In this document: positions 1 to 64,000 of the stretch, piece after piece
How the letters are laid out: every line of letters starts with the position of its first letter
Numbering within the stretch: the stretch's first letter is position 1
DNA from: Vicinamibacteria bacterium
GTDB lineage: Bacteria > Acidobacteriota > Vicinamibacteria > Marinacidobacterales > Marinacidobacteraceae
Direction: 5' to 3'
Assembly: GCA_963668695.2 (NCBI GenBank)
Contig: CAXXLQ010000004.1
Coordinates: 3,136,001 to 3,200,000, forward strand
Length of the DNA stretch: 64,000 nucleotides
Notes under the pieces: generated by a model
Seen by the model: the letters and a program-made list of their open reading frames with translations, nothing else
The model's database searches: none
What the model was told of the DNA's origin: nothing
Position numbers and translations under genes: made by a program

Positions 1-4
1 GATC

Positions 5-988
5 GTGCTCGTCTCCCTGCTGCCGGCGGTTTTGTTCTTCGCCGGCACCCTCTTTTTCGTACACGGGCTCGCAGTCCGACGCGGCATCGAGGCCATGCCG
101 TCGCGCCCGCGAATCCTCGCGACACTTGCCGAAGGGGCCCATTTCCTTGCCGCCGTCGCGGTCGTCGTCGCGCTCCTCCTCATGAACTATTCGCCCCCGC
201 TGGTGGGGGCCGCTGGGTGTCTCGCGGTCGTCGTCAGCGGCGCACTGAGGCGGCGCACGCGAGTGGCACCGAAACAACTGATCGAGGGGCTGGCGCGGGG
301 CGCCGTCACCGCGGTCCCGGTGTCGCTCGCGTGCGCCGCCGCCGGCATCGTCGTGGGAGTCATCGGTCAGACGGGAATCGGACTCCAGTTCGCCGAACTG
401 CTCCTGGGCGCCTCGCAGGGCGCGCTCCTTCCCGCCCTGGGCCTGTCCGCACTGGTCGCGCTGGTGCTCGGCATGGGTCTCCCGGTGACCGCCGCCTATA
501 TCGTCGTAGCCGTGGTCGCGGCGCCCGCCCTGACCGGACTGGGAGTGCCGCTGCTGACGGCCCATCTCATCCTCTTCTGGCTCTCTCAAACGTCCAACGT
601 GACACCTCCCATCGCCCTCGCCGCCTTCGCGGGTGCGGGCATCGCCGGGGGGCGTCCGATGCCTACCGCGTTCCAGGCGGTGCGGCTCGCTGCGGGGCTC
701 TTCCTGGTGCCGCTGCTCATGGCCTACACCCCGCTCCTGCCGGCGGCCGGCGACCCGCTCGGCCTCGCTCAGGGGATCGCCTTCCTCGGTGGCCTCGTCG
801 CCATGGCAGCCACCGCCGTCGCGCTGTACGGCCACGGACTCCGTCGCGCTTCGCCATCGCAGCGGCTCATTCTTGGCGCTGCGGCAATTCTCCTCATCTT
901 TCCGGATCCCCTGCTTCGGATAGCCGGAGCGGGTCTCGCGGGTCTCGGGTTCATCCCGCAGTTGCGGGCTCCGAGAACCCTCACGTGA
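5..988 (+). CDS. TRAP transporter fused permease (DctM-type 4TM/12TM fusion), 5' part outside window
   Basis: Very hydrophobic ORF with LGMGLPVTAAY and SNVTPPIALAAFAGAGIAG motifs typical of fused TRAP permeases; open from the window edge. Confidence 0.85.
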   Translation: MLVSLLPAVLFFAGTLFFVHGLAVRRGIEAMPSRPRILATLAEGAHFLAAVAVVVALLLMNYSPPLVGAAGCLAVVVSGALRRRTRVAPKQLIEGLARGAVTAVPVSLACAAAGIVVGVIGQTGIGLQFAELLLGASQGALLPALGLSALVALVLGMGLPVTAAYIVVAVVAAPALTGLGVPLLTAHLILFWLSQTSNVTPPIALAAFAGAGIAGGRPMPTAFQAVRLAAGLFLVPLLMAYTPLLPAAGDPLGLAQGIAFLGGLVAMAATAVALYGHGLRRASPSQRLILGAAAILLIFPDPLLRIAGAGLAGLGFIPQLRAPRTLT

Positions 989-1450
989 CGGGGGGAAAGC
1001 GTGAAAGGGGGGCTTGCCCCCCGTTCACAGATTGACGTATCTGTCGCCTGACACGCGGGAGCGGCGAGCGGTCGCGCCCTGCGGGATCGGAAGGTGGTGC
1101 GGCCCTCACATTGGTACAGCGCAGCGTCATCGGCGCTGGTTTCGCGCTCCCGCCCGATGCCGGCCGGAGGCCGGCGCTCCCGCTGTCGCGCGCGCTTCAC
1201 GCGGGTCAGCAGAACGACGCTCCGCTGTCGCGCGCCGCCCGCGTGATCGGGGGGAATGTGTGAAAGGGGGAACTCCCCCTTTCACTAATTGACAACGACC
1301 AATCGGAACTCACCGCAGTGCGCCTGCAGCGCACCAGGGAGTTTCGATTGCCGGCGCGAAGCGCCGGGCGGTTCGGAAGGGGGGCTCACCTTCGAACAAA
1401 CGAATAACGACACCTATCGAGATCGGTGCCCCCCTTCCGGAACGCTCGAC
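986..1450. repeat. Family B structured repeat (copy 1)
   Basis: GTGAAAGGGGG..CCCCCTTTCAC hairpin, ATCGGAACTC..GAGTTTCGAT stem, CCGGCGCGAAGCGCCGG hairpin and GGGCGGTTCGG..CCGGAACGCTCGAC module, shared with loci near 16.1, 38.7 and 57.9 kb. Confidence 0.85.
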
Positions 1451-1984
1451 CTAGAGCAGTCGGACGCGCCAGAGGTACTGGAGCGAGGTAATCACCGTCA
1501 GGGTCACCATCGCCGCCAGCAGCAGGGGAGTCACGACACTGTCCACCTGGAACAGGTTCGCGACGAGGAACCAGAGAATCCCCACGACGTTGATCACCGT
1601 CGCGGCCTTCCCCAGCCGGCTGGGAGTGAACTTCCGTCGTTGAACCGCCAGGTTGTAGGCCCCCGCCACGAAAAGAATCGTCGCATCCCGGGAAAGGACC
1701 ATGATCGCTACCCAGGCGGGGATACGGACCGACACCGCCTCGATGGGGGCGGCAAGGGTCACCACCGCGGAAACGATCAGAACCTTGTCGGCGAGCGGGT
1801 CGAGGAGGGCGCCCAGATCGCTGTTCTCTCCGAGCCGACGCGCAAGAGGCCCGTCGATCATGTCGGTCAGGCCGGCCAGCAGGAGCGCGGAAAGAGCGAG
1901 CCCGAAGCGGCCGTAGAGGATGCAGATGACCACGACGGGCGCCAGCAGCAGCCGAAGAACGGTGAGCTGATTGGCGAGCGTCAT
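1451..1984 (-). CDS. CDP-alcohol phosphatidyltransferase family protein (PgsA/Cls-like)
   Basis: ANQLTVLR start and DMIDGPLARR..GALLDPLADK signature. Confidence 0.9.
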   Translation of the reverse strand: MTLANQLTVLRLLLAPVVVICILYGRFGLALSALLLAGLTDMIDGPLARRLGENSDLGALLDPLADKVLIVSAVVTLAAPIEAVSVRIPAWVAIMVLSRDATILFVAGAYNLAVQRRKFTPSRLGKAATVINVVGILWFLVANLFQVDSVVTPLLLAAMVTLTVITSLQYLWRVRLL

Positions 1985-2009
1985 CCCAAGAGCGCCCCGA
2001 GTGTTCTCA

Positions 2010-2351
2010 ACAACCTTTGGACAAAGTGACGTGAGCGCCGAGGACGGCCAGTCCTCCCGGTGGGGGCGAGGCCCAGTTCTCCCGGTGGGGCCAGTCCTCC
2101 CGGTGGGGGCCCGGCTGACAAGGCGCGTGAGGGAGGAGCCCCCACCGGGAGAATTGGCCCGGGTGGTTTTCGACCGAAACGCAACGATGAGCGGCGCGCA
2201 GCGACGGGGTCAGCCGGGATGCATCGCCGGCCGAGCCCCCACCGGGAGAACTGGGCCGCGTGGGTTTCATCACCGGCTGTTCGGCCGGGATGCATCGCCG
2301 GCCGAGCCCCCACCGGGAGAACTGGGCCGCGTCACTTTGTCCACAGACTGC
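2010..2351. mobile_element. Family A MITE-like element with six U-unit inserts
   Basis: Terminal inverted repeat TGGACAAAGTGAC/GTCACTTTGTCCA; core GGCTGACAAGGCGCGTGAGGGAGGA..TTCGACCGAAACGCAACGATGAGCGGCGCG. Confidence 0.8.
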
Positions 2352-2356
2352 TTGGA

Positions 2357-3790
2357 TCAGGGGAAAATCCCGAGTTCCTCGTAGGAAAGCCGGATCTTCT
2401 CGAGGGCCACGACGTAGGCCGCGGTTCTGAGCGTCCCGCACTCTGGGAACCGCGTCCTGGCCTCCCGGATTTCGTCGTAGGCGCGCGTCATCTTCTCTTC
2501 CAGGCCGCTCACCACGAGTTCCTTTTCGTCGGACTGGGTGACCAGGTTCTGCCGCATTTCCGGACTCAGACGCCGGCCGGAGAGCGTTTCCGCCGCGTTC
2601 AGCAAGGCATTCGTGTTGGCGATTTCGAGCCGCTTCTCGAGGAGACCGAAACGCATGTGAGACAGATTGCGCGCCCATTCGAAGTAGGACACCACGACCC
2701 CGCCCGCATTCAGGTAGACATCCGGAATGACCGGAATGCCGCGCTCCCGGAGGATGCGGTCACCCTCCGGAGTCGTCGGGCCGTTCGCGGCCTCGGCAAC
2801 GAGCTTCGCGCGCACTCGCGGAGCGGTCTCGCCATGGATCACGTTCTCGATGGCCGCCGGGACCAGCACGTCGCAATCCACTTCCAGGACCGCTTCTGGA
2901 GGCAGTTCTTGCTCCGCATCGGGGAATCCCTTGATCGTGCCGTGTTCCGAGCGCCACTCCAGAAGATCCGGTATCGAGATCCCCCGGCCGGAGCGGACGA
3001 CGACCGTAGCGTCCCACTCGCCGATGGCGACGACCTTCGCGCCGCGGCGAGCGAGGATGTCGGCGGTGTGGAAGCCGACGTTGCCGAAACCCTGAATGGC
3101 GACCTCCTTGCCCGGCAGCCCGCGCGTTAACCCGCTTCCGGGAAAGTCCTCGACAAAGTCGAGTCCCCGCGCGAGACCCAGCACGACGCCGCGCCCGGTG
3201 GCGTCCTCACGTCCCCGGATTCCGCCCTGGGTAACGGGTTTGCCGGTGACACACGCGAAATTGTCGATGCCGCCGGGATGCAGCGCGTCGTAGGTGTCCG
3301 CGATCCAGGCCATCTCGCGAGGTCCCGTCCCAAGATCGGGCGCCGGAACGTTTACGCCGGGACCGATGAAGTTCTTGCGGATCAGCTCCGCGGTGTAACG
3401 CCGGGTGATGCGCTCCAACTGTTCCGGGCTGTAGCGACGCGGGTCGAAGGCGATGCCGCCCTTCGAACCTCCAAAGGGTACGTTGACGATGGCGCACTTG
3501 TAGGTCATCAGCGCCGAGAGCGCACTGATTTCCTGTTGATTCACCAGCGGGCTATAGCGAATACCGCCCTTGAGCGGATGGCGGTGGTGGCTGTGCTCCG
3601 CCCGCCAGCCGGAGAACACCTCCACGCGGTTCCCGAACTTGACCGGGAACCGCGTGTAGTAGATCGAGTCCGTGATACAGATCTGATTGAGCAGACCCTC
3701 CGGAAGCTCTAGCGCCCGCGCCGCCTCGTGGACCAGCCCGTGAACGCTTCGCTCGAGATCGAGATCCCTGGCCGCACCGTTCGTCGTCAT
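2357..3790 (-). CDS. gdhA: Glu/Leu/Phe/Val dehydrogenase, probably glutamate dehydrogenase
   Basis: KGGIRY, MTYKCA, GGSKGG, VPAPD, GFGNVG Rossmann motif, EAANGP, NAGGVVVSYFEW. Confidence 0.92.
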   Translation of the reverse strand: MTTNGAARDLDLERSVHGLVHEAARALELPEGLLNQICITDSIYYTRFPVKFGNRVEVFSGWRAEHSHHRHPLKGGIRYSPLVNQQEISALSALMTYKCAIVNVPFGGSKGGIAFDPRRYSPEQLERITRRYTAELIRKNFIGPGVNVPAPDLGTGPREMAWIADTYDALHPGGIDNFACVTGKPVTQGGIRGREDATGRGVVLGLARGLDFVEDFPGSGLTRGLPGKEVAIQGFGNVGFHTADILARRGAKVVAIGEWDATVVVRSGRGISIPDLLEWRSEHGTIKGFPDAEQELPPEAVLEVDCDVLVPAAIENVIHGETAPRVRAKLVAEAANGPTTPEGDRILRERGIPVIPDVYLNAGGVVVSYFEWARNLSHMRFGLLEKRLEIANTNALLNAAETLSGRRLSPEMRQNLVTQSDEKELVVSGLEEKMTRAYDEIREARTRFPECGTLRTAAYVVALEKIRLSYEELGIFP

Positions 3791-4758
3791 ATACCGTCAT
3801 CGTAGAGCAGTTGCTTCGAAGTTCCGGCCTCCTCTCCCCGGAGACCAAGGAATTCCGCCAGCGCCGCCTCGCACTCCCTCGGGTTCACGACACACGGGCG
3901 CCCGTGTGTCGCCCCCTCGACGACGATCATCCGGCTCGCCGGGTGACCGTTCGCCCGAAACACGGCAGCCTGACCGTCAGCCGGAGCCCGTCGGTCCTCA
4001 TCGCCGACGATGACGAGTATCGGGACGTCCCCTTCGCCTAGACGCGCCGAGAACTTCTCCACATCCATCTCCCCCGGCTCGAAACCCGCAGTCAGGCCGA
4101 GTCCGATCAGGGTCAGGTCCCCGGCCGGAAAGGGAGGCAGACCGAGCAGGAGTTCCGCGTAGCGGTCCACCACTTCGGGAGCGTTTCGGAAGGTGCTGTC
4201 GAGCACTACTCCCGCGATGTCGTCGACGATGAGAGCCCCCGCCCGCGCCGCCGCCGCGCCTCCCATCGACACGCCGAGAAGATAGAGACGGTCGCGGGGG
4301 TACTCGCGGCGGAGGAACCGGGCCCCCGCCACAACGTCAAGCGACTCGAAGTAGCCCAGGCTCGTGTGGTCGCCGGCGCTCTCCCCATGACGTCTGAGAT
4401 CCAGAGTCAGCGCGTGGCATCCACGGCGGACCAGATATGCGGCCCGGTCCAGAACTTCGTGGCGTGACCGGAAGAGGCCATGTGCCAGCACTACGGAACA
4501 CCCAGCCGGATCCTGAGCCCGAATGAGCCACGACGAGAGACGCACCCCGTCCTCGCTCTCCAGAAGGACCGTTCGGTAGGAGTTTCCGAAATCCCCCGGC
4601 GTCGCACGATCCTCCCGGTCCTGGGGCCGCGTTCCCGCGAAACTCGCGAGAAGCGCACCCACCGCCATCGGCAGCGAGAGGGCGACCAGAAGCAGCAATC
4701 CAGCGACGCTCAGAAGAATCCGGACCCCGCGGCGGTGGCGCTTGCCCGCGACGGTCAT
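3787..4758 (-). CDS. Alpha/beta fold hydrolase with N-terminal membrane anchor
   Basis: LAHG oxyanion motif, DLRRHGES, GVSMG nucleophile elbow, GDED..H; 4-bp overlaps with neighbours. Confidence 0.85.
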   Translation of the reverse strand: MTVAGKRHRRGVRILLSVAGLLLLVALSLPMAVGALLASFAGTRPQDREDRATPGDFGNSYRTVLLESEDGVRLSSWLIRAQDPAGCSVVLAHGLFRSRHEVLDRAAYLVRRGCHALTLDLRRHGESAGDHTSLGYFESLDVVAGARFLRREYPRDRLYLLGVSMGGAAAARAGALIVDDIAGVVLDSTFRNAPEVVDRYAELLLGLPPFPAGDLTLIGLGLTAGFEPGEMDVEKFSARLGEGDVPILVIVGDEDRRAPADGQAAVFRANGHPASRMIVVEGATHGRPCVVNPRECEAALAEFLGLRGEEAGTSKQLLYDDGI

Positions 4759-5957
4759 GTCCTCCCAAGGATCCGCCCGCTGGCGACCCCAGGTTCCGGA
4801 ACCCTCAGAATCAGTAGCGCCGCCAGCCCGCCGAGGCCAGCCATCATCCAGCAGACTGCTTCGAATCCGTAGGGATAGATCAATCCACCCGCGGCAGCGG
4901 CCGAGGCGATACCGAGTTGCGAGAACACGTTGGAAAAGCCGATGAACGCGCCGCGGCGGGCTCCCGGTACGAGCTCACTCCGAAGGGCGGCGAACGCGGC
5001 TATACGCGCCACCCCGAGACATCCGAAGAGGAGCAGCGCGACGACCAGCGGCACGGTGGGCAATGCCGGGAGCACCGGAGTGAGGGCAGCGGCCGCCACC
5101 GATACCACCAGCGTGAAGCGACGCTTGCCAAAGCGATCCGAGAGCGGGCCGGCGAGTAGCTGGGACACCATGATCGCGGCGCCCAAACCGCCGTACAGCA
5201 GGCCCACCTGCTCCAGGGGGAAACCGCGTACTTCCTGAAGCCACCCGGAAGCGTAGGCAGAGACCCCCACCAGGCTCCCGGACATGCAAAACGCCGCCAG
5301 CGCAGCGTTCCGGTGCGGCGGACTTCGAAGGAACTCGAGATGTCCGGCCAGGCTCCGGCCGATGGATCCCGAATTCGCGCCCGCCGCTCGGCGTTCCGGC
5401 AAACCAGCCAGCATCGCCACCGCCACAACCGCGAAGAGCGCGATTGCGGCATAGACCCATCGATGTCCGAAGCGCGCTGCCGCAAAGGCCGCGCCGACCT
5501 GCGAAAGCACCGACGCCCCCATCGCCCCGCCCATCAGGAGGGCCATGATCTTTCCTCGGCGCTGGTACGGCACCAGGTCCGCGACCCACGCCACGGCGAG
5601 TGCCGCGATCGTGCCCCCCGCGAACCCGGCGGCGATCCGGGCCAACATGAAATACCCGTAGCGCGGCGTCAGCGAAATCACGGCTGCCGAACTCAGCATC
5701 AGGATGACCGCCAAGAGCAGATAGGGACGGCGACCGCGAGCGTCGGATAGCGGAGCGATGACCAACCCGGCAAACGCCGCCGCAAATGCATACGCCGAAA
5801 TAGCGAGGCCCACACCCGGAACACCGACGTCGAGCCCTTCGGCGAGGGCGGCGATCAGGGGCGTAAGCACCTGCTGGTCGAGCAGCCCGAGAGCAATGAC
5901 GCTGCCCAACACCACACCGGGCCAGGCAAACGAGGGGCTCTCGGGGCGGGTAGTCAA
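4755..5957 (-). CDS. MFS transporter
   Basis: About 12 TM segments; motif A in both halves (PLSDARGRR, PLSDRFGKRR). Confidence 0.9.
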   Translation of the reverse strand: MTTRPESPSFAWPGVVLGSVIALGLLDQQVLTPLIAALAEGLDVGVPGVGLAISAYAFAAAFAGLVIAPLSDARGRRPYLLLAVILMLSSAAVISLTPRYGYFMLARIAAGFAGGTIAALAVAWVADLVPYQRRGKIMALLMGGAMGASVLSQVGAAFAAARFGHRWVYAAIALFAVVAVAMLAGLPERRAAGANSGSIGRSLAGHLEFLRSPPHRNAALAAFCMSGSLVGVSAYASGWLQEVRGFPLEQVGLLYGGLGAAIMVSQLLAGPLSDRFGKRRFTLVVSVAAAALTPVLPALPTVPLVVALLLFGCLGVARIAAFAALRSELVPGARRGAFIGFSNVFSQLGIASAAAAGGLIYPYGFEAVCWMMAGLGGLAALLILRVPEPGVASGRILGRT

Positions 5958-6124
5958 CGACAGAGGACCGCGCGAAGGCTACCTTCCAGAGCACCGGGAC
6001 ATCCGCCACAGCCCCGGGCCGCGGCGCTCCCCAAGCCACCCGTCCGCCCTGAATCCTGCCCACCGGGCGGCCGCGCGCCGCCAATCAAATCGTGGCGCAA
6101 CGGCTGAAACCTGGATTTGAGGGG

Positions 6125-6152
6125 TTGCGTCGATTCCAAGCCTATATATCCT
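6125..6152 (+). promoter_or_regulatory. Candidate sigma70 promoter for the DUF349 gene
   Basis: TTGCGT-16 nt-TATCCT, 15 nt upstream of ATG 6168, in a divergent intergenic region. Confidence 0.35.
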
Positions 6153-6167
6153 CGCGCCCCCACCCAC

Positions 6168-9125
6168 ATGTCCGTACTCGAGCGATTCGCCTCTCCGCTG
6201 CGAAGCCGCGACGCCGCCGTCCGTGTCAAGGCTGTTCAGAAACATCCCCCGGAGGACACCGCAGCGCTGGCGGAGCTCGCCCGTTCAGATCCGGATGCGC
6301 GGGTCCGCAAGGAGGCAGTGCGCCGCATCGAGGCGCCGCGCGTCCTGCTTGACCTCACGGACAGCGCCGGCGATGACGCCACCCGGCGTCTCGCCCGATC
6401 GCGCGCGGAATCGCTACTCGTCAAGATCGCTGCCGACGATCGGGATCTCGGAGAATCGCAGCGCGCGCTCGGACTCCTTGCCCCGCCGCGCGCGGTGGCC
6501 GAAGTGGCGTGCCGGGCGCGCTTCGAGGCGGTTCGCTTCGACGCACTCGCGCGCCTGACCACCGGACCGGCGGCGGGCGCGGAACGGGACGGTGCGGTCG
6601 CCACGGTGGCCGGAAAGGCCGCCGACCCTGCCCTTCGGAGTCAGGCTCTCGAGGCGATCGTCAGTCCGGCCGGCCTGCTTCAGGTGGCGATTTCCGCCGA
6701 GGATCGCGAGAGTGCCCAAGCGGCGGTCCGGCGGTTGGAAGATCCCGAGTCGCTGCTCGCCGCGGCAAGCAACGCCAGTTTCAAGGGGGTCCGCCGGCTC
6801 GCCCGGCGTCGAGCCGACGAACGCCTGCCACCAGATCATCCCGAGCGGGTGCGGTCGCGCGAGAAGGCCCTTGGTGGCCTGTTGGAACGCCTGGCCGAGG
6901 CCGACCCGGCCAACTCCGGTCAGAATGCGACCCTTCTCGCCGAAGCGGACGAGGTCGCGGCCTCGGGCCCCGCCGCCCCGGAATTCATCACCCGGCTGGC
7001 GGCGCTGCGCGAGACCGTTCAGGGCGGGGGCGCCCCTCACCCGCGCGCCGCGCGTCTGTTGATCCCGGAAGCAACCCTTCCGGCATTCAATCAGTCGGCG
7101 CCCCTCGAAGACACGGAACCACCTCCGGACCTCTCACCGGAGATCGAGGAAATCTTCACCCGGCTGGAAGATCCGGGGGATGGCCTGAGCCTGGACGAGG
7201 TGGACTCCGCCGAGCGGGAATGCGGCCGGCTGCTCGAGAGGATTGCGCGCGCCGGCGCCGCTCGCTCCCGACTCCGGGCGGCGGCGGACGGCGCCCGGGC
7301 ACGGGCGCTGCAGCGCAAGAAGGCCCGAATTCGGGAATTCGAGACGGTCGAACTGGCGGACCACGCCGCACTGCTTGCGAAGTCACTCGAAAACCCCCGC
7401 TCCGGCCCGGAACTCGCACAGGCTCGCCGCGAACTGACGCGTCTCGTGCGGCGGTTCGAGCGCCTGGAACCAGCGGAGACACCGGACACCGAGCGGTTCC
7501 GCAACGCTGCCCGCGGCGTAGAGACCGCGCTCAGCAGCGCCGAAGCGGCACGAAAGGACCACCTCCGACAGTCCGAGGAGCGGATTGCCGCGCTCGAGGA
7601 GCGACTCGGGACGCTGGAGTCATCCGAATCTTTCCCACTCGAGGAAGGTGAGGCGGTGCTTCGCGAACTCGGCGGCCTCCGCAGCAACGCGTCTCTCTGG
7701 CGGCAGGTCGGGCCCGAGCGGCAGGCACGTTTTCAGCGCTCCCAAGCTGCACTCATCCCGAGGCTGCGGGAGGCGCGGGAGATTCGGGAATGGCGTCACT
7801 GGTCGAATCTTGAAGAGCAGTCGGCACTCATTCGCCGAGCCCGGGCGCTCATGGAAGACGACGACCTCCAGCGCGTGGAGCGGGAACTCACGCTTCTCGA
7901 ACGCGCGTGGCACAAGGCCCGGCACACGGGACGCGACCGGGGTCAGGAACTCTGGGAAGAATGGGGGAAGGTCCGGGAAGCACTGCTCGAGCGCGTCGGC
8001 CCGTTGCGCGAAGCCGCGGAGCGCGAACTGGCCCTGCAACTGGAGGGGCTCCGGGCGCTCGCGGAAAAGGCGGAGGAGATCGCCGACGGCAAGGATCCGC
8101 GCCAAGGCGCCGAGATGCGCGCCCTGATGCCCGCCTGGCGAGAGCGCGCCCGGGGAATCGGGAAACGCTCCGAACGCTTGTGGAAGCGGTTTCGCGCTGC
8201 CAACGACCGATATTTCACCGAACTCAAGGTACTGGGAAAGAAACGGTACGAAGAGTTCGCCGCGAACATCCCGATCCGGGACGAACTGATCGGCCGCGCC
8301 CGGGCGCTCTTCGACCAAACGGACGCCGCGGCGGTGCGCGAAGCGGTGCGTGATCTGATGCGGGAGTGGAAGGAGTCGCCGCCCGTCCCGCGCAAGGAAA
8401 GCGAGCGCCTCTGGGACGAATTCCGGACCGCCTGCGACACCGCGCGGGATCGCCTCCGGGAGAAACCGGAAAACCCGAACTCGGGCTCCAGCGAAGCCCA
8501 GGAACACTCTCCGCCGAGGGAAGCGGAAGCCGACCTCCGCACCCGCATCGCGGAACTGGCTGCCCAACCGGCCGGAGAGCGGCGCGACGCCGCGATTTCG
8601 CTTTGGGATGACTATCGGCGGATTACCCGCTCCACCGACCGATTGGCCCGGGAAACCGACCGCGCGTTGCTCGACGTTCTGCGGGAGACCTTCGAAGCGG
8701 ATCCCGAGACCTTTGCCGGCACCCGCCTGGACCAGGAGCAACTCGCCGCGCGTCTGGAAGGCTTGCTGGAAGCGGTCGAGACGCTGGCGGCACCTCGCGC
8801 CTCCGCGCCGTCGGACGCCGGAGTCGTCGGCATTGTGGAACATCTGCAACGCACTCTGCAGGCGGGACGGGCGGCGGACCGCGGGGCAGTCCTGCGGGAA
8901 GACGCACAGGCCGCGACCCAGATTCTGGAGCGAGCCCGCGCTGCCGGTCCGGCGCTCGCCGACCCCACGGTGGAAACCGTAAAGCGGATCGAAGGGCTGG
9001 CCCGGAAGGTCATTGCCCGGGCGCCATCAGCCGAAGAGCAGCCACGGGACCGCGGGCGCGGAGACCGCGGGCGCGAGGACCGCGGGCGCGGGCGTACTCG
9101 CGGGCGACGCCCACCGAGGCCTTAG
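6168..9125 (+). CDS. Large DUF349-domain helical protein with N-terminal HEAT-like repeats
   Basis: Repeated W..G..PR..SE.LW..FR.A.D motifs (ERLWKRFRAANDRYF, ERLWDEFRTACD); N-terminal DPDARVRKEAVRRI; ATG 6168 chosen over TTG 6117. Confidence 0.75.
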   Translation: MSVLERFASPLRSRDAAVRVKAVQKHPPEDTAALAELARSDPDARVRKEAVRRIEAPRVLLDLTDSAGDDATRRLARSRAESLLVKIAADDRDLGESQRALGLLAPPRAVAEVACRARFEAVRFDALARLTTGPAAGAERDGAVATVAGKAADPALRSQALEAIVSPAGLLQVAISAEDRESAQAAVRRLEDPESLLAAASNASFKGVRRLARRRADERLPPDHPERVRSREKALGGLLERLAEADPANSGQNATLLAEADEVAASGPAAPEFITRLAALRETVQGGGAPHPRAARLLIPEATLPAFNQSAPLEDTEPPPDLSPEIEEIFTRLEDPGDGLSLDEVDSAERECGRLLERIARAGAARSRLRAAADGARARALQRKKARIREFETVELADHAALLAKSLENPRSGPELAQARRELTRLVRRFERLEPAETPDTERFRNAARGVETALSSAEAARKDHLRQSEERIAALEERLGTLESSESFPLEEGEAVLRELGGLRSNASLWRQVGPERQARFQRSQAALIPRLREAREIREWRHWSNLEEQSALIRRARALMEDDDLQRVERELTLLERAWHKARHTGRDRGQELWEEWGKVREALLERVGPLREAAERELALQLEGLRALAEKAEEIADGKDPRQGAEMRALMPAWRERARGIGKRSERLWKRFRAANDRYFTELKVLGKKRYEEFAANIPIRDELIGRARALFDQTDAAAVREAVRDLMREWKESPPVPRKESERLWDEFRTACDTARDRLREKPENPNSGSSEAQEHSPPREAEADLRTRIAELAAQPAGERRDAAISLWDDYRRITRSTDRLARETDRALLDVLRETFEADPETFAGTRLDQEQLAARLEGLLEAVETLAAPRASAPSDAGVVGIVEHLQRTLQAGRAADRGAVLREDAQAATQILERARAAGPALADPTVETVKRIEGLARKVIARAPSAEEQPRDRGRGDRGREDRGRGRTRGRRPPRP

Positions 9126-9307
9126 CAGCCTGTGGACAAAGTCACGCGGCGTTCGAGCGGCGATGCATCCCGGCTGAACCGCGTCGCTTCGCGTCGCTCA
9201 TCGTTGCGTTTCGGTCGGAATACACCCGGTATTCCTCCCTCACGCGCCTTGTCAGCCGGGCGCCTCACCGCTCTCGGCGCTCACGCCACTTTATCCACAG
9301 GCTGCTA
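9123..9307. mobile_element. Family A MITE-like element, minimal 181-bp form with no U inserts
   Basis: TA|GCAGCCTGTGGACAAAG...CTTTATCCACAGGCTGC|TA; the left TA is part of the upstream TAG stop. Confidence 0.85.
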
Positions 9308-9418
9308 GCCAGCAGCCAGCGGACACGATCACCCGACCCCCTCCCGCCGGCGATGCGCCGGCGATGCATCGTTCGAGGGAGTCCGCCGGCGCGGCCGGCA
9401 AGCCGCTCAATCTCCCGC

Positions 9419-11668
9419 TCAATCTCCCGTTTTGAGGCGCAGCGCGTTTCCCACCACCGATAGCGAGGAGAGCGCCATGGCGGCAGCGGCCCCTTCCGGG
9501 GGCAAGAGCAATCCCGTCGCCGGATACAGAACCCCGGCTGCGAGGGGAACGGCAGCCAGGTTGTAGAAGAAGGCCCAGAACAGATTCTGCCGAATGATTC
9601 GGAGCGCGCGGCGCGCAATCCGGAGCGCAACACTCACCAGACGCAGATCCGGGCGCATCAGAGTCACTGCCGCCGCCTCCCGGGCTATCTCGGTCCCCTC
9701 GGCGAAGGCGATCCCCACATCGGCGCGAGCGAGCGCGGGAGCGTCATTGATCCCGTCTCCGACCATCGCGACCGGGCCGTAGCGCTCCCTCAGGCGATCC
9801 AGGGCCGAGAGCTTCTGATCCGGCAGGAGCCCTCCCTCGAGTTCCCGGACGCCGATCTCGGCGCCGGTCGCCGCCACCGCGGCCGGTTCGTCGCCCGAAA
9901 CCAGCGAAACCGCCAGTCCGTCGCCCTCCAGTCTCCGGACCAGTTCCGCCGCCTCGGGGCGCGGCCGGTCCCGAAAACCGATGCTCCCGACGAATTCGAG
10001 GCGCCCCGCCGATTCCCGAAGTACCCGCAGCCGGCCCGACGCGCCCGCATCGTCCGGGGCCGGCGGAAGGGGCAGCCCACGCTCCCGGACCAAGCGATCG
10101 CTGCCGACCCACACGGTGGTTCCGCCGCCAAAGCTCGCGCTGACTCCGCGGCCCGGGAGAGCCTCGAAACGCTCGGGGGTCTCGAGCACCAATCCTTCCT
10201 GGTGCGCATGGGTGACCAGCGCTCTCCCGAGGGGATGTTCGGATCCCTGTTCCGCGGAGGCCGCGAGTCGAAGGAGATTCTCGGCGCTCCCGCCGGGCGC
10301 CGGCTCCACCGCGACAACCACCGGTTCACCGGTCGTGACCGTCCCCGTCTTGTCGAGCCCCACCACCCGGACGGAAGCCAGCGCCTCGAGGGCTCCCCCG
10401 GAGCGAAACAAAATGCCCCGCCGCGCACTTCGGCCAGTCGCCACCAGTACCGCGATGGGCGCCGCGAGGCCTACCGCGCAAGGACAGGCCACCACCAGCA
10501 CCGCCACCCCTCGAGCCAGGGCGAAATCCGTGGCGCCCCCGGCAAGAAGCCAGCCGCCCACCGTGACGGCCGCCGCCACCATCACGATCGGGACGAAGAC
10601 GCCCGCCACCCGGTCGGCGATCCGCTGAATCGGAATCTTCTCCGTCTGCGCCTTCCGGACCGACGCGGCGATCCTCGAGATGGTGCTGTCGGAAGCCACC
10701 CGGGTCACCTCAACCTCGACGGCGCCCGTGAGATTCATCGCCCCGGCGATCACCGGATCGGGCGCCGCCCGTTCGACGGGCACGCTCTCGCCGCTTACGA
10801 GCGACTCATCCATCGCGGCCCCGCCCTGAACGATGCGACCATCGAGCGGCACCCTTTCTCCGGGTCGCACCCGAACATGTTCGCCAAGTTGGATCCGGGC
10901 TACCGGCACCATCCGCTCGAACCCCCGGCGCACCACCCGAGCCTGGTCCGGAGCGAAGGCGAGCAACTCGCCGAGCGCATCGGCGGCTCGGCCCCGGGCC
11001 CGCTCCTCAAGCCAGCGTCCGAGGCGGACGATCGCGACGATGATCGCGGCAGTATCGAAGAACAGGGGGCTCCCCGCGGCTCCCGCCAGGGCCACCACCG
11101 AGGACACGTAAGCAGTTCCGGCGCCGAGCCCGATCAGGCTGTCCATCCCGAACGCCCGGTATCGCAGAGCCTTCCCGAACGCCATCAGGAAATCGCGACC
11201 GAGCAACACACACACCGGAGTCGCGAGCAGAAATTGCGACCACCGGCCCGGAGTGGTCCCGCCGAAGGCGCTCATCGCAACCGCCATGGCGGCCGCGGAG
11301 AGCCCGAGGGCCATGGCGACGGGGAAAAGTCCGTCGCGCCAGCCCAGGCGTCCAGCGGTGTTCCCTGCCCGCCCTGGTTGCTCGGGACCAGGTTCTTCGG
11401 CCGGCTCCAGCCGGTAGGGACCGGCCGATTCCACGGCCCCGGCGACATCAGCGGCGAACGCGGCGTCGGGTGCATCGACTCCCAATAGCCGGACGGCGAT
11501 ATCCCCCGTGAGCAGGCTCACCTCCGCGCTTTCGACCCCGGGGAGACTGACCACCGCCTTCTCGATGCCAGCCACGCAACCGGCGCAATGCATCCCGACG
11601 ACACGCGCCTCGAACCTGGCTTTCGGTACAAGTACCGGCGGTGGCGGCGCTTCGGAATGCCGATCCAT
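9419..11668 (-). CDS. copA: Cu(I)-translocating P1B-1 type ATPase
   Basis: GMHCAGC metal-binding domain, SGES, CPC, DKTGT, SEHPLG, GDGIND, YN and MALSS motifs; ATG 11668 follows a TATACT box (ORF track starts at 11728). Confidence 0.92.
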   Translation of the reverse strand: MDRHSEAPPPPVLVPKARFEARVVGMHCAGCVAGIEKAVVSLPGVESAEVSLLTGDIAVRLLGVDAPDAAFAADVAGAVESAGPYRLEPAEEPGPEQPGRAGNTAGRLGWRDGLFPVAMALGLSAAAMAVAMSAFGGTTPGRWSQFLLATPVCVLLGRDFLMAFGKALRYRAFGMDSLIGLGAGTAYVSSVVALAGAAGSPLFFDTAAIIVAIVRLGRWLEERARGRAADALGELLAFAPDQARVVRRGFERMVPVARIQLGEHVRVRPGERVPLDGRIVQGGAAMDESLVSGESVPVERAAPDPVIAGAMNLTGAVEVEVTRVASDSTISRIAASVRKAQTEKIPIQRIADRVAGVFVPIVMVAAAVTVGGWLLAGGATDFALARGVAVLVVACPCAVGLAAPIAVLVATGRSARRGILFRSGGALEALASVRVVGLDKTGTVTTGEPVVVAVEPAPGGSAENLLRLAASAEQGSEHPLGRALVTHAHQEGLVLETPERFEALPGRGVSASFGGGTTVWVGSDRLVRERGLPLPPAPDDAGASGRLRVLRESAGRLEFVGSIGFRDRPRPEAAELVRRLEGDGLAVSLVSGDEPAAVAATGAEIGVRELEGGLLPDQKLSALDRLRERYGPVAMVGDGINDAPALARADVGIAFAEGTEIAREAAAVTLMRPDLRLVSVALRIARRALRIIRQNLFWAFFYNLAAVPLAAGVLYPATGLLLPPEGAAAAMALSSLSVVGNALRLKTGD

Positions 11669-11869
11669 GTCGATTCGCGGAGTATAGGAACCAGCAACGA
11701 TGTCGGTCGGGACGGCCGCGGCTGGCATGAATTCGGTTGCGCGCTTCCCTGAGGCGTTCCCCTCAGGGAAACGGATCCGCGAGTGACCGCCCGCCTAGCG
11801 GCGGTGCCGGTCTGAAGGCTCCCACCGGGAGGACTGGCCGGCGCGTCCAGGGCTACAATCGCCAGCCGC

Positions 11870-12382
11870 TTGCCTGTCCGCCCGATCCTGCGTTACGGGG
11901 CTTCCCCCCTGACTACCCCGGCCGAACCCATCGCGGACTTCGGCCAGAACTGGCAGGGTCTCGTGGACGACATGATCGCAACTATGTACGCGGCTCCCGG
12001 CATCGGCCTCGCCGCACCCCAGATCGGCGTGGGCGTGCGTCTGTTGGTGATCGACATCACCGTCGGGGAAAAGGACGGCGAACTGATCGTGATGGCGAAT
12101 CCGGAGATCCTCGAATCGCGGGGCAGCCAATCCGAAGAGGAGGGCTGCCTCTCGGTTCCGGAGTACTCCGGCGTGACCCGGCGGCCGGGTTGGGTGCGGG
12201 TGCGCGGGCAGCGTCTCGACGGTTCGTTCTACGAGATGGAGGGCGACGGATTGCTGGCGCGGGCCTTCGCCCACGAGGTGGACCACCTGAACGGCCGCCT
12301 CTTTCTGGATCGGCTCGGACTCCTGAAACGGGATCTCATCGTTCGCAAACTGCGTCGCCGCATGCGTCGCGGCGACTGGTAA
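11870..12382 (+). CDS. def: Peptide deformylase
   Basis: GIGLAAPQIG, EGCLS, HEVDHLNG; TTG start preceded by TACAAT. Confidence 0.95.
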   Translation: MPVRPILRYGASPLTTPAEPIADFGQNWQGLVDDMIATMYAAPGIGLAAPQIGVGVRLLVIDITVGEKDGELIVMANPEILESRGSQSEEEGCLSVPEYSGVTRRPGWVRVRGQRLDGSFYEMEGDGLLARAFAHEVDHLNGRLFLDRLGLLKRDLIVRKLRRRMRRGDW

Positions 12383-12420
12383 CCCCCGGCGGGTCGGTGC
12401 GGCGGGTCGGAGGAACAGAA

Positions 12421-13458
12421 GTGGAGCGCCTCCGCATCGTCTTCCTGGGCACCTCCGCCTTTGCGGAACCGGTCCTGCGCGCTCTTCACGCGCACCATGT
12501 GGTGGTGGCGGCGTTTACCCAGCCGGATCGGCCCGCGGGTCGGCATCACCGCCCCCGCCTCAGCAGGATCAAGCGGTTGGCGGTGGAACTCGGAATACCG
12601 GTCCAGCAGCCGGAACGAATCCGCCGCCGGAGCGCATGGGAACCCGTCGCGGGCCTCGCGCCTGATGGCATCGTCGTCGCTGACTACGGCCAGATCCTTC
12701 CTGCCCGGTTGCTCGCGATCCCGCGCCTCGGCGCCGTCAACGTTCACGCCTCGCTACTCCCCGAGCTGCGCGGCGCCGCTCCGGCCATCTGGGCCGTGGC
12801 CCGCGGTCTCCCCCGAACCGGGGTCACAACCATGCTCATGGACGCCGGTCTGGATACCGGGCCGATACTGCTCCAGCGGGAAACCGCAATCGGAGAGTCC
12901 GAGACCGGGGGCGAACTCCTCGCTCGCCTTGCACCCATGGGCGCCGAACTCCTGATCGAGACCCTCGCCGGTCTGGCAGCCGGGCGCCTTTCCCCCCGTC
13001 GCCAGGACGATGACCACGCCACTTTCGCTCCGCGGGTGCAAAAGGCCGACGCGGCTCTGGACTGGGAGCTCGCAGCTCCCGCGCTGGCGAACCGTATCCG
13101 CGCCTTCTCTCCGGCCCCGGTGGCCTTTACCGCGCTTGCCGGAGAGGCGGAGGATGGGAAGGGCGAGCTCCTCCGGATTCACCGAGCTTCGGCCGACATC
13201 GGTACGCCGCCGCCGAACGGGTTCACCCCGGGCTCTTTCCGGATCGCGGGTTCCGGGCGCGCTCCCCGCCTGGGGATCACCTGCGGCGAAGGCAGCACAC
13301 TCTGGCCCCTGGACGTGCAGGCGGCAGGCCGACGGCGCATGCCCATCGCGGATTTCCTCCGCGGCAGAGTCCTCGCGGCGCCGGTCGAAGAGCGGGGGAC
13401 ACCCATCGGCCTTTTTCTCCCAGCAGCGCAGGCGGCGCGCCTGGCGGAGGCGCGGTAG
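12421..13458 (+). CDS. fmt: Methionyl-tRNA formyltransferase
   Basis: RIVFLGTSAFA, TQPDRPAGR, NVHASLLPELRGAAP, MDAGLDTG; GTG start at 12421 after def. Confidence 0.93.
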   Translation: MERLRIVFLGTSAFAEPVLRALHAHHVVVAAFTQPDRPAGRHHRPRLSRIKRLAVELGIPVQQPERIRRRSAWEPVAGLAPDGIVVADYGQILPARLLAIPRLGAVNVHASLLPELRGAAPAIWAVARGLPRTGVTTMLMDAGLDTGPILLQRETAIGESETGGELLARLAPMGAELLIETLAGLAAGRLSPRRQDDDHATFAPRVQKADAALDWELAAPALANRIRAFSPAPVAFTALAGEAEDGKGELLRIHRASADIGTPPPNGFTPGSFRIAGSGRAPRLGITCGEGSTLWPLDVQAAGRRRMPIADFLRGRVLAAPVEERGTPIGLFLPAAQAARLAEAR

Positions 13459-14346
13459 ATGGGTTTCAGGCGCGCTGCGCTGGCGCTGATGGGGCTACTG
13501 GCCCTGCTGGGAATCGGCTACGGACTGCTCCTTTTCGTCTCCAACTCCCGTCCGCCCAAAACGGCCCACGTCTTCTTCCGAACGCCGGCCCGCAACGTCG
13601 CGCACCGGGGGGGCCGCAAGCTTGCTCCCGAGGCAACCCTGGCGGCGTTTCGAGCCGCGTCGGCGGCCGGAGCGGACGTCCTCGAGATGGACGTCCGGCG
13701 CACCGCCGACGGCGCGCTGGTGGTAATCCATGACGCGCTCGTGGACCGGACTACCGACGGCAGCGGTCCGGTCGCCTCGCTTCGTCTCGACGAACTGCGC
13801 CGCCTGAACGCCGGGCACCATTTCCGAACGCCGGAGGGGGCGTTCCCTTACCGCGAGGAACCCCTCCCGGTGCCTACCTTCGAGGAGGTTCAGGAGGCCC
13901 ATCCGGACCTCCGTTTCGTCGTCGAAATGAAGACGCCCGATACCGCGGAACCGCTATGCGACGCAATCCGGGAAGAGGGACGGGAACTCCGGACCCTGGT
14001 GGCTGCTTTCGACCGCGAATCGCTCGAGCGTTTCCGCGCGGCGTGTCCCGAAGTGGCGACGAGCGCGAGTTTCCGGGAAGTCGTTACCTTCCTCGCTCTC
14101 GCCTATGGAGGCTTGGCCGGTCTCCATGACAGCGCTGCAGATGCACTCCTGGTCAGCGAAACCAGCGGGCCGTTGCGGGTGGTCACATCCCGCTTCCTGC
14201 GCGCTGCCCGGCGGGCGGGGCTTCCCGTGCTCGTCTGGACGGTGAACCGGCCCGAGGACATGGAGCGTCTGCTCGCTCTCGGAGTGCACGGCATCCTCAC
14301 CGATGATCCCGCCACCCTCTCGGGCGTACTCGCGGGTCGACGCTGA
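13459..14346 (+). CDS. Glycerophosphodiester phosphodiesterase
   Basis: AHRGG..PEAT, EMDV..TADG.LVVIHD, VWTVN, GILTDDP; N-terminal TM anchor. Confidence 0.9.
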   Translation: MGFRRAALALMGLLALLGIGYGLLLFVSNSRPPKTAHVFFRTPARNVAHRGGRKLAPEATLAAFRAASAAGADVLEMDVRRTADGALVVIHDALVDRTTDGSGPVASLRLDELRRLNAGHHFRTPEGAFPYREEPLPVPTFEEVQEAHPDLRFVVEMKTPDTAEPLCDAIREEGRELRTLVAAFDRESLERFRAACPEVATSASFREVVTFLALAYGGLAGLHDSAADALLVSETSGPLRVVTSRFLRAARRAGLPVLVWTVNRPEDMERLLALGVHGILTDDPATLSGVLAGRR

Positions 14347-14347
14347 A

Positions 14348-15769
14348 GTGTCCCAGTCCCCACGGAAAACCGCCGGCACGCGCGACCGGACACCCCGTCC
14401 CGGGTCGTCGCGGCCCGCTTCCCCGGCGCGCCGCGCCGCCTTTGCCGTTCTCCTCCGGCTGGAACCGACAACCGATCGCCCCATCCCACCGCGCCCGGAC
14501 ACGCTGATCGCCCGCCTGGAAGACGCCGAGGGGCAGCCTCCGACCGATCGGGACCGGGCGCTGGCGCGAGAACTGGTCTTCGGCGTTTTGCGCTGGCGAC
14601 GAGCACTTGACTACGCCCTGGACTCGTATTCGCGGCGTCCGGTCAGCAGACTCGATCTTCCGGTGCGGATAGCTCTCCGCCTCGGGCTCTACCAACTCCG
14701 GTATCTCGACCGGGTGCCCGCGAGCGCGGCCGTCCACGAGTCGGTATCGCTCGCCACCGCCTTCGCACGGCCGGGCGCCGCCGGACTCGTGAATGCAGTG
14801 CTCCGCTCCTACCTGCGTGCGGACCATCCCTGGCCGCACCGCGGGGGTGATCGCGATCTCTACCTGCGAGTCGGTTTGTCCCACCCGGATTGGCTCGTGG
14901 ACCGCTATGTGAACCAGCTCGGGAACGACGGCGCCAGACGGCGTCTTGAAGCCAACAACCGGTCCCCGACCGTGTTCTTGCGGGTAGGTCTCAGGGGAGA
15001 CCTCGACGACGTGCGGCGGCAGCTGGAGGCGGACGGCATTCGCACCGAACGCTTTCCGCTCGCGCCACGCTGCCTGAAGGTCACCGAGGGAAACCCGCAG
15101 GATTCCGCACTACACGAGGAAGGCGAAATTCACATTCAGGATGCGGGGTCACAGCTCATCGCCTGGTTGCTTCCCGCGGAGGGAGCCCGGCGGTATTTGG
15201 ACGCGTGTGCGGCGCCGGGCGGTAAGGCCGCCATCCTTGCCGAGCGCATCGCGCCCCGCCCGGTCATCGCCGCCGATCTGCGAACGTCACGCATCGAGCT
15301 CCTCCGGAATACCGCGCGGCGGCTCTCCGCCACCAATGTTCTCCCCCTGGTCGCCGACGCTTGCCGACCCCCCTTCTCGGCGGAGTCCTTCGACCGGGTG
15401 CTGCTGGACATTCCCTGCAGTGGCCTCGGCACCCTGTCGCGCAATCCCGACATCAAGTGGACCGCCTCTCCGAGCCGCCTCCGGCGCCTCGGGAAGACTG
15501 CGCTCCAGATGGCCCGGGCGGCAGCCGGGCTGCTTGCCCCCGGCGGAATGCTCCTGTATGCCACCTGTTCGCTGGAGCCCGAGGAGACGAGCGAACCGGT
15601 GCGGGATCTGCTGGCCGAAACCCCCGGCCTTCGAGCGATCCCTCTCAGGGATCGCCTGCCGGAGGCACTCGCGCCGCTCGTCGGCAACGATGGGGCGCTT
15701 CGCCTGGCGCCGGAGGAACATGGGACCGACGGCTATTTCGCAGCGCTCCTCCAGCGCTCAAGCATTTAA
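14348..15769 (+). CDS. rsmB: 16S rRNA m5C967 methyltransferase RsmB/Sun
   Basis: NusB-like N-terminus (ELVFGVLRW, LVNAVLR), IQDAGSQ, DACAAPGGK, DIPCSGLG, YATCS. Confidence 0.92.
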   Translation: MSQSPRKTAGTRDRTPRPGSSRPASPARRAAFAVLLRLEPTTDRPIPPRPDTLIARLEDAEGQPPTDRDRALARELVFGVLRWRRALDYALDSYSRRPVSRLDLPVRIALRLGLYQLRYLDRVPASAAVHESVSLATAFARPGAAGLVNAVLRSYLRADHPWPHRGGDRDLYLRVGLSHPDWLVDRYVNQLGNDGARRRLEANNRSPTVFLRVGLRGDLDDVRRQLEADGIRTERFPLAPRCLKVTEGNPQDSALHEEGEIHIQDAGSQLIAWLLPAEGARRYLDACAAPGGKAAILAERIAPRPVIAADLRTSRIELLRNTARRLSATNVLPLVADACRPPFSAESFDRVLLDIPCSGLGTLSRNPDIKWTASPSRLRRLGKTALQMARAAAGLLAPGGMLLYATCSLEPEETSEPVRDLLAETPGLRAIPLRDRLPEALAPLVGNDGALRLAPEEHGTDGYFAALLQRSSI

Positions 15770-16331
15770 CAGCCTATGGTGAAACCCAGGTGAGCGCCGA
15801 GGTCGGCCAGTCCTCCCGGTGGGGGAGGCGCCCGGCCGACACGGCGGGCGGCGGGAAGGACCCCCAGTGCGGGGGGGCCTTTCCGGCCGGGAGCCCGGCG
15901 TTCAGCGTCATCCGGACGGTGGCGTGGTACACGCCTTTCGCTGCGCTTTGCGCAGCGGTGCCGGCCCCCACCGGGAGAACTGCCCAGAGGTCGGCGTTCC
16001 AAGCCGTCCCCGCGCTTGAAGCGCGGTGGAGTACTGCCGAGCGCGCAAAAACAATGGCAGCGAACTTTGTTCGCTGCCCGCGTGACCGGGGGGAAAGTGT
16101 GAAAGGGGGGCACCCCCCCCCCTTTCACAAATCAACAATGACCAATCGGAACTCGCCGCCGCGCGCCGCAGGCGCGCAAGGGAGTTTCGATTGCCGGCGC
16201 GAAGCGCCGGGCGGTCCCCGGACGGGGCCCCAACTCCAAGCAGGACTACGACCGAAAGCTATTCCAGATCAAGGCCCCGTCCGGGGACCGCTCGACCCTG
16301 ATTGCCGCGTGGGTTTTGCCACAGGCTGTTA
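15767..16331. mobile_element. Family A termini enclosing a family B structured repeat
   Basis: TA|ACAGCCTATGGTGAAACCC ... GGGTTTTGCCACAGGCTGT|TA, with the B module at about 15960-16300 inside. Confidence 0.75.
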
Positions 16332-16433
16332 GGTCGACGCCCGCGCGCGATGTTTCGCCGGCGCGCCATACCGTAGCGACCGGCTCTTCGGACACCCCGC
16401 CCGGCACTACACTTCCGGACACGTACTTGGCCG

Positions 16434-17198
16434 ATGGGCACCTTTCGAATTCGCTGGAACCGGCGAGGCGGGCGTTCGGCATCACGACTGTCGCGGGGCC
16501 TTTACTACCTGGTGACCGCAGCCCTGTTGGGGGCAACGTTCGCTTTTGCGGCCGCCGCCACCTTCCTGATCGCGTCCTCAGCCGCGGATCCGGCCGTTCC
16601 GGACCTCACGAGCCTTGAACTCGAGGCCGCCGAAGCCTTGCTCGGCGGAGTGGGCCTTCGCCTCGCGGTGGGGCAGGCGCGGTTCGACGACCAGATTCCC
16701 GAAGGCCGCATCGTCTTCCAGGAACCGCCGCCCGATTCCTTCTTCAAGCGTGGGCGTTCCGTCCAGGTCTTCCGCAGCCTCGGGCCGACCCGCCGGGTGG
16801 TTCCGCGGCTTGAGGGGAGCACCCTTACCGAGGCCCGGCGCCAAATCGAAGCCGCCGAGCTGAGTGTGGGGCGGGTCGCCGAGGTGGAAAGCGACACCTA
16901 TCTCGCCGGTCGGGTCATTGCCCAGTCGCCCGTGGCCTACAGTGAAGCCGTCCCCGAGACCTCGGTGTCGGTGCTGCTCTCGGCGGGGTCGGAACCCGAA
17001 TCGTTCGTAATGCCGGATTTCATCGGACGGCGGTACGGAGACATCGCGGATGACCTGAGCAGAGGCGCGGTCCGGGTACGCGATGTGCGGAGCGTCCCGT
17101 ACCGGGGTGTTCCGGCCGGGATCGTCGTCGATCAGGTACCCGCGGCCGGTGCGAAGGTAAGTCGCGCCGATCGGATCGTCCTCACCCTCAGTCGATAA
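16434..17198 (+). CDS. Membrane-anchored protein with three PASTA domains and no kinase domain
   Basis: One TM helix, then VPDLTSL, VPRLEGS and MPDFIGR repeats each with G.IV.Q.P. Confidence 0.85.
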   Translation: MGTFRIRWNRRGGRSASRLSRGLYYLVTAALLGATFAFAAAATFLIASSAADPAVPDLTSLELEAAEALLGGVGLRLAVGQARFDDQIPEGRIVFQEPPPDSFFKRGRSVQVFRSLGPTRRVVPRLEGSTLTEARRQIEAAELSVGRVAEVESDTYLAGRVIAQSPVAYSEAVPETSVSVLLSAGSEPESFVMPDFIGRRYGDIADDLSRGAVRVRDVRSVPYRGVPAGIVVDQVPAAGAKVSRADRIVLTLSR

Positions 17199-17208
17199 CT
17201 TCAACCGG

Positions 17209-17853
17209 ATGCGGCTCACGCCCTCGCTTCTCTCCGCTGACTTCACGCGTCTCGCGGAGGAGGTGCGGACAGTCGAGGAGGCTGGAGCACATGGGCTGCA
17301 TCTCGACGTCATGGACGGGCACTACGTACCCAACCTGACGTTCGGGCCCATGGTGGTGGCGGCGGTGAGGCGCTGCACGGATCTGCCGCTCGACGCTCAC
17401 CTGATGATCGAAAACGCCCCGGAACACATCAGGGCCTACGCGGAAGCGGGCGCAGACGCCATCGCGGTGCACCCGGAAGCCGTGCCGCATCTCCACAAGA
17501 CGATTGCCGATCTCCGAGCCCTCGCAGTTCGGCCCGGACTGGCGATCAATCCCCTTTCGCCGCTCGCGTCCCTGGAAGAAGCGCTCGCCGCGGTGGACTA
17601 CGCGATCGTCATGTCGGTCAATCCCGGTTGGGGAGGCCAGCGCTTCATCGAGGGAAGCATGGACCGCGTCCGCCAGGTTCGCAAAATCGCCGAGCGGACG
17701 AACCCGTCGCTCGAGATCGTGATCGACGGAGGCATCAACGCTTCCCGGATTGCGGCGGCGCGCGACGCCGGAGCGGACGTGGCGGTGGCGGGATCGGCCG
17801 TGTTCGGCGCCGCCGACCCGGCGGCGGCCGTCCGGGAGATGCTCGCCGCGTGA
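17209..17853 (+). CDS. rpe: Ribulose-phosphate 3-epimerase
   Basis: PSLLSADF, HLDVMDGHYVPNLTFG, MSVNPGWGGQ, IDGGI, VAGSAVF. Confidence 0.96.
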   Translation: MRLTPSLLSADFTRLAEEVRTVEEAGAHGLHLDVMDGHYVPNLTFGPMVVAAVRRCTDLPLDAHLMIENAPEHIRAYAEAGADAIAVHPEAVPHLHKTIADLRALAVRPGLAINPLSPLASLEEALAAVDYAIVMSVNPGWGGQRFIEGSMDRVRQVRKIAERTNPSLEIVIDGGINASRIAAARDAGADVAVAGSAVFGAADPAAAVREMLAA

Positions 17854-18001
17854 TGCATTGGCTCGCCACCGTCGGGATCCCCGTGCGGCCCGATCTTTCG
17901 GCAACTGGCCGAGGCACCTGAGTCTTCGCCGGGCCGGCGGGCCATCGCCCTTGACCTCTCTGGACTTGACCTCTCCGGACGATTCGCCGGCTCTGGCAGC
18001 C

Positions 18002-18478
18002 GTGACCTCTCCTCCCGCCGACGCCACTCAGGTTTCGATCCGCGTCCGCTATGCCGAGACCGATCAGATGGGGGTGGGCTACCACGGCGCCTACCTTCCC
18101 TGGCTTGAGGTAGCGCGGACCAGTTGGTTGCGGAAACACGCGCTGCCCTACCGGGAGCTGGAGGCGAGCGGCTTCCACTTTCCGGTGATCGAAGTGCGGT
18201 GCCGCTATCTGCGGCCGGTCCGCTACGACGACGACCTCATCGTGGAGGCCCAGGCGTTCCCCTACCGGCGGTCGGGTATCGGCTTTGCCTATCGAATCCT
18301 GCGCCCTTCCGATGGGACGCTGGTCGCCACTGCCGAAACGCGGCATGCAACGGTTGGGACGGACGGGCGGGCGCGCCGCTTGCCCCAATCGGTCCGCGGA
18401 GCGTTAACAGCCTGTGGTGAAACCCACGTGAGCGCCGAGACGGGCGAGGCCCAGTTCTCCCGGTGGGGGTCGGGCTGA
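18002..18478 (+). CDS. Acyl-CoA thioesterase (YbgC/4HBT hotdog family); C-terminus runs into a family A element
   Basis: RVRYAETDQMGVGYHGAYLPWLEVAR motif; start uncertain (TTG 17951 or GTG 18002). Confidence 0.85.
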   Translation: MTSPPADATQVSIRVRYAETDQMGVGYHGAYLPWLEVARTSWLRKHALPYRELEASGFHFPVIEVRCRYLRPVRYDDDLIVEAQAFPYRRSGIGFAYRILRPSDGTLVATAETRHATVGTDGRARRLPQSVRGALTACGETHVSAETGEAQFSRWGSG

Positions 18479-18809
18479 CAAGGCGCGCAAGGGAGGAATA
18501 CCGAGTGTATTTCGACCGAAGCGCAACGCAGAGCACCGCGAAGCGGGGCGGTTCAGCCGGGATGGATCGCCCGTCGAACGCCGGGTGGGTTTTGCCACAG
18601 GCTGTTAACAGCCTGTGGTGGAACCCGGGTGAGCGCCGAGAGCGGGGAGGCTCAGTTCTCCCGGTGGGGGTCCGGCTGACAAGGCGCGTGAGGGAGGAAT
18701 ACCGGGTGTATTTCGACCGAAACGCAACGATGAGCGGCGCGAAGCGACGCGGTTCAGCCGGGATGGATCGCCGGCCAGAACGCCGCGTGGGTTTCACCAC
18801 CGGCTGTTA
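18405..18809. mobile_element. Two tandem family A elements sharing a central TA
   Basis: TA|ACAGCC..GGCTGT|TA|ACAGCC..GGCTGT|TA with the junction at 18606-18607. Confidence 0.85.
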
Positions 18810-18878
18810 AGCAGCCTGTGAAGAAATGCCGGCCAGACGCTAGCATTTCGTGAGCCGCGGCATCCGCCGCTCCATGCC

Positions 18879-19688
18879 ATGCCCCCCGACACCGCCGGCC
18901 TCGCAAATCGACGCCTTCTGGGCCCCGCTCTGGCGGTAGCCGCCGTAGTGTGCGGCCTCGCCTGCAGTTCCCGCCCGACGGCGGAGGTGCCTACCGGAGT
19001 GCAGGCCGATCGACGGCTCCTCGCGCTGGGTCAGCAAAGTCTCGAGGGCCGCGATTGGGAGACCGCCCGTACGTGGTTCCGTCAATTGCTCGACAGCTAT
19101 CCTCGCAGTCAGTTCGCCGGGGACGCCAGACTGGGAATCGCGGACACCTATAACAACCGGCGCGGGGCCCAAAACGCCTTGCTTGCCGCTACCGAGTACC
19201 GGGACTATCTGACGTTCTTCCCTAACCACCCGAGAGCCGACTACGCCCAGTTCCAGATCGCGTATGGGCACTTCAAGCGGCGTCGCAACGCCGATCGGGA
19301 TCAGGAAGACACCCGCCTCGCGTCAACCGAGTTCGAAAAGCTCCTCGAGCTGTACCCCAACTCCCGATACGCCGAGGAAGCGCGCGTACATCTCGCCGAT
19401 TGCCAGAACGACCTGGCCAGTTCCGTCCTGCTGAAGGCCGAGTTCTACCAGGACCAACGCGGTTGGTGTCGGGGCGCCATCCCCCGACTCGAAGAGATTC
19501 TGGCGAACTACCCCAACTTCGGCCGCCTCGCAGAGGTCCGCCACCGGCTGGCGCAGGCGCTCACCGAATGCGGTCGGGAGCAGGAGGCTCTGGTCCACTA
19601 CCAGAAGATCGTGGAAGAACACGCGGACAGCCAATACACCGAAGCTGCCCGAGAGCGGATTCGCGAGATCCTCGCCCGGACCTCGTAA
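18879..19688 (+). CDS. bamD: Outer membrane protein assembly factor BamD
   Basis: Lipobox LAC, TPR repeats, FFPNHPRADYAQF, DRDQEDT, LYPNSRY. Confidence 0.88.
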   Translation: MPPDTAGLANRRLLGPALAVAAVVCGLACSSRPTAEVPTGVQADRRLLALGQQSLEGRDWETARTWFRQLLDSYPRSQFAGDARLGIADTYNNRRGAQNALLAATEYRDYLTFFPNHPRADYAQFQIAYGHFKRRRNADRDQEDTRLASTEFEKLLELYPNSRYAEEARVHLADCQNDLASSVLLKAEFYQDQRGWCRGAIPRLEEILANYPNFGRLAEVRHRLAQALTECGREQEALVHYQKIVEEHADSQYTEAARERIREILARTS

Positions 19689-19742
19689 GACAGGACCTCG
19701 TAAGAATCGCGGTCCCCAGCTCTCTCGAAGGCGCAGGGGCCT

Positions 19743-20153
19743 TCAGAAACCGCGCGGCAGCGTGGCCTTGATGTCCGCGAGGGAATCCCCCCGGTGGACC
19801 AGGATCCTCATTCCTCCCTTCCGGGAGCGGGCTGTTTCGCGGCAAGCGGGTTCCGGCGCGCGCTGCACAGCGAGCACGATGTCGCCGGCAACGAGACCCA
19901 AGAGCAACGCCTCCTGCCCAATTTCGAGGTCCGCCGGGCACACCGCCAACCCCACGATGCGCCATCCGCCAATCGCTGACCGGTCCAACCGCCGTTCCAC
20001 GAGCGTCTCGAGCGTCACGGTCCCGGACGTACGGTCTACCGCCGGTTCGAACCCAACGATATCGACTTGCCGGTGCCGCTTCTCGCCGTAGAGGAATCCG
20101 CGCCGTCCATCAAGCGACGCGGCCGCGTCGGCTCCGACAAAAACGTCCGGCAA
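19743..20153 (-). CDS. Hypothetical protein, probably co-transcribed with pgsA
   Basis: 136-aa ORF (TTG start) with protein-like composition filling the gap after pgsA; no motif recognised. Confidence 0.5.
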   Translation of the reverse strand: MPDVFVGADAAASLDGRRGFLYGEKRHRQVDIVGFEPAVDRTSGTVTLETLVERRLDRSAIGGWRIVGLAVCPADLEIGQEALLLGLVAGDIVLAVQRAPEPACRETARSRKGGMRILVHRGDSLADIKATLPRGF

Positions 20154-20202
20154 GGCGCGAACCAGACGGCGGGCCGCGGTCCGCCGCGCGCCAGCAGGTT
20201 GG

Positions 20203-20736
20203 TCAGCCAGAGAGCGCGACTCTCCCCGCTCCGAGGAAGTAGGAGAAACCGGACCATGCCGTCACCACGGCCGCGGCCCAGAGACCTGCCACCCCGAAAG
20301 GCGCCAGAACAGGATAGAGAGCCCCCACCAGAACCAGCAGTGCGGCGTAGACCTGCGCGTGCATCTTGATTTTTCCGAGAAGGCTGACCGGCACGCTTCC
20401 GCCCCGCTGGAGCGCCACCATGCGCAACGCCGTCACCGCGAACTCGCGGCCCACGATCACGATCGCCACCCATGCCGGACAGAGCCCCCGATCCACCAGG
20501 CAAATGAAGATCGTGGCGATGAAGAACTTGTCGGCGATCGGATCGAGGAGGGTCCCGAGCGCAGTGATCTGGTTCCGGCGGCGGGCGATGTACCCGTCGA
20601 GCAGATCGGTAAGAGCCGCGCCGGCCACGAGAATTGCGCTGACGAGTTGCCAGCCCGGAAAGGAGGCGAGGAGCGCCACTGCCAAGACCGGCGTCAGCAG
20701 TATCCGCAGCAGCGTGAGACGGTTCGCCACGCTCAT
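20203..20736 (-). CDS. pgsA: CDP-diacylglycerol--glycerol-3-phosphate 3-phosphatidyltransferase
   Basis: ANRLTLLRI, TDLLDGYIARRRNQITALGTLLDPIADK, GREFAVT, GKIK. Confidence 0.9.
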   Translation of the reverse strand: MSVANRLTLLRILLTPVLAVALLASFPGWQLVSAILVAGAALTDLLDGYIARRRNQITALGTLLDPIADKFFIATIFICLVDRGLCPAWVAIVIVGREFAVTALRMVALQRGGSVPVSLLGKIKMHAQVYAALLVLVGALYPVLAPFGVAGLWAAAVVTAWSGFSYFLGAGRVALSG

Positions 20737-20865
20737 TTCGGGCTCACGTTCGAAGAGGCTCTCCGCGCCCGTAGCGCGGTGCGCGAATGTTATCAGCCGC
20801 TGCCGGGAGACCCGCCATCCAGACGCCGGTCACGACCGCCAGCGAGTATCCTGTCGGGCGGTTCG

Positions 20866-21942
20866 ATGAAGGCGGTCATTCTGATTGGGGGAAAGGCGCT
20901 GCGGCTCCGCCCCCTTACTTTCCGCCGGCCGAAGGCCATTGTCCCGCTCCTCGCGCGGCCTTTCCTCGTCACGCAGTTCGAGTTGCTCCGCAAGGCGGGT
21001 GTCACCGACGTCGTCCTGTGCCTCGCCTCGCTGCCCCGGCGGATCGAGGCCACCTTTGGTGACGGAAACGCGTTCGGGATCTCGCTCCGCTACTCGGTAG
21101 AGCCGAAGCCGCTCGGCACCGGAGGAGCTGTCGGACACGTACGGTCCTTGCTGGCCGAACCATTCGTCTGTCTCAACGGCGACGTGTTTACCGACCTCGA
21201 CATAGCCTCTCTGATCCGGACCCATGAATCGGCGCGGGCAACGCTCACCCTTGCCCTCAGCCCGGTAGCGGACGCATCTCAATACGGCGTGGTCCGGACC
21301 GCGGGCGGCGAGGACGGCGAGCCACTCCGCGTTGTCGACTTCATTGAAAAGCCGCGCGCTCCCGGGCCGGCCGAGATCAGTGTCGGCGCCTACGTAATGG
21401 ATCCGGAGATCTTCGAGTTCTTGCCGGACAAGGGTCGCTGTTCGCTGGAGCACGAGGTCTTCCCGGCCGTGGTAGCCGCGGGCCGCCGGGTTGCCGCGCA
21501 CCGACACGGGGGATATTTCACCGATATCGGAGTGCTCGACCGTTACCGCCAGGCGCACCGCGACGCCCTTGACGGCAAGATACGGATACCGGGGGTGGGA
21601 CGCCCCAACCCGGGAGGGGTCATCGTGGACGAGACTGCTTCGGTCCATCCCCGCGCTCGCCTACTCGGGCCGGCGCTCGTGGGCCCCGGGGCCCAGGTGC
21701 GCGAGGACGCCGAGATTGGTCCCTACGCGGTACTCGGACGCCGGGTGAGGATCGAGGCGAACGCCCGGGTAAAGGATTCGATCCTCTGGGCCGACACCCG
21801 CATCAGCGAAGAAGCCGACGTTTCGGGATCCATATTGGGCGTCAGCAGTTTCGTAGGGCCGGGAGTGCGTCTGTCGGGCGCGGTCCTCGGCGACAAGAGC
21901 ACCATCGCTGCGTACAGCGCCGTGCCATGGCTCACGGACTGA
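20866..21942 (+). CDS. NDP-sugar synthase (mannose-1-phosphate guanylyltransferase-like) with hexapeptide C-terminus
   Basis: MKAVILIGGKALRLRPLT..PK, EPKPLGTGGA, NGD, FIEKP, left-handed beta-helix tail. Confidence 0.88.
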   Translation: MKAVILIGGKALRLRPLTFRRPKAIVPLLARPFLVTQFELLRKAGVTDVVLCLASLPRRIEATFGDGNAFGISLRYSVEPKPLGTGGAVGHVRSLLAEPFVCLNGDVFTDLDIASLIRTHESARATLTLALSPVADASQYGVVRTAGGEDGEPLRVVDFIEKPRAPGPAEISVGAYVMDPEIFEFLPDKGRCSLEHEVFPAVVAAGRRVAAHRHGGYFTDIGVLDRYRQAHRDALDGKIRIPGVGRPNPGGVIVDETASVHPRARLLGPALVGPGAQVREDAEIGPYAVLGRRVRIEANARVKDSILWADTRISEEADVSGSILGVSSFVGPGVRLSGAVLGDKSTIAAYSAVPWLTD

Positions 21943-23348
21943 CTGCCGCGGAAGCGGGCCTCTTCAAGGCCTACGATGTCCGGGGGGGGGCCCCGGCGCC
22001 GCTGTCTCCAGCGCTGGCGTGGCGCGTCGGCCGGGCGTTCGCTACCTGGCTCGGGGGAGGACGGATCGGCATGGCCCGGGACGCGCGGCTCACGAGCCCG
22101 GCGCTGGCCCGGGCGTTCGCCGCGGGTCTTCAACTGCCGGGCGTCGAGATCCTCGACTACGGGATGTTGCCGACCGACGCGATGTGGTTCGCTGTCCGCC
22201 GCGACGGCCTCGACGGGGGTGCGGTAATCACCGCCTCCCACAACCCTCCCGGCGACAACGGGATCAAACTCGTCGAACGCGACGCCGCACCCGTCTTCCA
22301 CGAAAACGGCTTGCCGGAAGTGCGCCGCCTGGCCGGCGGATTCTCCGATCCGCCAATCGATTTCCCGCCCGGCCCGCCGCCTGGCCCTCCCCTCGAGATC
22401 GCACCCGACTATCGGGCGTTTCTGAACAGCGTCGTCAGCTTTCGCTCCTTGCCGGCGCTCCGCGTGGTGCTCGACGCCGGCAACGGCATGGGAGGACTGA
22501 TGGCGGCCGAGGTGTTCTCGAGAGTCCCCGGACAGTTCCTGGCGGTGCAGTTCCGGCCCGACGGCTCCTTCCCGAACCGGGGCGCCAACCCTCTCGACCC
22601 CGAGAACCGACAACCCCTCGTGCGCCGCGTCCTCGAGGAAGGCGCCGACTTCGGGGTCCTCTGGGACGGCGATGCCGACCGCTGCGTGTTCGTCGACGAT
22701 CAGGGATTTCACATTCCGGGTGACTTCACGACGGCGCTACTGGCCACGGCCGAGATCGCCAAGGAACCCGGCGCCAGAATCGTGTTCGACCTGCGGTCAT
22801 CGCGCGCGGTGCCAGATACCGTGACCCAGGCCGGCGGAATCCCCTGCGCGGGCCGGGTAGGACATGCCTATCTGAAACGACGCATGCGGCAGGAGGACGC
22901 CAGATTCGGGGGCGAGCTGAGCGGTCATTTCTTCTTCCGGGCCGCCGGGTATGCCGACAACGCCCTCCTGCCCATCTTGCTCATGATCGAACGGATCCGG
23001 GACTCGGGCAAGTCTCTCTCGGATCTGGCAAGCGAACTGCGACGCCGCTATTTCACCGTCGACGAAGAGAGCCGCGTGGTCCCCGACCAGGCGATGGCCT
23101 TCGACATGGTGCGGGAAGCCTTTCCGGGCGGCAAGGTGAACCGGCTGGATGGACTGACGATGGACTTTCCCGACTGGCGGTTCACTCTGCGGCCCTCCAA
23201 CACGGAACCCGTAATGAGGCTGACCCTGGAGGCCTACCGCGCGGGACTTGCCGAACGGCGCCGGAACGAAATCCTGTCCCTGCTGGACCAGGCCCGGGAA
23301 CGAGGAGAGGCGAGTCCCACTCCTCCGGCAGGGGCTTTCGCCGAGTAG
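21927..23348 (+). CDS. Phosphomannomutase/phosphoglucomutase
   Basis: FKAYDVRG, ITASHNP, DGDADR, GELSGH, RPSNTEP. Confidence 0.93.
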   Translation: MAHGLTAAEAGLFKAYDVRGGAPAPLSPALAWRVGRAFATWLGGGRIGMARDARLTSPALARAFAAGLQLPGVEILDYGMLPTDAMWFAVRRDGLDGGAVITASHNPPGDNGIKLVERDAAPVFHENGLPEVRRLAGGFSDPPIDFPPGPPPGPPLEIAPDYRAFLNSVVSFRSLPALRVVLDAGNGMGGLMAAEVFSRVPGQFLAVQFRPDGSFPNRGANPLDPENRQPLVRRVLEEGADFGVLWDGDADRCVFVDDQGFHIPGDFTTALLATAEIAKEPGARIVFDLRSSRAVPDTVTQAGGIPCAGRVGHAYLKRRMRQEDARFGGELSGHFFFRAAGYADNALLPILLMIERIRDSGKSLSDLASELRRRYFTVDEESRVVPDQAMAFDMVREAFPGGKVNRLDGLTMDFPDWRFTLRPSNTEPVMRLTLEAYRAGLAERRRNEILSLLDQARERGEASPTPPAGAFAE

Positions 23349-23364
23349 AATCACCGGTTTCCGG

Positions 23365-23437
23365 GCGGGCGTATCTCAGTTGGCAGAGTACGAGCTTCCC
23401 AAGCTCGGTGTCGCGGGTTCGAGCCCCGTCGCCCGCT
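23365..23437 (+). tRNA. tRNA-Gly(CCC), CCA not encoded
   Basis: GCGGGCG/CGCCCGC acceptor stem, anticodon arm CGAGC-TTCCCAA-GCTCG, GGTTCGAGCC T-arm. Confidence 0.95.
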
Positions 23438-23467
23438 CCGTTTTATTTTCCGGTTCCGCTTCGCCCT

Positions 23468-23904
23468 ATGGCCATTTTCCGTCGCAACAAGGAAAGCGAG
23501 GCTTTTCTTAACGAAGTGCCTCCTTCTCCTCCCGAACGGGGCGCCCGCTCGACCTGGATCGGCCCGGACACCTTCGTCGAGGGCAAGAGCACGACCCGGG
23601 AGGACATCTGTATCCAGGGACGTCTCAAGGGCACCGTGGAAAGCACCGCCTCGGTGCTGATTCCGGAGGGTGGTCAGGTAGAGGCCGACATCGTGGCCCG
23701 GAACGTGGCCATCCATGGCCGGGTCTCGGGCAACGTAGAAGCGATCGAAAAGGCGGAAATCGGCGCGTCGGGCGTCCTCACCGGAGGGATTCTGGCTGCG
23801 ACCGTGGTCGTACAGGCAGGGGCCACTTTCGAGGGAACCATCCGGACCCGCGCCAAGACCGACACGAAGTCGGAGCCAGATCCCAAGACAAAAGAGGAGG
23901 CTCC

Positions 23905-23908
<4 letters not shown>
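23468..23908 (+). CDS. Bactofilin (polymer-forming cytoskeletal protein)
   Basis: [38 protein letters not shown] beta-helix pattern. Confidence 0.88.
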
Positions 23909-25020
<1,112 letters not shown>

Positions 25021-25187
25021 TTAGCAGGCTGCTGGCAGCGGGCGATACCGAGTGGCGTGAGCGCTGACGCGGAGGCGGCAAGGCCGAACGATCGCCGGCC
25101 CAACAGAAAGCGATACCGGAAGCGATACCGCCTTCGCCTCGTCCCGGAGTTTCGTCCGGCGGTCCGCGCCGGAGCAGTACCGAGCCG

Positions 25188-25937
25188 ATGAACATCCCGA
25201 AACCCGCAGCCATTCGGGAGCCATCACCGGGGCTGCGGCGGTTTGCGGATTGGGAAACCCCTGCCGATGGGGCGACCAACATGCGGCGCGATCACGAGCT
25301 GCTGGAGGAGGCCGCGCGCGGAGCGCCTCCAACGCTTCGTCTCTATCGCTGGTCCCGACCTACCCTGACACTGGGGCACGCGCAATCGCTCGCAAGCGCC
25401 ACGGACCCGGCGGCGCTGGCCAGACTGGGCATTCCCTGGGTTCGCCGCCCGACCGGCGGCCGGGCACTCCTCCATCTGCCGGACGAACTCACCTACGCGT
25501 TCGCGGCGCCCAAGGGCCTGGCGCCGGGGGTCCGGACCGCCTATTTCCGGGTGATGGGGGCAATCGCCGAGGCGCTCGCCGGCTTCGCGCGGGTCGATCC
25601 GATGCCCGCCGGCTCCCTGCCCCGCGAACCTGCGGCCCCCAGGCTTCCATGCCACGCCGTTGCCACCGGCCACGAGATCACCGCCGGCGGACGGAAGCTG
25701 GTTGCCGGGGCCCAACGATGGCGCCGGGGCGCCTTCTTGCAACACGGCTCGATTCCCTGGACGGTGGACCGACCCCTCACGAACGCCCTGGCAGGACTTC
25801 CCGCCGGCTCACCCGTTGCTGCGGTTGGCCTGAGTGAACTCCCCGCTCTCGGGCAAGCGGACGTGCCGCCTCGCGTGGGCGCGGTAGCCGACGCGCTGGA
25901 GGCATCGTTCTGCCGGAAATTCGGGGCTCCGTGCTAG
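25188..25937 (+). CDS. Lipoate--protein ligase family protein (LipM/LplA-like)
   Basis: NMRRD..LL, LRLYRW, VRRPTGG.ALLH, RKLVAGAQ, LQHGSI. Confidence 0.88.
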   Translation: MNIPKPAAIREPSPGLRRFADWETPADGATNMRRDHELLEEAARGAPPTLRLYRWSRPTLTLGHAQSLASATDPAALARLGIPWVRRPTGGRALLHLPDELTYAFAAPKGLAPGVRTAYFRVMGAIAEALAGFARVDPMPAGSLPREPAAPRLPCHAVATGHEITAGGRKLVAGAQRWRRGAFLQHGSIPWTVDRPLTNALAGLPAGSPVAAVGLSELPALGQADVPPRVGAVADALEASFCRKFGAPC

Positions 25938-25974
25938 TCTGATTGGCTGGTTTCCAACCGGTATTCAGGAGCGA

Positions 25975-26724
25975 TTGATGAACGATTCCTCGCAGGGAGA
26001 ACCACCCGAGCCGCTTGCGGAAGCCCGCGGGGCGAATGGCGCCGCCGCCGGAAATCCCACGGATCCGCCTGAGTCTCCGGAAGGGGGCGGTTCCACCGAG
26101 ATCGACGACCTGCGAGACCGGGTCACCGCCCTGAACCAGGAACTGGCCGATGCCAAGGATCTCGCCCGTCGGGCGCAGGCCGACCTCGCAAACGTCCGCC
26201 GGCGCTCCCAAAACGAGCGTGCCGAGTTCCGGTCCCGCGCTACCGCAGAGATCTGCTCCGCCCTGTTGCCAGTGCTGGACGATCTCCACCGCGCCGTTAC
26301 CGAAGTGGACAAAACGACCGTGCGCTGGGAAGAGGACGGCGGCGGCGATCCGGCGGCGACCGTGGTCAAGGGGCTACACCAAGGGATCCGGTTGGTTCTG
26401 CGCCGGTTCCAGGACGCTCTGAAGCGCCAGGGACTACTTGAGATTGAAGCAGACGGTGCGCCTTTCGATCCGCGGCTGCACGAGGCCGTCCATGAAATCC
26501 CCGCCGGGCCGGGACAGCGCGAGGGCGACGTGGCTGAGGTGCTCCGCCGGGGCTACCTCCTCGACGGCCGGGTGATCCGCCCGGCCACCGTGATCGTCGC
26601 CGCGGCATCCGCTGAGCGACCGGGCAACCCCGAGGAAACGGACGAAGGCGCAGACGAAGACGACGGCGGGTCGGCGACCGAACCGGCGCCGCCGGGATCC
26701 GCAACCGAACCACTGCCCGCCTGA
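25975..26724 (+). CDS. grpE: Nucleotide exchange factor GrpE
   Basis: RAQADLANVRRR, LLPVLDDL, FDPRLHEA, GYLLDGRVIRPA. Confidence 0.93.
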   Translation: MMNDSSQGEPPEPLAEARGANGAAAGNPTDPPESPEGGGSTEIDDLRDRVTALNQELADAKDLARRAQADLANVRRRSQNERAEFRSRATAEICSALLPVLDDLHRAVTEVDKTTVRWEEDGGGDPAATVVKGLHQGIRLVLRRFQDALKRQGLLEIEADGAPFDPRLHEAVHEIPAGPGQREGDVAEVLRRGYLLDGRVIRPATVIVAAASAERPGNPEETDEGADEDDGGSATEPAPPGSATEPLPA

Positions 26725-26732
26725 AGAACTCC

Positions 26733-27947
26733 ATGCCAGCCACCGCCCAGCGCGATTACTACGAAGTTCTCCGTGTGACCCGGGACGCGAGTCCGGAGGA
26801 GATCAAGAAGGCCTATCGCAAGCTCGCGATCCGCTATCACCCCGACCGCAACCCGGACGACAAATCCGCCGAGGGGCAGTTCAAGCAGGCATCCGAGGCG
26901 TACGGCGTCCTGGGCGATCCCGACAGGAGGTCCCGCTACGACCGGTTCGGCCATGCCGGCGTCGGCGGCGCTGGACAGACGATGGACAGCGAGGTTTTTG
27001 CGGACTTGCAGGATGTTCTCCGGGGCAGCGTCTTCGACCTGTTCGGCGAGATGTTCGGCGGCGGGAACCCGCGAGGCCCCGCGCGCGGGCGCGACATCCA
27101 GTACGAGCTGAACATCGACTTCAGCGAACCCAAGCAAGAGAGCAGCAAGAGAATCCTCGTTTCCCGCTCGGAGCCCTGCGATTCCTGTCGCGGGAGCGGA
27201 ATCGCAGCCGGCAAGCAGCCAATCCTCTGTGGACGGTGCGGCGGACGCGGGCAGGAAACCTTTTCCCGCGGCTTCATGGTGATGAGCCGGACCTGTTCCG
27301 GCTGTGGTGGAACGGGAAAGATCGTGCGCGACCCCTGCGGGGAGTGCGCGGGCGCCGGAAGAACTCCGCGGGAGCGGGAGATCACCGTGCAGCTCCCCGC
27401 GGGGATTGCTGACGGAAACCAGCTTCGCGTCTCGGGCGAAGGAGAACCGGGAGCCCGCGGTGGACCACCGGGCGATCTCTACGTGCGCGTCCACGTCCGG
27501 CCCGCTCGCGGCATGCGGCGGGAGGACGACGACGTTCTCAGCGAGGCGCCGATCACTTTTCCCCAGGCGGTGCTCGGCACCGAAATCTCGATCGCGACCA
27601 TCTGGGGAGAGAAAACCCTTCGGATCCCACCCGGCACGCAGCCGCACACGATCCTCCGCTTGCGAAGCAAGGGTTTCCCCGCACTCCGGGGTCGAAGCCG
27701 TGGCAATCACCTGGTCCGCGTTCTGGTGGAAGTGCCGAGGAAGCTGAGCGGCCGGGCGCGGGGCGCGGTTGTCACCCTGTCCGAGGAATTCGACGCGTCC
27801 TTCGTGCGTTCCTCCGGCAACCGCGACGCGAATTCGCAGCGCCCCGGTGAGGCTGGCCGCGAGCGGGGGGCCGGAGCGACTGGCGACCGCTCCGCCGATA
27901 GTTCAGGAAAGTCCCGCTCGTCATTTTTCGACCGGATCTTTTCGTGA
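26733..27947 (+). CDS. dnaJ: Chaperone DnaJ
   Basis: J domain with HPD, four CxxCxGxG repeats, GPPGDLYV. Confidence 0.96.
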   Translation: MPATAQRDYYEVLRVTRDASPEEIKKAYRKLAIRYHPDRNPDDKSAEGQFKQASEAYGVLGDPDRRSRYDRFGHAGVGGAGQTMDSEVFADLQDVLRGSVFDLFGEMFGGGNPRGPARGRDIQYELNIDFSEPKQESSKRILVSRSEPCDSCRGSGIAAGKQPILCGRCGGRGQETFSRGFMVMSRTCSGCGGTGKIVRDPCGECAGAGRTPREREITVQLPAGIADGNQLRVSGEGEPGARGGPPGDLYVRVHVRPARGMRREDDDVLSEAPITFPQAVLGTEISIATIWGEKTLRIPPGTQPHTILRLRSKGFPALRGRSRGNHLVRVLVEVPRKLSGRARGAVVTLSEEFDASFVRSSGNRDANSQRPGEAGRERGAGATGDRSADSSGKSRSSFFDRIFS

Positions 27948-27961
27948 CGGGGTTCCACGGC

Positions 27962-28416
27962 TAGCAGCCTGTCGATAAAGTGGCGTGAGCGCCGAGAGCG
28001 CCAGTTCTCCCGGTGGGGGCGAAGCCCAGTTCTCCCGGTGGGGGTCCGGCTGACCAGGCGCGCGAGGGAGGAGCCCCCACCGGGAGAACTGGCCCGGGTG
28101 TATTTCGAACGAAGCGCAACGATGAACGAGGCGAAGCGGAGTGTTTCAGCCGGGATGGATCGCCGCTCGAGCAGCCTGTGGTGGAACCCGGGCGAGCGCC
28201 GAGGCCGGTGAGGCGCCCGGCTGACAAGGCGCGTGAGGGAGGAGCCCCCACCGGGAGAACTGGCCCGGGTGTATTTCGACCGAAACGCAACGCAGAACGT
28301 AGCGAAGCGGAGTGGTTCAGCCGGGATGGATCGCCGGCCGAACGCCGGCTGGGTTTCACCACAGGCTGCTAGCCCCCACCGGGAGAACTGGGCCGCGAGA
28401 CTTTGTCCACCGGCTG
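27962..28416. mobile_element. Composite family A elements with U inserts
   Basis: TA|GCAGCCTGTCGATAAAG start, internal GCAGCCTGTGGTGGAACCC, end CAGGCTGC|TA at 28370, plus an extra right-end remnant. Confidence 0.8.
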
Positions 28417-28556
28417 CTCGTCCTGACCTTTCAGCCACCGACCCGGGGCGGACCGCAACCCGGCGGCATCGACCGGCAGAAAATGGCGTCCGAAGACGGC
28501 CGACGTACCCGCTCGATCTGCACGGGCCCGGCCCGCTTACCGGCTGGGAAGGGCTC

Positions 28557-29477
28557 GTGGTGGACGAGAACGAGTTCCTCGGCGCCGCGGAAACGTCGGC
28601 AACGGGCGATCGGGTGCGGCTCTGGTTTGGCTCGGCGGGCGCCCGGCGACGGCTGGCGGCTCGTCTCGACGCGCTGGTCGAGTCCAAAAGGCCAGCCGCG
28701 GCGGCCCGAGAATCCGAATTCCCGCTGCACGGCGTCACCGTCCGGCATGCGCCTCCCGAACCGGCACGCGACTGGACGGCACGATATCGCGAGCTTTTTT
28801 CCGGGGTGCGGGCGGCTGGATTCTTCATTCACCCACCCCACATTCCGGCGGTGCCCGGGTTCCGGTCGCTCCTTCTCACACCCGGACTGGCCTTCGGCAC
28901 CGGAGTCCACGCCACGACCCGCATGGTTCTGGAATCGCTCGAAGAACACCTCAGCGCCCGCCAGTCGCGGACGCGCGTTCTCGACATCGGGACCGGATCG
29001 GGAATTCTTGCCGTCGCGGCCGCGCTGCTCGGAGCAAGGACGGTTGTGGGCCTCGACCAGGACCCCACGGCGATTCGCGCTGCGGAAGAAGCCGCGGCGG
29101 CGAACAGCCTGGTTGGCAGGATCCTGTTCCGTGCCGGAGACTATCGGGATCCGGACCTGGCGGCCGATCTGCACCCGCTGGCTCCCCGCGGCTTCGATGT
29201 AATCCTCGCCAATCTGTCGGCCAAACCCCTGACGGATTTTTGGGAATTCGCCGCGCCCCAGCTGCGGTCGCGAGGCCGGATTCTCATCTCGGGATTCCTC
29301 CGTGAAGAGGCGTCCCGCGTATTGGGCGCCTTCCCCGGACGATCGGTCAGATTGGCGGAAATCCGAATGGAGCTACCCGAACACCCCGAAACCGACACCT
29401 GGGTCGCGGCCGCGCTGGAGCGCCGAGAGAGCGAACGTTCCGCGCCGGAAGACCGAGCCGCCGCCACTCGCTTCTAG
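28557..29477 (+). CDS. prmA: Ribosomal protein L11 methyltransferase (start uncertain)
   Basis: PGLAFGTGVHATT, VLDIGTGSGILA, DVILANL, ISGF; position between dnaJ and rsmE. Confidence 0.88.
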   Translation: MVDENEFLGAAETSATGDRVRLWFGSAGARRRLAARLDALVESKRPAAAARESEFPLHGVTVRHAPPEPARDWTARYRELFSGVRAAGFFIHPPHIPAVPGFRSLLLTPGLAFGTGVHATTRMVLESLEEHLSARQSRTRVLDIGTGSGILAVAAALLGARTVVGLDQDPTAIRAAEEAAAANSLVGRILFRAGDYRDPDLAADLHPLAPRGFDVILANLSAKPLTDFWEFAAPQLRSRGRILISGFLREEASRVLGAFPGRSVRLAEIRMELPEHPETDTWVAAALERRESERSAPEDRAAATRF

Positions 29478-29713
29478 CAGCCTGTGGTGAAACTCACGCG
29501 GCCCAGTTCTCCCGGTGGGGGCTCGAGCGGCGATGCATCCCGGCTGAACCGCCCCCCCACCGGGAGAACTGGCGCTTTGCGGCGCTCTGCGTTGCGCTTC
29601 GGTCGAAATACACTCGGGCCAGTTCTCCCGGTGGGGGCTCCTCCCTCGCGCGCCTTGTCAGTCGGGCGCCTCCCCGCTCTCGGCGCTCACGCCAGTTCCA
29701 CCACAGGCTGCTA
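29475..29713. mobile_element. Family A element with three U inserts, filling the prmA-rsmE gap
   Basis: TA|GCAGCCTGTGGTGAAAC...GTTCCACCACAGGCTGC|TA; the left TA is in the prmA stop. Confidence 0.85.
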
Positions 29714-29715
29714 GC

Positions 29716-30441
29716 ATGGCCGCTGCGCGCCGCTTCCTCGCTCCCGAAGCGGCCGGCAGTTCCGAACTCCGGCTCGCCGCCTCGGAATCGCACCACCTGC
29801 TGCGCGTTCTCCGCCTGCCCCCGGGCGCGGCGGTCGAAGTCTTCGACGGCGTTGGCAACGCCTTCGCGGCGCGATTTCTCCGGGCCGACCAAGAAGGCCG
29901 CTGCCTCCTCCGGCGCGGTGAGGCGCTGGCCACCAGGGAACCCGCCATCCGCCTCACGGTGGGCGTTGCAGTTCCCAAAGGGGACGGCCTGACCGGGATC
30001 GTGCGGCAGCTCGCGGAGATCGGAGCAGCCTCGATCACCCCGCTCGAGACCGACCGTTCGGAAGGGCGCGCGTCCCCTGCCCGGGTCGAGCGTTGGCGCG
30101 CGGCCGCCCTCGCGGGGACCCGCCAGTCCGGTCGGGCGACTGTTCCCGCGGTCAGCGCACCGGCCCCGTTCGAAAACTGGATCCGGGATCCGCTGCCCGA
30201 AGAGCGCTGGATCGCCTCGCCCCCTTCCGCAGTCGAGACTTTCTCCGCCGTTCCGAAACCCGCACCGGCAAGGGACCGGGTGCTCGCCATCGGCCCCGAG
30301 GGGGGCTTCTCAGCCGGGGAACTCAAGGACGCCTGCCGGCACGGGTTCCGGCGCCTCGACCTCGGAGCACGCATCCTGCGCACCGGGACAGCCTCGGTGG
30401 TGGCGGCGGCCGCGCTGTTGCGATCGCACGGTTGGCAATGA
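29716..30441 (+). CDS. rsmE: 16S rRNA m3U1498 methyltransferase
   Basis: HHLLRVLRL, AEIGA, IGPEGGFS, LGARILRTGTA. Confidence 0.93.
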   Translation: MAAARRFLAPEAAGSSELRLAASESHHLLRVLRLPPGAAVEVFDGVGNAFAARFLRADQEGRCLLRRGEALATREPAIRLTVGVAVPKGDGLTGIVRQLAEIGAASITPLETDRSEGRASPARVERWRAAALAGTRQSGRATVPAVSAPAPFENWIRDPLPEERWIASPPSAVETFSAVPKPAPARDRVLAIGPEGGFSAGELKDACRHGFRRLDLGARILRTGTASVVAAAALLRSHGWQ

Positions 30442-30485
30442 CGGCCTTGGCGCCCGGAGCACCCGCCGCAACGCGGAGTGCGGGT

Positions 30486-30688
30486 TAGCAGCCTGTGGTG
30501 AAACCCAGGCGGCCCAGTTCTCCCGGTGGGGGCTCGGCCGGCGATCCATCCCGGCTGAACCGCGTCGCTTCGCGCCGCTCATCGTTGCGTTTCGGTCGAA
30601 ATACACTCGGTATTCCTCCCTCACGCGCCTTGTCAGCCGGGCGCCTCACCGGCCTCGGCGCTCACCCGGGTTCCACCACAGGTTGCTA
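30486..30688. mobile_element. Family A element with one U insert
   Basis: TA|GCAGCCTGTGGTGAAACCC...GGGTTCCACCACAGGTTGC|TA. Confidence 0.85.
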
Positions 30689-30700
30689 GCATCGGCCTCG

Positions 30701-31630
30701 ATGTTCCTGCTCGGACAGCGGATCGGAAACTACGAGATCCAGCGAAGCATCGGCCGCGGTACGTTCGGAGCCGTCTATCTCGTTCGGGACGTCTTCCTCG
30801 ACCGGCTGCGGGCCGTCAAGGTTCCCCACGACCAAACCCCGACGGGGCGCGAAGCGATCCTGCGTGAATCCCGCCTGCTGGCCACCCTGGAACACCCAAA
30901 CATCGTCCGCCTGATCACCTGCGACGAGCACGAGGACACGCTGTTCGTGGTTATGGAATGGGTGGAGGGCGCCTCACTGGCGCGCCGCCTCGAGAACGAG
31001 GCGGCGATCTCGACAGCCGTCGCCATCCGGATCGCCCGGCAGGTACTTTCCGGGTTGGCCCATGCCCATGAGCAGAAGCTGCTTCACGGCGACATCAGCG
31101 CCGACAACATCCTGCTCTCCGGCGATGTGGCCAAGATCACGGACTTCGGAATGGCCCGCACCGTCCACGTTGCCGAGCATGACGCGCGCCAGATCGGAAA
31201 TCCCTACTACCTGGCGCCGGAGCAGTTCCAGGCCGAAGCGGTCTTCGCGTCCGATGTCTATGCGGTCGGGGTCGTCCTCTACCAGATGCTCACCGGCGCG
31301 CTTCCCTATCGGGACGCCGACCCGGAACGCCAAAGGGTGCTGGTTGAAACCGGAGGCAACAACCATCCCCGAAAACACAACCCGGCGGTGTCGCAAGACC
31401 TCGACGCCGTAGTCGCGAAGGCGCTCGCGCCCCAGGTTTCAGAGCGCTACGCCACTGCGGAGGCCGTGCTCAGCGATCTCCGGGAGTTGGCTTCCTTTGG
31501 CCCGGAACCGGAAGAGCGGGACGCCGTCCTGAGCCGGATCCGGGAAGCCGAGCGGCGGCCCCGCAACTGTTGGAACTGCGGACGGCCGCGCCATCCGGAC
31601 GCCTTTCAGTGCGCCCACTGCGGGGCGTGA
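30701..31630 (+). CDS. Soluble Hanks-type Ser/Thr protein kinase with C-terminal zinc ribbon
   Basis: GRGTFGAV, AVK, HPNIV, HGDISADN, DFG, APE, SDVYAVG; C-terminal CWNC..CAHC; no TM segment. Confidence 0.9.
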   Translation: MFLLGQRIGNYEIQRSIGRGTFGAVYLVRDVFLDRLRAVKVPHDQTPTGREAILRESRLLATLEHPNIVRLITCDEHEDTLFVVMEWVEGASLARRLENEAAISTAVAIRIARQVLSGLAHAHEQKLLHGDISADNILLSGDVAKITDFGMARTVHVAEHDARQIGNPYYLAPEQFQAEAVFASDVYAVGVVLYQMLTGALPYRDADPERQRVLVETGGNNHPRKHNPAVSQDLDAVVAKALAPQVSERYATAEAVLSDLRELASFGPEPEERDAVLSRIREAERRPRNCWNCGRPRHPDAFQCAHCGA

Positions 31631-31672
31631 AATCGCTCCGGCCAGGAGCCGGAAGGTGGTGGCTACCGGAGT

Positions 31673-31910
31673 TAACAGCCTGTGGTGGAACCCACGCGGC
31701 GTTTGGCCAGCGATCCATCCCGGCCAAACAGCCTGTGGTGGAACCCACGCGGCGTTTGGCCAGCGATCCATCCCGGCTGAACCGCGTCGCTTCGCGCCGC
31801 TCATCGTTGTGTTTCGGTCGAAATACACCCGATATTCCTCCCTCACGCGCCTTGTCAGCCGGGCGCCTCCCCGGCCTTGGCGCTCACCCGGGTGCCACCA
31901 CAGGCTGTTA
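31673..31910. mobile_element. Family A element with duplicated terminal segment
   Basis: TA|ACAGCCTGTGGTGGAACCC repeated twice, ending CCACAGGCTGT|TA. Confidence 0.85.
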
Positions 31911-31954
31911 AATCCGACCCAGAGGCGGCCAGCCTTGGCGTTAGTCTCCCGCCC

Positions 31955-32511
31955 ATGTCCCGCAGCCCGGACCCGCCGTCCCGGCCCCCCCGGACGGCGT
32001 GGGTTGCCGCCATCGGCATGCTGGCCCGGCGGGATCTGAGCGAGGGAGAAGTGCGGACGAAGCTCCTCGCGCGGGAGTTCGCGGAAGATGAGGTCGAAGA
32101 GGCCCTTTCCCGGCTACTGAGACGCCGCTACCTCGACGACCGCTCGCTCGCGGCTGCGGTGGTGCGCGCTCAGGTGCGGACGAAACATCAGGGCCCGCTC
32201 AAGGTGAAGGCGTACTTGCAGCGGCGGCAGATCCCCGCGGAACTGGCAGAGGAAGCCATCCGGGCGGAGTTCCCCGACGGGGCTGAAAACGAGCGTGCGG
32301 TGATCGCGCTCCAAAGGATGTGGCGTCGCGCTGCGGGTGGAGACGCAGAGGGGGACTCGGCGGCAGCGGAACCGGAACCCCGGAACCGGAAGGAGACAGG
32401 TCGTCTCTTCCGGCACCTGGTTTCCCGGGGCTACTCGTGGGCAGCGGCCCGGCACGCCCTTTCGTCCGACATCAACGCCCCCAGCGAGGAGCGTGATCGG
32501 GAGATCGAGAG

Positions 32512-32515
<4 letters not shown>
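31955..32515 (+). CDS. recX: Regulatory protein RecX
   Basis: LARRDLSEGEVRTKL, YLDDRSLA, GPLKV, LVSRGY; upstream of alaS. Confidence 0.85.
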
Positions 32516-35211
<2,696 letters not shown>

Positions 35212-35279
35212 CCCCCGAGCGCCTGGGGGCACCGGCCGGGGGGCACCGGCCGGGCAGCAGCCCGACCGGCCGCGAAGCG

Positions 35280-36008
35280 TCAGACAACCCGTCCGGGGCG
35301 CGCGCCGGTTCCCTCTTCCCGGGTTTCCTCGATGCCCAGCCGGTTCCTCATGAACCACACCGCTCCATAGACGAGCGGGGTGTCGAGGATGGCGACGAAC
35401 CACTTGAAGACCACCCCGTTGGCGATCAGGATCGGCACCCGCTCGATGGTGATTTCCTCGGCGCCGAGCAGAGCGAGGACAGTGGTGATCAGGATGGTGT
35501 CCACGAGTTGCGAGGTAAACGTCGAGGCGTTGTTGCGAAGCCACAGATGGCGCCCGCCGGTTCGTCGCTTCCAGTAGTGGAACAGGCGGACATCCAGATA
35601 CTGGGCGCCCAGGTACGCGCACATGGAGGCGGTAACCGCGACCGACTGGATCCCGAACACCAGGTCGAACGTCGCGTCGTCCACCGCGCTCCAGTCGGCG
35701 GCGGGCATCACATTGGAGAGCGCCACCAGCCCCACCACGAAGATGCTCGCAAAGAACCCGGCGGTCACCAGTTGGCTCACCCGGCGGCGGCCATAGAACT
35801 CGGACAGGACGTCGGTACAGATGAAGGTGACCGGATACGCCAGGATCCCGACCGAGAGTTCCATCTGCGGGTTCAGGCCGAGAAGGCCGAGAGCCGGGAT
35901 CTCCCAGACGAAGAACTTGCGGAAGATCAGATTGCAGGCGATGAGCGCCGCGATGAAGACCGCGGCGAGGGTCAGGAAGGCCTGTTCCCTGACGCGCGGG
36001 TTTTCCAC
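35280..36008 (-). CDS. Queuosine precursor transporter (YhhQ/VUT family)
   Basis: YPVTFICTDVLSEFYG, AQYLDV, LWLRNNAST..SQLVDT, AILDTP. Confidence 0.88.
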   Translation of the reverse strand: MENPRVREQAFLTLAAVFIAALIACNLIFRKFFVWEIPALGLLGLNPQMELSVGILAYPVTFICTDVLSEFYGRRRVSQLVTAGFFASIFVVGLVALSNVMPAADWSAVDDATFDLVFGIQSVAVTASMCAYLGAQYLDVRLFHYWKRRTGGRHLWLRNNASTFTSQLVDTILITTVLALLGAEEITIERVPILIANGVVFKWFVAILDTPLVYGAVWFMRNRLGIEETREEGTGARPGRVV

Positions 36009-36014
36009 GATCCG

Positions 36015-36902
36015 CTACTCGGGCGACCCGAGGTCGGGTGAAACCCGCAGCAAGGCGCCATAGGTGTCGACCCGCCGGTCCCGAAAGAACTGGAGCAGTT
36101 CGCGCAGTTCACGGTTCTTCCCGAAGTCAAGATCCGCAAACACGATTTCGGGATCTTCGCCCCCCCGCGCCATCACCTCGCCGAAAGGATCGCAAACGAA
36201 ACTGCCGCCGTAGTAGGTCATCGGGCCTTCGACACCAACCCGGTTGGGAGCCCCGACGAAGACGCCGTTCGCGATCGCGTGGCCACGCATGACCGTCCGC
36301 CAGGCGTCTTCCGAGGAGTAGCCCGGCCGATCCGGCTCGCTACCGATCGCGGTCGGGAACAGGAGGAGGTCGGCGCCGCCAAGGGCGAGCAGGCGGGCCG
36401 TTTCGGGAAACCACGAATCCCAGCAGACCCCCACTCCGATCCGCCCGAAGGCCGTCTCCCACACCGGATACCCGCGGTCTCCCGGTGTGAAGTAGTACTT
36501 TTCGTGATAGCCGGGTCCGTCCGGGATGTGATTCTTCCGGTAGGAACCGAGGTAGCTGCCGTCGGCGTCATAGACGACGGCCGTGTTGAACAGCACTCCG
36601 GGGGCAGCCTCCTCGAAGACCGGTACCACCAGCACGATTCCCAGTTCGGCGGCCAGCCGACCCAGTTCCCCAACCCGCTCCGAGGGCTGTCGCTCGGCGT
36701 ACCGCCAGGACTCCACCGCGACCAGCCGCGGAAAGTACGGCAGGTCGTACAACTCGGGGAGGCAGACGATGCGAGCCCCGCCGGCCGCCGCCTTGCGAAT
36801 GGCAGTCACGGCTCCTTCGTGCGCAGCGTCGCGGTCAGATTCGATCGCGCGTTGGATCAGGGCGAGCCGGGGCTGTCCTTCGGGTTTCTGATCGGGATTC
36901 AT
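36015..36902 (-). CDS. aguB: N-carbamoylputrescine amidase (nitrilase family)
   Basis: LPELY, YRKNHIPDGPGYHEKYYFTPGD, VCWDSWFPE, PTAIGSEP, FFRDRR; clustered with agmatine deiminase. Confidence 0.85.
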   Translation of the reverse strand: MNPDQKPEGQPRLALIQRAIESDRDAAHEGAVTAIRKAAAGGARIVCLPELYDLPYFPRLVAVESWRYAERQPSERVGELGRLAAELGIVLVVPVFEEAAPGVLFNTAVVYDADGSYLGSYRKNHIPDGPGYHEKYYFTPGDRGYPVWETAFGRIGVGVCWDSWFPETARLLALGGADLLLFPTAIGSEPDRPGYSSEDAWRTVMRGHAIANGVFVGAPNRVGVEGPMTYYGGSFVCDPFGEVMARGGEDPEIVFADLDFGKNRELRELLQFFRDRRVDTYGALLRVSPDLGSPE

Positions 36903-36986
36903 CGGGTAATTCTGTCGCGACTGATCGTGTCGTGACCGGGCTCCGGAACAAGGCAGCGAAAAAGTGCTCGACCTGTCCCCAGGCTG

Positions 36987-38369
36987 CTAGCCCGAGATCA
37001 GACCGAGGAGAACGAAACCGATGAGCGCGGCGGCGGCCCCGATCAGGGCGTACGGCAACTGCGTCCTGACGTGCTCCACCAGGGAGCATCCGGCGCTTCG
37101 CGCAGCGAGCACCGTGGCATCGCCGTAGAAGCAGGCGTGGGAACCGAAGGCGCCCGCGGAGACCAATGCTCCCAGGGTAAGCGGCAGAGGAGCCCCCAGT
37201 TCGCTCGCCAGGCCAACGACTACGGGCATGCTGACCGAGTAGGCCCCCCAGAACGACCCGGTGGCGAATGCCACTCCGGACAGGGCCACAAACACCAGCG
37301 CCGGGAGCATCCAGGCGCTCGCAATCGGCCGCACGCTACCGATGACGAACTCGGTCAATCCGAGCGAAGCGTTCACATCCCGGAGGACGAAAGAAACGAG
37401 CACGATCCCGAGGGGATAGACCATCTTTTCCATCCCGAGAAAGGCGCCGTCGGCGACGGGGCCGAGACCACCCGCCGGACGGACCAGACCAGTCAGCAGC
37501 AGCGCCACTCCCAGCGCCGCCACGACGCCGAACAGCGCGTCCCCACCAAGCGCCAGGGTGGCCGCCGGCAGAGTCAGGATGGGGAGCACAAACGCCGGGG
37601 TACGGAGCCCGGGCCGAGCGGGCGGGCCCGCGGTAGGCGGCGGCTCCAGGCCTTCGTCGAGCGCGGCGGCCTGCGGGACCCTCCCGGAGCGGACGGCCCG
37701 CTCGGAGTCCGCCATCGGCCCGAAATCGCGTACCGCCCCCACGATGACGGCCAGCACCAGCATTACCGCGAACCACGGGTAGAGGAGGTAGGGAATGATG
37801 GATGCGTAGAGACCGATCCCGCCGCCCGGACCGGCGAGCCCGTTCTGCTCGAAGAGCCCGGCGATGAAAACCGTCCAGGTCGAAGCCGGGATCAGGACGC
37901 AGATCGGGGCCGCCGTGCTGTCCACCACGTAGGCGAGGCGAGCGCGGGAAATTCCGATCCGGTCCGCCGCCCCCCGGAAGGCCGCTCCAACCGCCAGGGC
38001 GTTCAGGTAGTCGTCCACGAAGGTGACGATGCCGAGTCCGAAGGCGGCGAGTAGCACCCCGCGGCGGGTCCGGAGCTTCCGGGACAGCGCCTCGCCGAAA
38101 GCGCGGGAGCCGCCCGCGCGGGCAAGGATCCCGATGAGGGCGCCGAAGAGCATCACGACCAACACCACCCAAACGCTCGTCGGTTCGGCCATCACCGACT
38201 GGAGGTTCTCAAGGAAGGCGCCAAGAAAGCCGCCTCGGGAGAGCATCAGGTGGCCGAGCAGCGATCCGAAGATCAGCGCCTCAAGAGGGCGGCGGGTGAG
38301 GACCGCCAGGCCCAGCACCGCAAGGCTCGGGATGAGGCTGAGGGCCCCCCACCCCTCGACGCCGCTCAC
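36987..38369 (-). CDS. NhaC-family Na+/H+ antiporter-like transporter
   Basis: FVDDYLNAL, LAYVVDSTAAP, FATGSFWG, FGSHACFYGDAT. Confidence 0.85.
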   Translation of the reverse strand: MSGVEGWGALSLIPSLAVLGLAVLTRRPLEALIFGSLLGHLMLSRGGFLGAFLENLQSVMAEPTSVWVVLVVMLFGALIGILARAGGSRAFGEALSRKLRTRRGVLLAAFGLGIVTFVDDYLNALAVGAAFRGAADRIGISRARLAYVVDSTAAPICVLIPASTWTVFIAGLFEQNGLAGPGGGIGLYASIIPYLLYPWFAVMLVLAVIVGAVRDFGPMADSERAVRSGRVPQAAALDEGLEPPPTAGPPARPGLRTPAFVLPILTLPAATLALGGDALFGVVAALGVALLLTGLVRPAGGLGPVADGAFLGMEKMVYPLGIVLVSFVLRDVNASLGLTEFVIGSVRPIASAWMLPALVFVALSGVAFATGSFWGAYSVSMPVVVGLASELGAPLPLTLGALVSAGAFGSHACFYGDATVLAARSAGCSLVEHVRTQLPYALIGAAAALIGFVLLGLISG

Positions 38370-38479
38370 GCGAGTGGGGTTCCGGGGTGCTGGGGGCTAC
38401 CGGTGGTCATAGCGGGATCCTGGGCGCAGCACGCCCCGGCCCGGTGCGCGTGGCACGTTTCGCCCCTGCGGGGGACGAT

Positions 38480-39260
38480 GCCGGCCCCCACCGGGAGAAC
38501 TGGCCAGAGGTCGGCGTTCCCCTGCCCGGCCGCGCTCGGAGTGCATCGGCCGTGAGCGGTTTCGCCCGCGTTCCGGGAGCGATGCCGGTGTGAACACCGG
38601 CGTTCCCCGTACGCGCTGCCCTTCCGGTGGGTCGGCGCATCGCTCTACGCGCAAAAACTGATGGCGGCGAACGCCGTTCGCTGCCCACCAGATCGGGGGG
38701 TGGGTGTGGGCGGGGGCACTCCCCCGCCCACAAGAAGGTAAAGACAAATCGGAACTCGCCGCAGCGCGCCTACGGCGCGCAAGGGAGTTTCGATTTCCGG
38801 CGCGAAGCGCCGGGCGGTTCGGGAACCGGGGTGCGACGCCCAACTTCTCTGATAGCACATCGGTACCTGCCCGATCTCTCGTCGCACTCCGGTTACCGGA
38901 ACGCTCGACTCCGAGGCGCGAAGCGCCGGGCGGTTCGGGAACCGGGGTGCGACGCCCAACTTCTCTGATAGCACATCGGTACCTGCCCGATCTCTCGTCG
39001 CACTCCGGTTACCGGAACGCTCGACTCCGAGGCGCGAAGCGCCGGGCGGTTCGGGAACCGGGGTGCGACGCCCAACCTCTCTGACAGCACATCGGTACCT
39101 GCCCGATCTCTCGTCGCACTCCGGTTACCGGAACGCTCGACTCCGAGGCGCGAAGCGCCGGTCGGTCCGGTAGCGGGGTGCGACGCCTGGTCGCCCCTGA
39201 GATCTCCCCATCATGCGACCAGATCACCCCGTCGCACCCCGTTACCGGACCGCGCGAGGC
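38480..39260. repeat. Family B structured repeat with its 116-bp module amplified (three near-identical copies plus one diverged)
   Basis: GGCGCGAAGCGCCGG units start at 38799, 38915, 39031 and 39147 (period 116). Confidence 0.9.
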
Positions 39261-40996
39261 TCAGGCTCCTGTTGAAGGATGCAGTGAATCCCGCCGCCAC
39301 CCAGGTTGACGGCGATCGCGTCGAGGGCGAGCACTTCCCGGCCCGGAAACACCTCGGCCAGGATGGCGAGTGCCCGTTCATCCTTGGCGCGCACGCTCTC
39401 GGGCATTCCCGCCTTCCAGTATTTCTGGGCCAGGACGAGCCCGTTCGTGATCTGGAAGTTGAGATAGCTCGCGGCCGCGATGACCCGGATCTCGCCCTCG
39501 GGATCGATCCGGGATCCGTCTTCGTAGTCGAGCGGCTGAATGTAGTCGAACACCCCGTCGCCTTTCCGCATCGTGTCGAGAAGGGAATCCGGAACCGGCA
39601 TCCGCACAATCCGGAAGGGGTTGCCGTCCTGATCCGTCGCGGCGCGGAGTCTCCGGAAGCTCTCCTCCAGGCGCTCATGGCTGATGGCGGCGATGGGATC
39701 CGTCTGCCGTTCCTCTTCCGTTATCTCGGCGAGGAGGATGGTTTCCGGGTCGGCAAACCGGGCGAACTCGTCCACGTGACCGCCGGTGGTGATGACGGTG
39801 TAGACGTCCCCGGGGAGCCGGCCGCGGAAGGTGAGTTCGTCTTCCGCCATTCCTTCGGCAAGCCAGATGACTTTGGAGACCCCCAGGACCCGGCGGAACT
39901 CCTCTGCCGTGGCTTCGAGGGTCCACCCGGGATTGCGTTGGAGTTCCACCGCCTCCACCGCGATCATCACGCCCCGGCCGTTGAACTCCCGGGAGCCTCC
40001 TTCGCTGATGAGCGATGACTTCTCGACGTCGAGATCGAGCAGTTCCGCGATGTGCCGGTCAACCGCCTCTTCAAGTCTGGAGTTGGCGCTCTCCGGCGAT
40101 TCATAGCCCCACATGTTGAAGCCGAAGTCGGCGATCCGGAGTCCGCCCCGATCGCCGCGCAGGAAAATGGGCCCCATGTCCCGCATCCAGACATCGCCGT
40201 GGGGCACGCTGTGAATGGTCACGTGACCACCGGGGACCCCCTCCCGCCGGAAGCGATCGCGGATGGCGCCGGCTTCGTCGTCGTCCTGGGCCAGCAGTTC
40301 GATCGCCACCCGACCCTCGGCGGCGCGGATGATTTCGATCAGCAGCGGTTCGGTCGGCAACCCGCGCTTGTTCTCGTAGGTCGGCCACGCCATCCAGAGG
40401 GCCCGGTGGGGCTCGAACTCCGCCGGAAAGACGAACGCCTCCCCGAGCGGACCCATCACCGGTTCGCCACTCGGCGCTCCCCCGCACGACCAGAGTCCGA
40501 GCGCCAGCAGAGCGGGCGGGATTCGTAGCAGCCGGTGGTGAAACCCGGGTGAGCGCCGAGGCCGGGGAGGCCCAGTTCTCCCGGTGGGGCCAGTTCTCCC
40601 GGTGGGGGCCCGGCTGACAAGGCGCGTGAGGGAGGAATACCGAGTGTATTTCGACCGAAACGCAACGATGAGCGGCGCGCAGCGACGCGGGTAACGGCCG
40701 GTGGTGGAACCCGGGTGAGCGCCGAGGCCGGGGAGGCCCAGTTCTCCCGGTGGGGCCAGTTCTCCCGGTGGGGGCCCGGCTGACAAGGCGCGTGAGGGAG
40801 GAATACCGAGTGTATTTCGACCGAAACGCAACGATGAGCGGCGCGTAGCGACGCGGTTCAGCCGGGATGGATCGTCGGCCGAACGCCGCGCGGGTTTCAT
40901 TACAGGCTGTTTGGCCGGGATGGATCGCCGGCCGAACGCCGCCTGGGTTTCACCACCGGCTGCTAGGGCGCTGCGACCGCTAGTCGAACACCACAT
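39242..40996 (-). CDS. aguA: Agmatine deiminase (PPAD family), predicted lipoprotein, with a 438-bp in-frame element insertion in its signal peptide
   Basis: FPAEFEPH, WMRDMGP, EGGS, GHVD, SYLNF, GGGIHCILQQEP; lipobox LWSC; ATG 40996 lies 7 nt after TATAGT; start assignment is inference. Confidence 0.85.
   Translation of the reverse strand: MWCSTSGRSALAAGGETQAAFGRRSIPAKQPVMKPARRSADDPSRLNRVATRRSSLRFGRNTLGIPPSRALSAGPPPGELAPPGELGLPGLGAHPGSTTGRYPRRCAPLIVAFRSKYTRYSSLTRLVSRAPTGRTGPTGRTGPPRPRRSPGFHHRLLRIPPALLALGLWSCGGAPSGEPVMGPLGEAFVFPAEFEPHRALWMAWPTYENKRGLPTEPLLIEIIRAAEGRVAIELLAQDDDEAGAIRDRFRREGVPGGHVTIHSVPHGDVWMRDMGPIFLRGDRGGLRIADFGFNMWGYESPESANSRLEEAVDRHIAELLDLDVEKSSLISEGGSREFNGRGVMIAVEAVELQRNPGWTLEATAEEFRRVLGVSKVIWLAEGMAEDELTFRGRLPGDVYTVITTGGHVDEFARFADPETILLAEITEEERQTDPIAAISHERLEESFRRLRAATDQDGNPFRIVRMPVPDSLLDTMRKGDGVFDYIQPLDYEDGSRIDPEGEIRVIAAASYLNFQITNGLVLAQKYWKAGMPESVRAKDERALAILAEVFPGREVLALDAIAVNLGGGGIHCILQQEPEPRAVR
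40526..40965. mobile_element. Composite family A element inside the aguA 5' coding region
   Basis: TA|GCAGCCGGTGGTGAAACCC...GGGTTTCACCACCGGCTGC|TA; four U inserts. Confidence 0.88.
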
Positions 40997-41072
40997 CGCC
41001 CCGACTATACTGAGCCGGCTGCGGTCCGAAGCCGCCTCTGTCGGGTCTCGGAGACCATTCGCACGAGACGAC

Positions 41073-41363
41073 ATGGACGAGAACGAGTTTCTGGGGATCG
41101 CCGAACTGGCGTCGCTCGCGGTGCCTCACGATCCCAAAGACCGGGAGGCCTTCTGGCAGGCGCGCACCGTGCTCCGGGCCTTTGCCCGCCGCGTCACCCG
41201 CATGTCCGACGCCACCCGAACTCCGTCCGGAAGCCCGAGGGCGGGCCAGGCGTCATGTCCGCTCCGTCCCGACGATCCAAAGGGCGGCCTCCCGGAAGGC
41301 GCCGCCTTCGAAATCGCCCCGGAAACCGGAGAGCGTCTGATTCAGGTTCCCCGGGTACTCTGA
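41073..41363 (+). CDS. gatC: Asp-tRNA(Asn)/Glu-tRNA(Gln) amidotransferase subunit C (divergent)
   Basis: 96 aa; IAELASL near the N-terminus, PLRPD..APE..IQVPRVL at the C-terminus; directly upstream of gatA. Confidence 0.72.
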   Translation: MDENEFLGIAELASLAVPHDPKDREAFWQARTVLRAFARRVTRMSDATRTPSGSPRAGQASCPLRPDDPKGGLPEGAAFEIAPETGERLIQVPRVL

Positions 41364-41371
41364 GAACCGGA

Positions 41372-42841
41372 GTGCCGACTTCCGATCGCGGGCCGTCCGC
41401 AGCCTCGGGAGCGCGCGGGGAACCGAGCCTGGCCGCGGCAACGGAGGCCGCACTCGAGCGCGCGGAGGAAATCAACCGGCGAATCCACGCGTTCCTGCAT
41501 CTCGACCGCGAGGGCGCCCTCGCCACCGCCAGGGCGCTCGATCGGCAGTCGCCGGATTGCCGGGGCCCTCTGTTCGGACTTCCGGTTGGCGTGAAGGACA
41601 ACATCGCCGTCCGGGGACTGCCTTCGACTTCCGGCTCCGCCCTGCTTCGCGATTACCGGGCGCCCTACGATGCCACCGTCGTCGAACGCCTCCGGAAGGC
41701 GGGCACGGTCATCCTCGGCACCGCCAACCTCGACGAGTTCGGAATGGGCTCCTCGACCACCATGGGCTTTCGGGGCCCCACGCGGAATCCGCTAGATCCC
41801 ACCCGGATCACCGGCGGTTCGTCCGGCGGCCCGGCGGCGGCGGTCGCCGCAGGTGCGATCACGGCAGCACTCGGAACCGACACCGGCGGCTCCGTGCGCC
41901 AGCCGGCCGCACATTGCGGCATCTACGCCATCCGTCCCACCTACGGCCGAGTTTCCCGCTACGGCATCACGGCGTACGCCTCCTCGTTCGACCAGGTCGG
42001 CTGTCTCGCCACCGATTTGCGCGTTTTGGGACGCGTCCTTTCCCAAATCGCCGGCGTCGATTCCCGAGACGCGACGAGCGTGTCCCGGGAGGTTCCCGAC
42101 TTCGCGGCCGCCGCGGCCCGACCCGAGCTGCCCCGCCGGATCGTCACGGTGGGGGACGCCGACCTCGAGGTGCTCGACGCTCCCTCGCAGAGGGCGTTTC
42201 ACGCGGCAGTCGGGCGATTTGAGGAGGCCGGCTGCGAGATCCGGCGCATCGGGTTGCCTAACCCCGAGAGCAGCGTCGCCGCCTACTACCTCCTGGCCTG
42301 CGCCGAAGCGAGTTCCAATCTGTCACGGTTCGACGGCATCCGCTACGGACACCGCAGAGCAGGCCAGGAAATCCTGTCGACCACGTTTCGGGAGAGCCGC
42401 ACCCAGGGTTTCGGGACCGAGGTGCGCCGGCGCATCCTGCTCGGGACCACCGTTTTGTCCAGAGGGTACCGGGACGCGATTTACGGGGCGGCTACCGAAG
42501 CGCGCCGACAGATCACCGCGCACGTGCACTCCACCTTCGACCACGGGGCACTGCTCCTGCTCCCGATCACGAAGGTCCCCCCTCGCCGTCTCGCCGATCC
42601 GGTGCCCGCCGCCGCCGACTACGATGGAGACCGGTTCACGATTCTCGCCGCCCTCGCGGGAGTGCCGGCGATCGCCGTCCCGGCGGGCGAGCGGAGCGGC
42701 CTCCCGTTCGGAGTCGAACTGATGGCCCCCCCCTGGAACGAGGCCGCGCTCTTCTCGGCGGCGGCCGCGTTCAGCGCGATCCCGAGCCCCGCCGCCCGGC
42801 GGCCCAGGAGTCCCAGCCCCGGGGCGGCAGAGGTTCGGTGA
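41372..42841 (+). CDS. gatA: Asp-tRNA(Asn)/Glu-tRNA(Gln) amidotransferase subunit A
   Basis: VKDNI, NLDEFGMGSS, GGSSGG, GTDTGGSVRQPA, EASSNLSRFDGIRYG, EVRRRILLGT; start uncertain. Confidence 0.92.
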   Translation: MPTSDRGPSAASGARGEPSLAAATEAALERAEEINRRIHAFLHLDREGALATARALDRQSPDCRGPLFGLPVGVKDNIAVRGLPSTSGSALLRDYRAPYDATVVERLRKAGTVILGTANLDEFGMGSSTTMGFRGPTRNPLDPTRITGGSSGGPAAAVAAGAITAALGTDTGGSVRQPAAHCGIYAIRPTYGRVSRYGITAYASSFDQVGCLATDLRVLGRVLSQIAGVDSRDATSVSREVPDFAAAAARPELPRRIVTVGDADLEVLDAPSQRAFHAAVGRFEEAGCEIRRIGLPNPESSVAAYYLLACAEASSNLSRFDGIRYGHRRAGQEILSTTFRESRTQGFGTEVRRRILLGTTVLSRGYRDAIYGAATEARRQITAHVHSTFDHGALLLLPITKVPPRRLADPVPAAADYDGDRFTILAALAGVPAIAVPAGERSGLPFGVELMAPPWNEAALFSAAAAFSAIPSPAARRPRSPSPGAAEVR

Positions 42842-43853
42842 GCCCGCTGGACCGACAGAGTCGCACTCCTTCCCCGACCCCGGTGACCCACCCCACCAGA
42901 GTCACCGGGATGGCCGCCGCCGCGGCGGCGGCCAGTACCCGCTCCTTCGGCCCGGCGACCAGCAGCTCGTAGTCCTCGCCGCCGAAGAGTGCGGCCTCCA
43001 GACCCGCCGCCCCCTCCCCGGCGAGGGGTAGCCGGGCCTCCTCGATGAGCGCTCCGACCCGACTCGCTTCGGCCAGGCGATGCAGGTCGAGCGCCAACCC
43101 GTCCGAGATGTCCATCGCGGCCCGGGCTGCGCCAGCCAGGGCCACCCCGGCCGCCAGCCGCGGGATGGGATCGAGCTGCCGGGCCACCAGCCGCTCTTCG
43201 TCCGGGCCGAAAGGAGACCCTTCGGCACCCGCGCGGCGGCGCAGCAGGCAAAGACCCAGCGCGGCGCCTCCCAGCTCCCCGGTCACGAAGAGGCCGTCAC
43301 CGGGCAGCGCTCCCGTTCGGCGCAGTAGCGGAGCGCCCGGGGCGGCGGCCCCGGCGACCGTGACGTGAAGCCCGAGGCGCTCGCCGGACGTAATGTTGCC
43401 CCCCGCGAGGGGGGCACCCAACTCCGAGGCCCGGTGCGCCGCCGCTTCGGCGATCGCTGCCGCCGCCTCCTCCCGGGGCGGCGGAGCAACCAGGGAGATC
43501 AGGGTCGCTACCGGACGGCCGCCCATCGCGGCCACATCGCTTACCGCCGCCGCCACCGCCCGGCGTCCAATGGCCCGCGGTGGATGAAGGCGGGGGTCGA
43601 AGTGAACGCCCTCCTCGGACGCATCCGTTGTCAGGAGGAGCGTGCCGCCATCGGGCCAACGAAATGCCGCAGCATCATCCCCCGGTCCCAGCACCATCCG
43701 CGGCACGGCGTCCGTGTGCTCCCGGGGATGCGCCGGAAGGGCGGCCAGGATACGCCGGAGCAACCGATCCTCTCCGGACAGGGACCGCGGCGCGGGAGAC
43801 CCGTCCGCCCGCGATCCCGAGGGACCGTCTGCCCCGCCGGAGGAACCGCGCAA
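42771..43853 (-). CDS. thiL: Thiamine-monophosphate kinase
   Basis: GPGDDAA, EGVHF, SDVAAMGG, GGNIT, MDISDGL, GGEDYELL, GWD; 3' end overlaps gatA by 71 bp. Confidence 0.92.
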   Translation of the reverse strand: MRGSSGGADGPSGSRADGSPAPRSLSGEDRLLRRILAALPAHPREHTDAVPRMVLGPGDDAAAFRWPDGGTLLLTTDASEEGVHFDPRLHPPRAIGRRAVAAAVSDVAAMGGRPVATLISLVAPPPREEAAAAIAEAAAHRASELGAPLAGGNITSGERLGLHVTVAGAAAPGAPLLRRTGALPGDGLFVTGELGGAALGLCLLRRRAGAEGSPFGPDEERLVARQLDPIPRLAAGVALAGAARAAMDISDGLALDLHRLAEASRVGALIEEARLPLAGEGAAGLEAALFGGEDYELLVAGPKERVLAAAAAAAIPVTLVGWVTGVGEGVRLCRSSGLTEPLPPRGWDSWAAGRRGSGSR

Positions 43854-43865
43854 CTAGTTAGCCCC

Positions 43866-44298
43866 CCGTGGGGAAAGCACCCCGCACGATTCCCGGAACG
43901 GTACGGGCAGCGATTCCGGCGACTTGTGCGCGTGCGCGGCGCTTCCCCCACGGGGGGATACCGCGCATCGCTCCGCGATCCGCGCCATCGTCTTCCGTGG
44001 GGCGGGGAAACCCCTCCCCACGCCCCTCCCCCGCGGCGCTCCGCGCCGCGAATGGACCGCACCAGAGTTTCGCCACCGCACACTCCGTGGGAAAAGCACC
44101 CCGCACGATTCCTGGAACGGTACGTGCGGCGATTCCGGCGATTTGTGCGCGTGCGCGGCGCTTTCCCCACAGGGGGATAGCGCGCATCGCTCCGCGATCC
44201 GCGCCATCGTCTTCCGTGGGGAGGGGAGACCCCTCCCCACGCCCGTCCCCCGCAGCGCTGCGCGCCGCGAATGGACCGAACCAGTGTTTCGCCACCGC
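43866..44298. repeat. Family C: two tandem hairpin-rich units of about 219 bp
   Basis: CCGTGGG(G/A)AAAGCACCCCGCACGATTCC starts at 43866 and 44085; internal hairpin CGTGGGGAGGGGAGACCCCTCCCCACG. Confidence 0.85.
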
Positions 44299-44329
44299 CT
44301 GTTGGATCCGGAGCCGCGACCGACGGCGG

Positions 44330-44641
44330 TCAGTCCTTCCGAGGGGCAGCTTGCTCCATGCGCTTCACGAAATCAGCGAGCCGGCCCCGCACGGCCTCCA
44401 CCGCCCGCTCGACTTCGTCCGACTTGGCGTCGTTCGCCGCCCGCTGGCGCAGCAACTCATCCCCCATGTTGAGCGCCGCGAGAATCGCGACCTCCTCCTT
44501 TTCAAGCTTCGGCGCCGCCCGCACGATGTCTCCGATGCGCCCGTTCACCAGCCGGGCGACCGCCTCCAGGTCGGCGCCCCCCTCGTCCGAGCGCAAGCGA
44601 TAGGAGCGGCCGGCAACCTCGACTTCGACGATCGCGCTCAT
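44330..44641 (-). CDS. zapA: Cell division protein ZapA
   Basis: VEVEVAGRSYRL, VARLVNGRI, AILAALNMGDELL. Confidence 0.88.
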   Translation of the reverse strand: MSAIVEVEVAGRSYRLRSDEGGADLEAVARLVNGRIGDIVRAAPKLEKEEVAILAALNMGDELLRQRAANDAKSDEVERAVEAVRGRLADFVKRMEQAAPRKD

Positions 44642-44653
44642 CGCAGACCGACC

Positions 44654-44938
44654 TCAGCGAGAACCCTTTTCGGAGGAATCCCCTGCCCCGGTGACCGCAC
44701 GAAGCGCTTGGCGGATCACCTCGCGTTCCTCACGCAGGATCGCGGTCGCCTGCTCGGCCTGCTTCGCCCGGGTCCTGGCTCCCTGCTCCGCCTCCCGAAC
44801 CGCATCCCGGTCCCGCTGGGCCTCGCGGACGCGCGCATCGGTTTGCTCGGCAATTTGTGCGCAAACCGTCTCGAAAGCGGACGCCGCCCGCTCGATGTCC
44901 GCCAGCAACCCCCGGACGGCGGCTGCGGGATCGGACAT
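44654..44938 (-). CDS. Small coiled-coil protein (ZapB-like by position)
   Basis: 94-aa heptad-rich ORF ending LREEREVIRQAL, between rplT and zapA. Confidence 0.6.
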   Translation of the reverse strand: MSDPAAAVRGLLADIERAASAFETVCAQIAEQTDARVREAQRDRDAVREAEQGARTRAKQAEQATAILREEREVIRQALRAVTGAGDSSEKGSR

Positions 44939-44971
44939 GGACGGTTTCCGGTTGGGTATCGGTGCCTCTCT

Positions 44972-45346
44972 CTACCCGGGGCTCGCCCCAGCCTGCAGGG
45001 CGCCCCGAGCCCGGTCCACCAGGCATTCGAAGGCCCCCGGGTCGTGCACGGCCAGCTCCGCCAGTTGTTTCCGGTTCACACCCACCTGCGCCAGGTTCAG
45101 CCCGTGGGCGAACTGGGCGTACGGAAGCCCGCGCTCGCGCGATGCCGCGCTGATGCGCGTTATCCAGAGGCGGCGGAAATCACGCTTGCGGGTGCGCCGG
45201 TCGCGGTAGGCGTACGACAGGGCGCGATCCAGGGCCTGCATCGCGTGCCGATAGAGCTTGCCGCGCATCCCGCGGTAGCCTCGGGTCAGTTTGAGAACCC
45301 GCCGGCGGCGATCCCGCCGGTGGGTCCCGCGTTTCACTCGGGACAT
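44972..45346 (-). CDS. rplT: 50S ribosomal protein L20
   Basis: MSRVKRG, YAYRDRRTRKRDFRRLWITRI, NRKQLAELAV. Confidence 0.97.
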   Translation of the reverse strand: MSRVKRGTHRRDRRRRVLKLTRGYRGMRGKLYRHAMQALDRALSYAYRDRRTRKRDFRRLWITRISAASRERGLPYAQFAHGLNLAQVGVNRKQLAELAVHDPGAFECLVDRARGALQAGASPG

Positions 45347-45395
45347 CGTGTCTTCTCCAGCTCCCTGCTTCCGGTGGTGGAAGGGACTTCCGCCA

Positions 45396-45590
45396 TCAGC
45401 CGATGATCCGGGAGATCATCTTCGCCTCACCCTCGAACACCCAAGCGCCGCTGCGGAGCCGGCGGCGACGCTTCGCTGACTTCTTGGTGAGGATGTGGCC
45501 GTGGTACGCACACCTGCGGCGCACTCGGCCGCTGGCGGTCTTTTTGAACCGCTTGGCGGCCCCGCGATGGGTTTTCATCTTGATTTTCAT
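45396..45590 (-). CDS. rpmI: 50S ribosomal protein L35
   Basis: [32 protein letters not shown]. Confidence 0.97.
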
Positions 45591-45618
45591 GGATGGGCTC
45601 CGGAAATCTGTCTGCGGC

Positions 45619-46233
45619 TCAACCGGCCGCGACGCGCTGGGCGCGCCGCGTCCGGGGCGCGTGGGAATCTTCCTCCGACGCTGCTTTTTCGGCGCGCTCG
45701 ACGCGCAGCGCCTCGAGCAGACGGCGGGTTGGAGCGAGGATCATGCTCATCTGGTTTCCGACGATGCTCGATCTGGACTCGACGGTTGCGATCTCGGCAA
45801 GCCGCGCGGTGACGTCATCGAGGATGCGATCTCCCAATTCCCGACGACTCCTCTCGCGCGCCCGCTTGAACCAGATCGTGGCCTTGACCTTGTGACCTTC
45901 ATGGAGGAACCGCTCAATCTGCTTCATCTTGGTCGCGCGGTCGTGCTGTCCGATGATGATGCGGAATTTGACCTCCTTGACCTGGTTCTGTTTCTGGTGG
46001 CTCTTGGAATCTTGGGATTTTTTGCTCTGCTGATACACGAACCGGCCATAGTTCATGATCTTGCAGACCGGAGGGTTCCGATTCGGCACGATCTCGACGA
46101 GATCGAGTCCCCGGTCGGCGGCCAGGCGCCGGGCATCCATCAGGGCCAGATCGCCAAGTTTCTCGCCGCCATCGCCGATCACCAGGACAATGGGAGCTCG
46201 TATTCGGTCGTTTATCCTGAGAGAACTATTGAT
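45619..46233 (-). CDS. infC: Translation initiation factor IF-3, non-canonical ATC start
   Basis: [35 protein letters not shown]; SD GGAGGTGA 3 nt before in-frame ATC at 46233. Confidence 0.93.
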
Positions 46234-46326
46234 GGATCACCTCCGCACCGCAGGCGGGTCGGCGGATTATCGCCCCTTCGGGCCCGATTCGCCAGCGCCA
46301 GCCCGCCGCGTTCCGGGTCGCCAGTG

Positions 46327-46903
46327 GTCGGTGGTGGAACCCGGGTGAGCGCCGAGGCCGGTGAGGCGCCCGGCTGACAAGGCGCGTGAGGGAGGAATAC
46401 CCGGTGTATTTCGACCGAAACGCAACGATGAGCGGCGCGAAGCGACGCGGTGAACAGCCGGTGATGGAACCCGCGTGAGCGCCGAGGCCGGCCAGTCCTC
46501 CCGGTGGGGGCGAGGCACCCGGCTGACAAGGCGCGTGAGGGAGGAGCCCCCACCGGGAGAACTGGCCCGGGTGTATTTCGACCGAAACGCAACGATGAGC
46601 GGCGCGCAGCGACGCGGTTCAGCCGGGATGGATCGCCGGCCGAGCCCCCACCGGGAGAACTGGGCCACGTGGGTTTCATCACCGGTTGTTTGGCCGGGAT
46701 GGATCGCCGGCCGAGCCCCCACCGGGAGAACTGGGCCACGTGGGTTTCATCACCGGTTGTTTGGCCGGGATGGATCGCCGGCCGAGCCCCCACCGGGAGA
46801 ACTGGGCCGCGCGGGTTTCATCACAGGCTGTTTGGCCGGGATGGATCGCCGGCCGAGCCCCCACCGGGAGAACTGGGCCGCCTGGGTTCCACCACCGGCT
46901 GCT
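46327..46903. mobile_element. Composite family A element with four tandem 71-bp terminal units, between thrS and infC
   Basis: GCCGGGATGGATCGCCGG units at 46622, 46693, 46764 and 46835. Confidence 0.85.
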
Positions 46904-46910
46904 CGGCCGC

Positions 46911-48815
46911 TCACGGGGTGAGCGACCTGTTCTTTGTGAGTTCCCCTAGCCGGTCGGCAAGGGCGGCGGTCGTCAGGATTTCCTGGCCCCGTTTACCCCG
47001 GGTGCGCACCGCCAGAGTGTCTTCTTCCACTTCGCGGTCGCCGAGCACCACCATGAACGGAATCCGCACCACTTCTGCTTGGCGGATCTTGTAGCCCATC
47101 TTCTCCCGGCGGTCGTCAACGGCGATCCGGAAGCCCTGGGCCCGGAGCGCGTCGGCTACTTCCGCCGCCGCCGCCTGATGCCGATCGGCAATTGGAATCA
47201 GCATTGCCTGGACCGGCGCGATCCAGACCGGGAGGGCTCCCGCGGTGTGCTCGAGGAGGAGCGCAAAGAAGCGTTCCACGGAACCCAGGATGGCTCGATG
47301 AATCACCACCGGGCGCTCCCGCCCGCCGTCTTCGGTCGCGTAGTACAGATCGAAAGCCGGAGCCTGGGAGAAATCGAGCTGGATGGTGGCGCACTGGTGG
47401 CTGCGGCGCAGGGCGTCACGGACATGGAAGTCGATCTTGGGGCCGTAGAACGCGCCATCTCCCGAGTTCACCAACCAGGCATCTCCGGACTCGGTGAGGG
47501 CTTCCACCAGCGCCGCTTCCGCCTGTTCCCAGGTCTCGGACGTACCGACCGATTTTTCGGGTCGGGTCGACACCTCGATCTGGATGTCCTCAAAGCCGAA
47601 CTCGCCGTAGACCTCCTTCACGAGATCCACCAGTGCCACGACCTCCGCCTTTACCTGGTCGAGCCGGCAGTAGATGTGGGCGTCGTCCTGGGTGAAGGCG
47701 CGCACCCGGGTGAGGCCCGAGAGAACGCCCGAGGGTTCGAAACGATGGCAGTGGCCGAACTCCGAAAGGCGGAGCGGCAGATCGCGGTACGAACGGATGT
47801 CGGAGCGGTAGACGAGCGCCGCACCCGGACAGTTCATCGGTTTGATTCCGAAACGGTTCTCGTCCGACTCGATGAAAAACATGTTGTCTCGATAGTGATC
47901 GAGATGGCCGCTGCGAGCCCAGACCGACTCATTCAGGATCAACGGAGTGCGGATCTCCTCGTAGGAACGCCGTTCCAGCTTTTCGCGCATGGAATCGAGC
48001 AGCCGGTTCACCACTCCCATCCCCGCGGGGAGCCAGAACACCTGACCGGGAGCCTCCGGGAGGATCAGGAAGAGGCGCTGATCGCGACCGATCCGGCGGT
48101 GATCGCGCCGTTTCGCCTCCTCCAGGCGAGCAAGGTGGGCCGCCATCTCCTTCCTGTCGGTGAAGCTCGTGGCGTAGATCCGCTGCATCGGAATCCCGCT
48201 CGAGTCTCCTTTCCAGTAGGCGTTCGAACTCGACAGCACCTTCAGGGCCCGAATCACCCCGGTGTGCGGCACATGGGGCCCCTCGCAAAAATCAAAGAAA
48301 TTCCCGACCCGATAACACGAAACCCGCGCATCTCCCTTTTCGCGGACGAGCTCTACCTTGAAGAGCTCCCCCTGTTCCTCGAAGACGCGAATGGCGTCGT
48401 CCTTGTCGAGGATTTCGCGCTCGAACGGGATGCGCTGTTTGACCAACTCGCGCATCCGCACCTCGATGCGGTCGAGGTCCTCGCGGGAGAAAGGCTCTTC
48501 GACCCGGAAGTCATAGTAGAACCCGCCCTCTATCGGCGGGCCGATTCCATAGCGCGCCTCGGGAAACAGATCCTTTACCGCAGCGGCGAGAAGGTGCGCC
48601 GAACTGTGGCGAAACACATGGAGCCCGTCGGCATCTGCAGGCGTAAGGAACCGCACGTCGGCGTCGGCCTCGGGACAGTAGGCGAGATCCACTTCCCGCC
48701 CATCCAGGATGGCGGCGACGGCGCCAGCGGGAGCGACGCCGGCAAGGGGATCCCCAGCCGGGAGAGACACCTCGCCGCGTTCGGCGAGGCGGATTCGGAT
48801 GGAAGGAGAAGGCAC
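46911..48815 (-). CDS. thrS: Threonine--tRNA ligase
   Basis: RHSSAHLLA, DFCEGPH, RDHRRIG, KPMNCPG, GLTRVRAFTQDDAH, FYGPKID, IHRAILGSVERF. Confidence 0.98.
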   Translation of the reverse strand: MPSPSIRIRLAERGEVSLPAGDPLAGVAPAGAVAAILDGREVDLAYCPEADADVRFLTPADADGLHVFRHSSAHLLAAAVKDLFPEARYGIGPPIEGGFYYDFRVEEPFSREDLDRIEVRMRELVKQRIPFEREILDKDDAIRVFEEQGELFKVELVREKGDARVSCYRVGNFFDFCEGPHVPHTGVIRALKVLSSSNAYWKGDSSGIPMQRIYATSFTDRKEMAAHLARLEEAKRRDHRRIGRDQRLFLILPEAPGQVFWLPAGMGVVNRLLDSMREKLERRSYEEIRTPLILNESVWARSGHLDHYRDNMFFIESDENRFGIKPMNCPGAALVYRSDIRSYRDLPLRLSEFGHCHRFEPSGVLSGLTRVRAFTQDDAHIYCRLDQVKAEVVALVDLVKEVYGEFGFEDIQIEVSTRPEKSVGTSETWEQAEAALVEALTESGDAWLVNSGDGAFYGPKIDFHVRDALRRSHQCATIQLDFSQAPAFDLYYATEDGGRERPVVIHRAILGSVERFFALLLEHTAGALPVWIAPVQAMLIPIADRHQAAAAEVADALRAQGFRIAVDDRREKMGYKIRQAEVVRIPFMVVLGDREVEEDTLAVRTRGKRGQEILTTAALADRLGELTKNRSLTP

Positions 48816-48960
48816 TCTGTCTTTTTATCCCGGCGCGGGACGCCGCACAAGGCCCGACCCGTCGTTGCCCGTCGTGGTTTCGCATGAACCGCGGCCGGCT
48901 GGCACGCGAAGAACCGGACCGGACTCTTCGCGGGTCTTTGGCACCCCGGGAAAGGAGGAA

Positions 48961-49035
48961 TGGTAGGCGCGGGCGGATTTGAACCGCCGACTTCTACCGT
49001 GTCAAGGTAGCGCTCTCCCCCTGAGCTACGCGCCT
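48961..49035 (-). tRNA. tRNA-Val(GAC)
   Basis: Reverse complement AGGCGCGTAGCTCAG..CTACC-TTGACAC-GGTAG..GGTTCAAATCC..CGCGCCTACCA. Confidence 0.96.
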
Positions 49036-49053
49036 GCCCGGGAAGCAGAAATT

Positions 49054-49306
49054 TAGCAGCCTGTGCACAAGATCACGCGGCCCAGTTTGGGGCCCCGGCC
49101 GGCGATGCATCCCGGCTGAAACGATCCGCTTGGCGTCTCTCGTCGTTGCGCTTCGGTCGAAATACACCAGGGCCGGTTCTCCCGGTGGGGGCTCCTCCCG
49201 CGCGCGCGTTGTCAGCCGGGCCCCCACCGGGAGGACTAGCCCCACCGGGAGAACTGGGCCTCGCCCGCCAACCTCGGCGCTCACGTCACCTGGTCCACCG
49301 GCCGCT
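49054..49306. mobile_element. Degenerate family A element upstream of tRNA-Val
   Basis: TA|GCAGCCTGTGCACAAG start, A core, three U-like inserts, decayed right end. Confidence 0.75.
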
Positions 49307-49395
49307 GACGATTCCCACCCACCCAAGAACGACTTTTCCACATTCCGGCCTGAGGTGGGAAAGCAGCGGCCGAATTTCCGTCTACTCATTACAGA

Positions 49396-52300
49396 GTGTC
49401 CCCGACATCTGCACCCCACCCGAATCCGCGCCCGGTGCGGAATCCGATCCCCGGCCTGCTGCCGCTTCTCCGCCGGCAGGGACGGATCCCGGCGTCCATG
49501 GCGGAGCGCACCGCCGCCATCGAAAGACTGTCTTCCGCGCGGCAGGAGGCGGCCCTGCTCGCCGACGGGATCGTCTCCGAAGAGGACATAGCCCAAGCAG
49601 TCGCCCAGGATGCCGGGCTCCCTTTCCAGGTGATCAACCCCCTGGACCTCAACTCGGAGGTGGTCACCGACGCCCTGCCCGCTCCTTTCGCGCGCCGGAA
49701 CACGATCTGCGCCCTCTCGAAGGAAGGCGACACGCTGACCGTCGCAGTCGCCAACCCCTTCGACCGCGGCGCGATCGCGGATCTCCGGCGGTATCTGGGA
49801 GTAAGGGTCAACGTGGTGGTGGCCACCCGCTCCGACATAGAGGGAATCAACGGGAGTCTCTACAACCTTCGCACCTCGCTCCGGGCTGCCGAAACCGAGT
49901 TGACCCACGAACACGGCGCGGCTTCCCAACTGGGGACCCAGGAGTTCGCTTCGGAATCCGTGGACGCCGGAGACCTGGAGCCAACCACCCGGCCGGTCGT
50001 GGCGGCGCTCGACAGCATCCTCCGCCAGGCGTTCGAGCAGCGCGCTTCGGACATCCACCTTGAGCCGAAGCGCGACCGGGCAGTCGTGCGGTTTCGGGTG
50101 GACGGCGTCCTGCGCACGATGCACACCTTCCCTCGCATCGTCTATCAGGCGGTGGTGAGTCGTCTCAAGATGCTCAGCGGACTCGACATCGCCGAAAAGC
50201 GCCGGCCTCAGGATGGCCGCTTCAAGCGGATCGAGCCCGACAAGGAAATCGAGCTGCGGATCTCGACACTCCCCACCGTCTTCGGCGAGAAGGCGGTACT
50301 CCGGGTGTTCGACCCGGCGGCGCTCGTTTCCTCCCTGGAGCAACTGAAACTGACCGAAGACGACGAAACCCGGCTGCGCCAAATCCTGGGCCGCCGCGAG
50401 GGTCTCGTGCTGGTCACCGGTCCCACCGGGAGCGGCAAGACCACAACGCTCTACTCGGTGCTCCGTCACCTCGCGACTCCCGAAGTCAACGTCGTCACCA
50501 TCGAGGATCCGGTGGAACTGATCTATCCGCCGCTCAGCCAGGTTCAGGTGAATCCGCGCATCCGCCTCACCTTCGCGGCCTGCATCCGCAGCGTGCTCCG
50601 GCAGGATCCCGACATCGTGATGGTGGGCGAGATTCGGGACCGGGAGACCGCCGAGATGGCAGTGCAGGCGGCCCTGACCGGGCATCTGGTTCTCTCCACG
50701 CTACACACCAACGACGCTCCCGGAGCGATGACCCGGCTCGCCGATCTCGGAGTGCCCCGGTTTCTGATCGGGAGCACCCTGGTGGGCGTGGTAGCCCAGC
50801 GTCTCGTGCGCACCATTTGCAGTGGTTGTACTCGCGAGACGCGGGTGTCGGCCGAAGAGGCCCGCACCCTGCTGGCCCCGCAAATCCGGGGGCGGCTCGT
50901 CCGGCAGGGACGCGGCTGCGCGCGCTGCCGGGACACCGGCTACCGGGGTCGCAGGGGTATCTTCGAGATCCTCACCATCGACTCCGAAGCCGCGGCCGAC
51001 ATCCTCGGCGGCTGCACGGCCGAGCACCTGGCGCGCTCCGCCCGCCGGCGGGGCATCCCGGATTTGCGCCAGGCTGCGGTGGGTCGACTCCTCGAAGGCG
51101 ACACTACGGTCGCGGAGGTGATCCGGGTGACCGGGGTGGGTCAAATCCCGCGCTCGGCCGAGGCACCGCCGCGTGGGGCCGCGGCGGACCGCAGGGGCGA
51201 CGCGCTCTCAGTCGCCCAGGGCGCGGCTGATCACGAGGAGCAGCCCCGGGATCCCGTAGAACGCCACGATCACGTAGCCGACCGCCACGGCCCGGTTCGC
51301 CACAGCGATCTCCGCGAGGCGGCGCGCGACCGCCAACGGGATTTCCCGGATCCTGGGAACCGGGTAGATGAGCAAAATCCCGACCAGGTTGAAGAGGAGG
51401 TGCACCACCGCCAACTGGAATCCCCAGTGGGCATTGGGGCCGGAAACCGCGAGAGCTGCCAGGAAGGCGGTGAGTGTCGTTCCGACGTTTGCGCCCAGGG
51501 TGACCGGGAAAGCGTCATCAAGGAGCAAGAGCCCCGCCCCGGCGAGGGGGACCAGCATCGAGGTGGTTATCGAACTGGATTGGACCAGAACCGTGACGAG
51601 CGCTCCCACCCCCATGGCCGCAAGCGCGTGGCTGCCGAGCACCCGGTGCATGACGGCCTCGCCCCGACCCGCGGAAAGGCTCTTGAGGGTGCGAACCAGC
51701 AATCCGAGGGCGACCACGAGCAGCACCACCGAGACGATGGCCAGGATGGCGGCAGCCGCCTGATCCGAACCGGTGACGACGCCGGCGAACCACTCGATCG
51801 GCCTCGGAACCAGTTGAATGACACCCTTGAGCGGGCTCTCATAGTCGATTCCGTGGCCCAGTGCCCCTCCGAAGATCCCCGACACCGCACCGGACAGGCG
51901 CACCAGGAAACCGGTGGCCATCTCGAGCGGCAGCAGGATGCCCACCGCCATCAGATTGAACAAGTCGTGGCAGGTCGCCACGGCAAAGGCCCGCCGCAGT
52001 TCCTGGCCGACTCTCAGGTGTCCGAGGGCGGCGATCGTGTTCGTGACCGTGGTCCCGATGTTGGCGCCCATCACCATGGGGATGGCGCTCTCGAACGGCA
52101 ACGGGGACTCGGGAGCAGCCACCAAACCGACGATGAGGGAACTGGTCACCGAGGAACTCTGCACCAGGGTAGTGGCCAGAATTCCGATGAGGAGGCCGAC
52201 GAGGGGGTTCTCCGAAGCCTGGAAAAAGCTGTCGAGGAGCCCGGACCCGAGGCCCTCGAAACCCTCCCCCAAGCCGTCAATCGCTCCGAGAAAGAGGATG

Positions 52301-52563
52301 AAGAGCAGAATCAGGCCGACGAATCGGGAGACCTGGCCGGACACGCTCCTACCGGATTCGCGGCCCGACATCCCCGGCTCCCGCGCGCGGTCTATACCGA
52401 GTCCGGCCCCGCGGACCAGAGCGTCAGCGACAGGAAGACCGAAGGGAAGAACGACCGACGCCGGAAGACTGGGAAGGCGGGTGAAGAGGAGTTGTCGGAG
52501 CGGCCGCGCTCGAACCGCGTATGTGCCTCCAACATGAGGCGCCATGTTGTTCCTCCCGCATGA
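49396..52563 (+). CDS. GspE/PilB-family secretion or pilus ATPase; homology ends near 51132 but there is no in-frame stop until 52563
   Basis: ASDIHLEP, LDIAEKRRPQDGR, GPTGSGKTTT, TIEDPVE, RQDPDIVMVGEIRD, LSTLHTN, two CxxC pairs, TTVAEVIRV; true 3' end uncertain. Confidence 0.8.
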   Translation: MSPTSAPHPNPRPVRNPIPGLLPLLRRQGRIPASMAERTAAIERLSSARQEAALLADGIVSEEDIAQAVAQDAGLPFQVINPLDLNSEVVTDALPAPFARRNTICALSKEGDTLTVAVANPFDRGAIADLRRYLGVRVNVVVATRSDIEGINGSLYNLRTSLRAAETELTHEHGAASQLGTQEFASESVDAGDLEPTTRPVVAALDSILRQAFEQRASDIHLEPKRDRAVVRFRVDGVLRTMHTFPRIVYQAVVSRLKMLSGLDIAEKRRPQDGRFKRIEPDKEIELRISTLPTVFGEKAVLRVFDPAALVSSLEQLKLTEDDETRLRQILGRREGLVLVTGPTGSGKTTTLYSVLRHLATPEVNVVTIEDPVELIYPPLSQVQVNPRIRLTFAACIRSVLRQDPDIVMVGEIRDRETAEMAVQAALTGHLVLSTLHTNDAPGAMTRLADLGVPRFLIGSTLVGVVAQRLVRTICSGCTRETRVSAEEARTLLAPQIRGRLVRQGRGCARCRDTGYRGRRGIFEILTIDSEAAADILGGCTAEHLARSARRRGIPDLRQAAVGRLLEGDTTVAEVIRVTGVGQIPRSAEAPPRGAAADRRGDALSVAQGAADHEEQPRDPVERHDHVADRHGPVRHSDLREAARDRQRDFPDPGNRVDEQNPDQVEEEVHHRQLESPVGIGAGNRESCQEGGECRSDVCAQGDRESVIKEQEPRPGEGDQHRGGYRTGLDQNRDERSHPHGRKRVAAEHPVHDGLAPTRGKALEGANQQSEGDHEQHHRDDGQDGGSRLIRTGDDAGEPLDRPRNQLNDTLERALIVDSVAQCPSEDPRHRTGQAHQETGGHLERQQDAHRHQIEQVVAGRHGKGPPQFLADSQVSEGGDRVRDRGPDVGAHHHGDGALERQRGLGSSHQTDDEGTGHRGTLHQGSGQNSDEEADEGVLRSLEKAVEEPGPEALETLPQAVNRSEKEDEEQNQADESGDLAGHAPTGFAARHPRLPRAVYTESGPADQSVSDRKTEGKNDRRRKTGKAGEEELSERPRSNRVCASNMRRHVVPPA
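51208..52371 (-). CDS. Na+/phosphate symporter (NptA/PNaS family)
   Basis: Two QSSS repeats (LVQSSSVTSS, LVQSSSITTS) with GANIGTT/GANVGTT; ATG 52371. Confidence 0.9.
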   Translation of the reverse strand: MSGRESGRSVSGQVSRFVGLILLFILFLGAIDGLGEGFEGLGSGLLDSFFQASENPLVGLLIGILATTLVQSSSVTSSLIVGLVAAPESPLPFESAIPMVMGANIGTTVTNTIAALGHLRVGQELRRAFAVATCHDLFNLMAVGILLPLEMATGFLVRLSGAVSGIFGGALGHGIDYESPLKGVIQLVPRPIEWFAGVVTGSDQAAAAILAIVSVVLLVVALGLLVRTLKSLSAGRGEAVMHRVLGSHALAAMGVGALVTVLVQSSSITTSMLVPLAGAGLLLLDDAFPVTLGANVGTTLTAFLAALAVSGPNAHWGFQLAVVHLLFNLVGILLIYPVPRIREIPLAVARRLAEIAVANRAVAVGYVIVAFYGIPGLLLVISRALGD

Positions 52564-52569
52564 CGGGTC

Positions 52570-52640
52570 CTTGAACCATTCGTGAAACAAAGTTCAAGAT
52601 CGAGTGAATATTCAGGGACTCAAAATGAATTCAATGTGAA
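52570..52640. promoter_or_regulatory. AT-rich palindrome cluster, candidate operator region upstream of the Na/Pi symporter
   Basis: CTTGAAC-N15-GTTCAAG, TGAATATTCA at 52605-52614, TGAATTCA at 52626-52633. Confidence 0.35.
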
Positions 52641-52697
52641 CGCAGATTTGCGCAACGTTACGGCTTCGAAAATCCGCGTGCCCGCGACCCCGAGCGT

Positions 52698-53586
52698 TAA
52701 CAGCCTGTGGTGAAACCCACGTGAGCGCCGAGACCGGCGAGGCGCCCGGCTGACAAGGCGCGTGAGGGAGGAGCCCCCACCGGGAGAACTGGCCCGGGTG
52801 TATTTCGACCGAAACGCAACGATGAGCGGCGCGCAGCGACGCGGTTCAGTCGGGATGGATCGCCGGTCGAACGCCGTGTGGGTTTTGCCACAGGCTGTTA
52901 ACAGCCTGTGGTGGAACCCGGGTGAGCGCCGAGGCTGGCCAGTTCTCCCGGTGGGGGCGAGGCGCCCGGCTGACAAGGCGCGTGAGGGAGGAATACCTGG
53001 TGTATTTCGACCGAAACGCAACGACGAGCGGCGCGCAGCGACGCGGTTAACAGCCTGTGGTGGAACCCGCGGGAGCGCCGAGGCCGGCGAGGCCCAGTTC
53101 TCCCGGTGGGGCCAGTTCTCCCGGTGGGGGCCCGGCTGACAAGGCGCGTGAGGGAGGAGCCCCCACCGGGAGAACTGGCCCGGGTGTATTGCGACCGAAA
53201 CGCAACGATGAGCGGCGCGCAGCGACGCGGTTCAGCCGGGATGGATCGCCGGCCGAGCCCCCACCGGGAGAACTGGGCCGCGTGGGTTTCATCACCGGTT
53301 GTTTGGCCGGGATGGATCGCCGGCCGAACCCCCACCGGGAGAACTGGGCCGCGCGGGTTTCATTACAGGCTGTTCAGCCGGGATGGATCGCCGGCCGAGC
53401 CCCCACCGGGAGAACTGGGCCGCGCGGGTTTCATCACAGGCTGTTCAGCCGGGATGGATCGCCGGCCGAACCCCCACCGGGAGAACTGGGCCGCGCGGGT
53501 TTCATCACAGGCTGTTTGGCCGGGATGGATCGCCGGCCGAACCACCACCGGGAGAACTGGGCCGCGCGGATTCCACCACCGGCTGT
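52698..53586. mobile_element. Largest family A composite: three elements plus five tandem 71-bp terminal units
   Basis: TTAACAGCCTGTGG starts at about 52697, 52898 and 53047; 71-bp units at 53235, 53306, 53377, 53448 and 53519. Confidence 0.88.
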
Positions 53587-55154
53587 CAAGGCGCTTCCAC
53601 GATGACGAAGGTCCGCTGCCATTCGCCCGGACTTGCTGCGCGCGCCATCCAGATCGGGAACGTCTCTCCCGCCTCGATGCCGGAGAGCGCTTCCCGGAGA
53701 TCGCCGACGTTCTCGATGGGATGGCCCGCCACGTCGGTGATTACGAAACCGGGTTGAATCCCGGCCCGGTGAGCGATTCCGCCCGGGATCACCCGCCGAA
53801 CCACCACGCCCGGAAAATCAGCGCGCAGCCGGTCGGCCAGCTCGCCTTCGAGGGTGTCTCCGACGATCCCCAACCGTCCGGGGGGGTCCATCGGCTCTGG
53901 AGGGTCAGGCGGAGCCGCCTCGGCGATCGGCGCGGCTTCCTCGAAGTCCCGCTGGCCCAGCATCACCTCCACCGACCGGAGAGCGCCGTCCCTCAGAATC
54001 TCGACGGTCGCGGGTTCGTCGGGACGGGCATCGGCCACCGCGAACTGCAAATCCGTGCTGTTTTCGATGGGCCGGCCGTTGAACCGCACGATGACATCGG
54101 CGTACTTGAGGCCCGCCATCGCGGCCGGCGAATCCTCTCCGGAGTAGTCGGTGATGATCGCCCCCCGGACGCTCTCGTCCAGATCGAACGCCTTCGCGGT
54201 CGCGGCGTCCATGGGCCGAACCGCCACCCCGAGCCAACCTCGGGTCACCTGGCCCTCGGAGGCCAGCTCGTCATACACCCGGCGCACCAGGTTGGAAGGA
54301 ATGGCGAAGCCGAGACCGATATTTCCCCGGGTCCCGGCCACCTGAATCATGGTGTTCACCCCTACCAGGCTGCCGTCCAGGCTGACCAGCGGGCCGCCGG
54401 AGTTCCCCGGATTGATCGCGGCGTCGGTCTGGATGAAGTCCTGGTAGTCGCCACCCAGCACCCGGCCCTTGGCGCTCACGATGCCTGCCGTCACCGAGTG
54501 ACTGTTTCCGAGCGGATTCCCGATGGCGAGCACCCACTCCCCGACCCGGACCTCGTCCGAATTTCCGAGCGCGAGGTGGGGAAACACCTCGCCGTCGGCT
54601 TCGATGCGGATCACCGCCAGGTCGGTCGGCGGATCGCGCCCCACCACCACCGCCTCGAATCTCCGGCCATCGGCCAGCGTCACCTCAATGCGGGAGGCTC
54701 CCTCCACGACGTGGTTGTTGGTGATGACCAGACCGGCCGGATCCACGATGGCGCCGGATCCCCGCGCCTCACGCGGGCCGGGCTGCGGCATCTGCGGCAT
54801 CTGCGGCATCCCGAAGAACCGTTCGAACGTTTCCTCGTCCGGCCCACGCGATTCGTGTTCGACGGTGAGGCTGACCACTGCCGGGGTGGCCACCCGCGCT
54901 ACTTCAACGAAGGCGTCGGCAAGCGTCCACGCCGGTTGGGTCCGGGCGGCATCCGGCATGGAATCGGGCGCGGGTATGTCCGCCGTCCGTTGATGCCCCG
55001 GCCGCTGGCGCACGCGTTCCTGGTCCGCAGCCTCCTGGCCCTGCCGGCCCGTGGCGGACGCCGTCAGGGCGGCGAACTCGGTGTCCTCGGGCAGACACCC
55101 AGGGGCGGCAATCAGCACCCCAAGGGCGAGTGCAACCGGCAGGAATCGGAACAT
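53586..55154 (-). CDS. degP: DegP/HtrA (Do-family) serine protease with two PDZ domains, possible lipoprotein
   Basis: GSGAIV, TNNHVV, DLAVI, IQTDAAINPGNSGG, RGWLGV; signal peptide ending APGC. Confidence 0.92.
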   Translation of the reverse strand: MFRFLPVALALGVLIAAPGCLPEDTEFAALTASATGRQGQEAADQERVRQRPGHQRTADIPAPDSMPDAARTQPAWTLADAFVEVARVATPAVVSLTVEHESRGPDEETFERFFGMPQMPQMPQPGPREARGSGAIVDPAGLVITNNHVVEGASRIEVTLADGRRFEAVVVGRDPPTDLAVIRIEADGEVFPHLALGNSDEVRVGEWVLAIGNPLGNSHSVTAGIVSAKGRVLGGDYQDFIQTDAAINPGNSGGPLVSLDGSLVGVNTMIQVAGTRGNIGLGFAIPSNLVRRVYDELASEGQVTRGWLGVAVRPMDAATAKAFDLDESVRGAIITDYSGEDSPAAMAGLKYADVIVRFNGRPIENSTDLQFAVADARPDEPATVEILRDGALRSVEVMLGQRDFEEAAPIAEAAPPDPPEPMDPPGRLGIVGDTLEGELADRLRADFPGVVVRRVIPGGIAHRAGIQPGFVITDVAGHPIENVGDLREALSGIEAGETFPIWMARAASPGEWQRTFVIVEAP

Positions 55155-55397
55155 GGACAGGCGCCTCCTTCGTCGGGACAGGTTGGAAACGAATATAACG
55201 CGCGCCAGTCGATCGGGTTCCTCAGCGGGGCCTGGCTGAAGTCTCGGCGCACCCCTGCGAAGTCACCCGGCGCCCGACCAGCGACGCACCTGGCTGCCCG
55301 GGGAGGGGCCCCGCGTTCCCGTGAGTTGGCCCACCCGAATCACACCGGGACCCGGAGCGGTGGCGGGGGCCGGCGCCTGACGGCTCCCCCGCTCGGC

Positions 55398-55412
55398 TGG
55401 CACAGGCATTGC
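55398..55412 (+). promoter_or_regulatory. Sigma54 (-24/-12) promoter for OMP paralogue 1
   Basis: TGGCAC-AGGCA-TTGC, exact RpoN consensus, 44 nt before ATG 55457. Confidence 0.82.
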
Positions 55413-55456
55413 GGAAATCCGATTGGCGCCGCCGGCGCCCTCTGAAGGAGCTCACC

Positions 55457-56218
55457 ATGACCCGTACCCGACACGTCCTGATAACCCTGCTCGCGACGCT
55501 CGCCTTCGCGACCACAGCGGTGGCGGAGGATGACGGGCAGCCTCCCCGCGGGAGCCCGTATCCGGACGCCTCGCAGCGCAGCGTGTCCGAAACCAGTTAT
55601 GCCGTCTCGACGTACGGCGGCTTTCGGGTTCTGGAGGTCACGAGCGAACTCTTTGCCGCCAACGAGTTTGACTTCGGGATCACCGACGACGACTTCCGGA
55701 CCAGCGGCTACGGTTTCGAGTTCGACTTCGCCGTCCTGCCGCGGGTGGACATCTCGATCGGTTTCGACACTGGAGATGCCGAAACGTCCGGTTCCTACCT
55801 CGACCTCGTGTACGAAGACGGCGGAGAGATCGAACACTCGGCGCGGCTGAGCATGACCGAGTTGAGCCTCGGGGTGCGCGTCCGGCTGATCGGCGGTTCG
55901 GCGCGGATCCGTCCCTACCTGGCGGCCGGCGTCACGGGCGCCTACTACCGGTATAACGAGATCGGGGACTTCGTGGACTTCGAAACCGGGGACATCTACT
56001 ACGACGAGTTCGACGAGAAGTCGTTCCTGCCCGGATTCTTTGCCGGCGCCGGAGCCGATGTCGCCGTCGTGCGCCTGCCCGACGGCGGCCGCGTCGAACT
56101 GTTCGGCGAGTTCCGCTTCGCCCGCGCCCAGGGGGAGCACACGGAAGGATTCGATGGCTTCGGCGACCTCAGGCTGGACCGTTCCGGCGGCCTGTTCGGC
56201 TTTCGCGTCCGGTGGTAG
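55457..56218 (+). CDS. Outer membrane beta-barrel protein, paralogue 1
   Basis: SD AAGGAG, Sec signal (AVA), alternating beta strands (RPYLAAG, GFFAGAGAD), C-terminal aromatic FGFRVRW. Confidence 0.82.
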   Translation: MTRTRHVLITLLATLAFATTAVAEDDGQPPRGSPYPDASQRSVSETSYAVSTYGGFRVLEVTSELFAANEFDFGITDDDFRTSGYGFEFDFAVLPRVDISIGFDTGDAETSGSYLDLVYEDGGEIEHSARLSMTELSLGVRVRLIGGSARIRPYLAAGVTGAYYRYNEIGDFVDFETGDIYYDEFDEKSFLPGFFAGAGADVAVVRLPDGGRVELFGEFRFARAQGEHTEGFDGFGDLRLDRSGGLFGFRVRW

Positions 56219-56486
56219 CAGCCTTTCGGCGGCGGCCTGCCCGGCGACGTAAGGGTGTTTGGTACCACGCGCTTCCGCTGTCGCTAGCCGTGTGGGCGAA
56301 GGGCGGCGCGGCGCCGCCGGGGAGGCAGCGACCGCCCGCCTGCGGCGGGCGGTGCCGGCCAGGGGGGGACGGTGCCGTCCCCGGAGCGGGTTCGGACGAG
56401 GGAGGGTGGGTAAGGATGGGAGTTTCGCCCCCTCGGGGGGCGATGCCGGTCTGAAGACCGGCGCTCCATCGCCGCGCTCTTGCCGC

Positions 56487-56501
56487 TGGCACAGGCATTG
56501 C
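56487..56501 (+). promoter_or_regulatory. Sigma54 (-24/-12) promoter for OMP paralogue 2
   Basis: TGGCAC-AGGCA-TTGC, identical to the site at 55398. Confidence 0.82.
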
Positions 56502-56558
56502 GCAACCGAGGTTGTCGTGTTTGCCGGTGGGACCGGCGCTTCCCCAAGGATCCTGACC

Positions 56559-57332
56559 ATGATTCGTCCCGGCCAACTCCTGCCGACACTGCTTGCGACT
56601 GCCTGTTTCGCTACCTTCGATCCCGGAACCGGGGCCGCCGCCGAGGGCACGGGCCAACCCCCCCGCGGCACCCGGTACCCGGACAGTTCGCAGACCGCGA
56701 CCGCCCGGCCCCGCTATGGGTTTTCCGCGTTTGGCGGGTTCCGCGCCTTGCAGATCAAAAGCCAGCTCTTCGATAGCAACGAGGTGGATTTCGGCATCAC
56801 TGAGGGCGATTTCGGGTCTGGCCGCATTGGATTCGAAGTCGACTTCGCGCTGCTGCCCATGGTGGAAATCATGGTCGGTTTCGACACCGGTGGGTCGGAA
56901 ACCTCCGGCAACTATCTGGACCTGGTGTACGAAGACGGTTCCGAGATCGAACACTCGGCGCGGCTGGAGATGACCGAGTACACGTTCGGAGCACGTGTCC
57001 GGCCGCTTCCGGAAGGCCGGGTAAGTCCGTACCTGGCGGTCGGGGTTTCGCTGGCTTCCTACCGCTACTCCGAAACGGGCGAGTTCGTGGACTTCGAAAC
57101 GGCGGACATTTTCTATGACGAGTTCGAGGAGCGCCAGGCGCTCTTCGGGTTCTTCGCCGGCGCCGGGCTCGACTATGCACTCGTCCGGTTGCCGTACGGG
57201 CGGCGAATCGACCTCTTCGGTGAGTTTCGCTATGCCCGGGGCAAGGGTGAACACGAGGACGGCTTCGACGGCTTCGGCGATCTGACCATAGGACGAACGG
57301 GCGCGCTCTTCGGACTCCGGGTCCGGTTCTAG
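56559..57332 (+). CDS. Outer membrane beta-barrel protein, paralogue 2
   Basis: SD AAGGA, signal peptide, shares YLDLVYEDG.EIEHSARL.MTE and FVDFET.DI.YDEF with paralogue 1; ends FGLRVRF. Confidence 0.82.
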   Translation: MIRPGQLLPTLLATACFATFDPGTGAAAEGTGQPPRGTRYPDSSQTATARPRYGFSAFGGFRALQIKSQLFDSNEVDFGITEGDFGSGRIGFEVDFALLPMVEIMVGFDTGGSETSGNYLDLVYEDGSEIEHSARLEMTEYTFGARVRPLPEGRVSPYLAVGVSLASYRYSETGEFVDFETADIFYDEFEERQALFGFFAGAGLDYALVRLPYGRRIDLFGEFRYARGKGEHEDGFDGFGDLTIGRTGALFGLRVRF

Positions 57333-57620
57333 CAGCCTGTGGTGGAACCCGGGTGAGTGCCGAGGACGGCGAGGCGCCCGGCTGACAAGGCGCGTGAGGG
57401 AGGAGCCCCCACCGGGAGAACTGGCCCGGGTGTATTCCGACTGAAACGCAACGACGAGCGGCGCGAAGCGACGCGGTCAGCCGGGATGGATCGCCGGCCG
57501 AGCCCCCACCGGGAGAACTGGGCCGCCTGGGTTTCATCACCGGTTGTTTGGCCGGGATGGATCGCCGGCCGAGCCCCCACCGGGAGAACTGGGCCGCCTG
57601 GGTTTCACTACAGGCTGCTA
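57330..57620. mobile_element. Family A element fused to the OMP2 stop codon, with a duplicated 71-bp end
   Basis: TA|GCAGCCTGTGGTGGAACCC...GGGTTTCACTACAGGCTGC|TA. Confidence 0.85.
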
Positions 57621-57699
57621 GCGCCGCGGGACGGCCGGTGCGGGCCGTCTGACGGCACTCAGGTTGACCGGGCCCCACGCCATCGCCGCAGGTTTCGCG

Positions 57700-58220
57700 C
57701 TCCCGCGCGACGCCGGGCCCCACCGGGAGAACTGCCCAGAGGTCGGCGTTCCAAGCCGCCCCCGCGCTCCTTCTCGGGCGGCGTGGGAGCGGTTTCCGCT
57801 GTCGCGCGCGCTCCACGCGGTTCGGCAGTACGCGCCTCGCAGGCAGCGCATAGCTGACCGCGCTAAACAAATGGCGGCGAACCGGAGGTTCGCCGCCTGC
57901 GTGTCCGGGGGGAATGTGTGCAAGGGGGGCTCGCCCCCCTTTCACACGAAGGTAACGACGCATCGGAACTTGCCGCCGCGCGCCGGAGGCGCGCAAGGAA
58001 GTTTCGATGCCCGGCGCGAAGCGCCGGGCGGTTCGGGAGGGGGGGCTCTATCCCCTCCTACTCGACAATCCGGACTGATCCAACGATGTGCCCCCGCTCC
58101 CGGAACGCTCGACCCCTGGGCGCGAAGCGCCGGGCGGTTCGGGAGGGGGGGCTCAGTTCCCTCCCACTCGACAATCCGAACTGATCCAACGATGTGCCCC
58201 CCCTCCCGGAACGCTCGACC
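57700..58220. repeat. Family B structured repeat with a duplicated terminal module
   Basis: Same hairpin series as copies at 1.2, 16.1 and 38.7 kb; two GGCGCGAAGCGCCGGGCGGTTCGGGAGGGGGGG modules. Confidence 0.85.
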
Positions 58221-59027
58221 TTAGATCAGGACAGCTCCCCGCGCCTCTCGGAGGATCTCAAGCAGGGCCGGGTGCAGCCGACCATTCGAAACGGCGATAT
58301 TCGGGCCGCCATTCGTGAAGGGGCCACCGTCGAAATCCGTGACCTGACCGCCCGCTTCCCGGACAATGACTTCGCCGGCGGCAGTGTCCCACGCCCGGAG
58401 CGTCTCCTCCCAGAACGCATCAAGCCGTCCGGCGGCGACCGAACAAAGGTCCAGCGCGGCCGAGCCGGCTCGGCGTACGGCGCGGGCGCGCCGCATGATC
58501 CGGACAAATAGATCCAGTGCCCGATCCATTGCTTCCCGGGAATACGGGAAGCCGGTCGCGAGCAGAGCGCTTTGCATGTCACTCGTCACGGAGACCCGAA
58601 TGGGGTCGCCGTTCAGGTACGCCCCCGCTTTCGCCTCCGCGGTGAACAGTTCTTCCCGGACCGGGTCGAGAACCGCGCCGGCGACGACTTCCGTCCCTTC
58701 CTCGTAGGCGATGGAAACGGCGAAAACCGGAAATCCGTGGGCGAAGTTGGTCGTTCCGTCGAGCGGATCCACGATGAAACGACAACCGGTCTTCGTCCCC
58801 CCGATCGCGCCGCGCTCCTCGGCCAGGATAGGTACCGACGGCTGAAGGCGCTGCAGGCATTCGACAATCGCGGTTTCCGCCGCTTGGTCGACGACAGTGA
58901 CGAGATCGATCGGCCCCTTGAGGTTCACCCCAAAACCGCCCTCCGGCCGCTCCCGATGCGCCTGGCGGATTACCTCGGCCCCGACTTCGGCCGCTTCGAC
59001 GCAGGCCCGCCCGGCCGCTGTCTTCAC
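58221..59027 (-). CDS. suhB: Inositol monophosphatase family protein
   Basis: DLVTVVD, AEE, VDPLDGTTNFAHG, GSAALDL, WDTAAG. Confidence 0.9.
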   Translation of the reverse strand: MKTAAGRACVEAAEVGAEVIRQAHRERPEGGFGVNLKGPIDLVTVVDQAAETAIVECLQRLQPSVPILAEERGAIGGTKTGCRFIVDPLDGTTNFAHGFPVFAVSIAYEEGTEVVAGAVLDPVREELFTAEAKAGAYLNGDPIRVSVTSDMQSALLATGFPYSREAMDRALDLFVRIMRRARAVRRAGSAALDLCSVAAGRLDAFWEETLRAWDTAAGEVIVREAGGQVTDFDGGPFTNGGPNIAVSNGRLHPALLEILREARGAVLI

Positions 59028-59479
59028 GACGCTTTGGGCACGTGTCGCTGGACGAGCACCACCCGGGTACCGCCACGGTCGGTGCGCGTCCAGGTGACGC
59101 CGTCCATGAACTGGCGCATAAAGAAGATGCCGCGTCCGCTGTCCTTGAGCAGGTTGTCTTCACGCAGAGGATCCGGGACTTCCGCCGTGTCGAAGCCCTC
59201 CCCCTCGTCCTCCACCGCTATTTCGACCGCGGGGCCGCCGCCTTTGCCGTCGCGGGTTTCGATCTGAACCGTGAGGCGCTTTTGCGGATCCATCCGGTTC
59301 CCGTGCCGCATTCCGTTCGTGACCGCTTCCCGAACCGCCGCCCCCATCCAGTGCGTGGCATCCGCCTCGTAGCCGCACTGGGCGCAGTGGCGTTCAAAGA
59401 CGCCGAGTACCACCTCAACCCACTCGATTCGGGTTTCGACGTCGAGTCGAACCGTTAGCTGCCGCTCTTCGGGGCTCAC
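59024..59479 (-). CDS. RsbW-like anti-sigma factor (HATPase_c_2)
   Basis: EAVTNGMRHGN, DEGEGFD, PDPL, SGRGIFFMRQFMD. Confidence 0.88.
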   Translation of the reverse strand: MSPEERQLTVRLDVETRIEWVEVVLGVFERHCAQCGYEADATHWMGAAVREAVTNGMRHGNRMDPQKRLTVQIETRDGKGGGPAVEIAVEDEGEGFDTAEVPDPLREDNLLKDSGRGIFFMRQFMDGVTWTRTDRGGTRVVLVQRHVPKAS

Positions 59480-61077
59480 GCCGACTCCAGGCTCGGCTCC
59501 GGAACTGCCGAGTCGGCCAGGAACTCGTGAGCGGCACCGGCCTCGGCATCGGATTCACCCCCGACGGTTTCCGGAAGAAGCTCGAACTGCGGCTCCGGCA
59601 GCGCCGGTGCATCTTCGATCGCCACCGGGCCGGCCACCACCGTCCGAATCTCCGCGAGGACAGCGGACCGGCGAAGCGCCGAAGCCACCAACGGAGCGGC
59701 GCGGATCAGGAGTCCGGAAGCGAACTGCGCCGACTTCTTTTGTGCGCGGACCAGCACGTCCTGGCAGACCGCGCCGAGCGACCGGACCCGGCCGGATCCC
59801 TTGCAGGCCGGACAGGCGGCCAACAGGGCGGACTCAAGCGAGGGGCGCTCGCGCTTCCGGGTGATGATGACGAGCCCGGCGCGCGATTCCGGTGGAGCCA
59901 CGCGGGTGAAAGCGGGGTCGCGGCGCAACTCGGCTTGCAGGCTGCGGAAGACGCGATCCCGATTCCGCCCCTCCTTCATATCGATGAAATCGATCACGAT
60001 GATTCCCCCGAGTCCGCGCAACCGGAGCTGTCGCGCGGTCTCCACCGCGGCTTCGAGATTCGTGATCGTGTTCGTTTCGTCGCGCTCCGCGGTGTCTCCG
60101 CTGAAGCTTCCGGTATTGACGTCCACCGCTACCAGCGCTTCCGTCTGATCGATGACGATCGAGCCCCCCGAGGGCAGGCGAACCCGCCGCCGGGCGGCCT
60201 GCTCGAAGGCGGACTCGACTCCATACTCCTCGAAGATCGGATAGTTCCGCGAGTAGAGCCGAACGTTGTGCTCCATCCCCGGGAGGAACTGGCGGATGAA
60301 GTTCACCATCCGTCCGTACAGCGTTTCGTTGTCGACCCGGATCACGCTGAAACCCGAGGAGAGCACATCCCGGATATACCGGAACACCATCGGGACCTCG
60401 GCCCGGAGGCAGGCCGGCGGACCGGAGAGACTCTCCTTCCGGATCTGTACCCAGTCGGCCTCCAGCCGCGTTATGTCGGCAGCGAGGGTCTCTTCGTCGC
60501 GCTGCTCCGCGGTAGGGCGCGCTACCCATTCCCCTTTCAGGGTGGTCAGGCGTTCGACCAGCGCTGCGATACGAAGCTGTTCGCGGGGTCCCGCCGTCGC
60601 CCGCGAGGTGATTACATTCGTGGGGGCGAGGGGCCGAAAATCGAAGAAACGCCCCTGGAGATTGAGATCGCAACTGACCTTGTAGCCCTTCGGCCCCAAG
60701 GGTTCCCGGACCACCTGTACCAACGCGGACTGCCTCGGCCGCAGCAGGTTCTCGAGACGAAAACCGGAACTCCCGGCATCGGCTCCGCTCCCTCCCCCGC
60801 CCTTTCCGGCTTCCGGCACCCGCCCCTCATCCCGCCAGGCGTCGAGCGCACCTTGGGGAATCTGGTCCACCTGCAAGAAGGCGTTGCGGTGCAGCCCAAT
60901 GTCCAGGAAGGCTGCCTGGGTACTCGGCATGACGCGCTGTACCCGGCCGCGGTAAATCCCGTGCAGGACGCTCTGCTCGGAGCGGTGCTCGACACCGAGT
61001 TCCACCACCACCCCATCCTCAAGGAGTGCCATTCGGGTCTCACCCGGAAGACTGGTGACGATCAGTTCTCGATACAC
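59476..61077 (-). CDS. rng: Rne/Rng family ribonuclease (RNase G-like)
   Basis: IYRGRVQRV, AFLDIG, GGSIVIDQTEAL, DVNTG, RQLRLRGLGGIIVIDFIDM, CPACKGSG. Confidence 0.9.
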   Translation of the reverse strand: MYRELIVTSLPGETRMALLEDGVVVELGVEHRSEQSVLHGIYRGRVQRVMPSTQAAFLDIGLHRNAFLQVDQIPQGALDAWRDEGRVPEAGKGGGGSGADAGSSGFRLENLLRPRQSALVQVVREPLGPKGYKVSCDLNLQGRFFDFRPLAPTNVITSRATAGPREQLRIAALVERLTTLKGEWVARPTAEQRDEETLAADITRLEADWVQIRKESLSGPPACLRAEVPMVFRYIRDVLSSGFSVIRVDNETLYGRMVNFIRQFLPGMEHNVRLYSRNYPIFEEYGVESAFEQAARRRVRLPSGGSIVIDQTEALVAVDVNTGSFSGDTAERDETNTITNLEAAVETARQLRLRGLGGIIVIDFIDMKEGRNRDRVFRSLQAELRRDPAFTRVAPPESRAGLVIITRKRERPSLESALLAACPACKGSGRVRSLGAVCQDVLVRAQKKSAQFASGLLIRAAPLVASALRRSAVLAEIRTVVAGPVAIEDAPALPEPQFELLPETVGGESDAEAGAAHEFLADSAVPEPSLESA

Positions 61078-61177
61078 AGGACGTCCAAATAAACGCGAAA
61101 AGGGATTCGCCGAAACCGTAGCACGGAAGAGATCGGATCGGTCCGGGAGGCGTCGGTGCGGGAGGCGCCCGAAACGC

Positions 61178-61591
61178 TAGCAGCCTGTGGTGGAACCCAC
61201 GTGAGCGCCGAGGTCGGGGAGGCCCAGTTCTCCCGGTGGGGCCAGTCCTCCCGGTGGGGGCCCGGCTGACAAGGCGCGTGAGGGAGGAATACCTGATGTA
61301 TTTCGACCGAAACGCAACGCAGAACGGAGCGAAGCGGAGTGGTGAACAGCCGGTGGTGGAACCCACGTGAGCGCCGAGGTTGGCCAGTCCTCCCGGTGGG
61401 GGCGAGGCCCAGTTCTCCCGGTGGGGCCAGTCCTCCCGGTGGGGGCCCGGCTGACAAGGCGCGTGAGGGAGGAATACCGGGTGTATTCCGACCGAAACGC
61501 AACGATGAGCGGCGCGGTTCAGCCGGGATGCATCGCCGGCCGAGCCCCCACCGGGAGAACTGGGCCGCGTGGGTTTCGCCACAGGCTACTA
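61178..61591. mobile_element. Composite family A element fused to the rodA stop codon
   Basis: TA|GCAGCCTGTGGTGGAACCC...GCCACAGGCTAC|TA; six U inserts. Confidence 0.85.
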
Positions 61592-62746
61592 GGTCAGGAA
61601 GTTCCGGCGCCGGACGGAGGCAGCCAGCCCGATGGCCGCCGCCGCAATCAGCAAGGAGTTGCCTCCGTAGCTCATGAACGGCAATGGGAACCCCTTGATG
61701 GGAACGATCCCCGCGACCATCGCGATGTTATAGAACGCCTGGAGGTGCAGCATCAGAAAGAAACCGCCCACCAGGAGCGCCCCGGTAGGGTCCTTGTTCT
61801 CCGCCGCTTCCACGGCAATCTGAAGCAGACGCAGCCCGAGGATCAGATACAACGCGAGGACGACGACCACCCCCAGGAACCCGAATTCCTCCGCGAGCAC
61901 CGCGAACACGAAGTCGGTATGTGGGGCGGGGAGAAACTGGAGTCCGGTCTGCGAACCCTGCAACCAGCCGGTACCAAAGAGGCCTCCGGAGCCGACCGCA
62001 ATGGAGGCCTGCAGGGTCTGATACCCCGCCCCCAACGGATCGCTCTCCGGATTCAGGAAAGAGAGAACGCGTAGCCGCTGGTAGTCGCGCAGGCCGAAGA
62101 CCCAGATCAGCGGCAACGCCAGGGCGGCCAATCCACTGCCGGCCAGCATCCACTTTCGCGAGATCAACAGGCCGCTGAAGAAACCCATCCCGACCCCGAT
62201 TCCAACGAGGATCGCCGCGCTGCCCAGGTCGGGCTGCGCCGCTACCGCCAGCACGAGGGCACCGGACGCCGCGACCCAGCCGACGGTCGCGCGCCGGCTG
62301 AGCGGCTCATGTCCCGACCGGGCCACCAGATGGGCGAACAGGAGCACCAGCGAGATCTTGGCGAGCTCACCGGGTTGGACGGTCAGCGTTCCGATTTCGA
62401 GCCATCGGCGGGTCCCCGCACGGAGAGCCCCCGAGGTGGTCGCGATGGCGCTGAGAGCCAGGGCCAGCAGGAAAAACCCCGGCGACAGTCGGGCCAGCCG
62501 GCGATGATCCATGTGGTACGCAACGACGCCAACGCCCAGGGCGATCACCAGCCGGATGACGTGCGCCCCGAGATTCGCTCCGGACCCGGCACCCCGCAGC
62601 GCGCTCTCGAGCACCAGCAGCGCGATCAGAACCAAGAGCCCCACGCAGACAAGGAGCACCCAGTCCGCGCCCTCGCGGCTTCTCAGATCCATCGTCGCCA
62701 CTTCCCGGGCCTGTGTTTCCCGGACCCATGCCTGGACGACCCGCAC
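61589..62746 (-). CDS. rodA: Rod shape-determining protein RodA (start uncertain; ATG 62692 is an alternative)
   Basis: QPGELAK, QPDLG, GYQ..S.IAVGSGG, PHTDFVF, EEFG, LPFMSYGG; follows mrdA. Confidence 0.92.
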   Translation of the reverse strand: MRVVQAWVRETQAREVATMDLRSREGADWVLLVCVGLLVLIALLVLESALRGAGSGANLGAHVIRLVIALGVGVVAYHMDHRRLARLSPGFFLLALALSAIATTSGALRAGTRRWLEIGTLTVQPGELAKISLVLLFAHLVARSGHEPLSRRATVGWVAASGALVLAVAAQPDLGSAAILVGIGVGMGFFSGLLISRKWMLAGSGLAALALPLIWVFGLRDYQRLRVLSFLNPESDPLGAGYQTLQASIAVGSGGLFGTGWLQGSQTGLQFLPAPHTDFVFAVLAEEFGFLGVVVVLALYLILGLRLLQIAVEAAENKDPTGALLVGGFFLMLHLQAFYNIAMVAGIVPIKGFPLPFMSYGGNSLLIAAAAIGLAASVRRRNFLT

Positions 62747-62813
62747 CTGCCGGATCCGGAGCGCCGCTCCACGCCCCCCGGCAACGGGAGCCGGCCGCGC
62801 CTCCTCGCAAGAC

Positions 62814-64000
62814 TCACTGGTCCCCTCCGGGGCCGCCGACTACCCGCACCTCGGGGGAGCCATCAAAGAAAGTCTGCAGGATCTCACCCCCGATAGGGGC
62901 CGCCGCCGCCCCGCCGGCTCCGCCGTGCTCCACGACTACCGCCACCGCAATCTGCGGGTCATCGAACGGTGCGAACCCGACAAACCACGCGTGGGTGCGC
63001 AACTCGTACGGGCGATCCTCGTTGTTGGCCGCCACCACGTTCGCACTCGCCACCTGGGCGGTCCCGGTTTTTCCGGCCACCGGAGCACTCGGAATTCGAG
63101 CCCGCCAAGCCGTCCCCGACACCACGGCGTCGCGCATTCCGTCGCGGATCAGCTCGAAGTGCTCCCGCATCACTCCGTCCATCTGGCCGGCGGGTGCGCT
63201 CCCCACCAACCTCGGGGTCAGAACCCTTCCGAACGAGGCGAACGCCGCCGCCAGCCGCGCCATTTGGATCGGGGTCACCGAAACCGCCCCCTGACCTACG
63301 GCGACCGACGCTGTCTCACTGGCGTACCAGCGCTCCCCCGTAACGCGGCGCTTCCATTCGCGGGTCGGAATGAGTCCGCTCGACTCATTCCTGACGTCCA
63401 CCCCGGTGGGCTCCCCGAGACCCAAAGCGCGAGCGTAGGATGCGATCACATCCACATCGAGTGCTTCCGTCAACCGATAGAAGAACACGTTGCATGACTT
63501 GGAGATCGCCTCGCGAAGCGTCAGCGCGCCATGCCCCTGCGCGCGGTGACACCGGAAGGTCCGACCCGCAATGCGGGCCCTTCCGTTACACCGATACCGG
63601 GTTTCCGGGCCCACCACGCCCTCCGCAAGCGCCGCGATGGCGGTGACCAGCTTGAAGGACGACCCGGGGGGATAAGTGCCCTGGACCGCCCGGTTCAGGA
63701 GCGGAGTCGCGGTGTCGGCGAGCATTTCGCGGAACTTCCCTGCATCGCGGCGGAACTCTTCGGAACTCTCAGCCGGATAGCTGCCGAGGCCCAGGACTTC
63801 CCCCGTTCTGACATCCAGCGCCACAAACGCTCCCCGGTGGTCGGCGAAAGCACGGTGGGCCGCCTCCTGAATCGCCCCGATCGCGCCGATCTGCAGGGTG
63901 TCGCCCCGGACGGGCTCGGTGCTCCTCAGCCCGCCGGATACCAACACGCGCTGACGGCTGTCGACCACCCGATCCAGATACCCGTCGGAACCGACCAGGA
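62814..64000 (-). CDS. mrdA: Penicillin-binding protein 2, 5' part outside window
   Basis: YPPGSSFK (SxxK), SCNVFFY, GKTGTAQ, HAWFVGFAP; upstream of rodA. Confidence 0.92.
   Translation of the reverse strand, partial: LVGSDGYLDRVVDSRQRVLVSGGLRSTEPVRGDTLQIGAIGAIQEAAHRAFADHRGAFVALDVRTGEVLGLGSYPAESSEEFRRDAGKFREMLADTATPLLNRAVQGTYPPGSSFKLVTAIAALAEGVVGPETRYRCNGRARIAGRTFRCHRAQGHGALTLREAISKSCNVFFYRLTEALDVDVIASYARALGLGEPTGVDVRNESSGLIPTREWKRRVTGERWYASETASVAVGQGAVSVTPIQMARLAAAFASFGRVLTPRLVGSAPAGQMDGVMREHFELIRDGMRDAVVSGTAWRARIPSAPVAGKTGTAQVASANVVAANNEDRPYELRTHAWFVGFAPFDDPQIAVAVVVEHGGAGGAAAAPIGGEILQTFFDGSPEVRVVGGPGGDQ

Follow-up and report, generated by a model that had tools for sequence, protein, structure and literature searches.

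How does one bacterial genome come to carry, at four places within a single stretch of DNA, the same run of hairpins in the same order, with stems that change and still pair? In other words, is this an undescribed noncoding RNA or a mobile element that folds as single-stranded DNA (the two options in the original prediction), and what is its variable loop for? We have addressed these questions in the window, by which we mean the whole 64,000-nucleotide stretch analyzed, in its host genome (G000), and in relatives of that host (G001, G004, G008, G009, G010, and G014). The named relatives belong to the Vicinamibacteria, ‘Ca. Marinacidobacterium’. On balance, we lean toward the view that the element, here called Family B, belongs with the REP/REPIN/BIME repeats: intergenic, mosaic, hairpin-forming, and non-autonomous.

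The Four Loci

The modules of Family B follow one another in the order REP-1 hairpin, module 1, two more hairpins (modules 2-3), GCGAAGC mini-hairpin, and unit T, the 3' unit, which consists of that mini-hairpin and a long hairpin. The predicted sharing of hairpin order is borne out, with the same modules at all four loci:

984..1032 (+): locus 1, extra copy of module 2 (the G-rich hairpin), truncated; blastn match C4 3136984-3137032; begins immediately past the TGA (986-988) of a + strand DctM-like gene (Pfam)
1231..1368 (+): locus 1, modules 2-3 and GCGAAGC mini-hairpin, module 1 missing; nhmmer C4/3137231-3137368
1353..1450 (+): locus 1, unit T, mini-hairpin GGCGCGAAGCGCC and long hairpin; 0 nt to the stop (CTA) of a minus-strand CDP-alcohol phosphatidyltransferase gene
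15960..16017 (+): locus 2, REP-1-like hairpin (GCCGG..loop..TCGGCGTTCC) and AAGCCGTCCCCGCGCTT spacer, the 5' component of the composite
16046..16211 (+): locus 2, modules 1-3 and mini-hairpin
16196..16296 (+): locus 2, unit T (mini-hairpin and long hairpin)
38480..38606 (+): locus 3, two REP-1-like hairpins upstream of the composite (38480-38520, 38581-38606)
38654..38814 (+): locus 3, modules 1-3 and mini-hairpin; nhmmer C4/3174654-3174814; module 2 stem GTGGGCGGGGG/CCCCCGCCCAC
38799..39258 (+): locus 3, four tandem T units (38799-38909, 38915-39025, 39031-39141, 39147-39258); the right arm of unit 4 contains the TAA stop (39242-39244) of a PAD_porph gene
57712..57768 (+): locus 4, REP-1-like hairpin upstream of the composite; C4 3193712-3193768
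57863..58027 (+): locus 4, modules 1-3 and mini-hairpin
58013..58219 (+): locus 4, two tandem T units (58013-58113, 58119-58219); 1 nt to the TAA of a minus-strand inositol monophosphatase gene

The individual hairpins are also as they had been described. GGCRGCGAAC..GTTCGCYGCC is present at three of the four loci (16056-16078, about 38663-38686, and 57873-57897) and missing from locus 1; the G-rich hairpin covaries, GTGAAAGGGGG/CCCCCTTTCAC at locus 1 against GTGGGCGGGGG/CCCCCGCCCAC at locus 3; the ATCGGAACT..AGTTTCGAT stem encloses a GYGCGC..GCGCRC hairpin at every locus; and the GGGCGGT-stem-loop-stem-CGCTCGAC layout holds. Two descriptions needed trimming. The invariant element exists, but its truly invariant core is GGCGCGAAGCGCCGG, tandem units lacking the outer CC, and the stems said to differ greatly while still pairing do pair, but they are variants of one G-rich theme rather than unrelated sequences.

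Unit T is repeated in tandem, 3.4 times at 38799-39187 and twice at 58013-58220; at locus 3, units 1-3 are 97% alike, and unit 4 diverges in stem and loop. DNA folding of four window units gave z = -4.75 to -6.14 on the + strand. A repeated, structured Family B is real, far beyond chance.

Copies in the Host and Its Relatives

Family B is an intergenic mosaic repeat of roughly 270 bases. G000 has 107 copies of its 5' part (modules 1-3), distributed over 74 arrays, and 78 of these copies are near full length. The family was found in all 15 congeners searched, weakly in two of three other genera of the same family, and in zero of 12 genomes searched from two other families. Because a REP-1-like hairpin lies within 200 nt upstream of only 27 of the 107 copies and unit T follows only 51 of them, the composite may in fact consist of several elements, often nested, which counts against a single REPIN-like element.

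Across orthologous sites, these copies come and go, nest, and multiply in tandem. G004, G009, and G014 have an empty site orthologous to locus 2, G008 carries other repeats there, and in G001 the locus is duplicated; loci 1, 3, and 4 likewise differ among the relatives, where the same genes do without Family B, and G001 carries an insert within a unit T loop that G000 keeps intact. The nearest dispersed paralogue in G000 has a median identity of 90% and a maximum of 94-95% (C1/C4 duplicates excepted), and dispersed full copies in G001 are up to 99.2% identical, loop included. We recovered no clean site, empty or filled, by which to define the element's ends or a target sequence, a result that counts against a REPIN-like reading; neither a target-site duplication nor clean ends were found.

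Pairing on One Strand

The stem of the long hairpin is 20-24 bp, and its spacer keeps nearly the same length from copy to copy (mode 43 nt); inverted arms and spacer total about 87-100 nt. Members of the long-hairpin alignment (A1) were pre-selected by a + strand RNA fold permitting G.U, which slightly favors pairing and G.T; 12 of its 19 stem pairs have changed on both sides, with 150 compensatory cells and 98.4% of cells paired, and G.T/T.G wobbles number 109 across 61 copies against two A.C/C.A (27 against two when two conserved wobble columns are set aside). None of 500 shuffles reached the observed covariation, and slid controls were 39-54% paired. Modules 1-3 covary too (e.g., GC 60 / CG 14, AT 68 / GC 17, and CG 66 / TA 19). 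The proposal that structure rather than sequence is under selection is supported by this compensatory change.

In G000 alone, the wobbles number 70 G.T against four A.C. The pairing constraint acts on one strand (+) only, and G.T wobbles are equally compatible with RNA and with single-stranded DNA. The arm sequences of unit T vary widely inside one genome. The GCGAAGC heptamer, seated in a 5-bp stem, is invariant across 81 exact 13-mer GGCGCGAAGCGCC cores in G000; PMC13037366 gives d(GCGAAGC) a stability as DNA far above that as RNA.

The Variable Loop

The loop had been described as 41-44 nt long, always containing GATC, and unrelated between loci. Near-constant length stands, but the range is 37-45 nt, and that in 48 of 80 folded G000 hairpins (mode 43). 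GATC is in every window loop but in only 32 of the 80 G000 hairpins and 22 of 61 diverse copies, where composition leads one to expect it in about 14% of loops. The claim of unrelatedness fails: within subfamilies the loops align as ordinary homologues, and weak motifs, such as ATCCGAAC, are common to them. The loop could correspond to the spacer of a REPIN, and because only its length and a weak motif would be constrained, we propose that it marks subfamilies and carries no information.

The RAYT Link

PF01797 (RAYT) is present in 13 of 15 congeners at one or two copies each, as an ORF with the HVH and Y motifs of a Y1 HUH transposase, and REP-1 arrays flank the gene. In G008, RAYT is bracketed by inverted [REP-1 + spacer + module 1], alignable with the Family B 5' region; the 58-nt block at 15960..16017, which recurs about 60 times in G000, is homologous by alignment to these flanks. 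In G010, the flanking arrays contain a GCGAAGC-type mini-hairpin. G000 has no RAYT; it keeps the left flanks of both G001 RAYT loci, with no match beyond those flanks. G000 has lost RAYT.

Further results count against a REPIN-like reading. Unit T was not found in the flanks of the eight RAYT loci examined, so we infer its dependence on RAYT by association with the 5' modules. Copy number fails to follow RAYT presence (G000 and G004, both without RAYT, give 50 and 27 matches), and the orientation of copies is unrelated to replication direction.

Other Explanations

Could Family B instead be a domesticated 3'-end module, a 3' UTR hairpin that guards against exonucleases or pauses transcription, with module 1 as an intrinsic terminator and copies that persist by terminating and stabilizing transcripts? 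We consider this unlikely, although copies lie right up against gene and tRNA ends unusually often, and both this placement and module 1 speak for it. Three window copies end, as predicted, at the stop of a minus-strand gene (at 1451 the gap is 0 nt, at 58221 it is 1 nt, and the TAA at 39242 is inside the right arm). In 25 of 69 cases, unit T has its 3' end no more than 15 nt from that of a convergent gene (18 CDS) or tRNA (seven), whereas a co-directional gene is that close in only two of 69. Of 12 hand-picked loci in other genomes, nine have an abutting tRNA gene, at -2 to 5 nt, and a unit beside tRNA-Pro is conserved in four genomes, its loop drifting. On the minus strand, module 1 at locus 2 (16056-16078) reads as a hairpin and then ATTGTTTTTG, a T-run, and module 1 at locus 4 (57873-57897) is terminator-like; the A-tract of module 1 is retained in 70 of the 93 copies having H1, and G001 and G008 each have a module-1-like hairpin and T-run downstream of an ordinary gene. 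The constraint, however, is on the opposite strand, such that the conserved G.T is A.C on the gene's strand in 59 of 61 copies; intrinsic terminators do not have loops like this one of 43 nt, locus 2 sits between two + strand genes in the ‘wrong’ orientation for a 3'-end role, about a third of neighboring genes are co-directional, and the same genes in relatives lack the element.

Conserved G.U pairs are typical RNA recognition features, and these together with the long hairpin, its covariation, and the excess of + strand G.U over A.C would suit a multi-copy structured ncRNA family made from the + strand. We find this improbable: the Rfam matches are all hairpin look-alikes below threshold, no promoter-like site was found and no terminator on the + strand, a + strand transcript would enter the abutting gene in antisense, GCGAAGC has a markedly lower stability as RNA (PMC13037366), and tandem arrays, nesting inside a MITE, and presence or absence at orthologous sites are the behavior of repeat DNA. 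We give as little credence to a conventional double-stranded MITE, in which the arms of unit T would be terminal inverted repeats for a DDE transposase and covariation would reflect co-evolving subfamilies. The length of the arms and of the whole hairpin would fit, and another MITE family in G000, one having terminal inverted repeats and flanks that contain TA, is clearly active, but no target-site duplications or clean ends were found, protein recognition of duplex repeats gives no reason to expect the G.T asymmetry, and the arms vary widely in one genome. Least credible by far is the loop as a programmable guide or captured sequence (a CRISPR spacer, bridge/omega RNA, or integron attC cassette), an idea suggested by constant length and variable sequence and already largely refuted. 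The same loop recurs at 12 or more G001 loci, and between locus 2 and its orthologue in G001 two loop positions differ. In the G000 genome, loops matched family copies only; the window stretches tested, those of loci 2 and 3, which together include five of the seven window units and their loops, had no phage match, the locus 2 stretch alone no plasmid match, and the conserved motif no match in IMG/VR. G000 has no TnpB or integron integrase over cut-off and no reverse transcriptase, its single IS110 gene adjoins no window copy, and the genes flanking window copies, suggested as a place to seek a nuclease, transposase, or recombinase, are housekeeping genes rather than nucleases or recombinases.

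Likeness to Known Systems

In single-strand transposition of the IS200/IS605 type and in its non-autonomous derivatives that bear palindromes, imperfect hairpins of one strand are the signal, and no target duplication arises. Family B is similar in its strand-specific G.T wobbles and in that no duplication was found; it differs in that G000 lacks an IS200/IS605 TnpA or TnpB, and no conserved target tetranucleotide was identified. The BIMEs of E. coli combine REP hairpins with further conserved motifs in a mosaic of fixed order, at gene 3' ends and between convergent genes, in variable tandem number. Family B is likewise a fixed-order mosaic in such places with variable tandem numbers, but its modules are unrelated in sequence, and its hairpin is much longer, with a large loop.

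REPINs, first defined with their RAYT transposases in Pseudomonas fluorescens SBW25, are described in PMC3116915 as inverted doublets in tandem clusters. Compensatory changes are common in them, and the spacer is less conserved, with its length and its ability to form a hairpin being what is critical. Family B shares the two inverted conserved arms around a less conserved, fixed-length spacer, the long hairpin predicted in single-stranded DNA or mRNA, the compensatory changes, the extragenic location in tens to hundreds of copies with tandem clusters, and a RAYT at one or two copies in the lineage, flanked by related repeats. Unlike REPINs, its unit T arms are not the palindromic REP at the RAYT (that is REP-1, another sequence), unit T is joined fast to the invariant GCGAAGC mini-hairpin and to a conserved leader of 165 nt and three hairpins, its arms differ widely from one subfamily to another, G000 is without RAYT, and the host lineage is Acidobacteriota (Vicinamibacteria). 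The heptamer within its 5-bp stem is identical to the d(GCGAAGC) mini-hairpins that occur, according to PMC13037366, at ssDNA phage origins, ssiA, and phage N4 promoters, but that of Family B is part of a chromosomal repeat without a link to a replication origin or primase site.

A Proposed History for the Family

Between the two options of the original prediction, the mobile element folded as single-stranded DNA is the better, given the many copies, tandem arrays, varying orthologous sites, near-identical G001 copies, strand-specific pairing, and a 5' part homologous to RAYT flanks. If Family B is a repeat of the REPIN kind, unit T would be the inverted doublet (two 20-24 nt arms around a fixed-length spacer), and copies would have spread as single-stranded DNA, their + strand hairpins recognized by RAYT. 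Their placement at gene and tRNA 3' ends may reflect insertion preference, tolerance, or both, and a secondary function as a 3'-end hairpin or terminator is possible. G001, which retains RAYT, would show a recent burst; in G000, because RAYT has been lost, the copies would now change by decay, tandem duplication, and deletion only.

Architecture and Census

Family B, a multi-hairpin intergenic repeat, carries the same set of modules in the same order, on the + strand (the strand on which it was originally described), at all four of its window loci, which we number 1 to 4 (986-1450, 15960-16300, 38480-39260 and 57700-58220). From 5' to 3', its parts and their tandem amplifications are as follows.

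REP-1-like hairpin, + strand: GCCGG..CCGGCGYTCC, first in three of the four window loci
Module 1, + strand: AAAAC..GGCRGCGAAC-loop-GTTCGCYGCC, missing at locus 1
Module 2, + strand: GTGAAAGGGGGG..CCCCCCTTTCAC
Module 3, + strand: ATCGGAACTC..GAGTTTCGAT enclosing GCGCGCC..GGCGCGC
Mini-hairpin, + strand: GGCGCGAAGCGCC
Unit T, + strand: long hairpin, GGGCGGT-arm-loop-arm-ACCGCTCGAC
38799-39187, + strand: unit T with mini-hairpin, 3.4 tandem copies
58013-58220, + strand: unit T with mini-hairpin, 2 tandem copies

Module order is thus fixed and sub-blocks are amplified in variable tandem number, as in BIME-type mosaics; the tandem T units of the window contain no ORF. The window spans C4:3136001-3200000 of the host genome (G000), whose 4.10-Mb assembly (67.5% G+C) has 107 copies of modules 1-3 in 74 arrays (iterated nhmmer), 78 of them near full length, together with 81 exact 13-nt mini-hairpin cores. 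By regular-expression estimate, unit T follows 51 of the 107 copies, and a REP-1-like hairpin lies within 200 nt upstream of 27. All four window loci are intergenic and, by crude gene calls, copies across the genome adjoin genes and do not lie inside them, overlap with coding sequence being confined to the few copies that supply a gene's last codons or its stop codon. These are, in other words, short extragenic palindromic repeats at high copy number, like those of REP/REPIN-RAYT systems, in which RAYT is the Y1 HUH transposase (PF01797).

The copies are unevenly spread: about 30 of the 74 arrays lie within 1.93-2.25 Mb of the chromosomal contig C4 (8% of the chromosome), a region where cumulative GC skew is locally flat or reversed and which is syntenic with the part of a congener genome, G001, that carries the RAYT genes of that genome. 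A replication-strand rule for array orientation was considered and dropped, orientations, judged by eye, showing a bias on just one of the two replichores and an approximate balance on the other (GC skew has its minimum near 1.1 Mb and its maximum near 3.06 Mb). Parts of the 144-kb contig C1, tRNA genes and Family B copies among them, recur on the chromosome at 95-100% identity (for example, C1 42793-42936, 97434-97571 and 119607-119736 against C4 391478-391621, 350132-350269 and 327915-328081), a pattern that segmental duplication could explain, as could an assembly containing a second strain (stated contamination 9.3%). A further repeat family also starts with the GGCGCGAAGCGCC mini-hairpin, followed by GGGGAGGGGTGTGGGGAGGGGTTTCCCCTCCCC and a GCGAATCGCGCAGCGATTCGC palindrome (C4 601971, 2399855, 3605787, 3606071, 3684155 and 3725307-3725874; possibly window 43866-44298), so the mini-hairpin is shared between families.

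A Hairpin Conserved on One Strand

What is conserved in unit T, the sequence or the fold? The genome has 105 sites with an 11-nt core, and 80 of these fold into an outer hairpin of 70-125 nt, with a hairpin length of 83-88 nt in 54 of the 80 and a loop of 37-45 nt in 48 (mode 43). For covariation, we assembled a diverse set of 61 copies: six window units plus 55 from other genomes, the latter left after thinning, at ~86% identity, of the 89 candidates that had at least 15 outer pairs in a fold filter. Across these 61, 98.4% of the cells in the 19 outer stem pairs are paired, a figure that the filter favors somewhat, and the original prediction of compensatory change in the long hairpin is borne out by counts that are independent of the filter: two-sided changes in 12 of the 19 pairs, with 150 compensatory cells. 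In 500 column shuffles, none of the five measures taken ever attains its observed value, and sliding the partner by 1-3 columns lowers pairing to 39-54%.

The exceptions to Watson-Crick pairing are as telling as the rule. Nearly all are G.T or T.G (109 cells, against 2 of A.C or C.A, in the 61 copies), and the asymmetry persists when two conserved wobble columns are excluded (27 against 2) and in 54 hairpins of the host genome taken alone (70 against 4). Of the two conserved columns, one is G15.T132 in 59 of 61 copies; in the other, T21.G126 alternates with T-A and C-G. A G.T wobble is an A.C mismatch on the opposite strand, so the pairing constraint on unit T acts on the + strand in single-stranded form, and these strand-specific wobbles point to a single-stranded functional form of the element. 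Folded as DNA, the + strand is the stabler in three of four window units. Modules 1-3 also contain covarying pairs, with no clear wobble asymmetry except for one conserved G.T in module 3. Mini-hairpins of the d(GCGAAGC) type, according to a 2026 review, are extraordinarily stable, RNA versions being much less so, and are found at ssDNA initiation sites (PMC13037366).

Two ideas about unit T were abandoned: that its conserved G.U mimics an acceptor stem (the 3' tail is unconserved) and that a loop motif pairs with the left arm (the motif is also kept by subfamilies with arms unable to pair with it).

Loops as Lineage-Marking Spacers

The loop of unit T had been described as unrelated between loci, as always containing GATC and as a possible guide or captured sequence. 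GATC is indeed present in every window loop, but as a general rule it fails, occurring in 22 of 61 diverse copies where composition would lead one to expect ~14%. Nor are loops unrelated, since within subfamilies they align in the ordinary way: the locus 2 loop type recurs at no fewer than 12 of 31 sampled G001 copies (a sample picked for likeness to locus 2), and at the orthologous locus 2 the loops of G000 and G001 differ at two positions. Loops are C-rich (C 37%, G 25%, A 19%, T 19%) and otherwise have only weak motifs in common, such as ATCCGAAC.

Searched against their own genome, the loops of 43 units match family copies and, beyond these, four chance stretches of 16-17 nt; a phage search with the stretches of loci 2 and 3 and a plasmid search with the locus 2 stretch gave no targets. 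Copied to many loci, alignable within subfamilies and unmatched outside the family in these searches, the loop behaves as a lineage-marking spacer and as neither a guide nor a capture. The genes adjoining the window copies, where a nuclease, transposase or recombinase had been thought worth seeking, are housekeeping genes. In the host genome, we found no TnpB above cut-off and no reverse transcriptase, and the integron integrase model TIGR02249 gives Xer-like matches alone (at most 79 bits against a cut-off of 265). Family B therefore resembles neither integron attC sites, which come with an integrase and cassette ORFs between sites, nor guide-RNA elements (TnpB/IscB omega RNA, IS110 bridge RNA, CRISPR), which come with an adjacent effector and loop targets. 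The genome has a single IS110-family (DEDD) transposase gene (C4:482399-482872), with REP-1-like and Family B fragments within ~2 kb.

The RAYT Connection

If Family B is a REPIN-like element, where is its transposase? The host genome, unlike a standard REP/REPIN-RAYT system, lacks one: there is no PF01797 match, and tblastn with two congener proteins gives nothing better than E 0.03. Yet 13 of 15 congeners have a RAYT gene, in one or two copies, with HVH and tyrosine motifs in the ORFs. G000 keeps the left flank of each of the two G001 RAYT loci (C4 ~2163619 and 2178537; 93.5% and 95.8% identity), one of these flanks stopping where a Family B copy starts; for the remainder of each retrieved locus, from the RAYT region onward, G000 gives weak repeat-like matches alone.

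The 5' part of Family B is homologous to what flanks these genes. RAYT genes (RAYT-like loci L139 in G010, L135 in G014, L136 and L160 in G001, L162 and L163 in G008, and L164 in G009) are flanked by arrays of the REP-1 hairpin (GCCGG-N6-CCGGCG) with a period of 80-111 nt. A RAYT gene of G008 is bracketed by inverted copies of REP-1 plus AAGCCGTCCCCGCGCTT plus module 1, which align with the Family B 5' region at window loci 2 and 4, and the arrays flanking the G010 gene include a mini-hairpin of the GCGAAGC type. The inversion around RAYT is thus seen for REP-1 with module 1 but not for the rest: unit T (sought by profile) and modules 2-3 were not found in the ~1.5-2 kb flanks of eight RAYT loci.

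Dispersed copies also differ between genomes in how alike they are. Dispersed full elements of G001 are 96.6-99.2% identical (again in the sample picked for likeness to locus 2), whereas G000 copies, C1/C4 duplicates excepted, show a median of 90% identity to their nearest dispersed paralogue and 94-95% at most; this one comparison, with its biased sample, fits activity where RAYT persists.

Turnover at Orthologous Sites

Orthologous sites gain, lose and exchange these elements within the genus. At locus 2, the congeners G004, G009 and G014 have a short repeat-free spacer of 113-141 nt, G008 has other repeats filling the site and G001 has a duplication with an extra module; in G000, the composite sits between terminal inverted repeats of another repeat, family A. 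At locus 1, a family A element abuts the same stop codon in G001 and G004, and G008, G009 and G014 have no repeat. Locus 3 consists of the divergent fourth unit alone in G001 and of a right-arm remnant in G004, G008 and G009, and G014 has a unit with a similar stem and an unalignable loop. At locus 4, the gene still runs to a longer end in G004 and G008; in G000 and G001, the element has taken the place of that end. One G001 locus (L140) has an insert with REP-1 and a fresh Family B copy inside a unit T loop that is intact in G000 (C4 2220246-2220665); unit T loops may be landing sites for other repeats.

A clean empty/filled pair was not among the 20 G001 loci compared with G000, the best empty-site candidate (L145 against C4 2543423-2543588) having a wholly diverged spacer, and no target-site duplication was seen at Family B ends in the orthologous sites compared.

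Family A itself is a classical MITE, with terminal inverted repeats (G)CAGCCKGTGGTGRAACCC and TA-containing flanks, and often lies exactly on TAA or TAG stop codons (window 9122-9304, 18403-18820, 31674-31777, 40531-40962, 46622-46909 and 53230-53586). For window positions 1-18300, we set contigs of two metatranscriptome runs (X16 and X17) against those of two DNA runs, at 0-12x with repeat bins summing over copies. In contigs of the two DNA and two RNA-library runs, 9121 is directly followed by 9305, the 183-nt copy at 9122-9304 being missing; family A therefore appears polymorphic and recently mobile in the natural population.

Gene and tRNA 3' Ends

Crude GC3-based gene calls, together with ARAGORN, gave the context of 69 units. 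In 18 of them, 15 nt or less separate the 3' ends of unit T and a convergent CDS; the same holds for a convergent tRNA in 7 (about 5 with C1/C4 duplicates counted once), and in 2 a co-directional gene is this close to the 3' end of unit T. The other 42 are further off, many of them internal to arrays or beside other repeats. With relaxed calls (~6000 noisy ORFs), the convergent to co-directional ratio is, roughly, 49:25 downstream and 37:37 upstream. Several stop codons share bases with the very end of the element (CCGCTCA provides TGA on the gene strand), and at locus 3 the TAA of a PAD_porph gene falls within the right arm of unit T. Among 12 loci of other genomes chosen for their tRNA-like look, a tRNA (Pro, His, Val or Leu) ends -2 to 5 nt from unit T in 9. 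On the minus strand, module 1 reads as a GC-rich hairpin followed by a T-run (16078-16046 and 57897-57863), a predicted intrinsic terminator by sequence, and its A-tract is retained in 70 of the 93 copies that have the hairpin.

The last codons and stops of the PAD_porph and inositol monophosphatase genes vary among congeners with the abutting repeat (window 39242-39262 and 58221-58240; L119-L123 and L129-L133), and the repeats thus remodel protein C-termini in the genus.

Range

A 261-nt element finds matches in all 15 other genomes of the genus, weak ones in two of three other genera of the family (E 8.9e-4 and 2e-5) and none in 12 genomes from two other families of the order. Public records that combine a 20-nt core motif with a family-type hairpin are, by name, Vicinamibacteria, 'Candidatus Marinacidobacterium' or Acidobacteria MAGs; of the motif's 114 occurrences, about 20 are chance matches, in genes that are unrelated and belong to other phyla. 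The name 'Marinacidobacterium' turned up no paper in a full-text search. IMG/VR has no exact match to the 20-nt motif, a phage collection no match to two window stretches (loci 2 and 3, five of the seven window units) and a plasmid collection none to the locus 2 stretch or to a 12-kb piece of contig C1.

Discussion

What, then, is Family B? On balance, we lean toward a REP/REPIN/BIME-like, non-autonomous mosaic with hairpins that a RAYT-type HUH transposase recognizes on one of the two DNA strands. REPINs are described as inverted doublets that form tandem clusters and commonly show compensatory changes, with a spacer that is less conserved and in which length and hairpin capacity are the critical features (PMC3116915). 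Unit T has the same design, two inverted arms around a spacer folding into a long hairpin of conserved spacing that shows compensatory changes, and it would be the counterpart of the REPIN doublet, its loop the counterpart of the spacer. A RAYT protein would act on unit T, the family would have spread through an ssDNA intermediate, and in G000 it would have become frozen once RAYT was lost.

Other accounts begin from the gene ends. Family B may be a domesticated 3'-end cassette of hairpin and terminator, a reading for which the predicted terminator of module 1 and the abutment of stop codons speak; we hold it unlikely, if by no means negligible, and it is compatible with the REPIN-like reading and does not exclude it. 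A minor possibility is a non-RAYT mechanism by which unit T, as a single-stranded hairpin element specific to one strand, homes precisely to the 3' limit of transcription units: it would land 0-6 nt past stop codons, or after the last tRNA base, always facing them, on a target such as the ssDNA or R-loops exposed where transcription ends, and each insertion would bring a ready-made 3'-end cassette of hairpins and terminator. If true, this would be a new class of 3'-end-homing mobile DNA.

A family of + strand noncoding RNAs, which the original prediction had raised, would share the one-strand pairing constraint, and we consider it quite improbable: Rfam has no match to Family B at gathering thresholds (two tRNAs alone pass in the window), the best sub-threshold match around locus 2 is a mir-1343 hairpin (29.9 bits against a threshold of 51), and matches at E <= 1, to miRNA precursors and Streptomyces sRNA look-alikes, were set aside as generic hairpin matches far below threshold. 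Just as doubtful is a duplex MITE, which would fit the inverted arms of unit T and leaves the strand-specific wobbles to be accounted for. That the loops are guides or captured sequences, as their variability in the window might have led one to think, is scarcely credible given their recurrence across loci.

Work on REP, REPIN and BIME elements has centered on Proteobacteria. On the REPIN-like reading, Family B would be a rich multi-module example of the type in uncultured Vicinamibacteria (Acidobacteriota), with unusually clear signals: strong covariation, strand-specific wobbles, an invariant DNA mini-hairpin and precise abutment of stop codons and tRNA 3' ends. For annotation, the conserved hairpins of Family B, for all their covariation, are repeats to be masked and should not be entered as sRNA genes, and some gene 3' ends and stop codons in the genus are to be recognized as supplied by the repeat. 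Finally, G001, which keeps RAYT, and G000, which lacks it, form a natural comparison that could test whether the loss of RAYT freezes a REPIN population.

Follow-up and report, generated by a model that had tools for sequence, protein, structure and literature searches.

A 20-base unit inserted at many sites in a Vicinamibacteria genome: a candidate ultra-short mobile module

A short unit in the repeats of the window

The window, the whole 64,000-nucleotide stretch of marine Vicinamibacteria DNA analysed here, contains repeats in which one short sequence is present in some copies and missing from others, which raises the question of whether this sequence belongs to the repeats or enters them as an entity of its own. 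The sequence (the unit) is a 20-mer, CCAGTTCTCCCGGTGGGGGC, that replaces 1-3 target bases (most often 2), so that the net gain is 18 or 19. Searching both strands with up to 2 mismatches returned 51 matches to the 21-mer GCCAGTYCTCCCGGTGGGGGC, spanning 2047-61564, compared with a mean of 0.00 in 100 dinucleotide-preserving shuffles of the window, of which 0/100 reached 51. The 18-mer core (≤2 mismatches) gave 54 copies, in agreement with the ~54 counted by hand in an earlier, sequence-only reading, and 1,631 copies (1,288 exact) in the 4.1-Mb assembly, which is 9.34% contaminated and includes redundant contigs; 1,528 copies were left once these contigs were taken out. The runner-up 16-mer genome-wide, excluding the unit and repeat A, had 92 copies. 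An Rfam 15 scan of the window gave no match for the unit, and only two tRNAs reached the gathering score.

The main host is MITE A, an element of roughly 190 bp with inverted ends and five main unit sites (S1-S5); it was tested for terminal inverted repeats and a target-site duplication and has both. An insert-free copy (9121..9310, + strand; inverted ends CAGCCTGTGGACAAAGTCACG and its complement) folds into one long, imperfect hairpin (z = -6.57) and serves as reference for empty S1-S5, while the copy at 29477..29711 (+) is filled at S1 (29502+), S2 (29553-) and S3 (29618+). The three comparisons between these copies (9125-9305 and 29477-29711) that had first suggested insertion proved letter-exact: cacgcggc-GT-tcgagc (9121-9310) against cacgcggc-CCAGTTCTCCCGGTGGGGGC-tcgagc (29470-29715), aaccgc-GT-cgct against aaccgc-CCCCCCACCGGGAGAACTGG-cgct, and cccgg-TAT-tcc against ctcgg-GCCAGTTCTCCCGGTGGGGGC-tcc. 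Unit entry is a non-conservative event: 1-3 bases are lost and the 20-mer is put in their place, with no target bases duplicated and with both orientations found. The sequence-only reading was right that duplication is lacking, and its net gain of 18 with 2-3 bases overwritten describes many sites, but the gain is often 19 at S5 and at hairpin repeats, and the loss ranges from 1 to 3.

Several further A copies and derivatives lie in the window. A reverse-oriented copy with one extra B module (2047..2326) holds six units (2047+, 2072+, 2090+, 2138-, 2235- and 2306-), with 2072+ and 2090+ forming a doublet; an A-related element (15806..15984) holds units 15806+ and 15964-; A-family elements at 28000..28392 hold 28000+, 28025+, 28073-, 28244- and 28372-; and A-derived elements at 61223..61564 hold the doublets 61223+/61241+ and 61408+/61426+ as well as 61383+ and 61544-. 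The B module is the left end of A, 53 bases long without a unit and repeating at a period of 71 with one. It is empty in 2.0 tandem copies at 31674..31777 (+), and again in an array that follows an A-derived 166-base tandem within 40531..40962 (+), each copy of which carries a doublet (40571/40589 and 40737/40755). Filled, it forms a 71-base array of 4.1 copies at 46622-46909 with one unit each (46644, 46715, 46786 and 46857, all -), next to an A copy with units 46491+ and 46546- (whole region 46491..46909), and an array of 5.0 copies at 53230-53586 in a region of A copies (52773..53586) with units 52773-, 52938+, the doublet 53093+/53111+, 53159-, 53257-, 53328-, 53399- and 53470-. An A copy with B modules at 57341..57736 (-) has units at 57405, 57502, 57573 and 57716 and an empty S4, and an A-derived 201-base tandem array (2.1 copies, 18403..18820, +) has a unit at 18450.

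Other copies in the window are the variant CCAGTCCTCCCGGTGGGA at 11818..11838 (-), which occupies the 3' arm of a small family C/D hairpin repeat, lone units at 30513..30533 (+) and 38484..38504 (-), and an inverted pair (49172+, 49220-) in a hairpin repeat at 49172..49240 that adjoins a tRNA gene (48964-49035). Head-to-tail doublets with an 18-base period are found at 2073, 40572, 40738, 53094, 61224 and 61409, and include those noticed earlier. The unit is itself a target, at CCCGG^T in its interior and at its end, GGGG^GC, which accounts for unit-in-unit copies and for head-to-tail arrays with an 18-base period; these arrays reach 5 units, all of which obey the same 2-to-20 rule.

Target sites and gains between genomes

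Genome-wide, 624 merged A-like loci were found. S1 is empty (GCGTT) in 133+35 copies and filled (GC+unit+GCT) in 203+34; S3 is empty (CGGTATTC and variants) in ~230 and filled (CGGG+unit+GCTC) in ~220; S2 spans 5 bases when empty and 23 when filled, and S4 5 bases or 23 or 41. Among the 388 MITE copies that retain all anchors, 86 are empty and the remainder bring the number of occupancy patterns to >40, so the combinatorial occupancy described earlier holds genome-wide; for pairs of sites, all four presence/absence combinations were seen, except between two alternative S2 orientations. Once units are stripped, A segments are uniform in length, and A has no small invader besides the unit.

The earlier view that the unit is confined to repeat families A and B has to be given up: 407/1,631 copies fall outside A-matching loci. 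The 1,480 insert blocks fall into 73 flank-context clusters (48 singletons), with hosts that include S1-S5 of MITE A, hairpin families C, D, E, F and G, and, in low-copy relatives, a second hairpin with the unit at its apex. In other genera, the unit sites of the homologous MITE are partly different. Across 72 clusters, the two bases 3' of the 18-mer were G (62) and C (57), and the two bases 5' of it were G in 51 and 51. Targets are G/C-rich, with the preceding base pair mostly GG, else GC or CG, and they are very often found within short palindromes, at the centre of these, or in hairpin arms.

Comparison with related genomes showed sites before and after entry, and the derived state can be identified because orthologous sites are empty in outgroup genomes. 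One such site is in an RND-type transporter gene, where GAGCCCG-CG-CGGGATG has become GAGCCCG-GCCCCCACCGGGAGAACTGG-CGGGATG, in frame, in the genome of the window (G000) and in G001, and is empty in G004, G008, G014 and G018; the unit sits at the centre of the palindrome CCCGCGCGGG, and this is the only true in-gene unit among the 1,480 blocks, nearly all copies being intergenic. The hairpin at window position 11818 is filled in G000 (20 bases for 1, net +19) and empty (gccggtctgaagaccggcgc) in both G001 and G004, and was therefore gained in the G000 lineage; a hairpin at C4:2.61 Mb is likewise filled in G000 and empty in G004. The A copy at 2047..2326 differs from its G001 ortholog at three sites (S5 and S4 empty and S2 filled in G001, S2 empty in the window), and in G001, S4 of the ortholog of 57341..57736 (gaggc^gcccggct) holds a doublet that adds a clean 36 bases. 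The whole MITE at 29477..29711 is missing at the orthologous place in G001, the region 15806..15984 differs in length and unit number from G001 and G004, and the region 46491..46909 is missing from G004.

Turnover was also seen within the assembly. In duplicates that are ~99% identical over 260,477 aligned columns, ~10 of 40 indels of ≥6 bases, and 5/6 of those of exactly 18 bases, are presence or absence of a unit, in a comparison that mixes strain variants with possible assembly artefacts because of the contamination and redundant contigs. These polymorphisms toggle among allele classes that already exist, and one sits within a cluster of 6 nearby differences, resembling a conversion tract. 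No filled/empty polymorphism, of the kind the sequence-only reading proposed to look for in reads, was confirmed in short-read contigs.

The commonest 18-mer form is identical in four genera of the family, with flanks far more diverged than the units. Such conservation, and the nearly exclusive intergenic location, would suit a selected site (a protein-binding, uptake or translation-initiation signal) that owes its abundance to selection instead of mobility. The reverse complement of the unit contains GGGAG, which at C4:3267755 lies 11 bases upstream of a GTG-initiated membrane-protein frame, in a copy retained in G000, G001, G004 and G008. I nevertheless consider this reading improbable: discrete insertions of an identical 20-mer are beyond selection and need a copying process anyway, within a single genus, species carry anything between 8 and about 1,570 copies, unlike an essential signal, and one MITE holds both orientations. 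Nor was there genome-wide (829 copies on +, 802 on -) the strand or replichore bias that the sequence-only reading proposed to test for.

Spread of the unit and its possible origins

Occupancy was unlinked to the A polymorphisms (r2 <0.1 with every one, replaced bases excepted), even to markers 5-15 bases away, while A subfamily markers were linked among themselves at r2 0.4-0.9. Filled copies hence do not come from one A subfamily, although the long-range linkage among A markers involves paired inverted ends and could be maintained by selection, which weakens the contrast with the unlinked unit. When S1-filled copies are picked by their host flanks alone, 203 of ~215 inserts are identical, with flank identity to consensus of 0.85-0.94. 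The transporter-gene gain, shared by two species and absent from four, the differences in occupancy of orthologous copies between species and between assembly duplicates, and the unlinked occupancy support the unit as an entity of its own whose insertion is independent of host repeats. Neither of the two patterns that, for the sequence-only reading, would have told against this (a single ancestral A subfamily with empty sites made by deletion, or restriction to A or B contexts) was found: outgroup sites are empty, and units sit in hairpin repeats and in a unique gene.

Junctions and variants proved specific to the site. At S4, single units always end GT and doubles GC, and the T6C variant occurs in 1/355 units at S1 and 2/322 at S3, but in 87/139 second units at S4, 50/214 at S5 and 24/95 at C. 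As each site has its own junction and variant alleles, much of the spread is probably by copy-to-copy transfer and hitch-hiking with host repeats, and independent insertion need not be invoked for most of the ~1,500 copies. The junction dinucleotides and T6C are more in keeping with copying from same-site donors than with an invariant sequence written anew at every copy, so that the gene conversion proposed earlier probably accounts for part of the spread, with independent insertion supported beside it. On a tree of 221 A copies, the minimum numbers of changes were 44 at S1, 24 at S3, 20 at S2m and 63 at S4/5, which are rough counts because the 190-base alignment gives a poorly resolved tree and junction columns were kept in.

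The same features could be produced by a passive passenger with no dedicated machinery: a few ancient chance insertions, amplified by MITE transposition, ectopic gene conversion among ~600 A copies and template switching in quasi-palindromes, with rare new sites arising when a replicating strand switches into a unit and back via microhomology (CGG / GGC). It would explain the site-specific junction bases and T6C, the toggling between existing alleles, the palindromic targets, the enrichment of GG, GC or CGG in left flanks, as before the unit at donor sites, the opposite orientation of units at paired sites on opposite arms of the A hairpin, and the failure of the RVT_1 and Y1_Tnp searches to produce a candidate enzyme. 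It explains less well why the 18-20-base boundaries do not change across 73 contexts, a unique gene and other genera, where random template switches should bring variable donor flank, why no other small insert invades A, and why the 2-to-20 rule extends to head-to-tail arrays; moreover, with markers 5-15 bases off unlinked, conversion tracts would have to stop precisely at the edges of the unit. I regard it as rather unlikely, though deserving of real weight.

Alternatively, the unit may derive from a larger element of 150-260 bases, R, as its footprint or as a remnant of its ends only, made and moved by whatever transposase moves R. R starts CCAGTT, ends TTCTCCCGGTGGGG and occupies the same targets as the unit; about 12 complete copies and about 27 3' ends are present in G000, its outer bases equal the unit's two parts, which meet at TT, and it is flanked as units are at sites S1, S3, C and E. 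As read from its sequence, R has hairpins just inside both ends and lacks inverted ends, as do single-strand transposon derivatives. However, its 3' junction is limited to genus g1 (G000 and 10/15 relatives) and occurs in 0 unit-bearing genomes of g2, g4 and g5 (e.g. G018, 259 units, and G019, 70 units); R copies are 75-92% identical, against near-identical units; and the R copy at a C-type site has that site's own unit-end variant, which fits an insert X landing inside a pre-existing unit. One X copy lacks the unit halves, and G000 lacks a Y1 transposase. An origin of the unit from R is accordingly very improbable. In Rfam 15, eight R copies gave nothing below E = 0.068.

Two of the enzyme types that the sequence-only reading had named were looked for. 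A Pfam RVT_1 (PF00078) profile search of G000 gave 0 matches and 0 first-look candidates, and 24/28 family genomes gave 0 matches, including the unit-rich G004, G008 and G018, which makes a reverse transcriptase an unlikely writer of the unit. I give hardly any credence to a reverse transcriptase or telomerase-like enzyme copying a short RNA template onto broken DNA ends, against which these searches speak, even though the exact 18-base period of arrays, the G-rich 3' ends before the unit and the small target losses would suit it. Y1_Tnp (PF01797) had 0 matches in G000 (2 candidates scored) and none in three more unit-rich genomes (G004, G018 and G019), so a Y1/HUH (RAYT-type) enzyme is unlikely as well. 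No source copy of the unit was found beside an enzyme gene.

The reading I favour, and hold to be reasonably probable with its mechanism included, is that the unit is an ultra-short mobile module without a gene of its own, defined by its 20-mer. De novo entries would be fairly rare, giving tens of distinct sites per lineage. Multiplication would follow two routes: a unit in a multicopy host (the five sites of A, or hairpin repeats) would move when the host transposes, and very local, homology-guided transfer among copies of one host would move nothing but the unit and its 1-3 junction bases. The unit or its ends may be recognised by a repair pathway or by a factor whose gene lies elsewhere in the genome; such a factor would be neither an RVT_1 reverse transcriptase nor a Y1/HUH transposase. 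As no enzyme, template or source copy was found, I can only infer a dedicated mechanism. Overall, the sequence-only interpretation is partly supported.

Comparison with known short repeats

Uptake sequences (DUS and USS of Neisseriaceae and Pasteurellaceae) are 10-30 bases long, number ~1,500-2,000 copies, are conserved family-wide and often form inverted pairs, and the unit resembles them in all four respects. They arise by point mutation and biased uptake and are common within genes, whereas the unit is a discrete insertion with 1 in-gene copy among 1,480 blocks, which speaks against membership. BOX elements of pneumococcus and BIMEs of E. coli are composite intergenic elements with a short module in variable number, much like unit-bearing repeats; in those, tandem duplication inside a single type of element is what makes the modules vary, while the unit is found in either orientation at many positions, its hosts being unrelated to one another and including a gene. 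BIME is named in PMC2884548.

REP/REPIN sequences with their RAYT are likewise short intergenic repeats in hundreds of copies that add to hairpins, with an enzyme proposed to act from elsewhere. The unit, in contrast, is no palindrome (its terminal self-complement is only 3 bases, GCC...GGC), has no GTAG or CGTC tag, and enters other repeats where REPs stand alone; Y1_Tnp was not found in G000, G004, G018 or G019. MITEs and IS200/IS605 derivatives share with the unit a non-autonomous, multicopy nature, and single-strand elements derived from IS200/IS605 make no target duplication. MITEs anywhere near as short as 20 bases are not known, and the unit has no inverted ends beyond GCC...GGC, makes no duplication and costs its target 1-3 bases, which bears out the earlier judgement that it is neither a MITE nor a REP-like palindrome. 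As for IS200/IS605 derivatives, 20 bases leave no room for hairpins, G000 has no Y1 gene, and the unit shows no replication strand bias (829/802).

The closest known analogue is the set of small dispersed repeats (SDR1-8) found in Nostoc and its cyanobacterial relatives. SDRs are about 21-27 bases long, and Elhai et al. (2008, Genome Res 18:1484) reportedly found them nested inside other repeats and hairpins. The unit differs in being slightly shorter (18-20 bases), in forming one family and not eight, in costing its target 1-3 bases, and in host, Acidobacteriota (Vicinamibacteria) as opposed to Nostocaceae, with unlike sequences; exact unit matches listed (at least 112 stretches) came from Acidobacteria-type MAG records plus three lone matches, with no cyanobacterial record among them. 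SDRs are described as short gene-less repeats of high copy number, proposed to be mobile (PMC5861425, PMC4390886, PMC2884548, PMC3116915); SDR5 is inserted precisely between bases 3 and 4 of HIP1, a short palindrome (PMC4390886), and PMC5861425, which examined HIP1-rich cyanobacteria, records SDR-like repeats in none of them outside the Nostocaceae lineage. The unit resembles SDRs in being a gene-less, dispersed repeat of ~20 bases in high copy number (1,528 non-redundant copies), in being present or absent at orthologous places, both between species and between near-identical duplicates, and in its precise entry into palindromes (the transporter gene), hairpin arms or apices, and other repeats such as MITE A.

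Abundance, borders and hosts of the unit

The abundance claimed in the sequence-only reading, which had described a short unit inserted at many repeat sites, held up: the 21-mer GCCAGTYCTCCCGGTGGGGGC, with at most two mismatches, matched 51 times in the window over both strands, a number that 0 of 100 shuffles reached, and the 18-mer core gave 54 matches. The window lies at positions 3136001-3200000 of contig C4 in the genome under study, G000 (4 contigs, 4,095,246 bases, 67.5% G+C), and in this whole assembly the 18-mer was counted 1,631 times with at most two mismatches, of which 1,288 were exact copies of the core and 156 carried a T6C variant. About 290 kb of this assembly is present in two copies at ~97.6-99.7% identity (contigs C1 and C3 repeat parts of contig C4, and C4:9000-125000 repeats C4:3773000-3900000), its checkM-type contamination is 9.34%, and the redundancy raises all genome-wide counts by ~6-7%; the non-redundant count is 1,528 units, or 0.7% of bases. 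No strand or replichore bias was detected (829 versus 802 copies, with 200-kb bins at ~1:1 throughout). Once the unit and its main host repeat A were masked, the top 16-mer elsewhere reached at most 92 copies. That motif, AACATGTCGCTCTAGC, with 92 copies the commonest 16-mer in G000 besides A and the unit, is contained in tandem arrays at C4:574338-575162 and C4:422963-423091 (periods ~63-127 bases). Tandem repeats unrelated to the unit also occur in the window at 38799-39187, 58013-58220 and 43866-44298, with periods of 116, 106 and 219 bases, the first two sharing the start GGCGCGAAGCGCCGGGCGGTTCGGGA.

When flanks were grouped into 72 context clusters, the 18-mer was followed first by G (62 clusters) and then by C (57), showing that the unit proper is the 20-mer CCAGTTCTCCCGGTGGGGGC; both bases preceding the unit were G, in 51 and 51 clusters. 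Of 1,480 insert blocks, 1,336 held one unit, 140 two, 2 three, and one each four and five; they sorted into 73 flank contexts, of which 48 were singletons. The doublets and their 18-base period were confirmed. Of 40 copies with a G at unit position 1, 31 had CC directly behind the unit, a real covariation that is limited to the related hairpin repeat families C and E and may therefore reflect one lineage. Explaining the ends as a restriction site or target duplication (GGCC...GGCC, or a 14-base core plus a 4-base duplication) was rejected, as it misfits at sites S1 and S4 of A.

The main host A is a MITE of ~190 bases with inverted ends that folds into a single long hairpin and occupies 624 merged loci; 1,224 units lie inside A-like loci and 407 outside. 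Many of the latter are in B, which consists of tandem copies of A's left end with a period of 53 bases when empty and 71 when filled, and many are in small hairpin repeats, on either arm and sometimes on both. The hairpin families C/D, E, F and G are unrelated to A and host the unit as well, which removes the earlier concern that it might occur only in A or B contexts. Unit-stripped segments were uniform in length across 388 A copies, so the unit is the sole small invader of A, and no other was found in these copies. Genome-wide, ~10 A copies bear a ~90-base insert two bases downstream of S1 (site S1b), which begins CCCGAGCC and ends CTCCGGAAG and is another nested small element.

Filled and empty states, located via host flanks alone, gave a consistent set of junctions. 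At S1, empty GC-GT-T becomes GC-unit-T, at S2 five bases become 23, and at S3 CGG-TAT-TC becomes CGG-G+unit-TC, each a net gain of 18 bases; at S4, GAGGC^GC receives one or two units (+18 or +36), and in the hairpin repeats GTCTT or GTGTT is replaced by 23 or 24 bases (+18 or +19). The three comparisons of filled and empty sites made in the sequence-only reading proved letter-exact, and its rule of a net +18 overwriting 2-3 nt without duplication stood with regard to the absence of duplication and to S1-S3, but had to be widened to gains of +19 and +36 and a loss of 1-3 bases. The fixed 20-mer enters in either orientation, its targets are G/C-rich and often palindromic, and it also targets itself, giving arrays with an 18-base period. 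Units are almost never genic: 79 of the 1,480 blocks fell in gene-like stop-to-stop frames, with one true in-gene copy, and nearly all of the remaining in-frame blocks were at most a few hundred bases from the frame end and constitute upstream extensions.

Independent insertion and site-specific alleles

Four lines of evidence support insertion independent of the host. An RND-type transporter gene (C4:393138-396336) carries a reverse-complement unit in frame (PHRENW) that is present in G000 and its congener G001 and absent from three further genomes of the genus (G004, G008, G014) and from G018 of another genus. The junction GAGCCCG-CG-CGGGATG becomes GAGCCCG-GCCCCCACCGGGAGAACTGG-CGGGATG, net +18, and the target is the palindrome CCCGCGCGGG, of which the central CG was replaced. 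For the unit at window position 11818, the orthologous hairpin is empty in G001 and G004, and a second directed hairpin gain was found at C4:2.61 Mb relative to G004. Gene order in the window is shared with G001, at 93-97% identity in colinear blocks, and with G004, at 80-95%, and orthologous A copies differ in occupancy: the copy at 2001-2340 differs between G000 and G001 at S5, S4 and S2, and the copy at 57341-57600 shows a clean 36-base difference at S4.

More generally, nearly every intergenic gap between the window and these two genomes (~91-94% identical) differs by whole A, B or hairpin elements while coding blocks stay colinear, so that intergenic DNA turns over very fast. The unit at C4:2611742, retained by four species, contains in G001 and G004 an internal duplication of 12 bases (CACCGGGAGGAC), and another has a 15-base internal deletion in one G000 haplotype, so units decay by slippage.

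The duplicate parts of G000 offered an accidental strain-level comparison. Over 260,477 aligned columns there were 40 indels of at least 6 bases, ~10 of which, among them five of the six of exactly 18 bases, were unit presence or absence. Occupancy of A was combinatorial, with 86 of 388 copies empty and more than 40 patterns, and all four presence/absence combinations were seen for every site pair (odds ratios 1.1-4.2), except for the two alternative S2 orientations. Apart from the replaced bases, occupancy was barely correlated with any A polymorphism having at least 10 minor alleles (r2 <0.1), whereas A subfamily markers were linked to each other across the element (mutual r2 0.4-0.9); the filled copies therefore do not form one subfamily, and the possibility that all filled sites trace to one ancestral A subfamily was not borne out. 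On a FastTree phylogeny of 221 stripped A copies, which is weak and was built with the junction columns kept in, minimum changes were 44 for S1, 24 for S3, 20 for S2m and 63 for S4/5, against shuffled means of 67, 65.5, 34.7 and 74.5.

Not every copy is a fresh insertion. Among S1 inserts defined by flanks alone, 203 of ~215 were identical, while flank identity to consensus was 0.85-0.94; units are thus much more uniform than their hosts, consistent with recent spread or homogenisation. At S4, where the empty site reads GC, single units always end in GT and doubles in GC. T6C was likewise distributed by site, with 1/355 copies at S1, 2/322 at S3, 0/95 among S4 singles, 87/139 among second units of S4 doublets, 50/214 at S5, and 24/95, 6/32 and 0/36 in hairpins C, E and D, respectively. 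Polymorphisms between the duplicates toggle among precisely these allele classes, and one of them sits in a cluster of six nearby differences.

Site-specific junctions and T6C frequencies agree with the gene-conversion alternative raised in the sequence-only reading, and with the main rival explanation, in which the ordinary replication and repair machinery would generate the pattern by microhomology template switching and ectopic conversion and no dedicated factor would be needed. This rival is opposed by sharp, invariant borders in 73 contexts and a gene, and I consider it fairly unlikely. The simplest reading of the spread has two tiers: rare de novo entry would seed a site class, after which the allele would spread by host transposition and by homology-guided transfer, on a very local scale, from one copy of a host to another.

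Element R and the proposed writing step

Orphan 10-base prefixes of the unit numbered 23 and looked random, and orphan suffixes pointed to a larger element, R, of 150-260 bases, with CCAGTT-GCTGTGAAAATGCAG at its start and GACCCGATCATGRGGGTT-TCTCCCGGTGGGG at its end. It sits at the unit targets S1, S3, C and E with their usual flanks (C4:2520397-2520618, C4:2157845-2158064, C1:7610-7830 and ~10 more, none in the window). The unit halves are outermost, hairpins lie just inside both ends, and an internal hairpin was invaded by units in five of eight aligned copies. R contains no conserved reading frame (indels that differ from copy to copy disrupt its small frames) and has no Rfam match, and the search for a full-length autonomous element found no partner end more than 260 bases away and no gene within R. 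The unit could represent the joined ends of R, or an insert, X, nested at TT within a unit could have produced R. The latter reading is favoured: the R junction occurs only in the genus of G000 (G000 and 10 of 15 others) and in none of the unit-bearing genomes of three other genera, R copies are diverged, a copy at a C-type site bears that site's own variant ends, and one copy of X lacks unit halves. X is probably a second small mobile element landing at TT within the unit. The idea of X as an IS110-type mini-element with a TT core was dropped, as the ends show no likeness.

The loss of target bases is not explained by conservative site-specific recombination and favours a non-conservative writing step. 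A source beside a reverse transcriptase or HUH/RAYT gene, as previously suggested, did not survive profile searches: Pfam RVT_1 matched nothing in G000 or in 24 of the 28 genomes of the family, and Y1_Tnp had 0 matches in G000, G004, G018 and G019. No conserved single-copy source (master copy) emerged either, as 30 loci of 71 matches in five low-copy genomes shared no common unique context. An IS110-family recombinase was rejected as the writer: G000 has 1 copy and its relatives have up to 11, but the family targets the loop of hairpin E, is rarely in or beside units, and is absent from the unit-bearing genomes G019 and G023. These IS110 elements sit in the hairpin loop (GCCGACC^TCCGGTCGGC) in G000 (C4:482399-482872), G008, G004 and G018; REP targeting is a known habit of the family.

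The favoured reading is that writing is non-conservative, associated with breaks or gaps and steered by a unit-recognising factor, and that local transfer from copy to copy comes after it. It seems reasonably probable that the unit inserts independently, as a module with a specific mechanism of some kind. A more specific proposal is offered tentatively and is itself rather doubtful: this family of marine Vicinamibacteria might possess a DNA 'writer', encoded elsewhere and neither reverse transcriptase nor HUH transposase, that would place a fixed 20-mer at G/C-rich palindromes with two bases removed, act on its own product (arrays, unit within unit), and home to the same position in hundreds of diverged host-repeat copies. 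If true, no smaller autonomous unit of DNA mobility would so far have been linked to a defined junction rule, and the phenomenon seen in the small dispersed repeats (SDRs) of cyanobacteria would have a second, independent lineage.

One unit, at C4:3267755, is found at the same place in G000, G001, G004 and G008, with a reverse-complement GGGAG 11 bases upstream of a GTG-initiated frame resembling a first membrane helix; it may have been co-opted as a ribosome-binding site.

Distribution and comparison with known systems

All 15 genomes of the other species in the genus contain the 18-mer (at most one mismatch), in 8 to ~776 copies, and unit copy number among sister species ranged from 8 to ~1,570. 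It is also present in three other genera of the family and occurs once in a fourth, two further genera were counted as lacking the unit, and a search of 16 genomes from two sister families gave no match. Among the matches listed, exact-match records were MAGs titled Candidatus Marinacidobacterium, Vicinamibacteria or Acidobacteria bacterium, plus three lone matches in unrelated taxa; by my own arithmetic, a lone 18-mer match is unsurprising in 596 billion bases. No literature on Marinacidobacterium was found by name. A homologue of A exists in other genera, its units placed at partly different sites, and the replacement of 2 bases by 20 holds in G018 (empty forms gac-GA-ggcg and gcg-AA-gcgg), where an array also contains a unit within a unit, entered after an internal CCCGG.

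Units and their hosts account for several percent of genome sequence, drive rapid intergenic turnover between species and break short-read assemblies at each copy, which is relevant to anyone assembling or comparing these symbiont genomes. In Logan contigs from four runs (three of unrecorded kind, one RNA), every contig ended at repeats, and depth in repeat bins is the sum over all copies.

The unit is real, its occurrence is strongly non-random, and it is a variant of a rare kind. Mobile DNA below ~50 bases is almost undescribed, the cyanobacterial SDRs being the one precedent. REP/REPIN elements, MITEs, IS200/IS605 derivatives and retro-elements all have defining features that the unit lacks. 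The closest known system in behaviour is the SDRs of heterocyst-forming cyanobacteria, which three papers describe as ~20 bases long and possibly mobile, with SDR5 placed precisely inside the HIP1 palindrome (PMC2884548, PMC5861425, PMC4390886). In the portions of text covered by a full-text literature search, no mechanism for them has been found since 2008. The unit differs from the SDRs in sequence and lineage, is shorter and follows its own junction rule. It is also a cleaner case than this precedent, being a single family with an exact 2-to-20 rule, directed gains in unique DNA and polymorphism at ~99% identity, and with its load range, directed gains and polymorphism it makes the question of mechanism testable by comparative genomics and long-read population data.

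Follow-up and report, generated by a model that had tools for sequence, protein, structure and literature searches.

Within the window, the 64,000-nt stretch of DNA that was analysed, a minus-strand open reading frame of 610 aa (39242..41074) holds aguA and is open across the whole of a repeat element. The encoded protein matches the agmatine deiminase profile PAD_porph (PF04371) at full length (241 bits, the curated cut-off being 25; positions 2-321 of the 321 in the profile), and no Pfam family besides the host enzyme was found in the spanning ORF. Ahead of the enzyme, a MITE array of 436 nt (438 nt when one TA is counted) splits a 25-codon, lipoprotein-type signal peptide between codons 11 and 12, at the boundary of the n- and h-regions (Table 1). 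Codon 11 of the leader is CTA and contains the left-hand TA of the duplicated target. Deletion of the element joins the two halves into a 25-residue signal peptide, MWCSTSGRSAL-RIPPALLALGLWSC, a form shared by natural empty alleles. The first-pass annotation had placed a mobile repeat in frame within this signal peptide, and the anatomy, the repeat family and the open ORF all agree with it; the segment that it proposed to remove, 40529-40966, is the same 438 bp as 40528-40963 plus one TA, read in another register, with CTA at both ends.

Table 1 Features of the aguA locus, in window positions
Feature	Position	Strand	Remarks
TATAGT, -10-like box	41004..41009	-	7 nt 5' of the start codon
aguA frame from the ancestral ATG	39242..40996	-	584-aa precursor; Cys+1 is residue 171
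Ancestral start and codons 1-11 (MWCSTSGRSAL)	40964..40996	-	ATG at 40994-40996; sequence read directly
MITE array	40528..40963	-	from direct repeats and alignment to the family consensus; 146 codons
Outer terminal inverted repeat, upstream arm, with TA	40942..40965	.	24 nt, 96% complementary
Two tandem 18-nt sub-inserts	40738..40773	-	first 166-nt module
Two tandem 18-nt sub-inserts, core CCCACCGGGAGAACTGG	40572..40607	-	last 166-nt module
Outer terminal inverted repeat, downstream arm, with second TA (40526-40527)	40526..40549	.	24 nt, 96% complementary
Signal peptide remainder RIPPALLALGLWSC	40484..40525	-	h-region and lipobox-like LWSC; Cys codon at 40484-40486
GTG-ATG right behind the signal peptide	40454..40459	-	candidate internal start; public 404-aa gene call (P0125)
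PAD_porph domain	39263..40429	-	residues 216-604 of the 610-aa ORF; Pfam profile match, E 2.2e-71

The segment LLALGLWSC is the most hydrophobic 9-mer within the first 230 residues of the aguA product. As judged by eye, a Cys follows a hydrophobic stretch in 17 of 18 orthologue loci, including all 15 of the genus (for example ILAC, LASC and LWSC), and a Cys at the lipobox position is absent only from the most distant genus, G017. The Trp at position -2 of LWSC is atypical and presumably lies outside the PROSITE lipoprotein pattern.

Read in the direction of the gene, the array consists of two 53-nt left-end modules (83% identical to each other) followed by two 166-nt right-end modules (98% identical). 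Alignment to the family consensus indicated that it equals two 219-bp units, each of 183 bp plus two times 18 bp, and TA flanks it on both sides (40964-40965 and 40526-40527). The sub-insert units of the last module are missing from the allele of a congener, G008, in the alignment. The 146-codon insert is rich in Arg (16%), Pro (14%) and Gly (12%), has a net charge of +22 and a pI of 12, and contains no hydrophobic segment. Short-read contigs from runs X1 and X4, which may include the source sample, matched both array junctions without a mismatch and left the array interior unbridged. The unbridged interior, together with the 9.3% contamination of the genome bin and its duplicated stretches on small contigs, could suggest that assembly created the array or altered its exact length. 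This is highly improbable given the perfectly matched junctions, the family members that two separate assemblies, G004 and G008, show at this TA, and further 438-nt arrays elsewhere in the same genome.

The genome that carries the aguA array (G000; contig C4) contains the repeat family at 536 BLAST places, which cover 132 kb of 4.1 Mb (about 3%). Searched against this genome, the aguA array returned its own 100% match and about 40 near-full relatives, and its terminal inverted repeats recur in dozens of family copies. A total of 467 units bounded by terminal inverted repeats (TIRs) were counted, with lengths that form a ladder of 183, 201, 219, 237 bp and upward (181 bp plus TA, in steps of 18 bp); the ladder bears out the proposal of the first-pass annotation that the 18-bp inserts preserve the frame. 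TA is present at both ends of 217 of the 467 units, the remainder being mostly inner array units or degenerate copies, and the bases outside the TA are Y in 94% and R in 93%, which gives a YTAR target context that includes CTAG. Cores of the sequence CCCACCGGGAGAACTGG number 1571 in the genome, 1330 of them within or adjoining the family. The elements are small and dispersed in many copies, have TIRs and a TA duplication, and lack a transposase gene, as prokaryotic MITEs do. We found no paper on this repeat family in the literature.

BIME/REP arrays have a modular architecture with REP hairpins. The present family is likewise modular, its two ends and its 18-nt unit varying in number independently and its arrays reaching about 970 nt, whereas its TA duplications and 24-nt TIRs, in place of REP hairpins, are hallmarks of transposons. 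The Delihas review explicitly leaves BIMEs out of its treatment (PMC2229807). The duplicated TA target and TIRs of about 24-30 nt are like those of IS630/Tc1-mariner MITEs, such as RUP with IS630-Spn1; the TA target rule of these transposons and their MITEs is described in parts of PMC2170065 and PMC2229807. Unlike for IS630-mobilised MITEs, no partner transposase with shared inverted repeats was identified for the family in the G000 genome, and no parent transposon was found there. DDE_3 gave four matches at three loci in this genome, the intact DDE_3 IS (C4:667052-668191) ends in GTGTGGTGTCC, inverted repeats other than the MITE termini, and longer TIR-bounded stretches hold host genes and no transposase.

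Occupancy was compared at 10 places of the window in three congeners, four of the 14 places having been left out for want of clean flanks. Of the 30 comparisons, 21 showed occupancy by the family, four an empty site, two a short interval without a family match, and three were unclear. An exact, TA-only empty site was seen at window position 31673, which is empty in G001 and G004 and filled in other species. Orthologous copies were barely more alike than random ones (median 85.7% in 19 pairs against 83.5% in 134 pairs). Residence in frame inside genes is rare, with two to three clear cases beyond aguA among 494 places. In a census of gene-disrupting insertions, such copies were indistinguishable from copies between co-directional genes. 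A coding signature on both flanks together with an open spanning frame was found at only 3 of the 494 places; one of these three lies upstream of a gene and one in a truncated-looking gene. A second insertion, of 61 codons and in the frame used in aguA, was found within a conserved TPR gene (C4:1339440-1339621) and is absent in at least 14 of 15 congeners, whose orthologues run straight across the site. The TPR gene is thus a precedent in the same genome for residence in frame.

Between the ATG and the h-region of aguA (489 nt), frame 0 contains no stop, and each of the other five frames contains two to six. The frame used in aguA is stop-free in 409 of the 467 family units, and the unit length, taken as the neutral benchmark, is a multiple of three in 249 of them. 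As a second neutral benchmark, among the 59 arrays of at least 360 nt, 16 are both a multiple of three in length and open in the aguA frame, the aguA array included. Codon periodicity was absent among 77 simple copies (entropy 0.36, 0.28 and 0.30 at codon positions 1-3), and no coding constraint on the open frame of the element was found. Because 409 of the 467 copies are stop-free and variation among copies lacks codon periodicity, the openness of the frame is for the most part a family trait and does not amount to evidence of selection at the aguA locus. The argument from frame conservation across alleles is thus based on a small number of events. With the allele that prompted the analysis set aside, we estimate that frame would be kept across the alleles under neutrality with a probability of 4-13%. 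The repeat itself is certainly beyond chance and its open frame only partly so. A 183-bp unit that includes one TA, carries 18-bp sub-inserts and has one mostly stop-free frame neither shifts nor closes the reading frame upon insertion.

Close relatives carry aguA both with and without the repeat. Empty alleles of the kind that the first-pass annotation had proposed to look for were found, for example MWCSVRGRRILGIPASLLALGLWSC at 97% identity, and they have the 25-residue form of the signal peptide that it had derived by deletion: among the 37 proteins listed of 38 members in three 90%-identity clusters, 14 have an insert-free signal peptide of 25 residues. N-termini that begin with MWC occur in G001, G004, G008 and 25 empty-allele proteins. 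As the predicted empty allele exists, the check that the annotation had proposed against itself, orthologues without an MWCS-like N-terminus, did not refute it. The flanks of the site in the empty allele P0147 are exactly those that surround the insert of G008, and the two share AguA cores that are about 100% identical. Filled alleles at the same TA measure 183 bp in G008 and 420 bp in G004; both are in frame, and in both frame 0 is the sole stop-free frame of the six. Alleles shorter by 15 nt (G001 and 10 more proteins) are likewise in frame, and together with the empty alleles they make up 25 of the 37 proteins. Two close aguA loci at 87% identity were found on metagenome contigs.

The dN/dS ratio of aguA is 0.05-0.09 between insert-bearing lineages and 0.06-0.10 between insert-free pairs, and the gene is under purifying selection in the insert-bearing lineages. 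Despite a dS of 0.6, the orthologous inserts of G000 and G008 still agree at 94%, and nothing pointed to a recent transfer of the aguA 5' region. In the gene tree G001 falls within the filled species; a single deletion in G001 was considered and rejected, as 25-residue empty alleles occur in the same 90% cluster. On present sequences the site could have been filled once, long ago, and emptied again in some lineages, or it could have been filled repeatedly.

The first-pass annotation had placed the ATG 7 nt behind a TATAGT box and suggested a leaderless transcript. The spacing is exact, and the box is present in 16 of 18 orthologue loci, 7 nt before an ATG or GTG start in 15 and 8 nt before it in G004, with no box in the other two. 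Genome-wide, TANNNT motifs 7-8 nt before first start codons numbered 29 and 23, against 3-18 at neighbouring out-of-frame spacings, a modest rise; an earlier version of this count was distorted by internal codons in frame and by stops lying upstream. The spacing between box and start would fit a leaderless mRNA that begins at ATG 40996. In-frame ATG, GTG and TTG codons are absent between the last module of the element and the h-region, and the 561-nt 5' region showed no stronger folding than its shuffled controls (z -0.88).

Contigs from two metatranscriptome and two DNA runs were compared with 39242-41300; such contigs break at the repeat. RNA contigs covered parts of the aguA body at a depth of about 3 without crossing either junction. 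The divergent upstream gene is covered by RNA contigs from 41026, at a depth of 12. That the element might be removed before translation, by DNA excision in some cells or at the RNA level, is brought to mind by the exact empty allele P0147 and by the exact TA-only empty sites at 31673 in G001 and G004. We regard removal as very improbable. A joint of 40966 to 40528 was not seen in the two RNA and two DNA runs, as contigs, which drop rare forms, and known RNA families gave two chance-level matches, both outside the element, and no ribozyme or intron family. The IS630 family moves by cut-and-paste, with a two-nucleotide stagger of the cuts at the 5' ends, according to the account of its mechanism in PMC2170065, and exact excision is therefore not expected by default.

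The explanation we prefer, tentatively and at somewhat less than an even chance, is read-through from a leaderless ATG, with the 146-residue, +22 extension staying in the cytoplasm until it is removed with the signal peptide. It is favoured by the conserved box before the ATG, the frame kept in filled alleles of other lengths, the lack of another start ahead of the h-region and the low dN/dS of insert-bearing lineages. A non-autonomous, TA-duplicating MITE has lodged in the leader of a putatively membrane-anchored, extracytoplasmic agmatine deiminase and later grown into two 219-bp units. The mRNA would begin at or near ATG 40996, and ribosomes would translate through the 146 extra codons. The Arg/Pro/Gly-rich extension would remain cytoplasmic, and the h-region, itself unaltered, would be engaged with the Sec machinery; Cys171 would then be lipidated, and signal peptidase II would remove the whole 170-residue leader. 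Filled and empty alleles would then yield an identical mature enzyme, and the insertion would be nearly neutral. Speaking against read-through, the h-region is short, with about 9 hydrophobic residues, and lies some 160 residues from the N-terminus; the public gene call, which starts at the internal ATG, likewise stands against it, as do the atypical Trp of the lipobox and the openness of the frame in most family copies. Filled and empty alleles also coexist with cores that are about 100% identical, so that a signal peptide no longer in use would have had little time to degenerate.

The N-terminal extensions of autotransporters are conserved and a few tens of residues long. Long signal sequences of this kind, in which an extension precedes the hydrophobic core, are described in part of PMC2805444. 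The aguA leader would resemble extended signal peptides and N-in signal-anchor proteins in the idea that a long N-terminal stretch before the core stays cytoplasmic. It differs from extended signal peptides in that the extension is 146 residues long, transposon-derived and unconserved, and lies in a lipoprotein leader; we found no experimental precedent in the literature for an extension of such size.

Alternatively, translation may start at ATG 40454-40456 or at the preceding GTG and yield an enzyme of 404 residues that lacks a signal peptide, the upstream part being unused, in which case the insertion would turn an envelope enzyme into a cytoplasmic one. This appears rather unlikely. It agrees with the position of the ATG directly behind the signal peptide, with public gene calls that begin at the ATG or GTG in G000 (P0125), G004 (P0153) and G008 (P0151), and with seven further signal-less calls in the three clusters (P0122, P0123, P0126, P0145, P0146, P0149 and P0152), which may be filled alleles; a basic extension of 160 residues could also impair export. 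One other public call, P0154, begins within the end of the repeat. However, no Shine-Dalgarno-like GGAG, GAGG or AGGA lies within 20 nt before the ATG, and the upstream frame is open in all three filled alleles examined as DNA. The ATG is moreover independent of the insertion, being carried by 5 of the 14 empty 25-residue alleles and absent from the filled G008 allele; on account of the same five alleles, a compensatory ATG that arose after large inserts was rejected. If the mRNA is leaderless, its 5'-terminal ATG would be the default start, which also counts against an internal one.

The filled allele could also be an export hypomorph or null, a mildly deleterious segregating insertion that has been neither purged nor decayed yet. 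Presence and absence are indeed polymorphic among near-identical genes, alleles that are empty or lack 15 nt are frequent, at 25 of the 37 listed proteins, and MITE occupancy turns over at other sites also. We nevertheless consider a hypomorph quite unlikely, as the low dN/dS (0.05-0.09) among the three insert-bearing species argues for a long-working enzyme and the frame is intact in three alleles of differing length. An insertion already present in the common ancestor of G000, G004 and G008, which the shared occupancy of most sites suggests, would have persisted through a dS of 0.3-0.76.

Insertions of this kind have precedents. According to portions of two papers, intragenic bacterial MITEs (RPE, ERIC, the 107-bp Correia element and Yersinia YPAL/RU-2) fuse in frame with conserved genes, a review passage has the RPE-containing gmk gene translated, and Delihas describes a predicted signal peptide in Yersinia YPO1552 that is partly formed by a MITE (PMC2229807, PMC10969869). 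The aguA element is like RPEs and other intragenic MITEs in being a small, palindromic mobile repeat with a contiguous open frame in an intact host gene. Unlike RPEs, it belongs to another phylum and another sequence family, and the aguA case is known from sequence alone. The Rickettsia comparison drawn by the first-pass annotation thus holds for the mechanism and fails for the frequency: reviews, in the sections concerned, report dozens of intragenic RPEs, whereas the present family has aguA and two to three other cases among 494 places. In contrast to the YPO1552 type, the aguA insert supplies no hydrophobic core; it interrupts a signal peptide that was already there, at a point upstream of its core, and should therefore be discarded on maturation. 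MITE insertions in frame are already known, and the aguA case is fairly ordinary in kind and unusual in its spot.

A more speculative possibility, which we think improbable, is a population-level switch in which gain, growth and loss of the MITE toggle aguA between an exported lipoprotein (empty) and a mostly cytoplasmic enzyme made from the GTG-ATG (filled). Were this true, agmatine breakdown would persist at both locations in sponge-symbiont populations, with the coexisting alleles maintained rather than transient, and the downstream transporter and cytoplasmic carbon-nitrogen hydrolase would serve either location.

If instead read-through and cleavage are correct, this sponge-associated acidobacterium and its relatives offer a natural export experiment, with 61, 140 and 146 extra n-region residues and matching empty alleles, and would let the distance limit of a signal peptide core from the N-terminus be tested directly. 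A cleavable leader would be a refuge within a gene, where mobile DNA can reside at no cost to the mature protein. Gene callers give a 404-residue protein without a signal, and the location of the enzyme would therefore be misjudged; similar misannotation may affect other genes in repeat-rich genomes.

The agmatine deiminase gene aguA lies within an ORF whose residues 216-604 match PF04371 (E 2.2e-71), the Porphyromonas-type deiminase family that includes agmatine deiminases. The first-pass annotation had placed a repeat in frame within the signal peptide of this enzyme. Over the 489 nt from the ATG to the hydrophobic core, the frame of the start codon (frame 0) contained no stop and each of the other five frames contained 2-6, and the element was bounded by inverted repeats and by TA; the observation therefore holds. 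The bounded stretch, 40526-40965, also contains two direct repeats of 53 nt and two of 166 nt. The earlier coordinates, 40529-40966, describe the identical 438-bp excision in a different register.

Features of the aguA locus and of two other genes carrying the repeat (window positions unless a genome contig is named; L090 and L091 are excerpts of the same genome, G000)
Feature	Position	Strand	Remark
ORF, 610 aa	41074 to 39242	minus	open through element
TATAGT box	41004-41009	minus	read base by base
ATG start	40996-40994	minus	7 bases after TATAGT
Stretch bounded by 24-nt inverted repeats	40526-40965		repeat arms 96% complementary
Element proper	40528-40963		read base by base
TA at either side of element	40964-40965 and 40526-40527		read base by base
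18-nt units in aguA element	40572-40607 and 40738-40773
Tandem array	38799-39187		116-nt period, 3.4 copies, 97% matches; between aguA and downstream transporter gene
Na+/H+ antiporter-family membrane protein and carbon-nitrogen hydrolase	within 36015-38369	minus	downstream of aguA
99-aa ORF and amidase	within 41066-42841	plus	upstream, divergent
TPR-repeat gene	L091:1024-1947 = G000:C4:1339026-1339946	minus
Beta-barrel gene	L090:2062-3054 = about G000:C4:948561-949553	minus

All 15 genomes of the genus holding aguA encode a short peptide at the N-terminus that is in frame with the enzyme. Such a peptide also occurs at 2 of 3 orthologue loci in other genera of the family; the remotest of these, G017, shows no Cys. 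At its end stand a hydrophobic stretch and a Cys, e.g. VRRPGGNSSALNPAGALLLTAIWAC, and the pre-insertion state of aguA is thus a predicted lipoprotein-type leader. The 7-nt spacing from TATAGT to the start codon, claimed earlier for the window, was confirmed there and is conserved in 15 of 18 orthologue loci; it is 8 nt in the congener G004, and no TATAGT box was found upstream of the start in 2 of the 18. This conservation points to a leaderless start of the aguA mRNA.

A wide protein search recovered insert-free 25-residue leaders in very close relatives, e.g. MWCSVRGRRILGIPASLLALGLWSC, with 97% identity to the window's enzyme. Among 37 listed proteins of the 38 in three 90%-identity clusters, 14 had the 25-residue leader without insert, 11 had a 20-residue leader that is 15 nt shorter at exactly the insertion spot, 10 were called without a leader, one was truncated, and one started at MHRLL, the final residues of the repeat's frame. 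Three of the 10 leaderless calls were attributed to G000 and its congeners G004 and G008, all three of which were shown to be filled alleles. The public call of P0154 (98% identical core) begins within the last codons of the repeat, MHRLL-AFGLCSCGG, and the repeat end may supply this protein with a new start and the n-region of a 12-residue leader. The flanks of another protein, P0147, are exactly those of the filled G008 allele (MWCPANGRVTL and RIPASLLALGLWSC meeting directly), and its enzyme core is ~100% identical. The empty allele predicted from the window thus occurs naturally in close relatives, P0147 among them, and by sequence comparison these alleles confirmed that the aguA element is an insertion.

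Two congeners carry other filled alleles. The G008 insert is simple and 183 bp long; that of G004 is 420 bp and combines two 183-bp units, one of a sister subfamily and one containing three 18-nt sub-inserts. Both inserts share the TA and orientation of the G000 element, and in both alleles frame 0 is the sole stop-free frame of six.

By BLAST, the repeat family occupies 536 places (132 kb) of the 4.1-Mb genome, 14 of them within the window. A search by termini, TA[A/G]CAGCCTGTGG ... CCACAGGCTG[T/C]TA, recovered 467 units, 217 of which had TA at both ends, with outside bases Y and R in 93-94%. Lengths counted with one TA step through 183 (77 units), 201, 219, 237, 255 and so on, which bears out the claim that 18-bp inserts preserve the frame; unit length is divisible by three in 249 of 467. 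This ladder reflects a variable number of 18-nt units (core CCCACCGGGAGAACTGG, ≤1 mismatch), which lie in both orientations and at several positions inside elements. The core occurs 1571 times genome-wide, 1330 in or beside the family and 241 elsewhere, the latter often within another short repeat. Rfam returned no family match for the repeat. Identical repeat places and flanks recur on a small contig and C4 (e.g. C3:3055-3433 and C4:3507970-3508348), and contigs C1 and C3 share such stretches with C4, so part of the assembly is present in duplicate and copy numbers are slightly overestimated; bin contamination is 9.3%.

Insertion at TA, with duplication of that dinucleotide, is described for IS630-family elements (PMC2170065). 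A partner transposon for the MITE family was not found in G000. The one intact IS630-type insertion sequence (DDE_3), flanked by TA, lies between two family copies at C4:667052-668191; its inverted repeats are unlike those of the flanking copies, and it was rejected as partner because the ends differ. Longer stretches between repeat ends were rejected as parent transposon because they contain host genes.

Of 467 family units, 409 have no stop in the frame that aguA uses, and codon periodicity is absent from the variation among 77 simple units. It follows that the repeats are non-coding DNA which by chance is frame-neutral and open in one frame. As read from the termini, a terminal TAA or TAG invariably closes a neighbouring frame. 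Long arrays were in frame and open in 16 of 59 cases, the aguA array counted. The open frame is thus a weaker sign of translation of the insert than it first appears. With the G000 allele excluded, having been picked for being open, the G008 allele, the G004 allele and the 15-nt deletion are all in frame, which would have a ~4-13% chance if the upstream frame were irrelevant; this is suggestive, not strong. A working gene is further supported by the dN/dS among the three insert-bearing species (0.05-0.09), which is similar to that of insert-free pairs, by an intact h-region and Cys, and by the lack of any other in-frame start codon between element and h-region.

If the mRNA starts at the ATG, read-through of the insert is the default. 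The predicted extension is 146 residues (R 16%, P 14%, G 12%) with a net charge of +22 and no hydrophobic segment, and would place Cys+1 at residue 171 of the precursor. The strongest competing reading is initiation at an internal start, which would yield a cytoplasmic enzyme; we regard this outcome as rather unlikely. The likeliest single outcome, predicted tentatively and at a little under an even chance, is that the insert leaves along with the signal peptide.

The downstream carbon-nitrogen hydrolase, probably N-carbamoylputrescine amidase-like, has no space for a signal peptide, and the neighbourhood suggests that the enzyme acts on agmatine outside the cytoplasm, the deiminated product then being imported. 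The intervening tandem array is unrelated to the MITE family, and similar short ORFs continue to about 38400. Upstream, the 99-aa ORF had no match in Pfam; with the amidase it may, as a guess, form a gatC/gatA-like pair.

Only three places in the genome combined a coding signature on both flanks with an open spanning frame. The clean case is a 61-codon insert in aguA's frame in the middle of a TPR gene (C4:1339440-1339621), with TPR matches on both sides; orthologues continue straight over the site in at least 14 of 15 congeners, and G004 appears different. The second is a reversed copy that is read through close to the C-terminal end of a gene for an outer-membrane beta-barrel (PF25183); this gene may be broken upstream, since its G000 ORF is only 330 aa versus open frames of ~1000 aa in G006 and G009. 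The third lies upstream of a gene, outside its coding part. The proposed likeness to Rickettsia palindromic elements (RPEs) therefore stood for the mechanism, in-frame insertion as in aguA and the TPR gene, but not for frequency, as intragenic residence is rare in G000.

In the aguA tree, insert-free G001 is nested among the filled species (support 100/99 for the trio, 90/92 for G000 with G001). Ten of the 14 window repeat places were compared with three congeners, the other four being set aside because their flanks were not clean. The family was present in 21 of 30 comparisons, nearly always at a different length, so occupancy is usually shared, and the aguA site conforms to this pattern; four sites were empty, two were short intervals without a family match and three were unclear. 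Orthologous sites in G001, G004 and G008 (e.g. window 31673-31910, 46326-46903) had lengths such as 404, 87, 441 and 206 nt, and some were exactly empty in species that are not sisters. Repeat arrays evidently grow, shrink and disappear fast. Orthologous copies resemble each other scarcely more than random copies do (85.7% compared to 83.5%); the G000 and G008 aguA copies are 94% alike, at a synonymous divergence of the gene of 0.6. The aguA element goes back either to a single old insertion, followed by losses and homogenisation, or to more than one insertion at this TA.

Two reviews (PMC2229807, PMC10969869) present RPEs as the extreme case of such repeats and describe a Yersinia locus whose signal peptide is partly MITE-derived. 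In freely accessible main texts, we found no paper on 'Candidatus Marinacidobacterium', on MITEs of sponge Acidobacteria or on a MITE-split signal peptide. The filled and empty aguA alleles constitute a ready-made test of signal-peptide tolerance.
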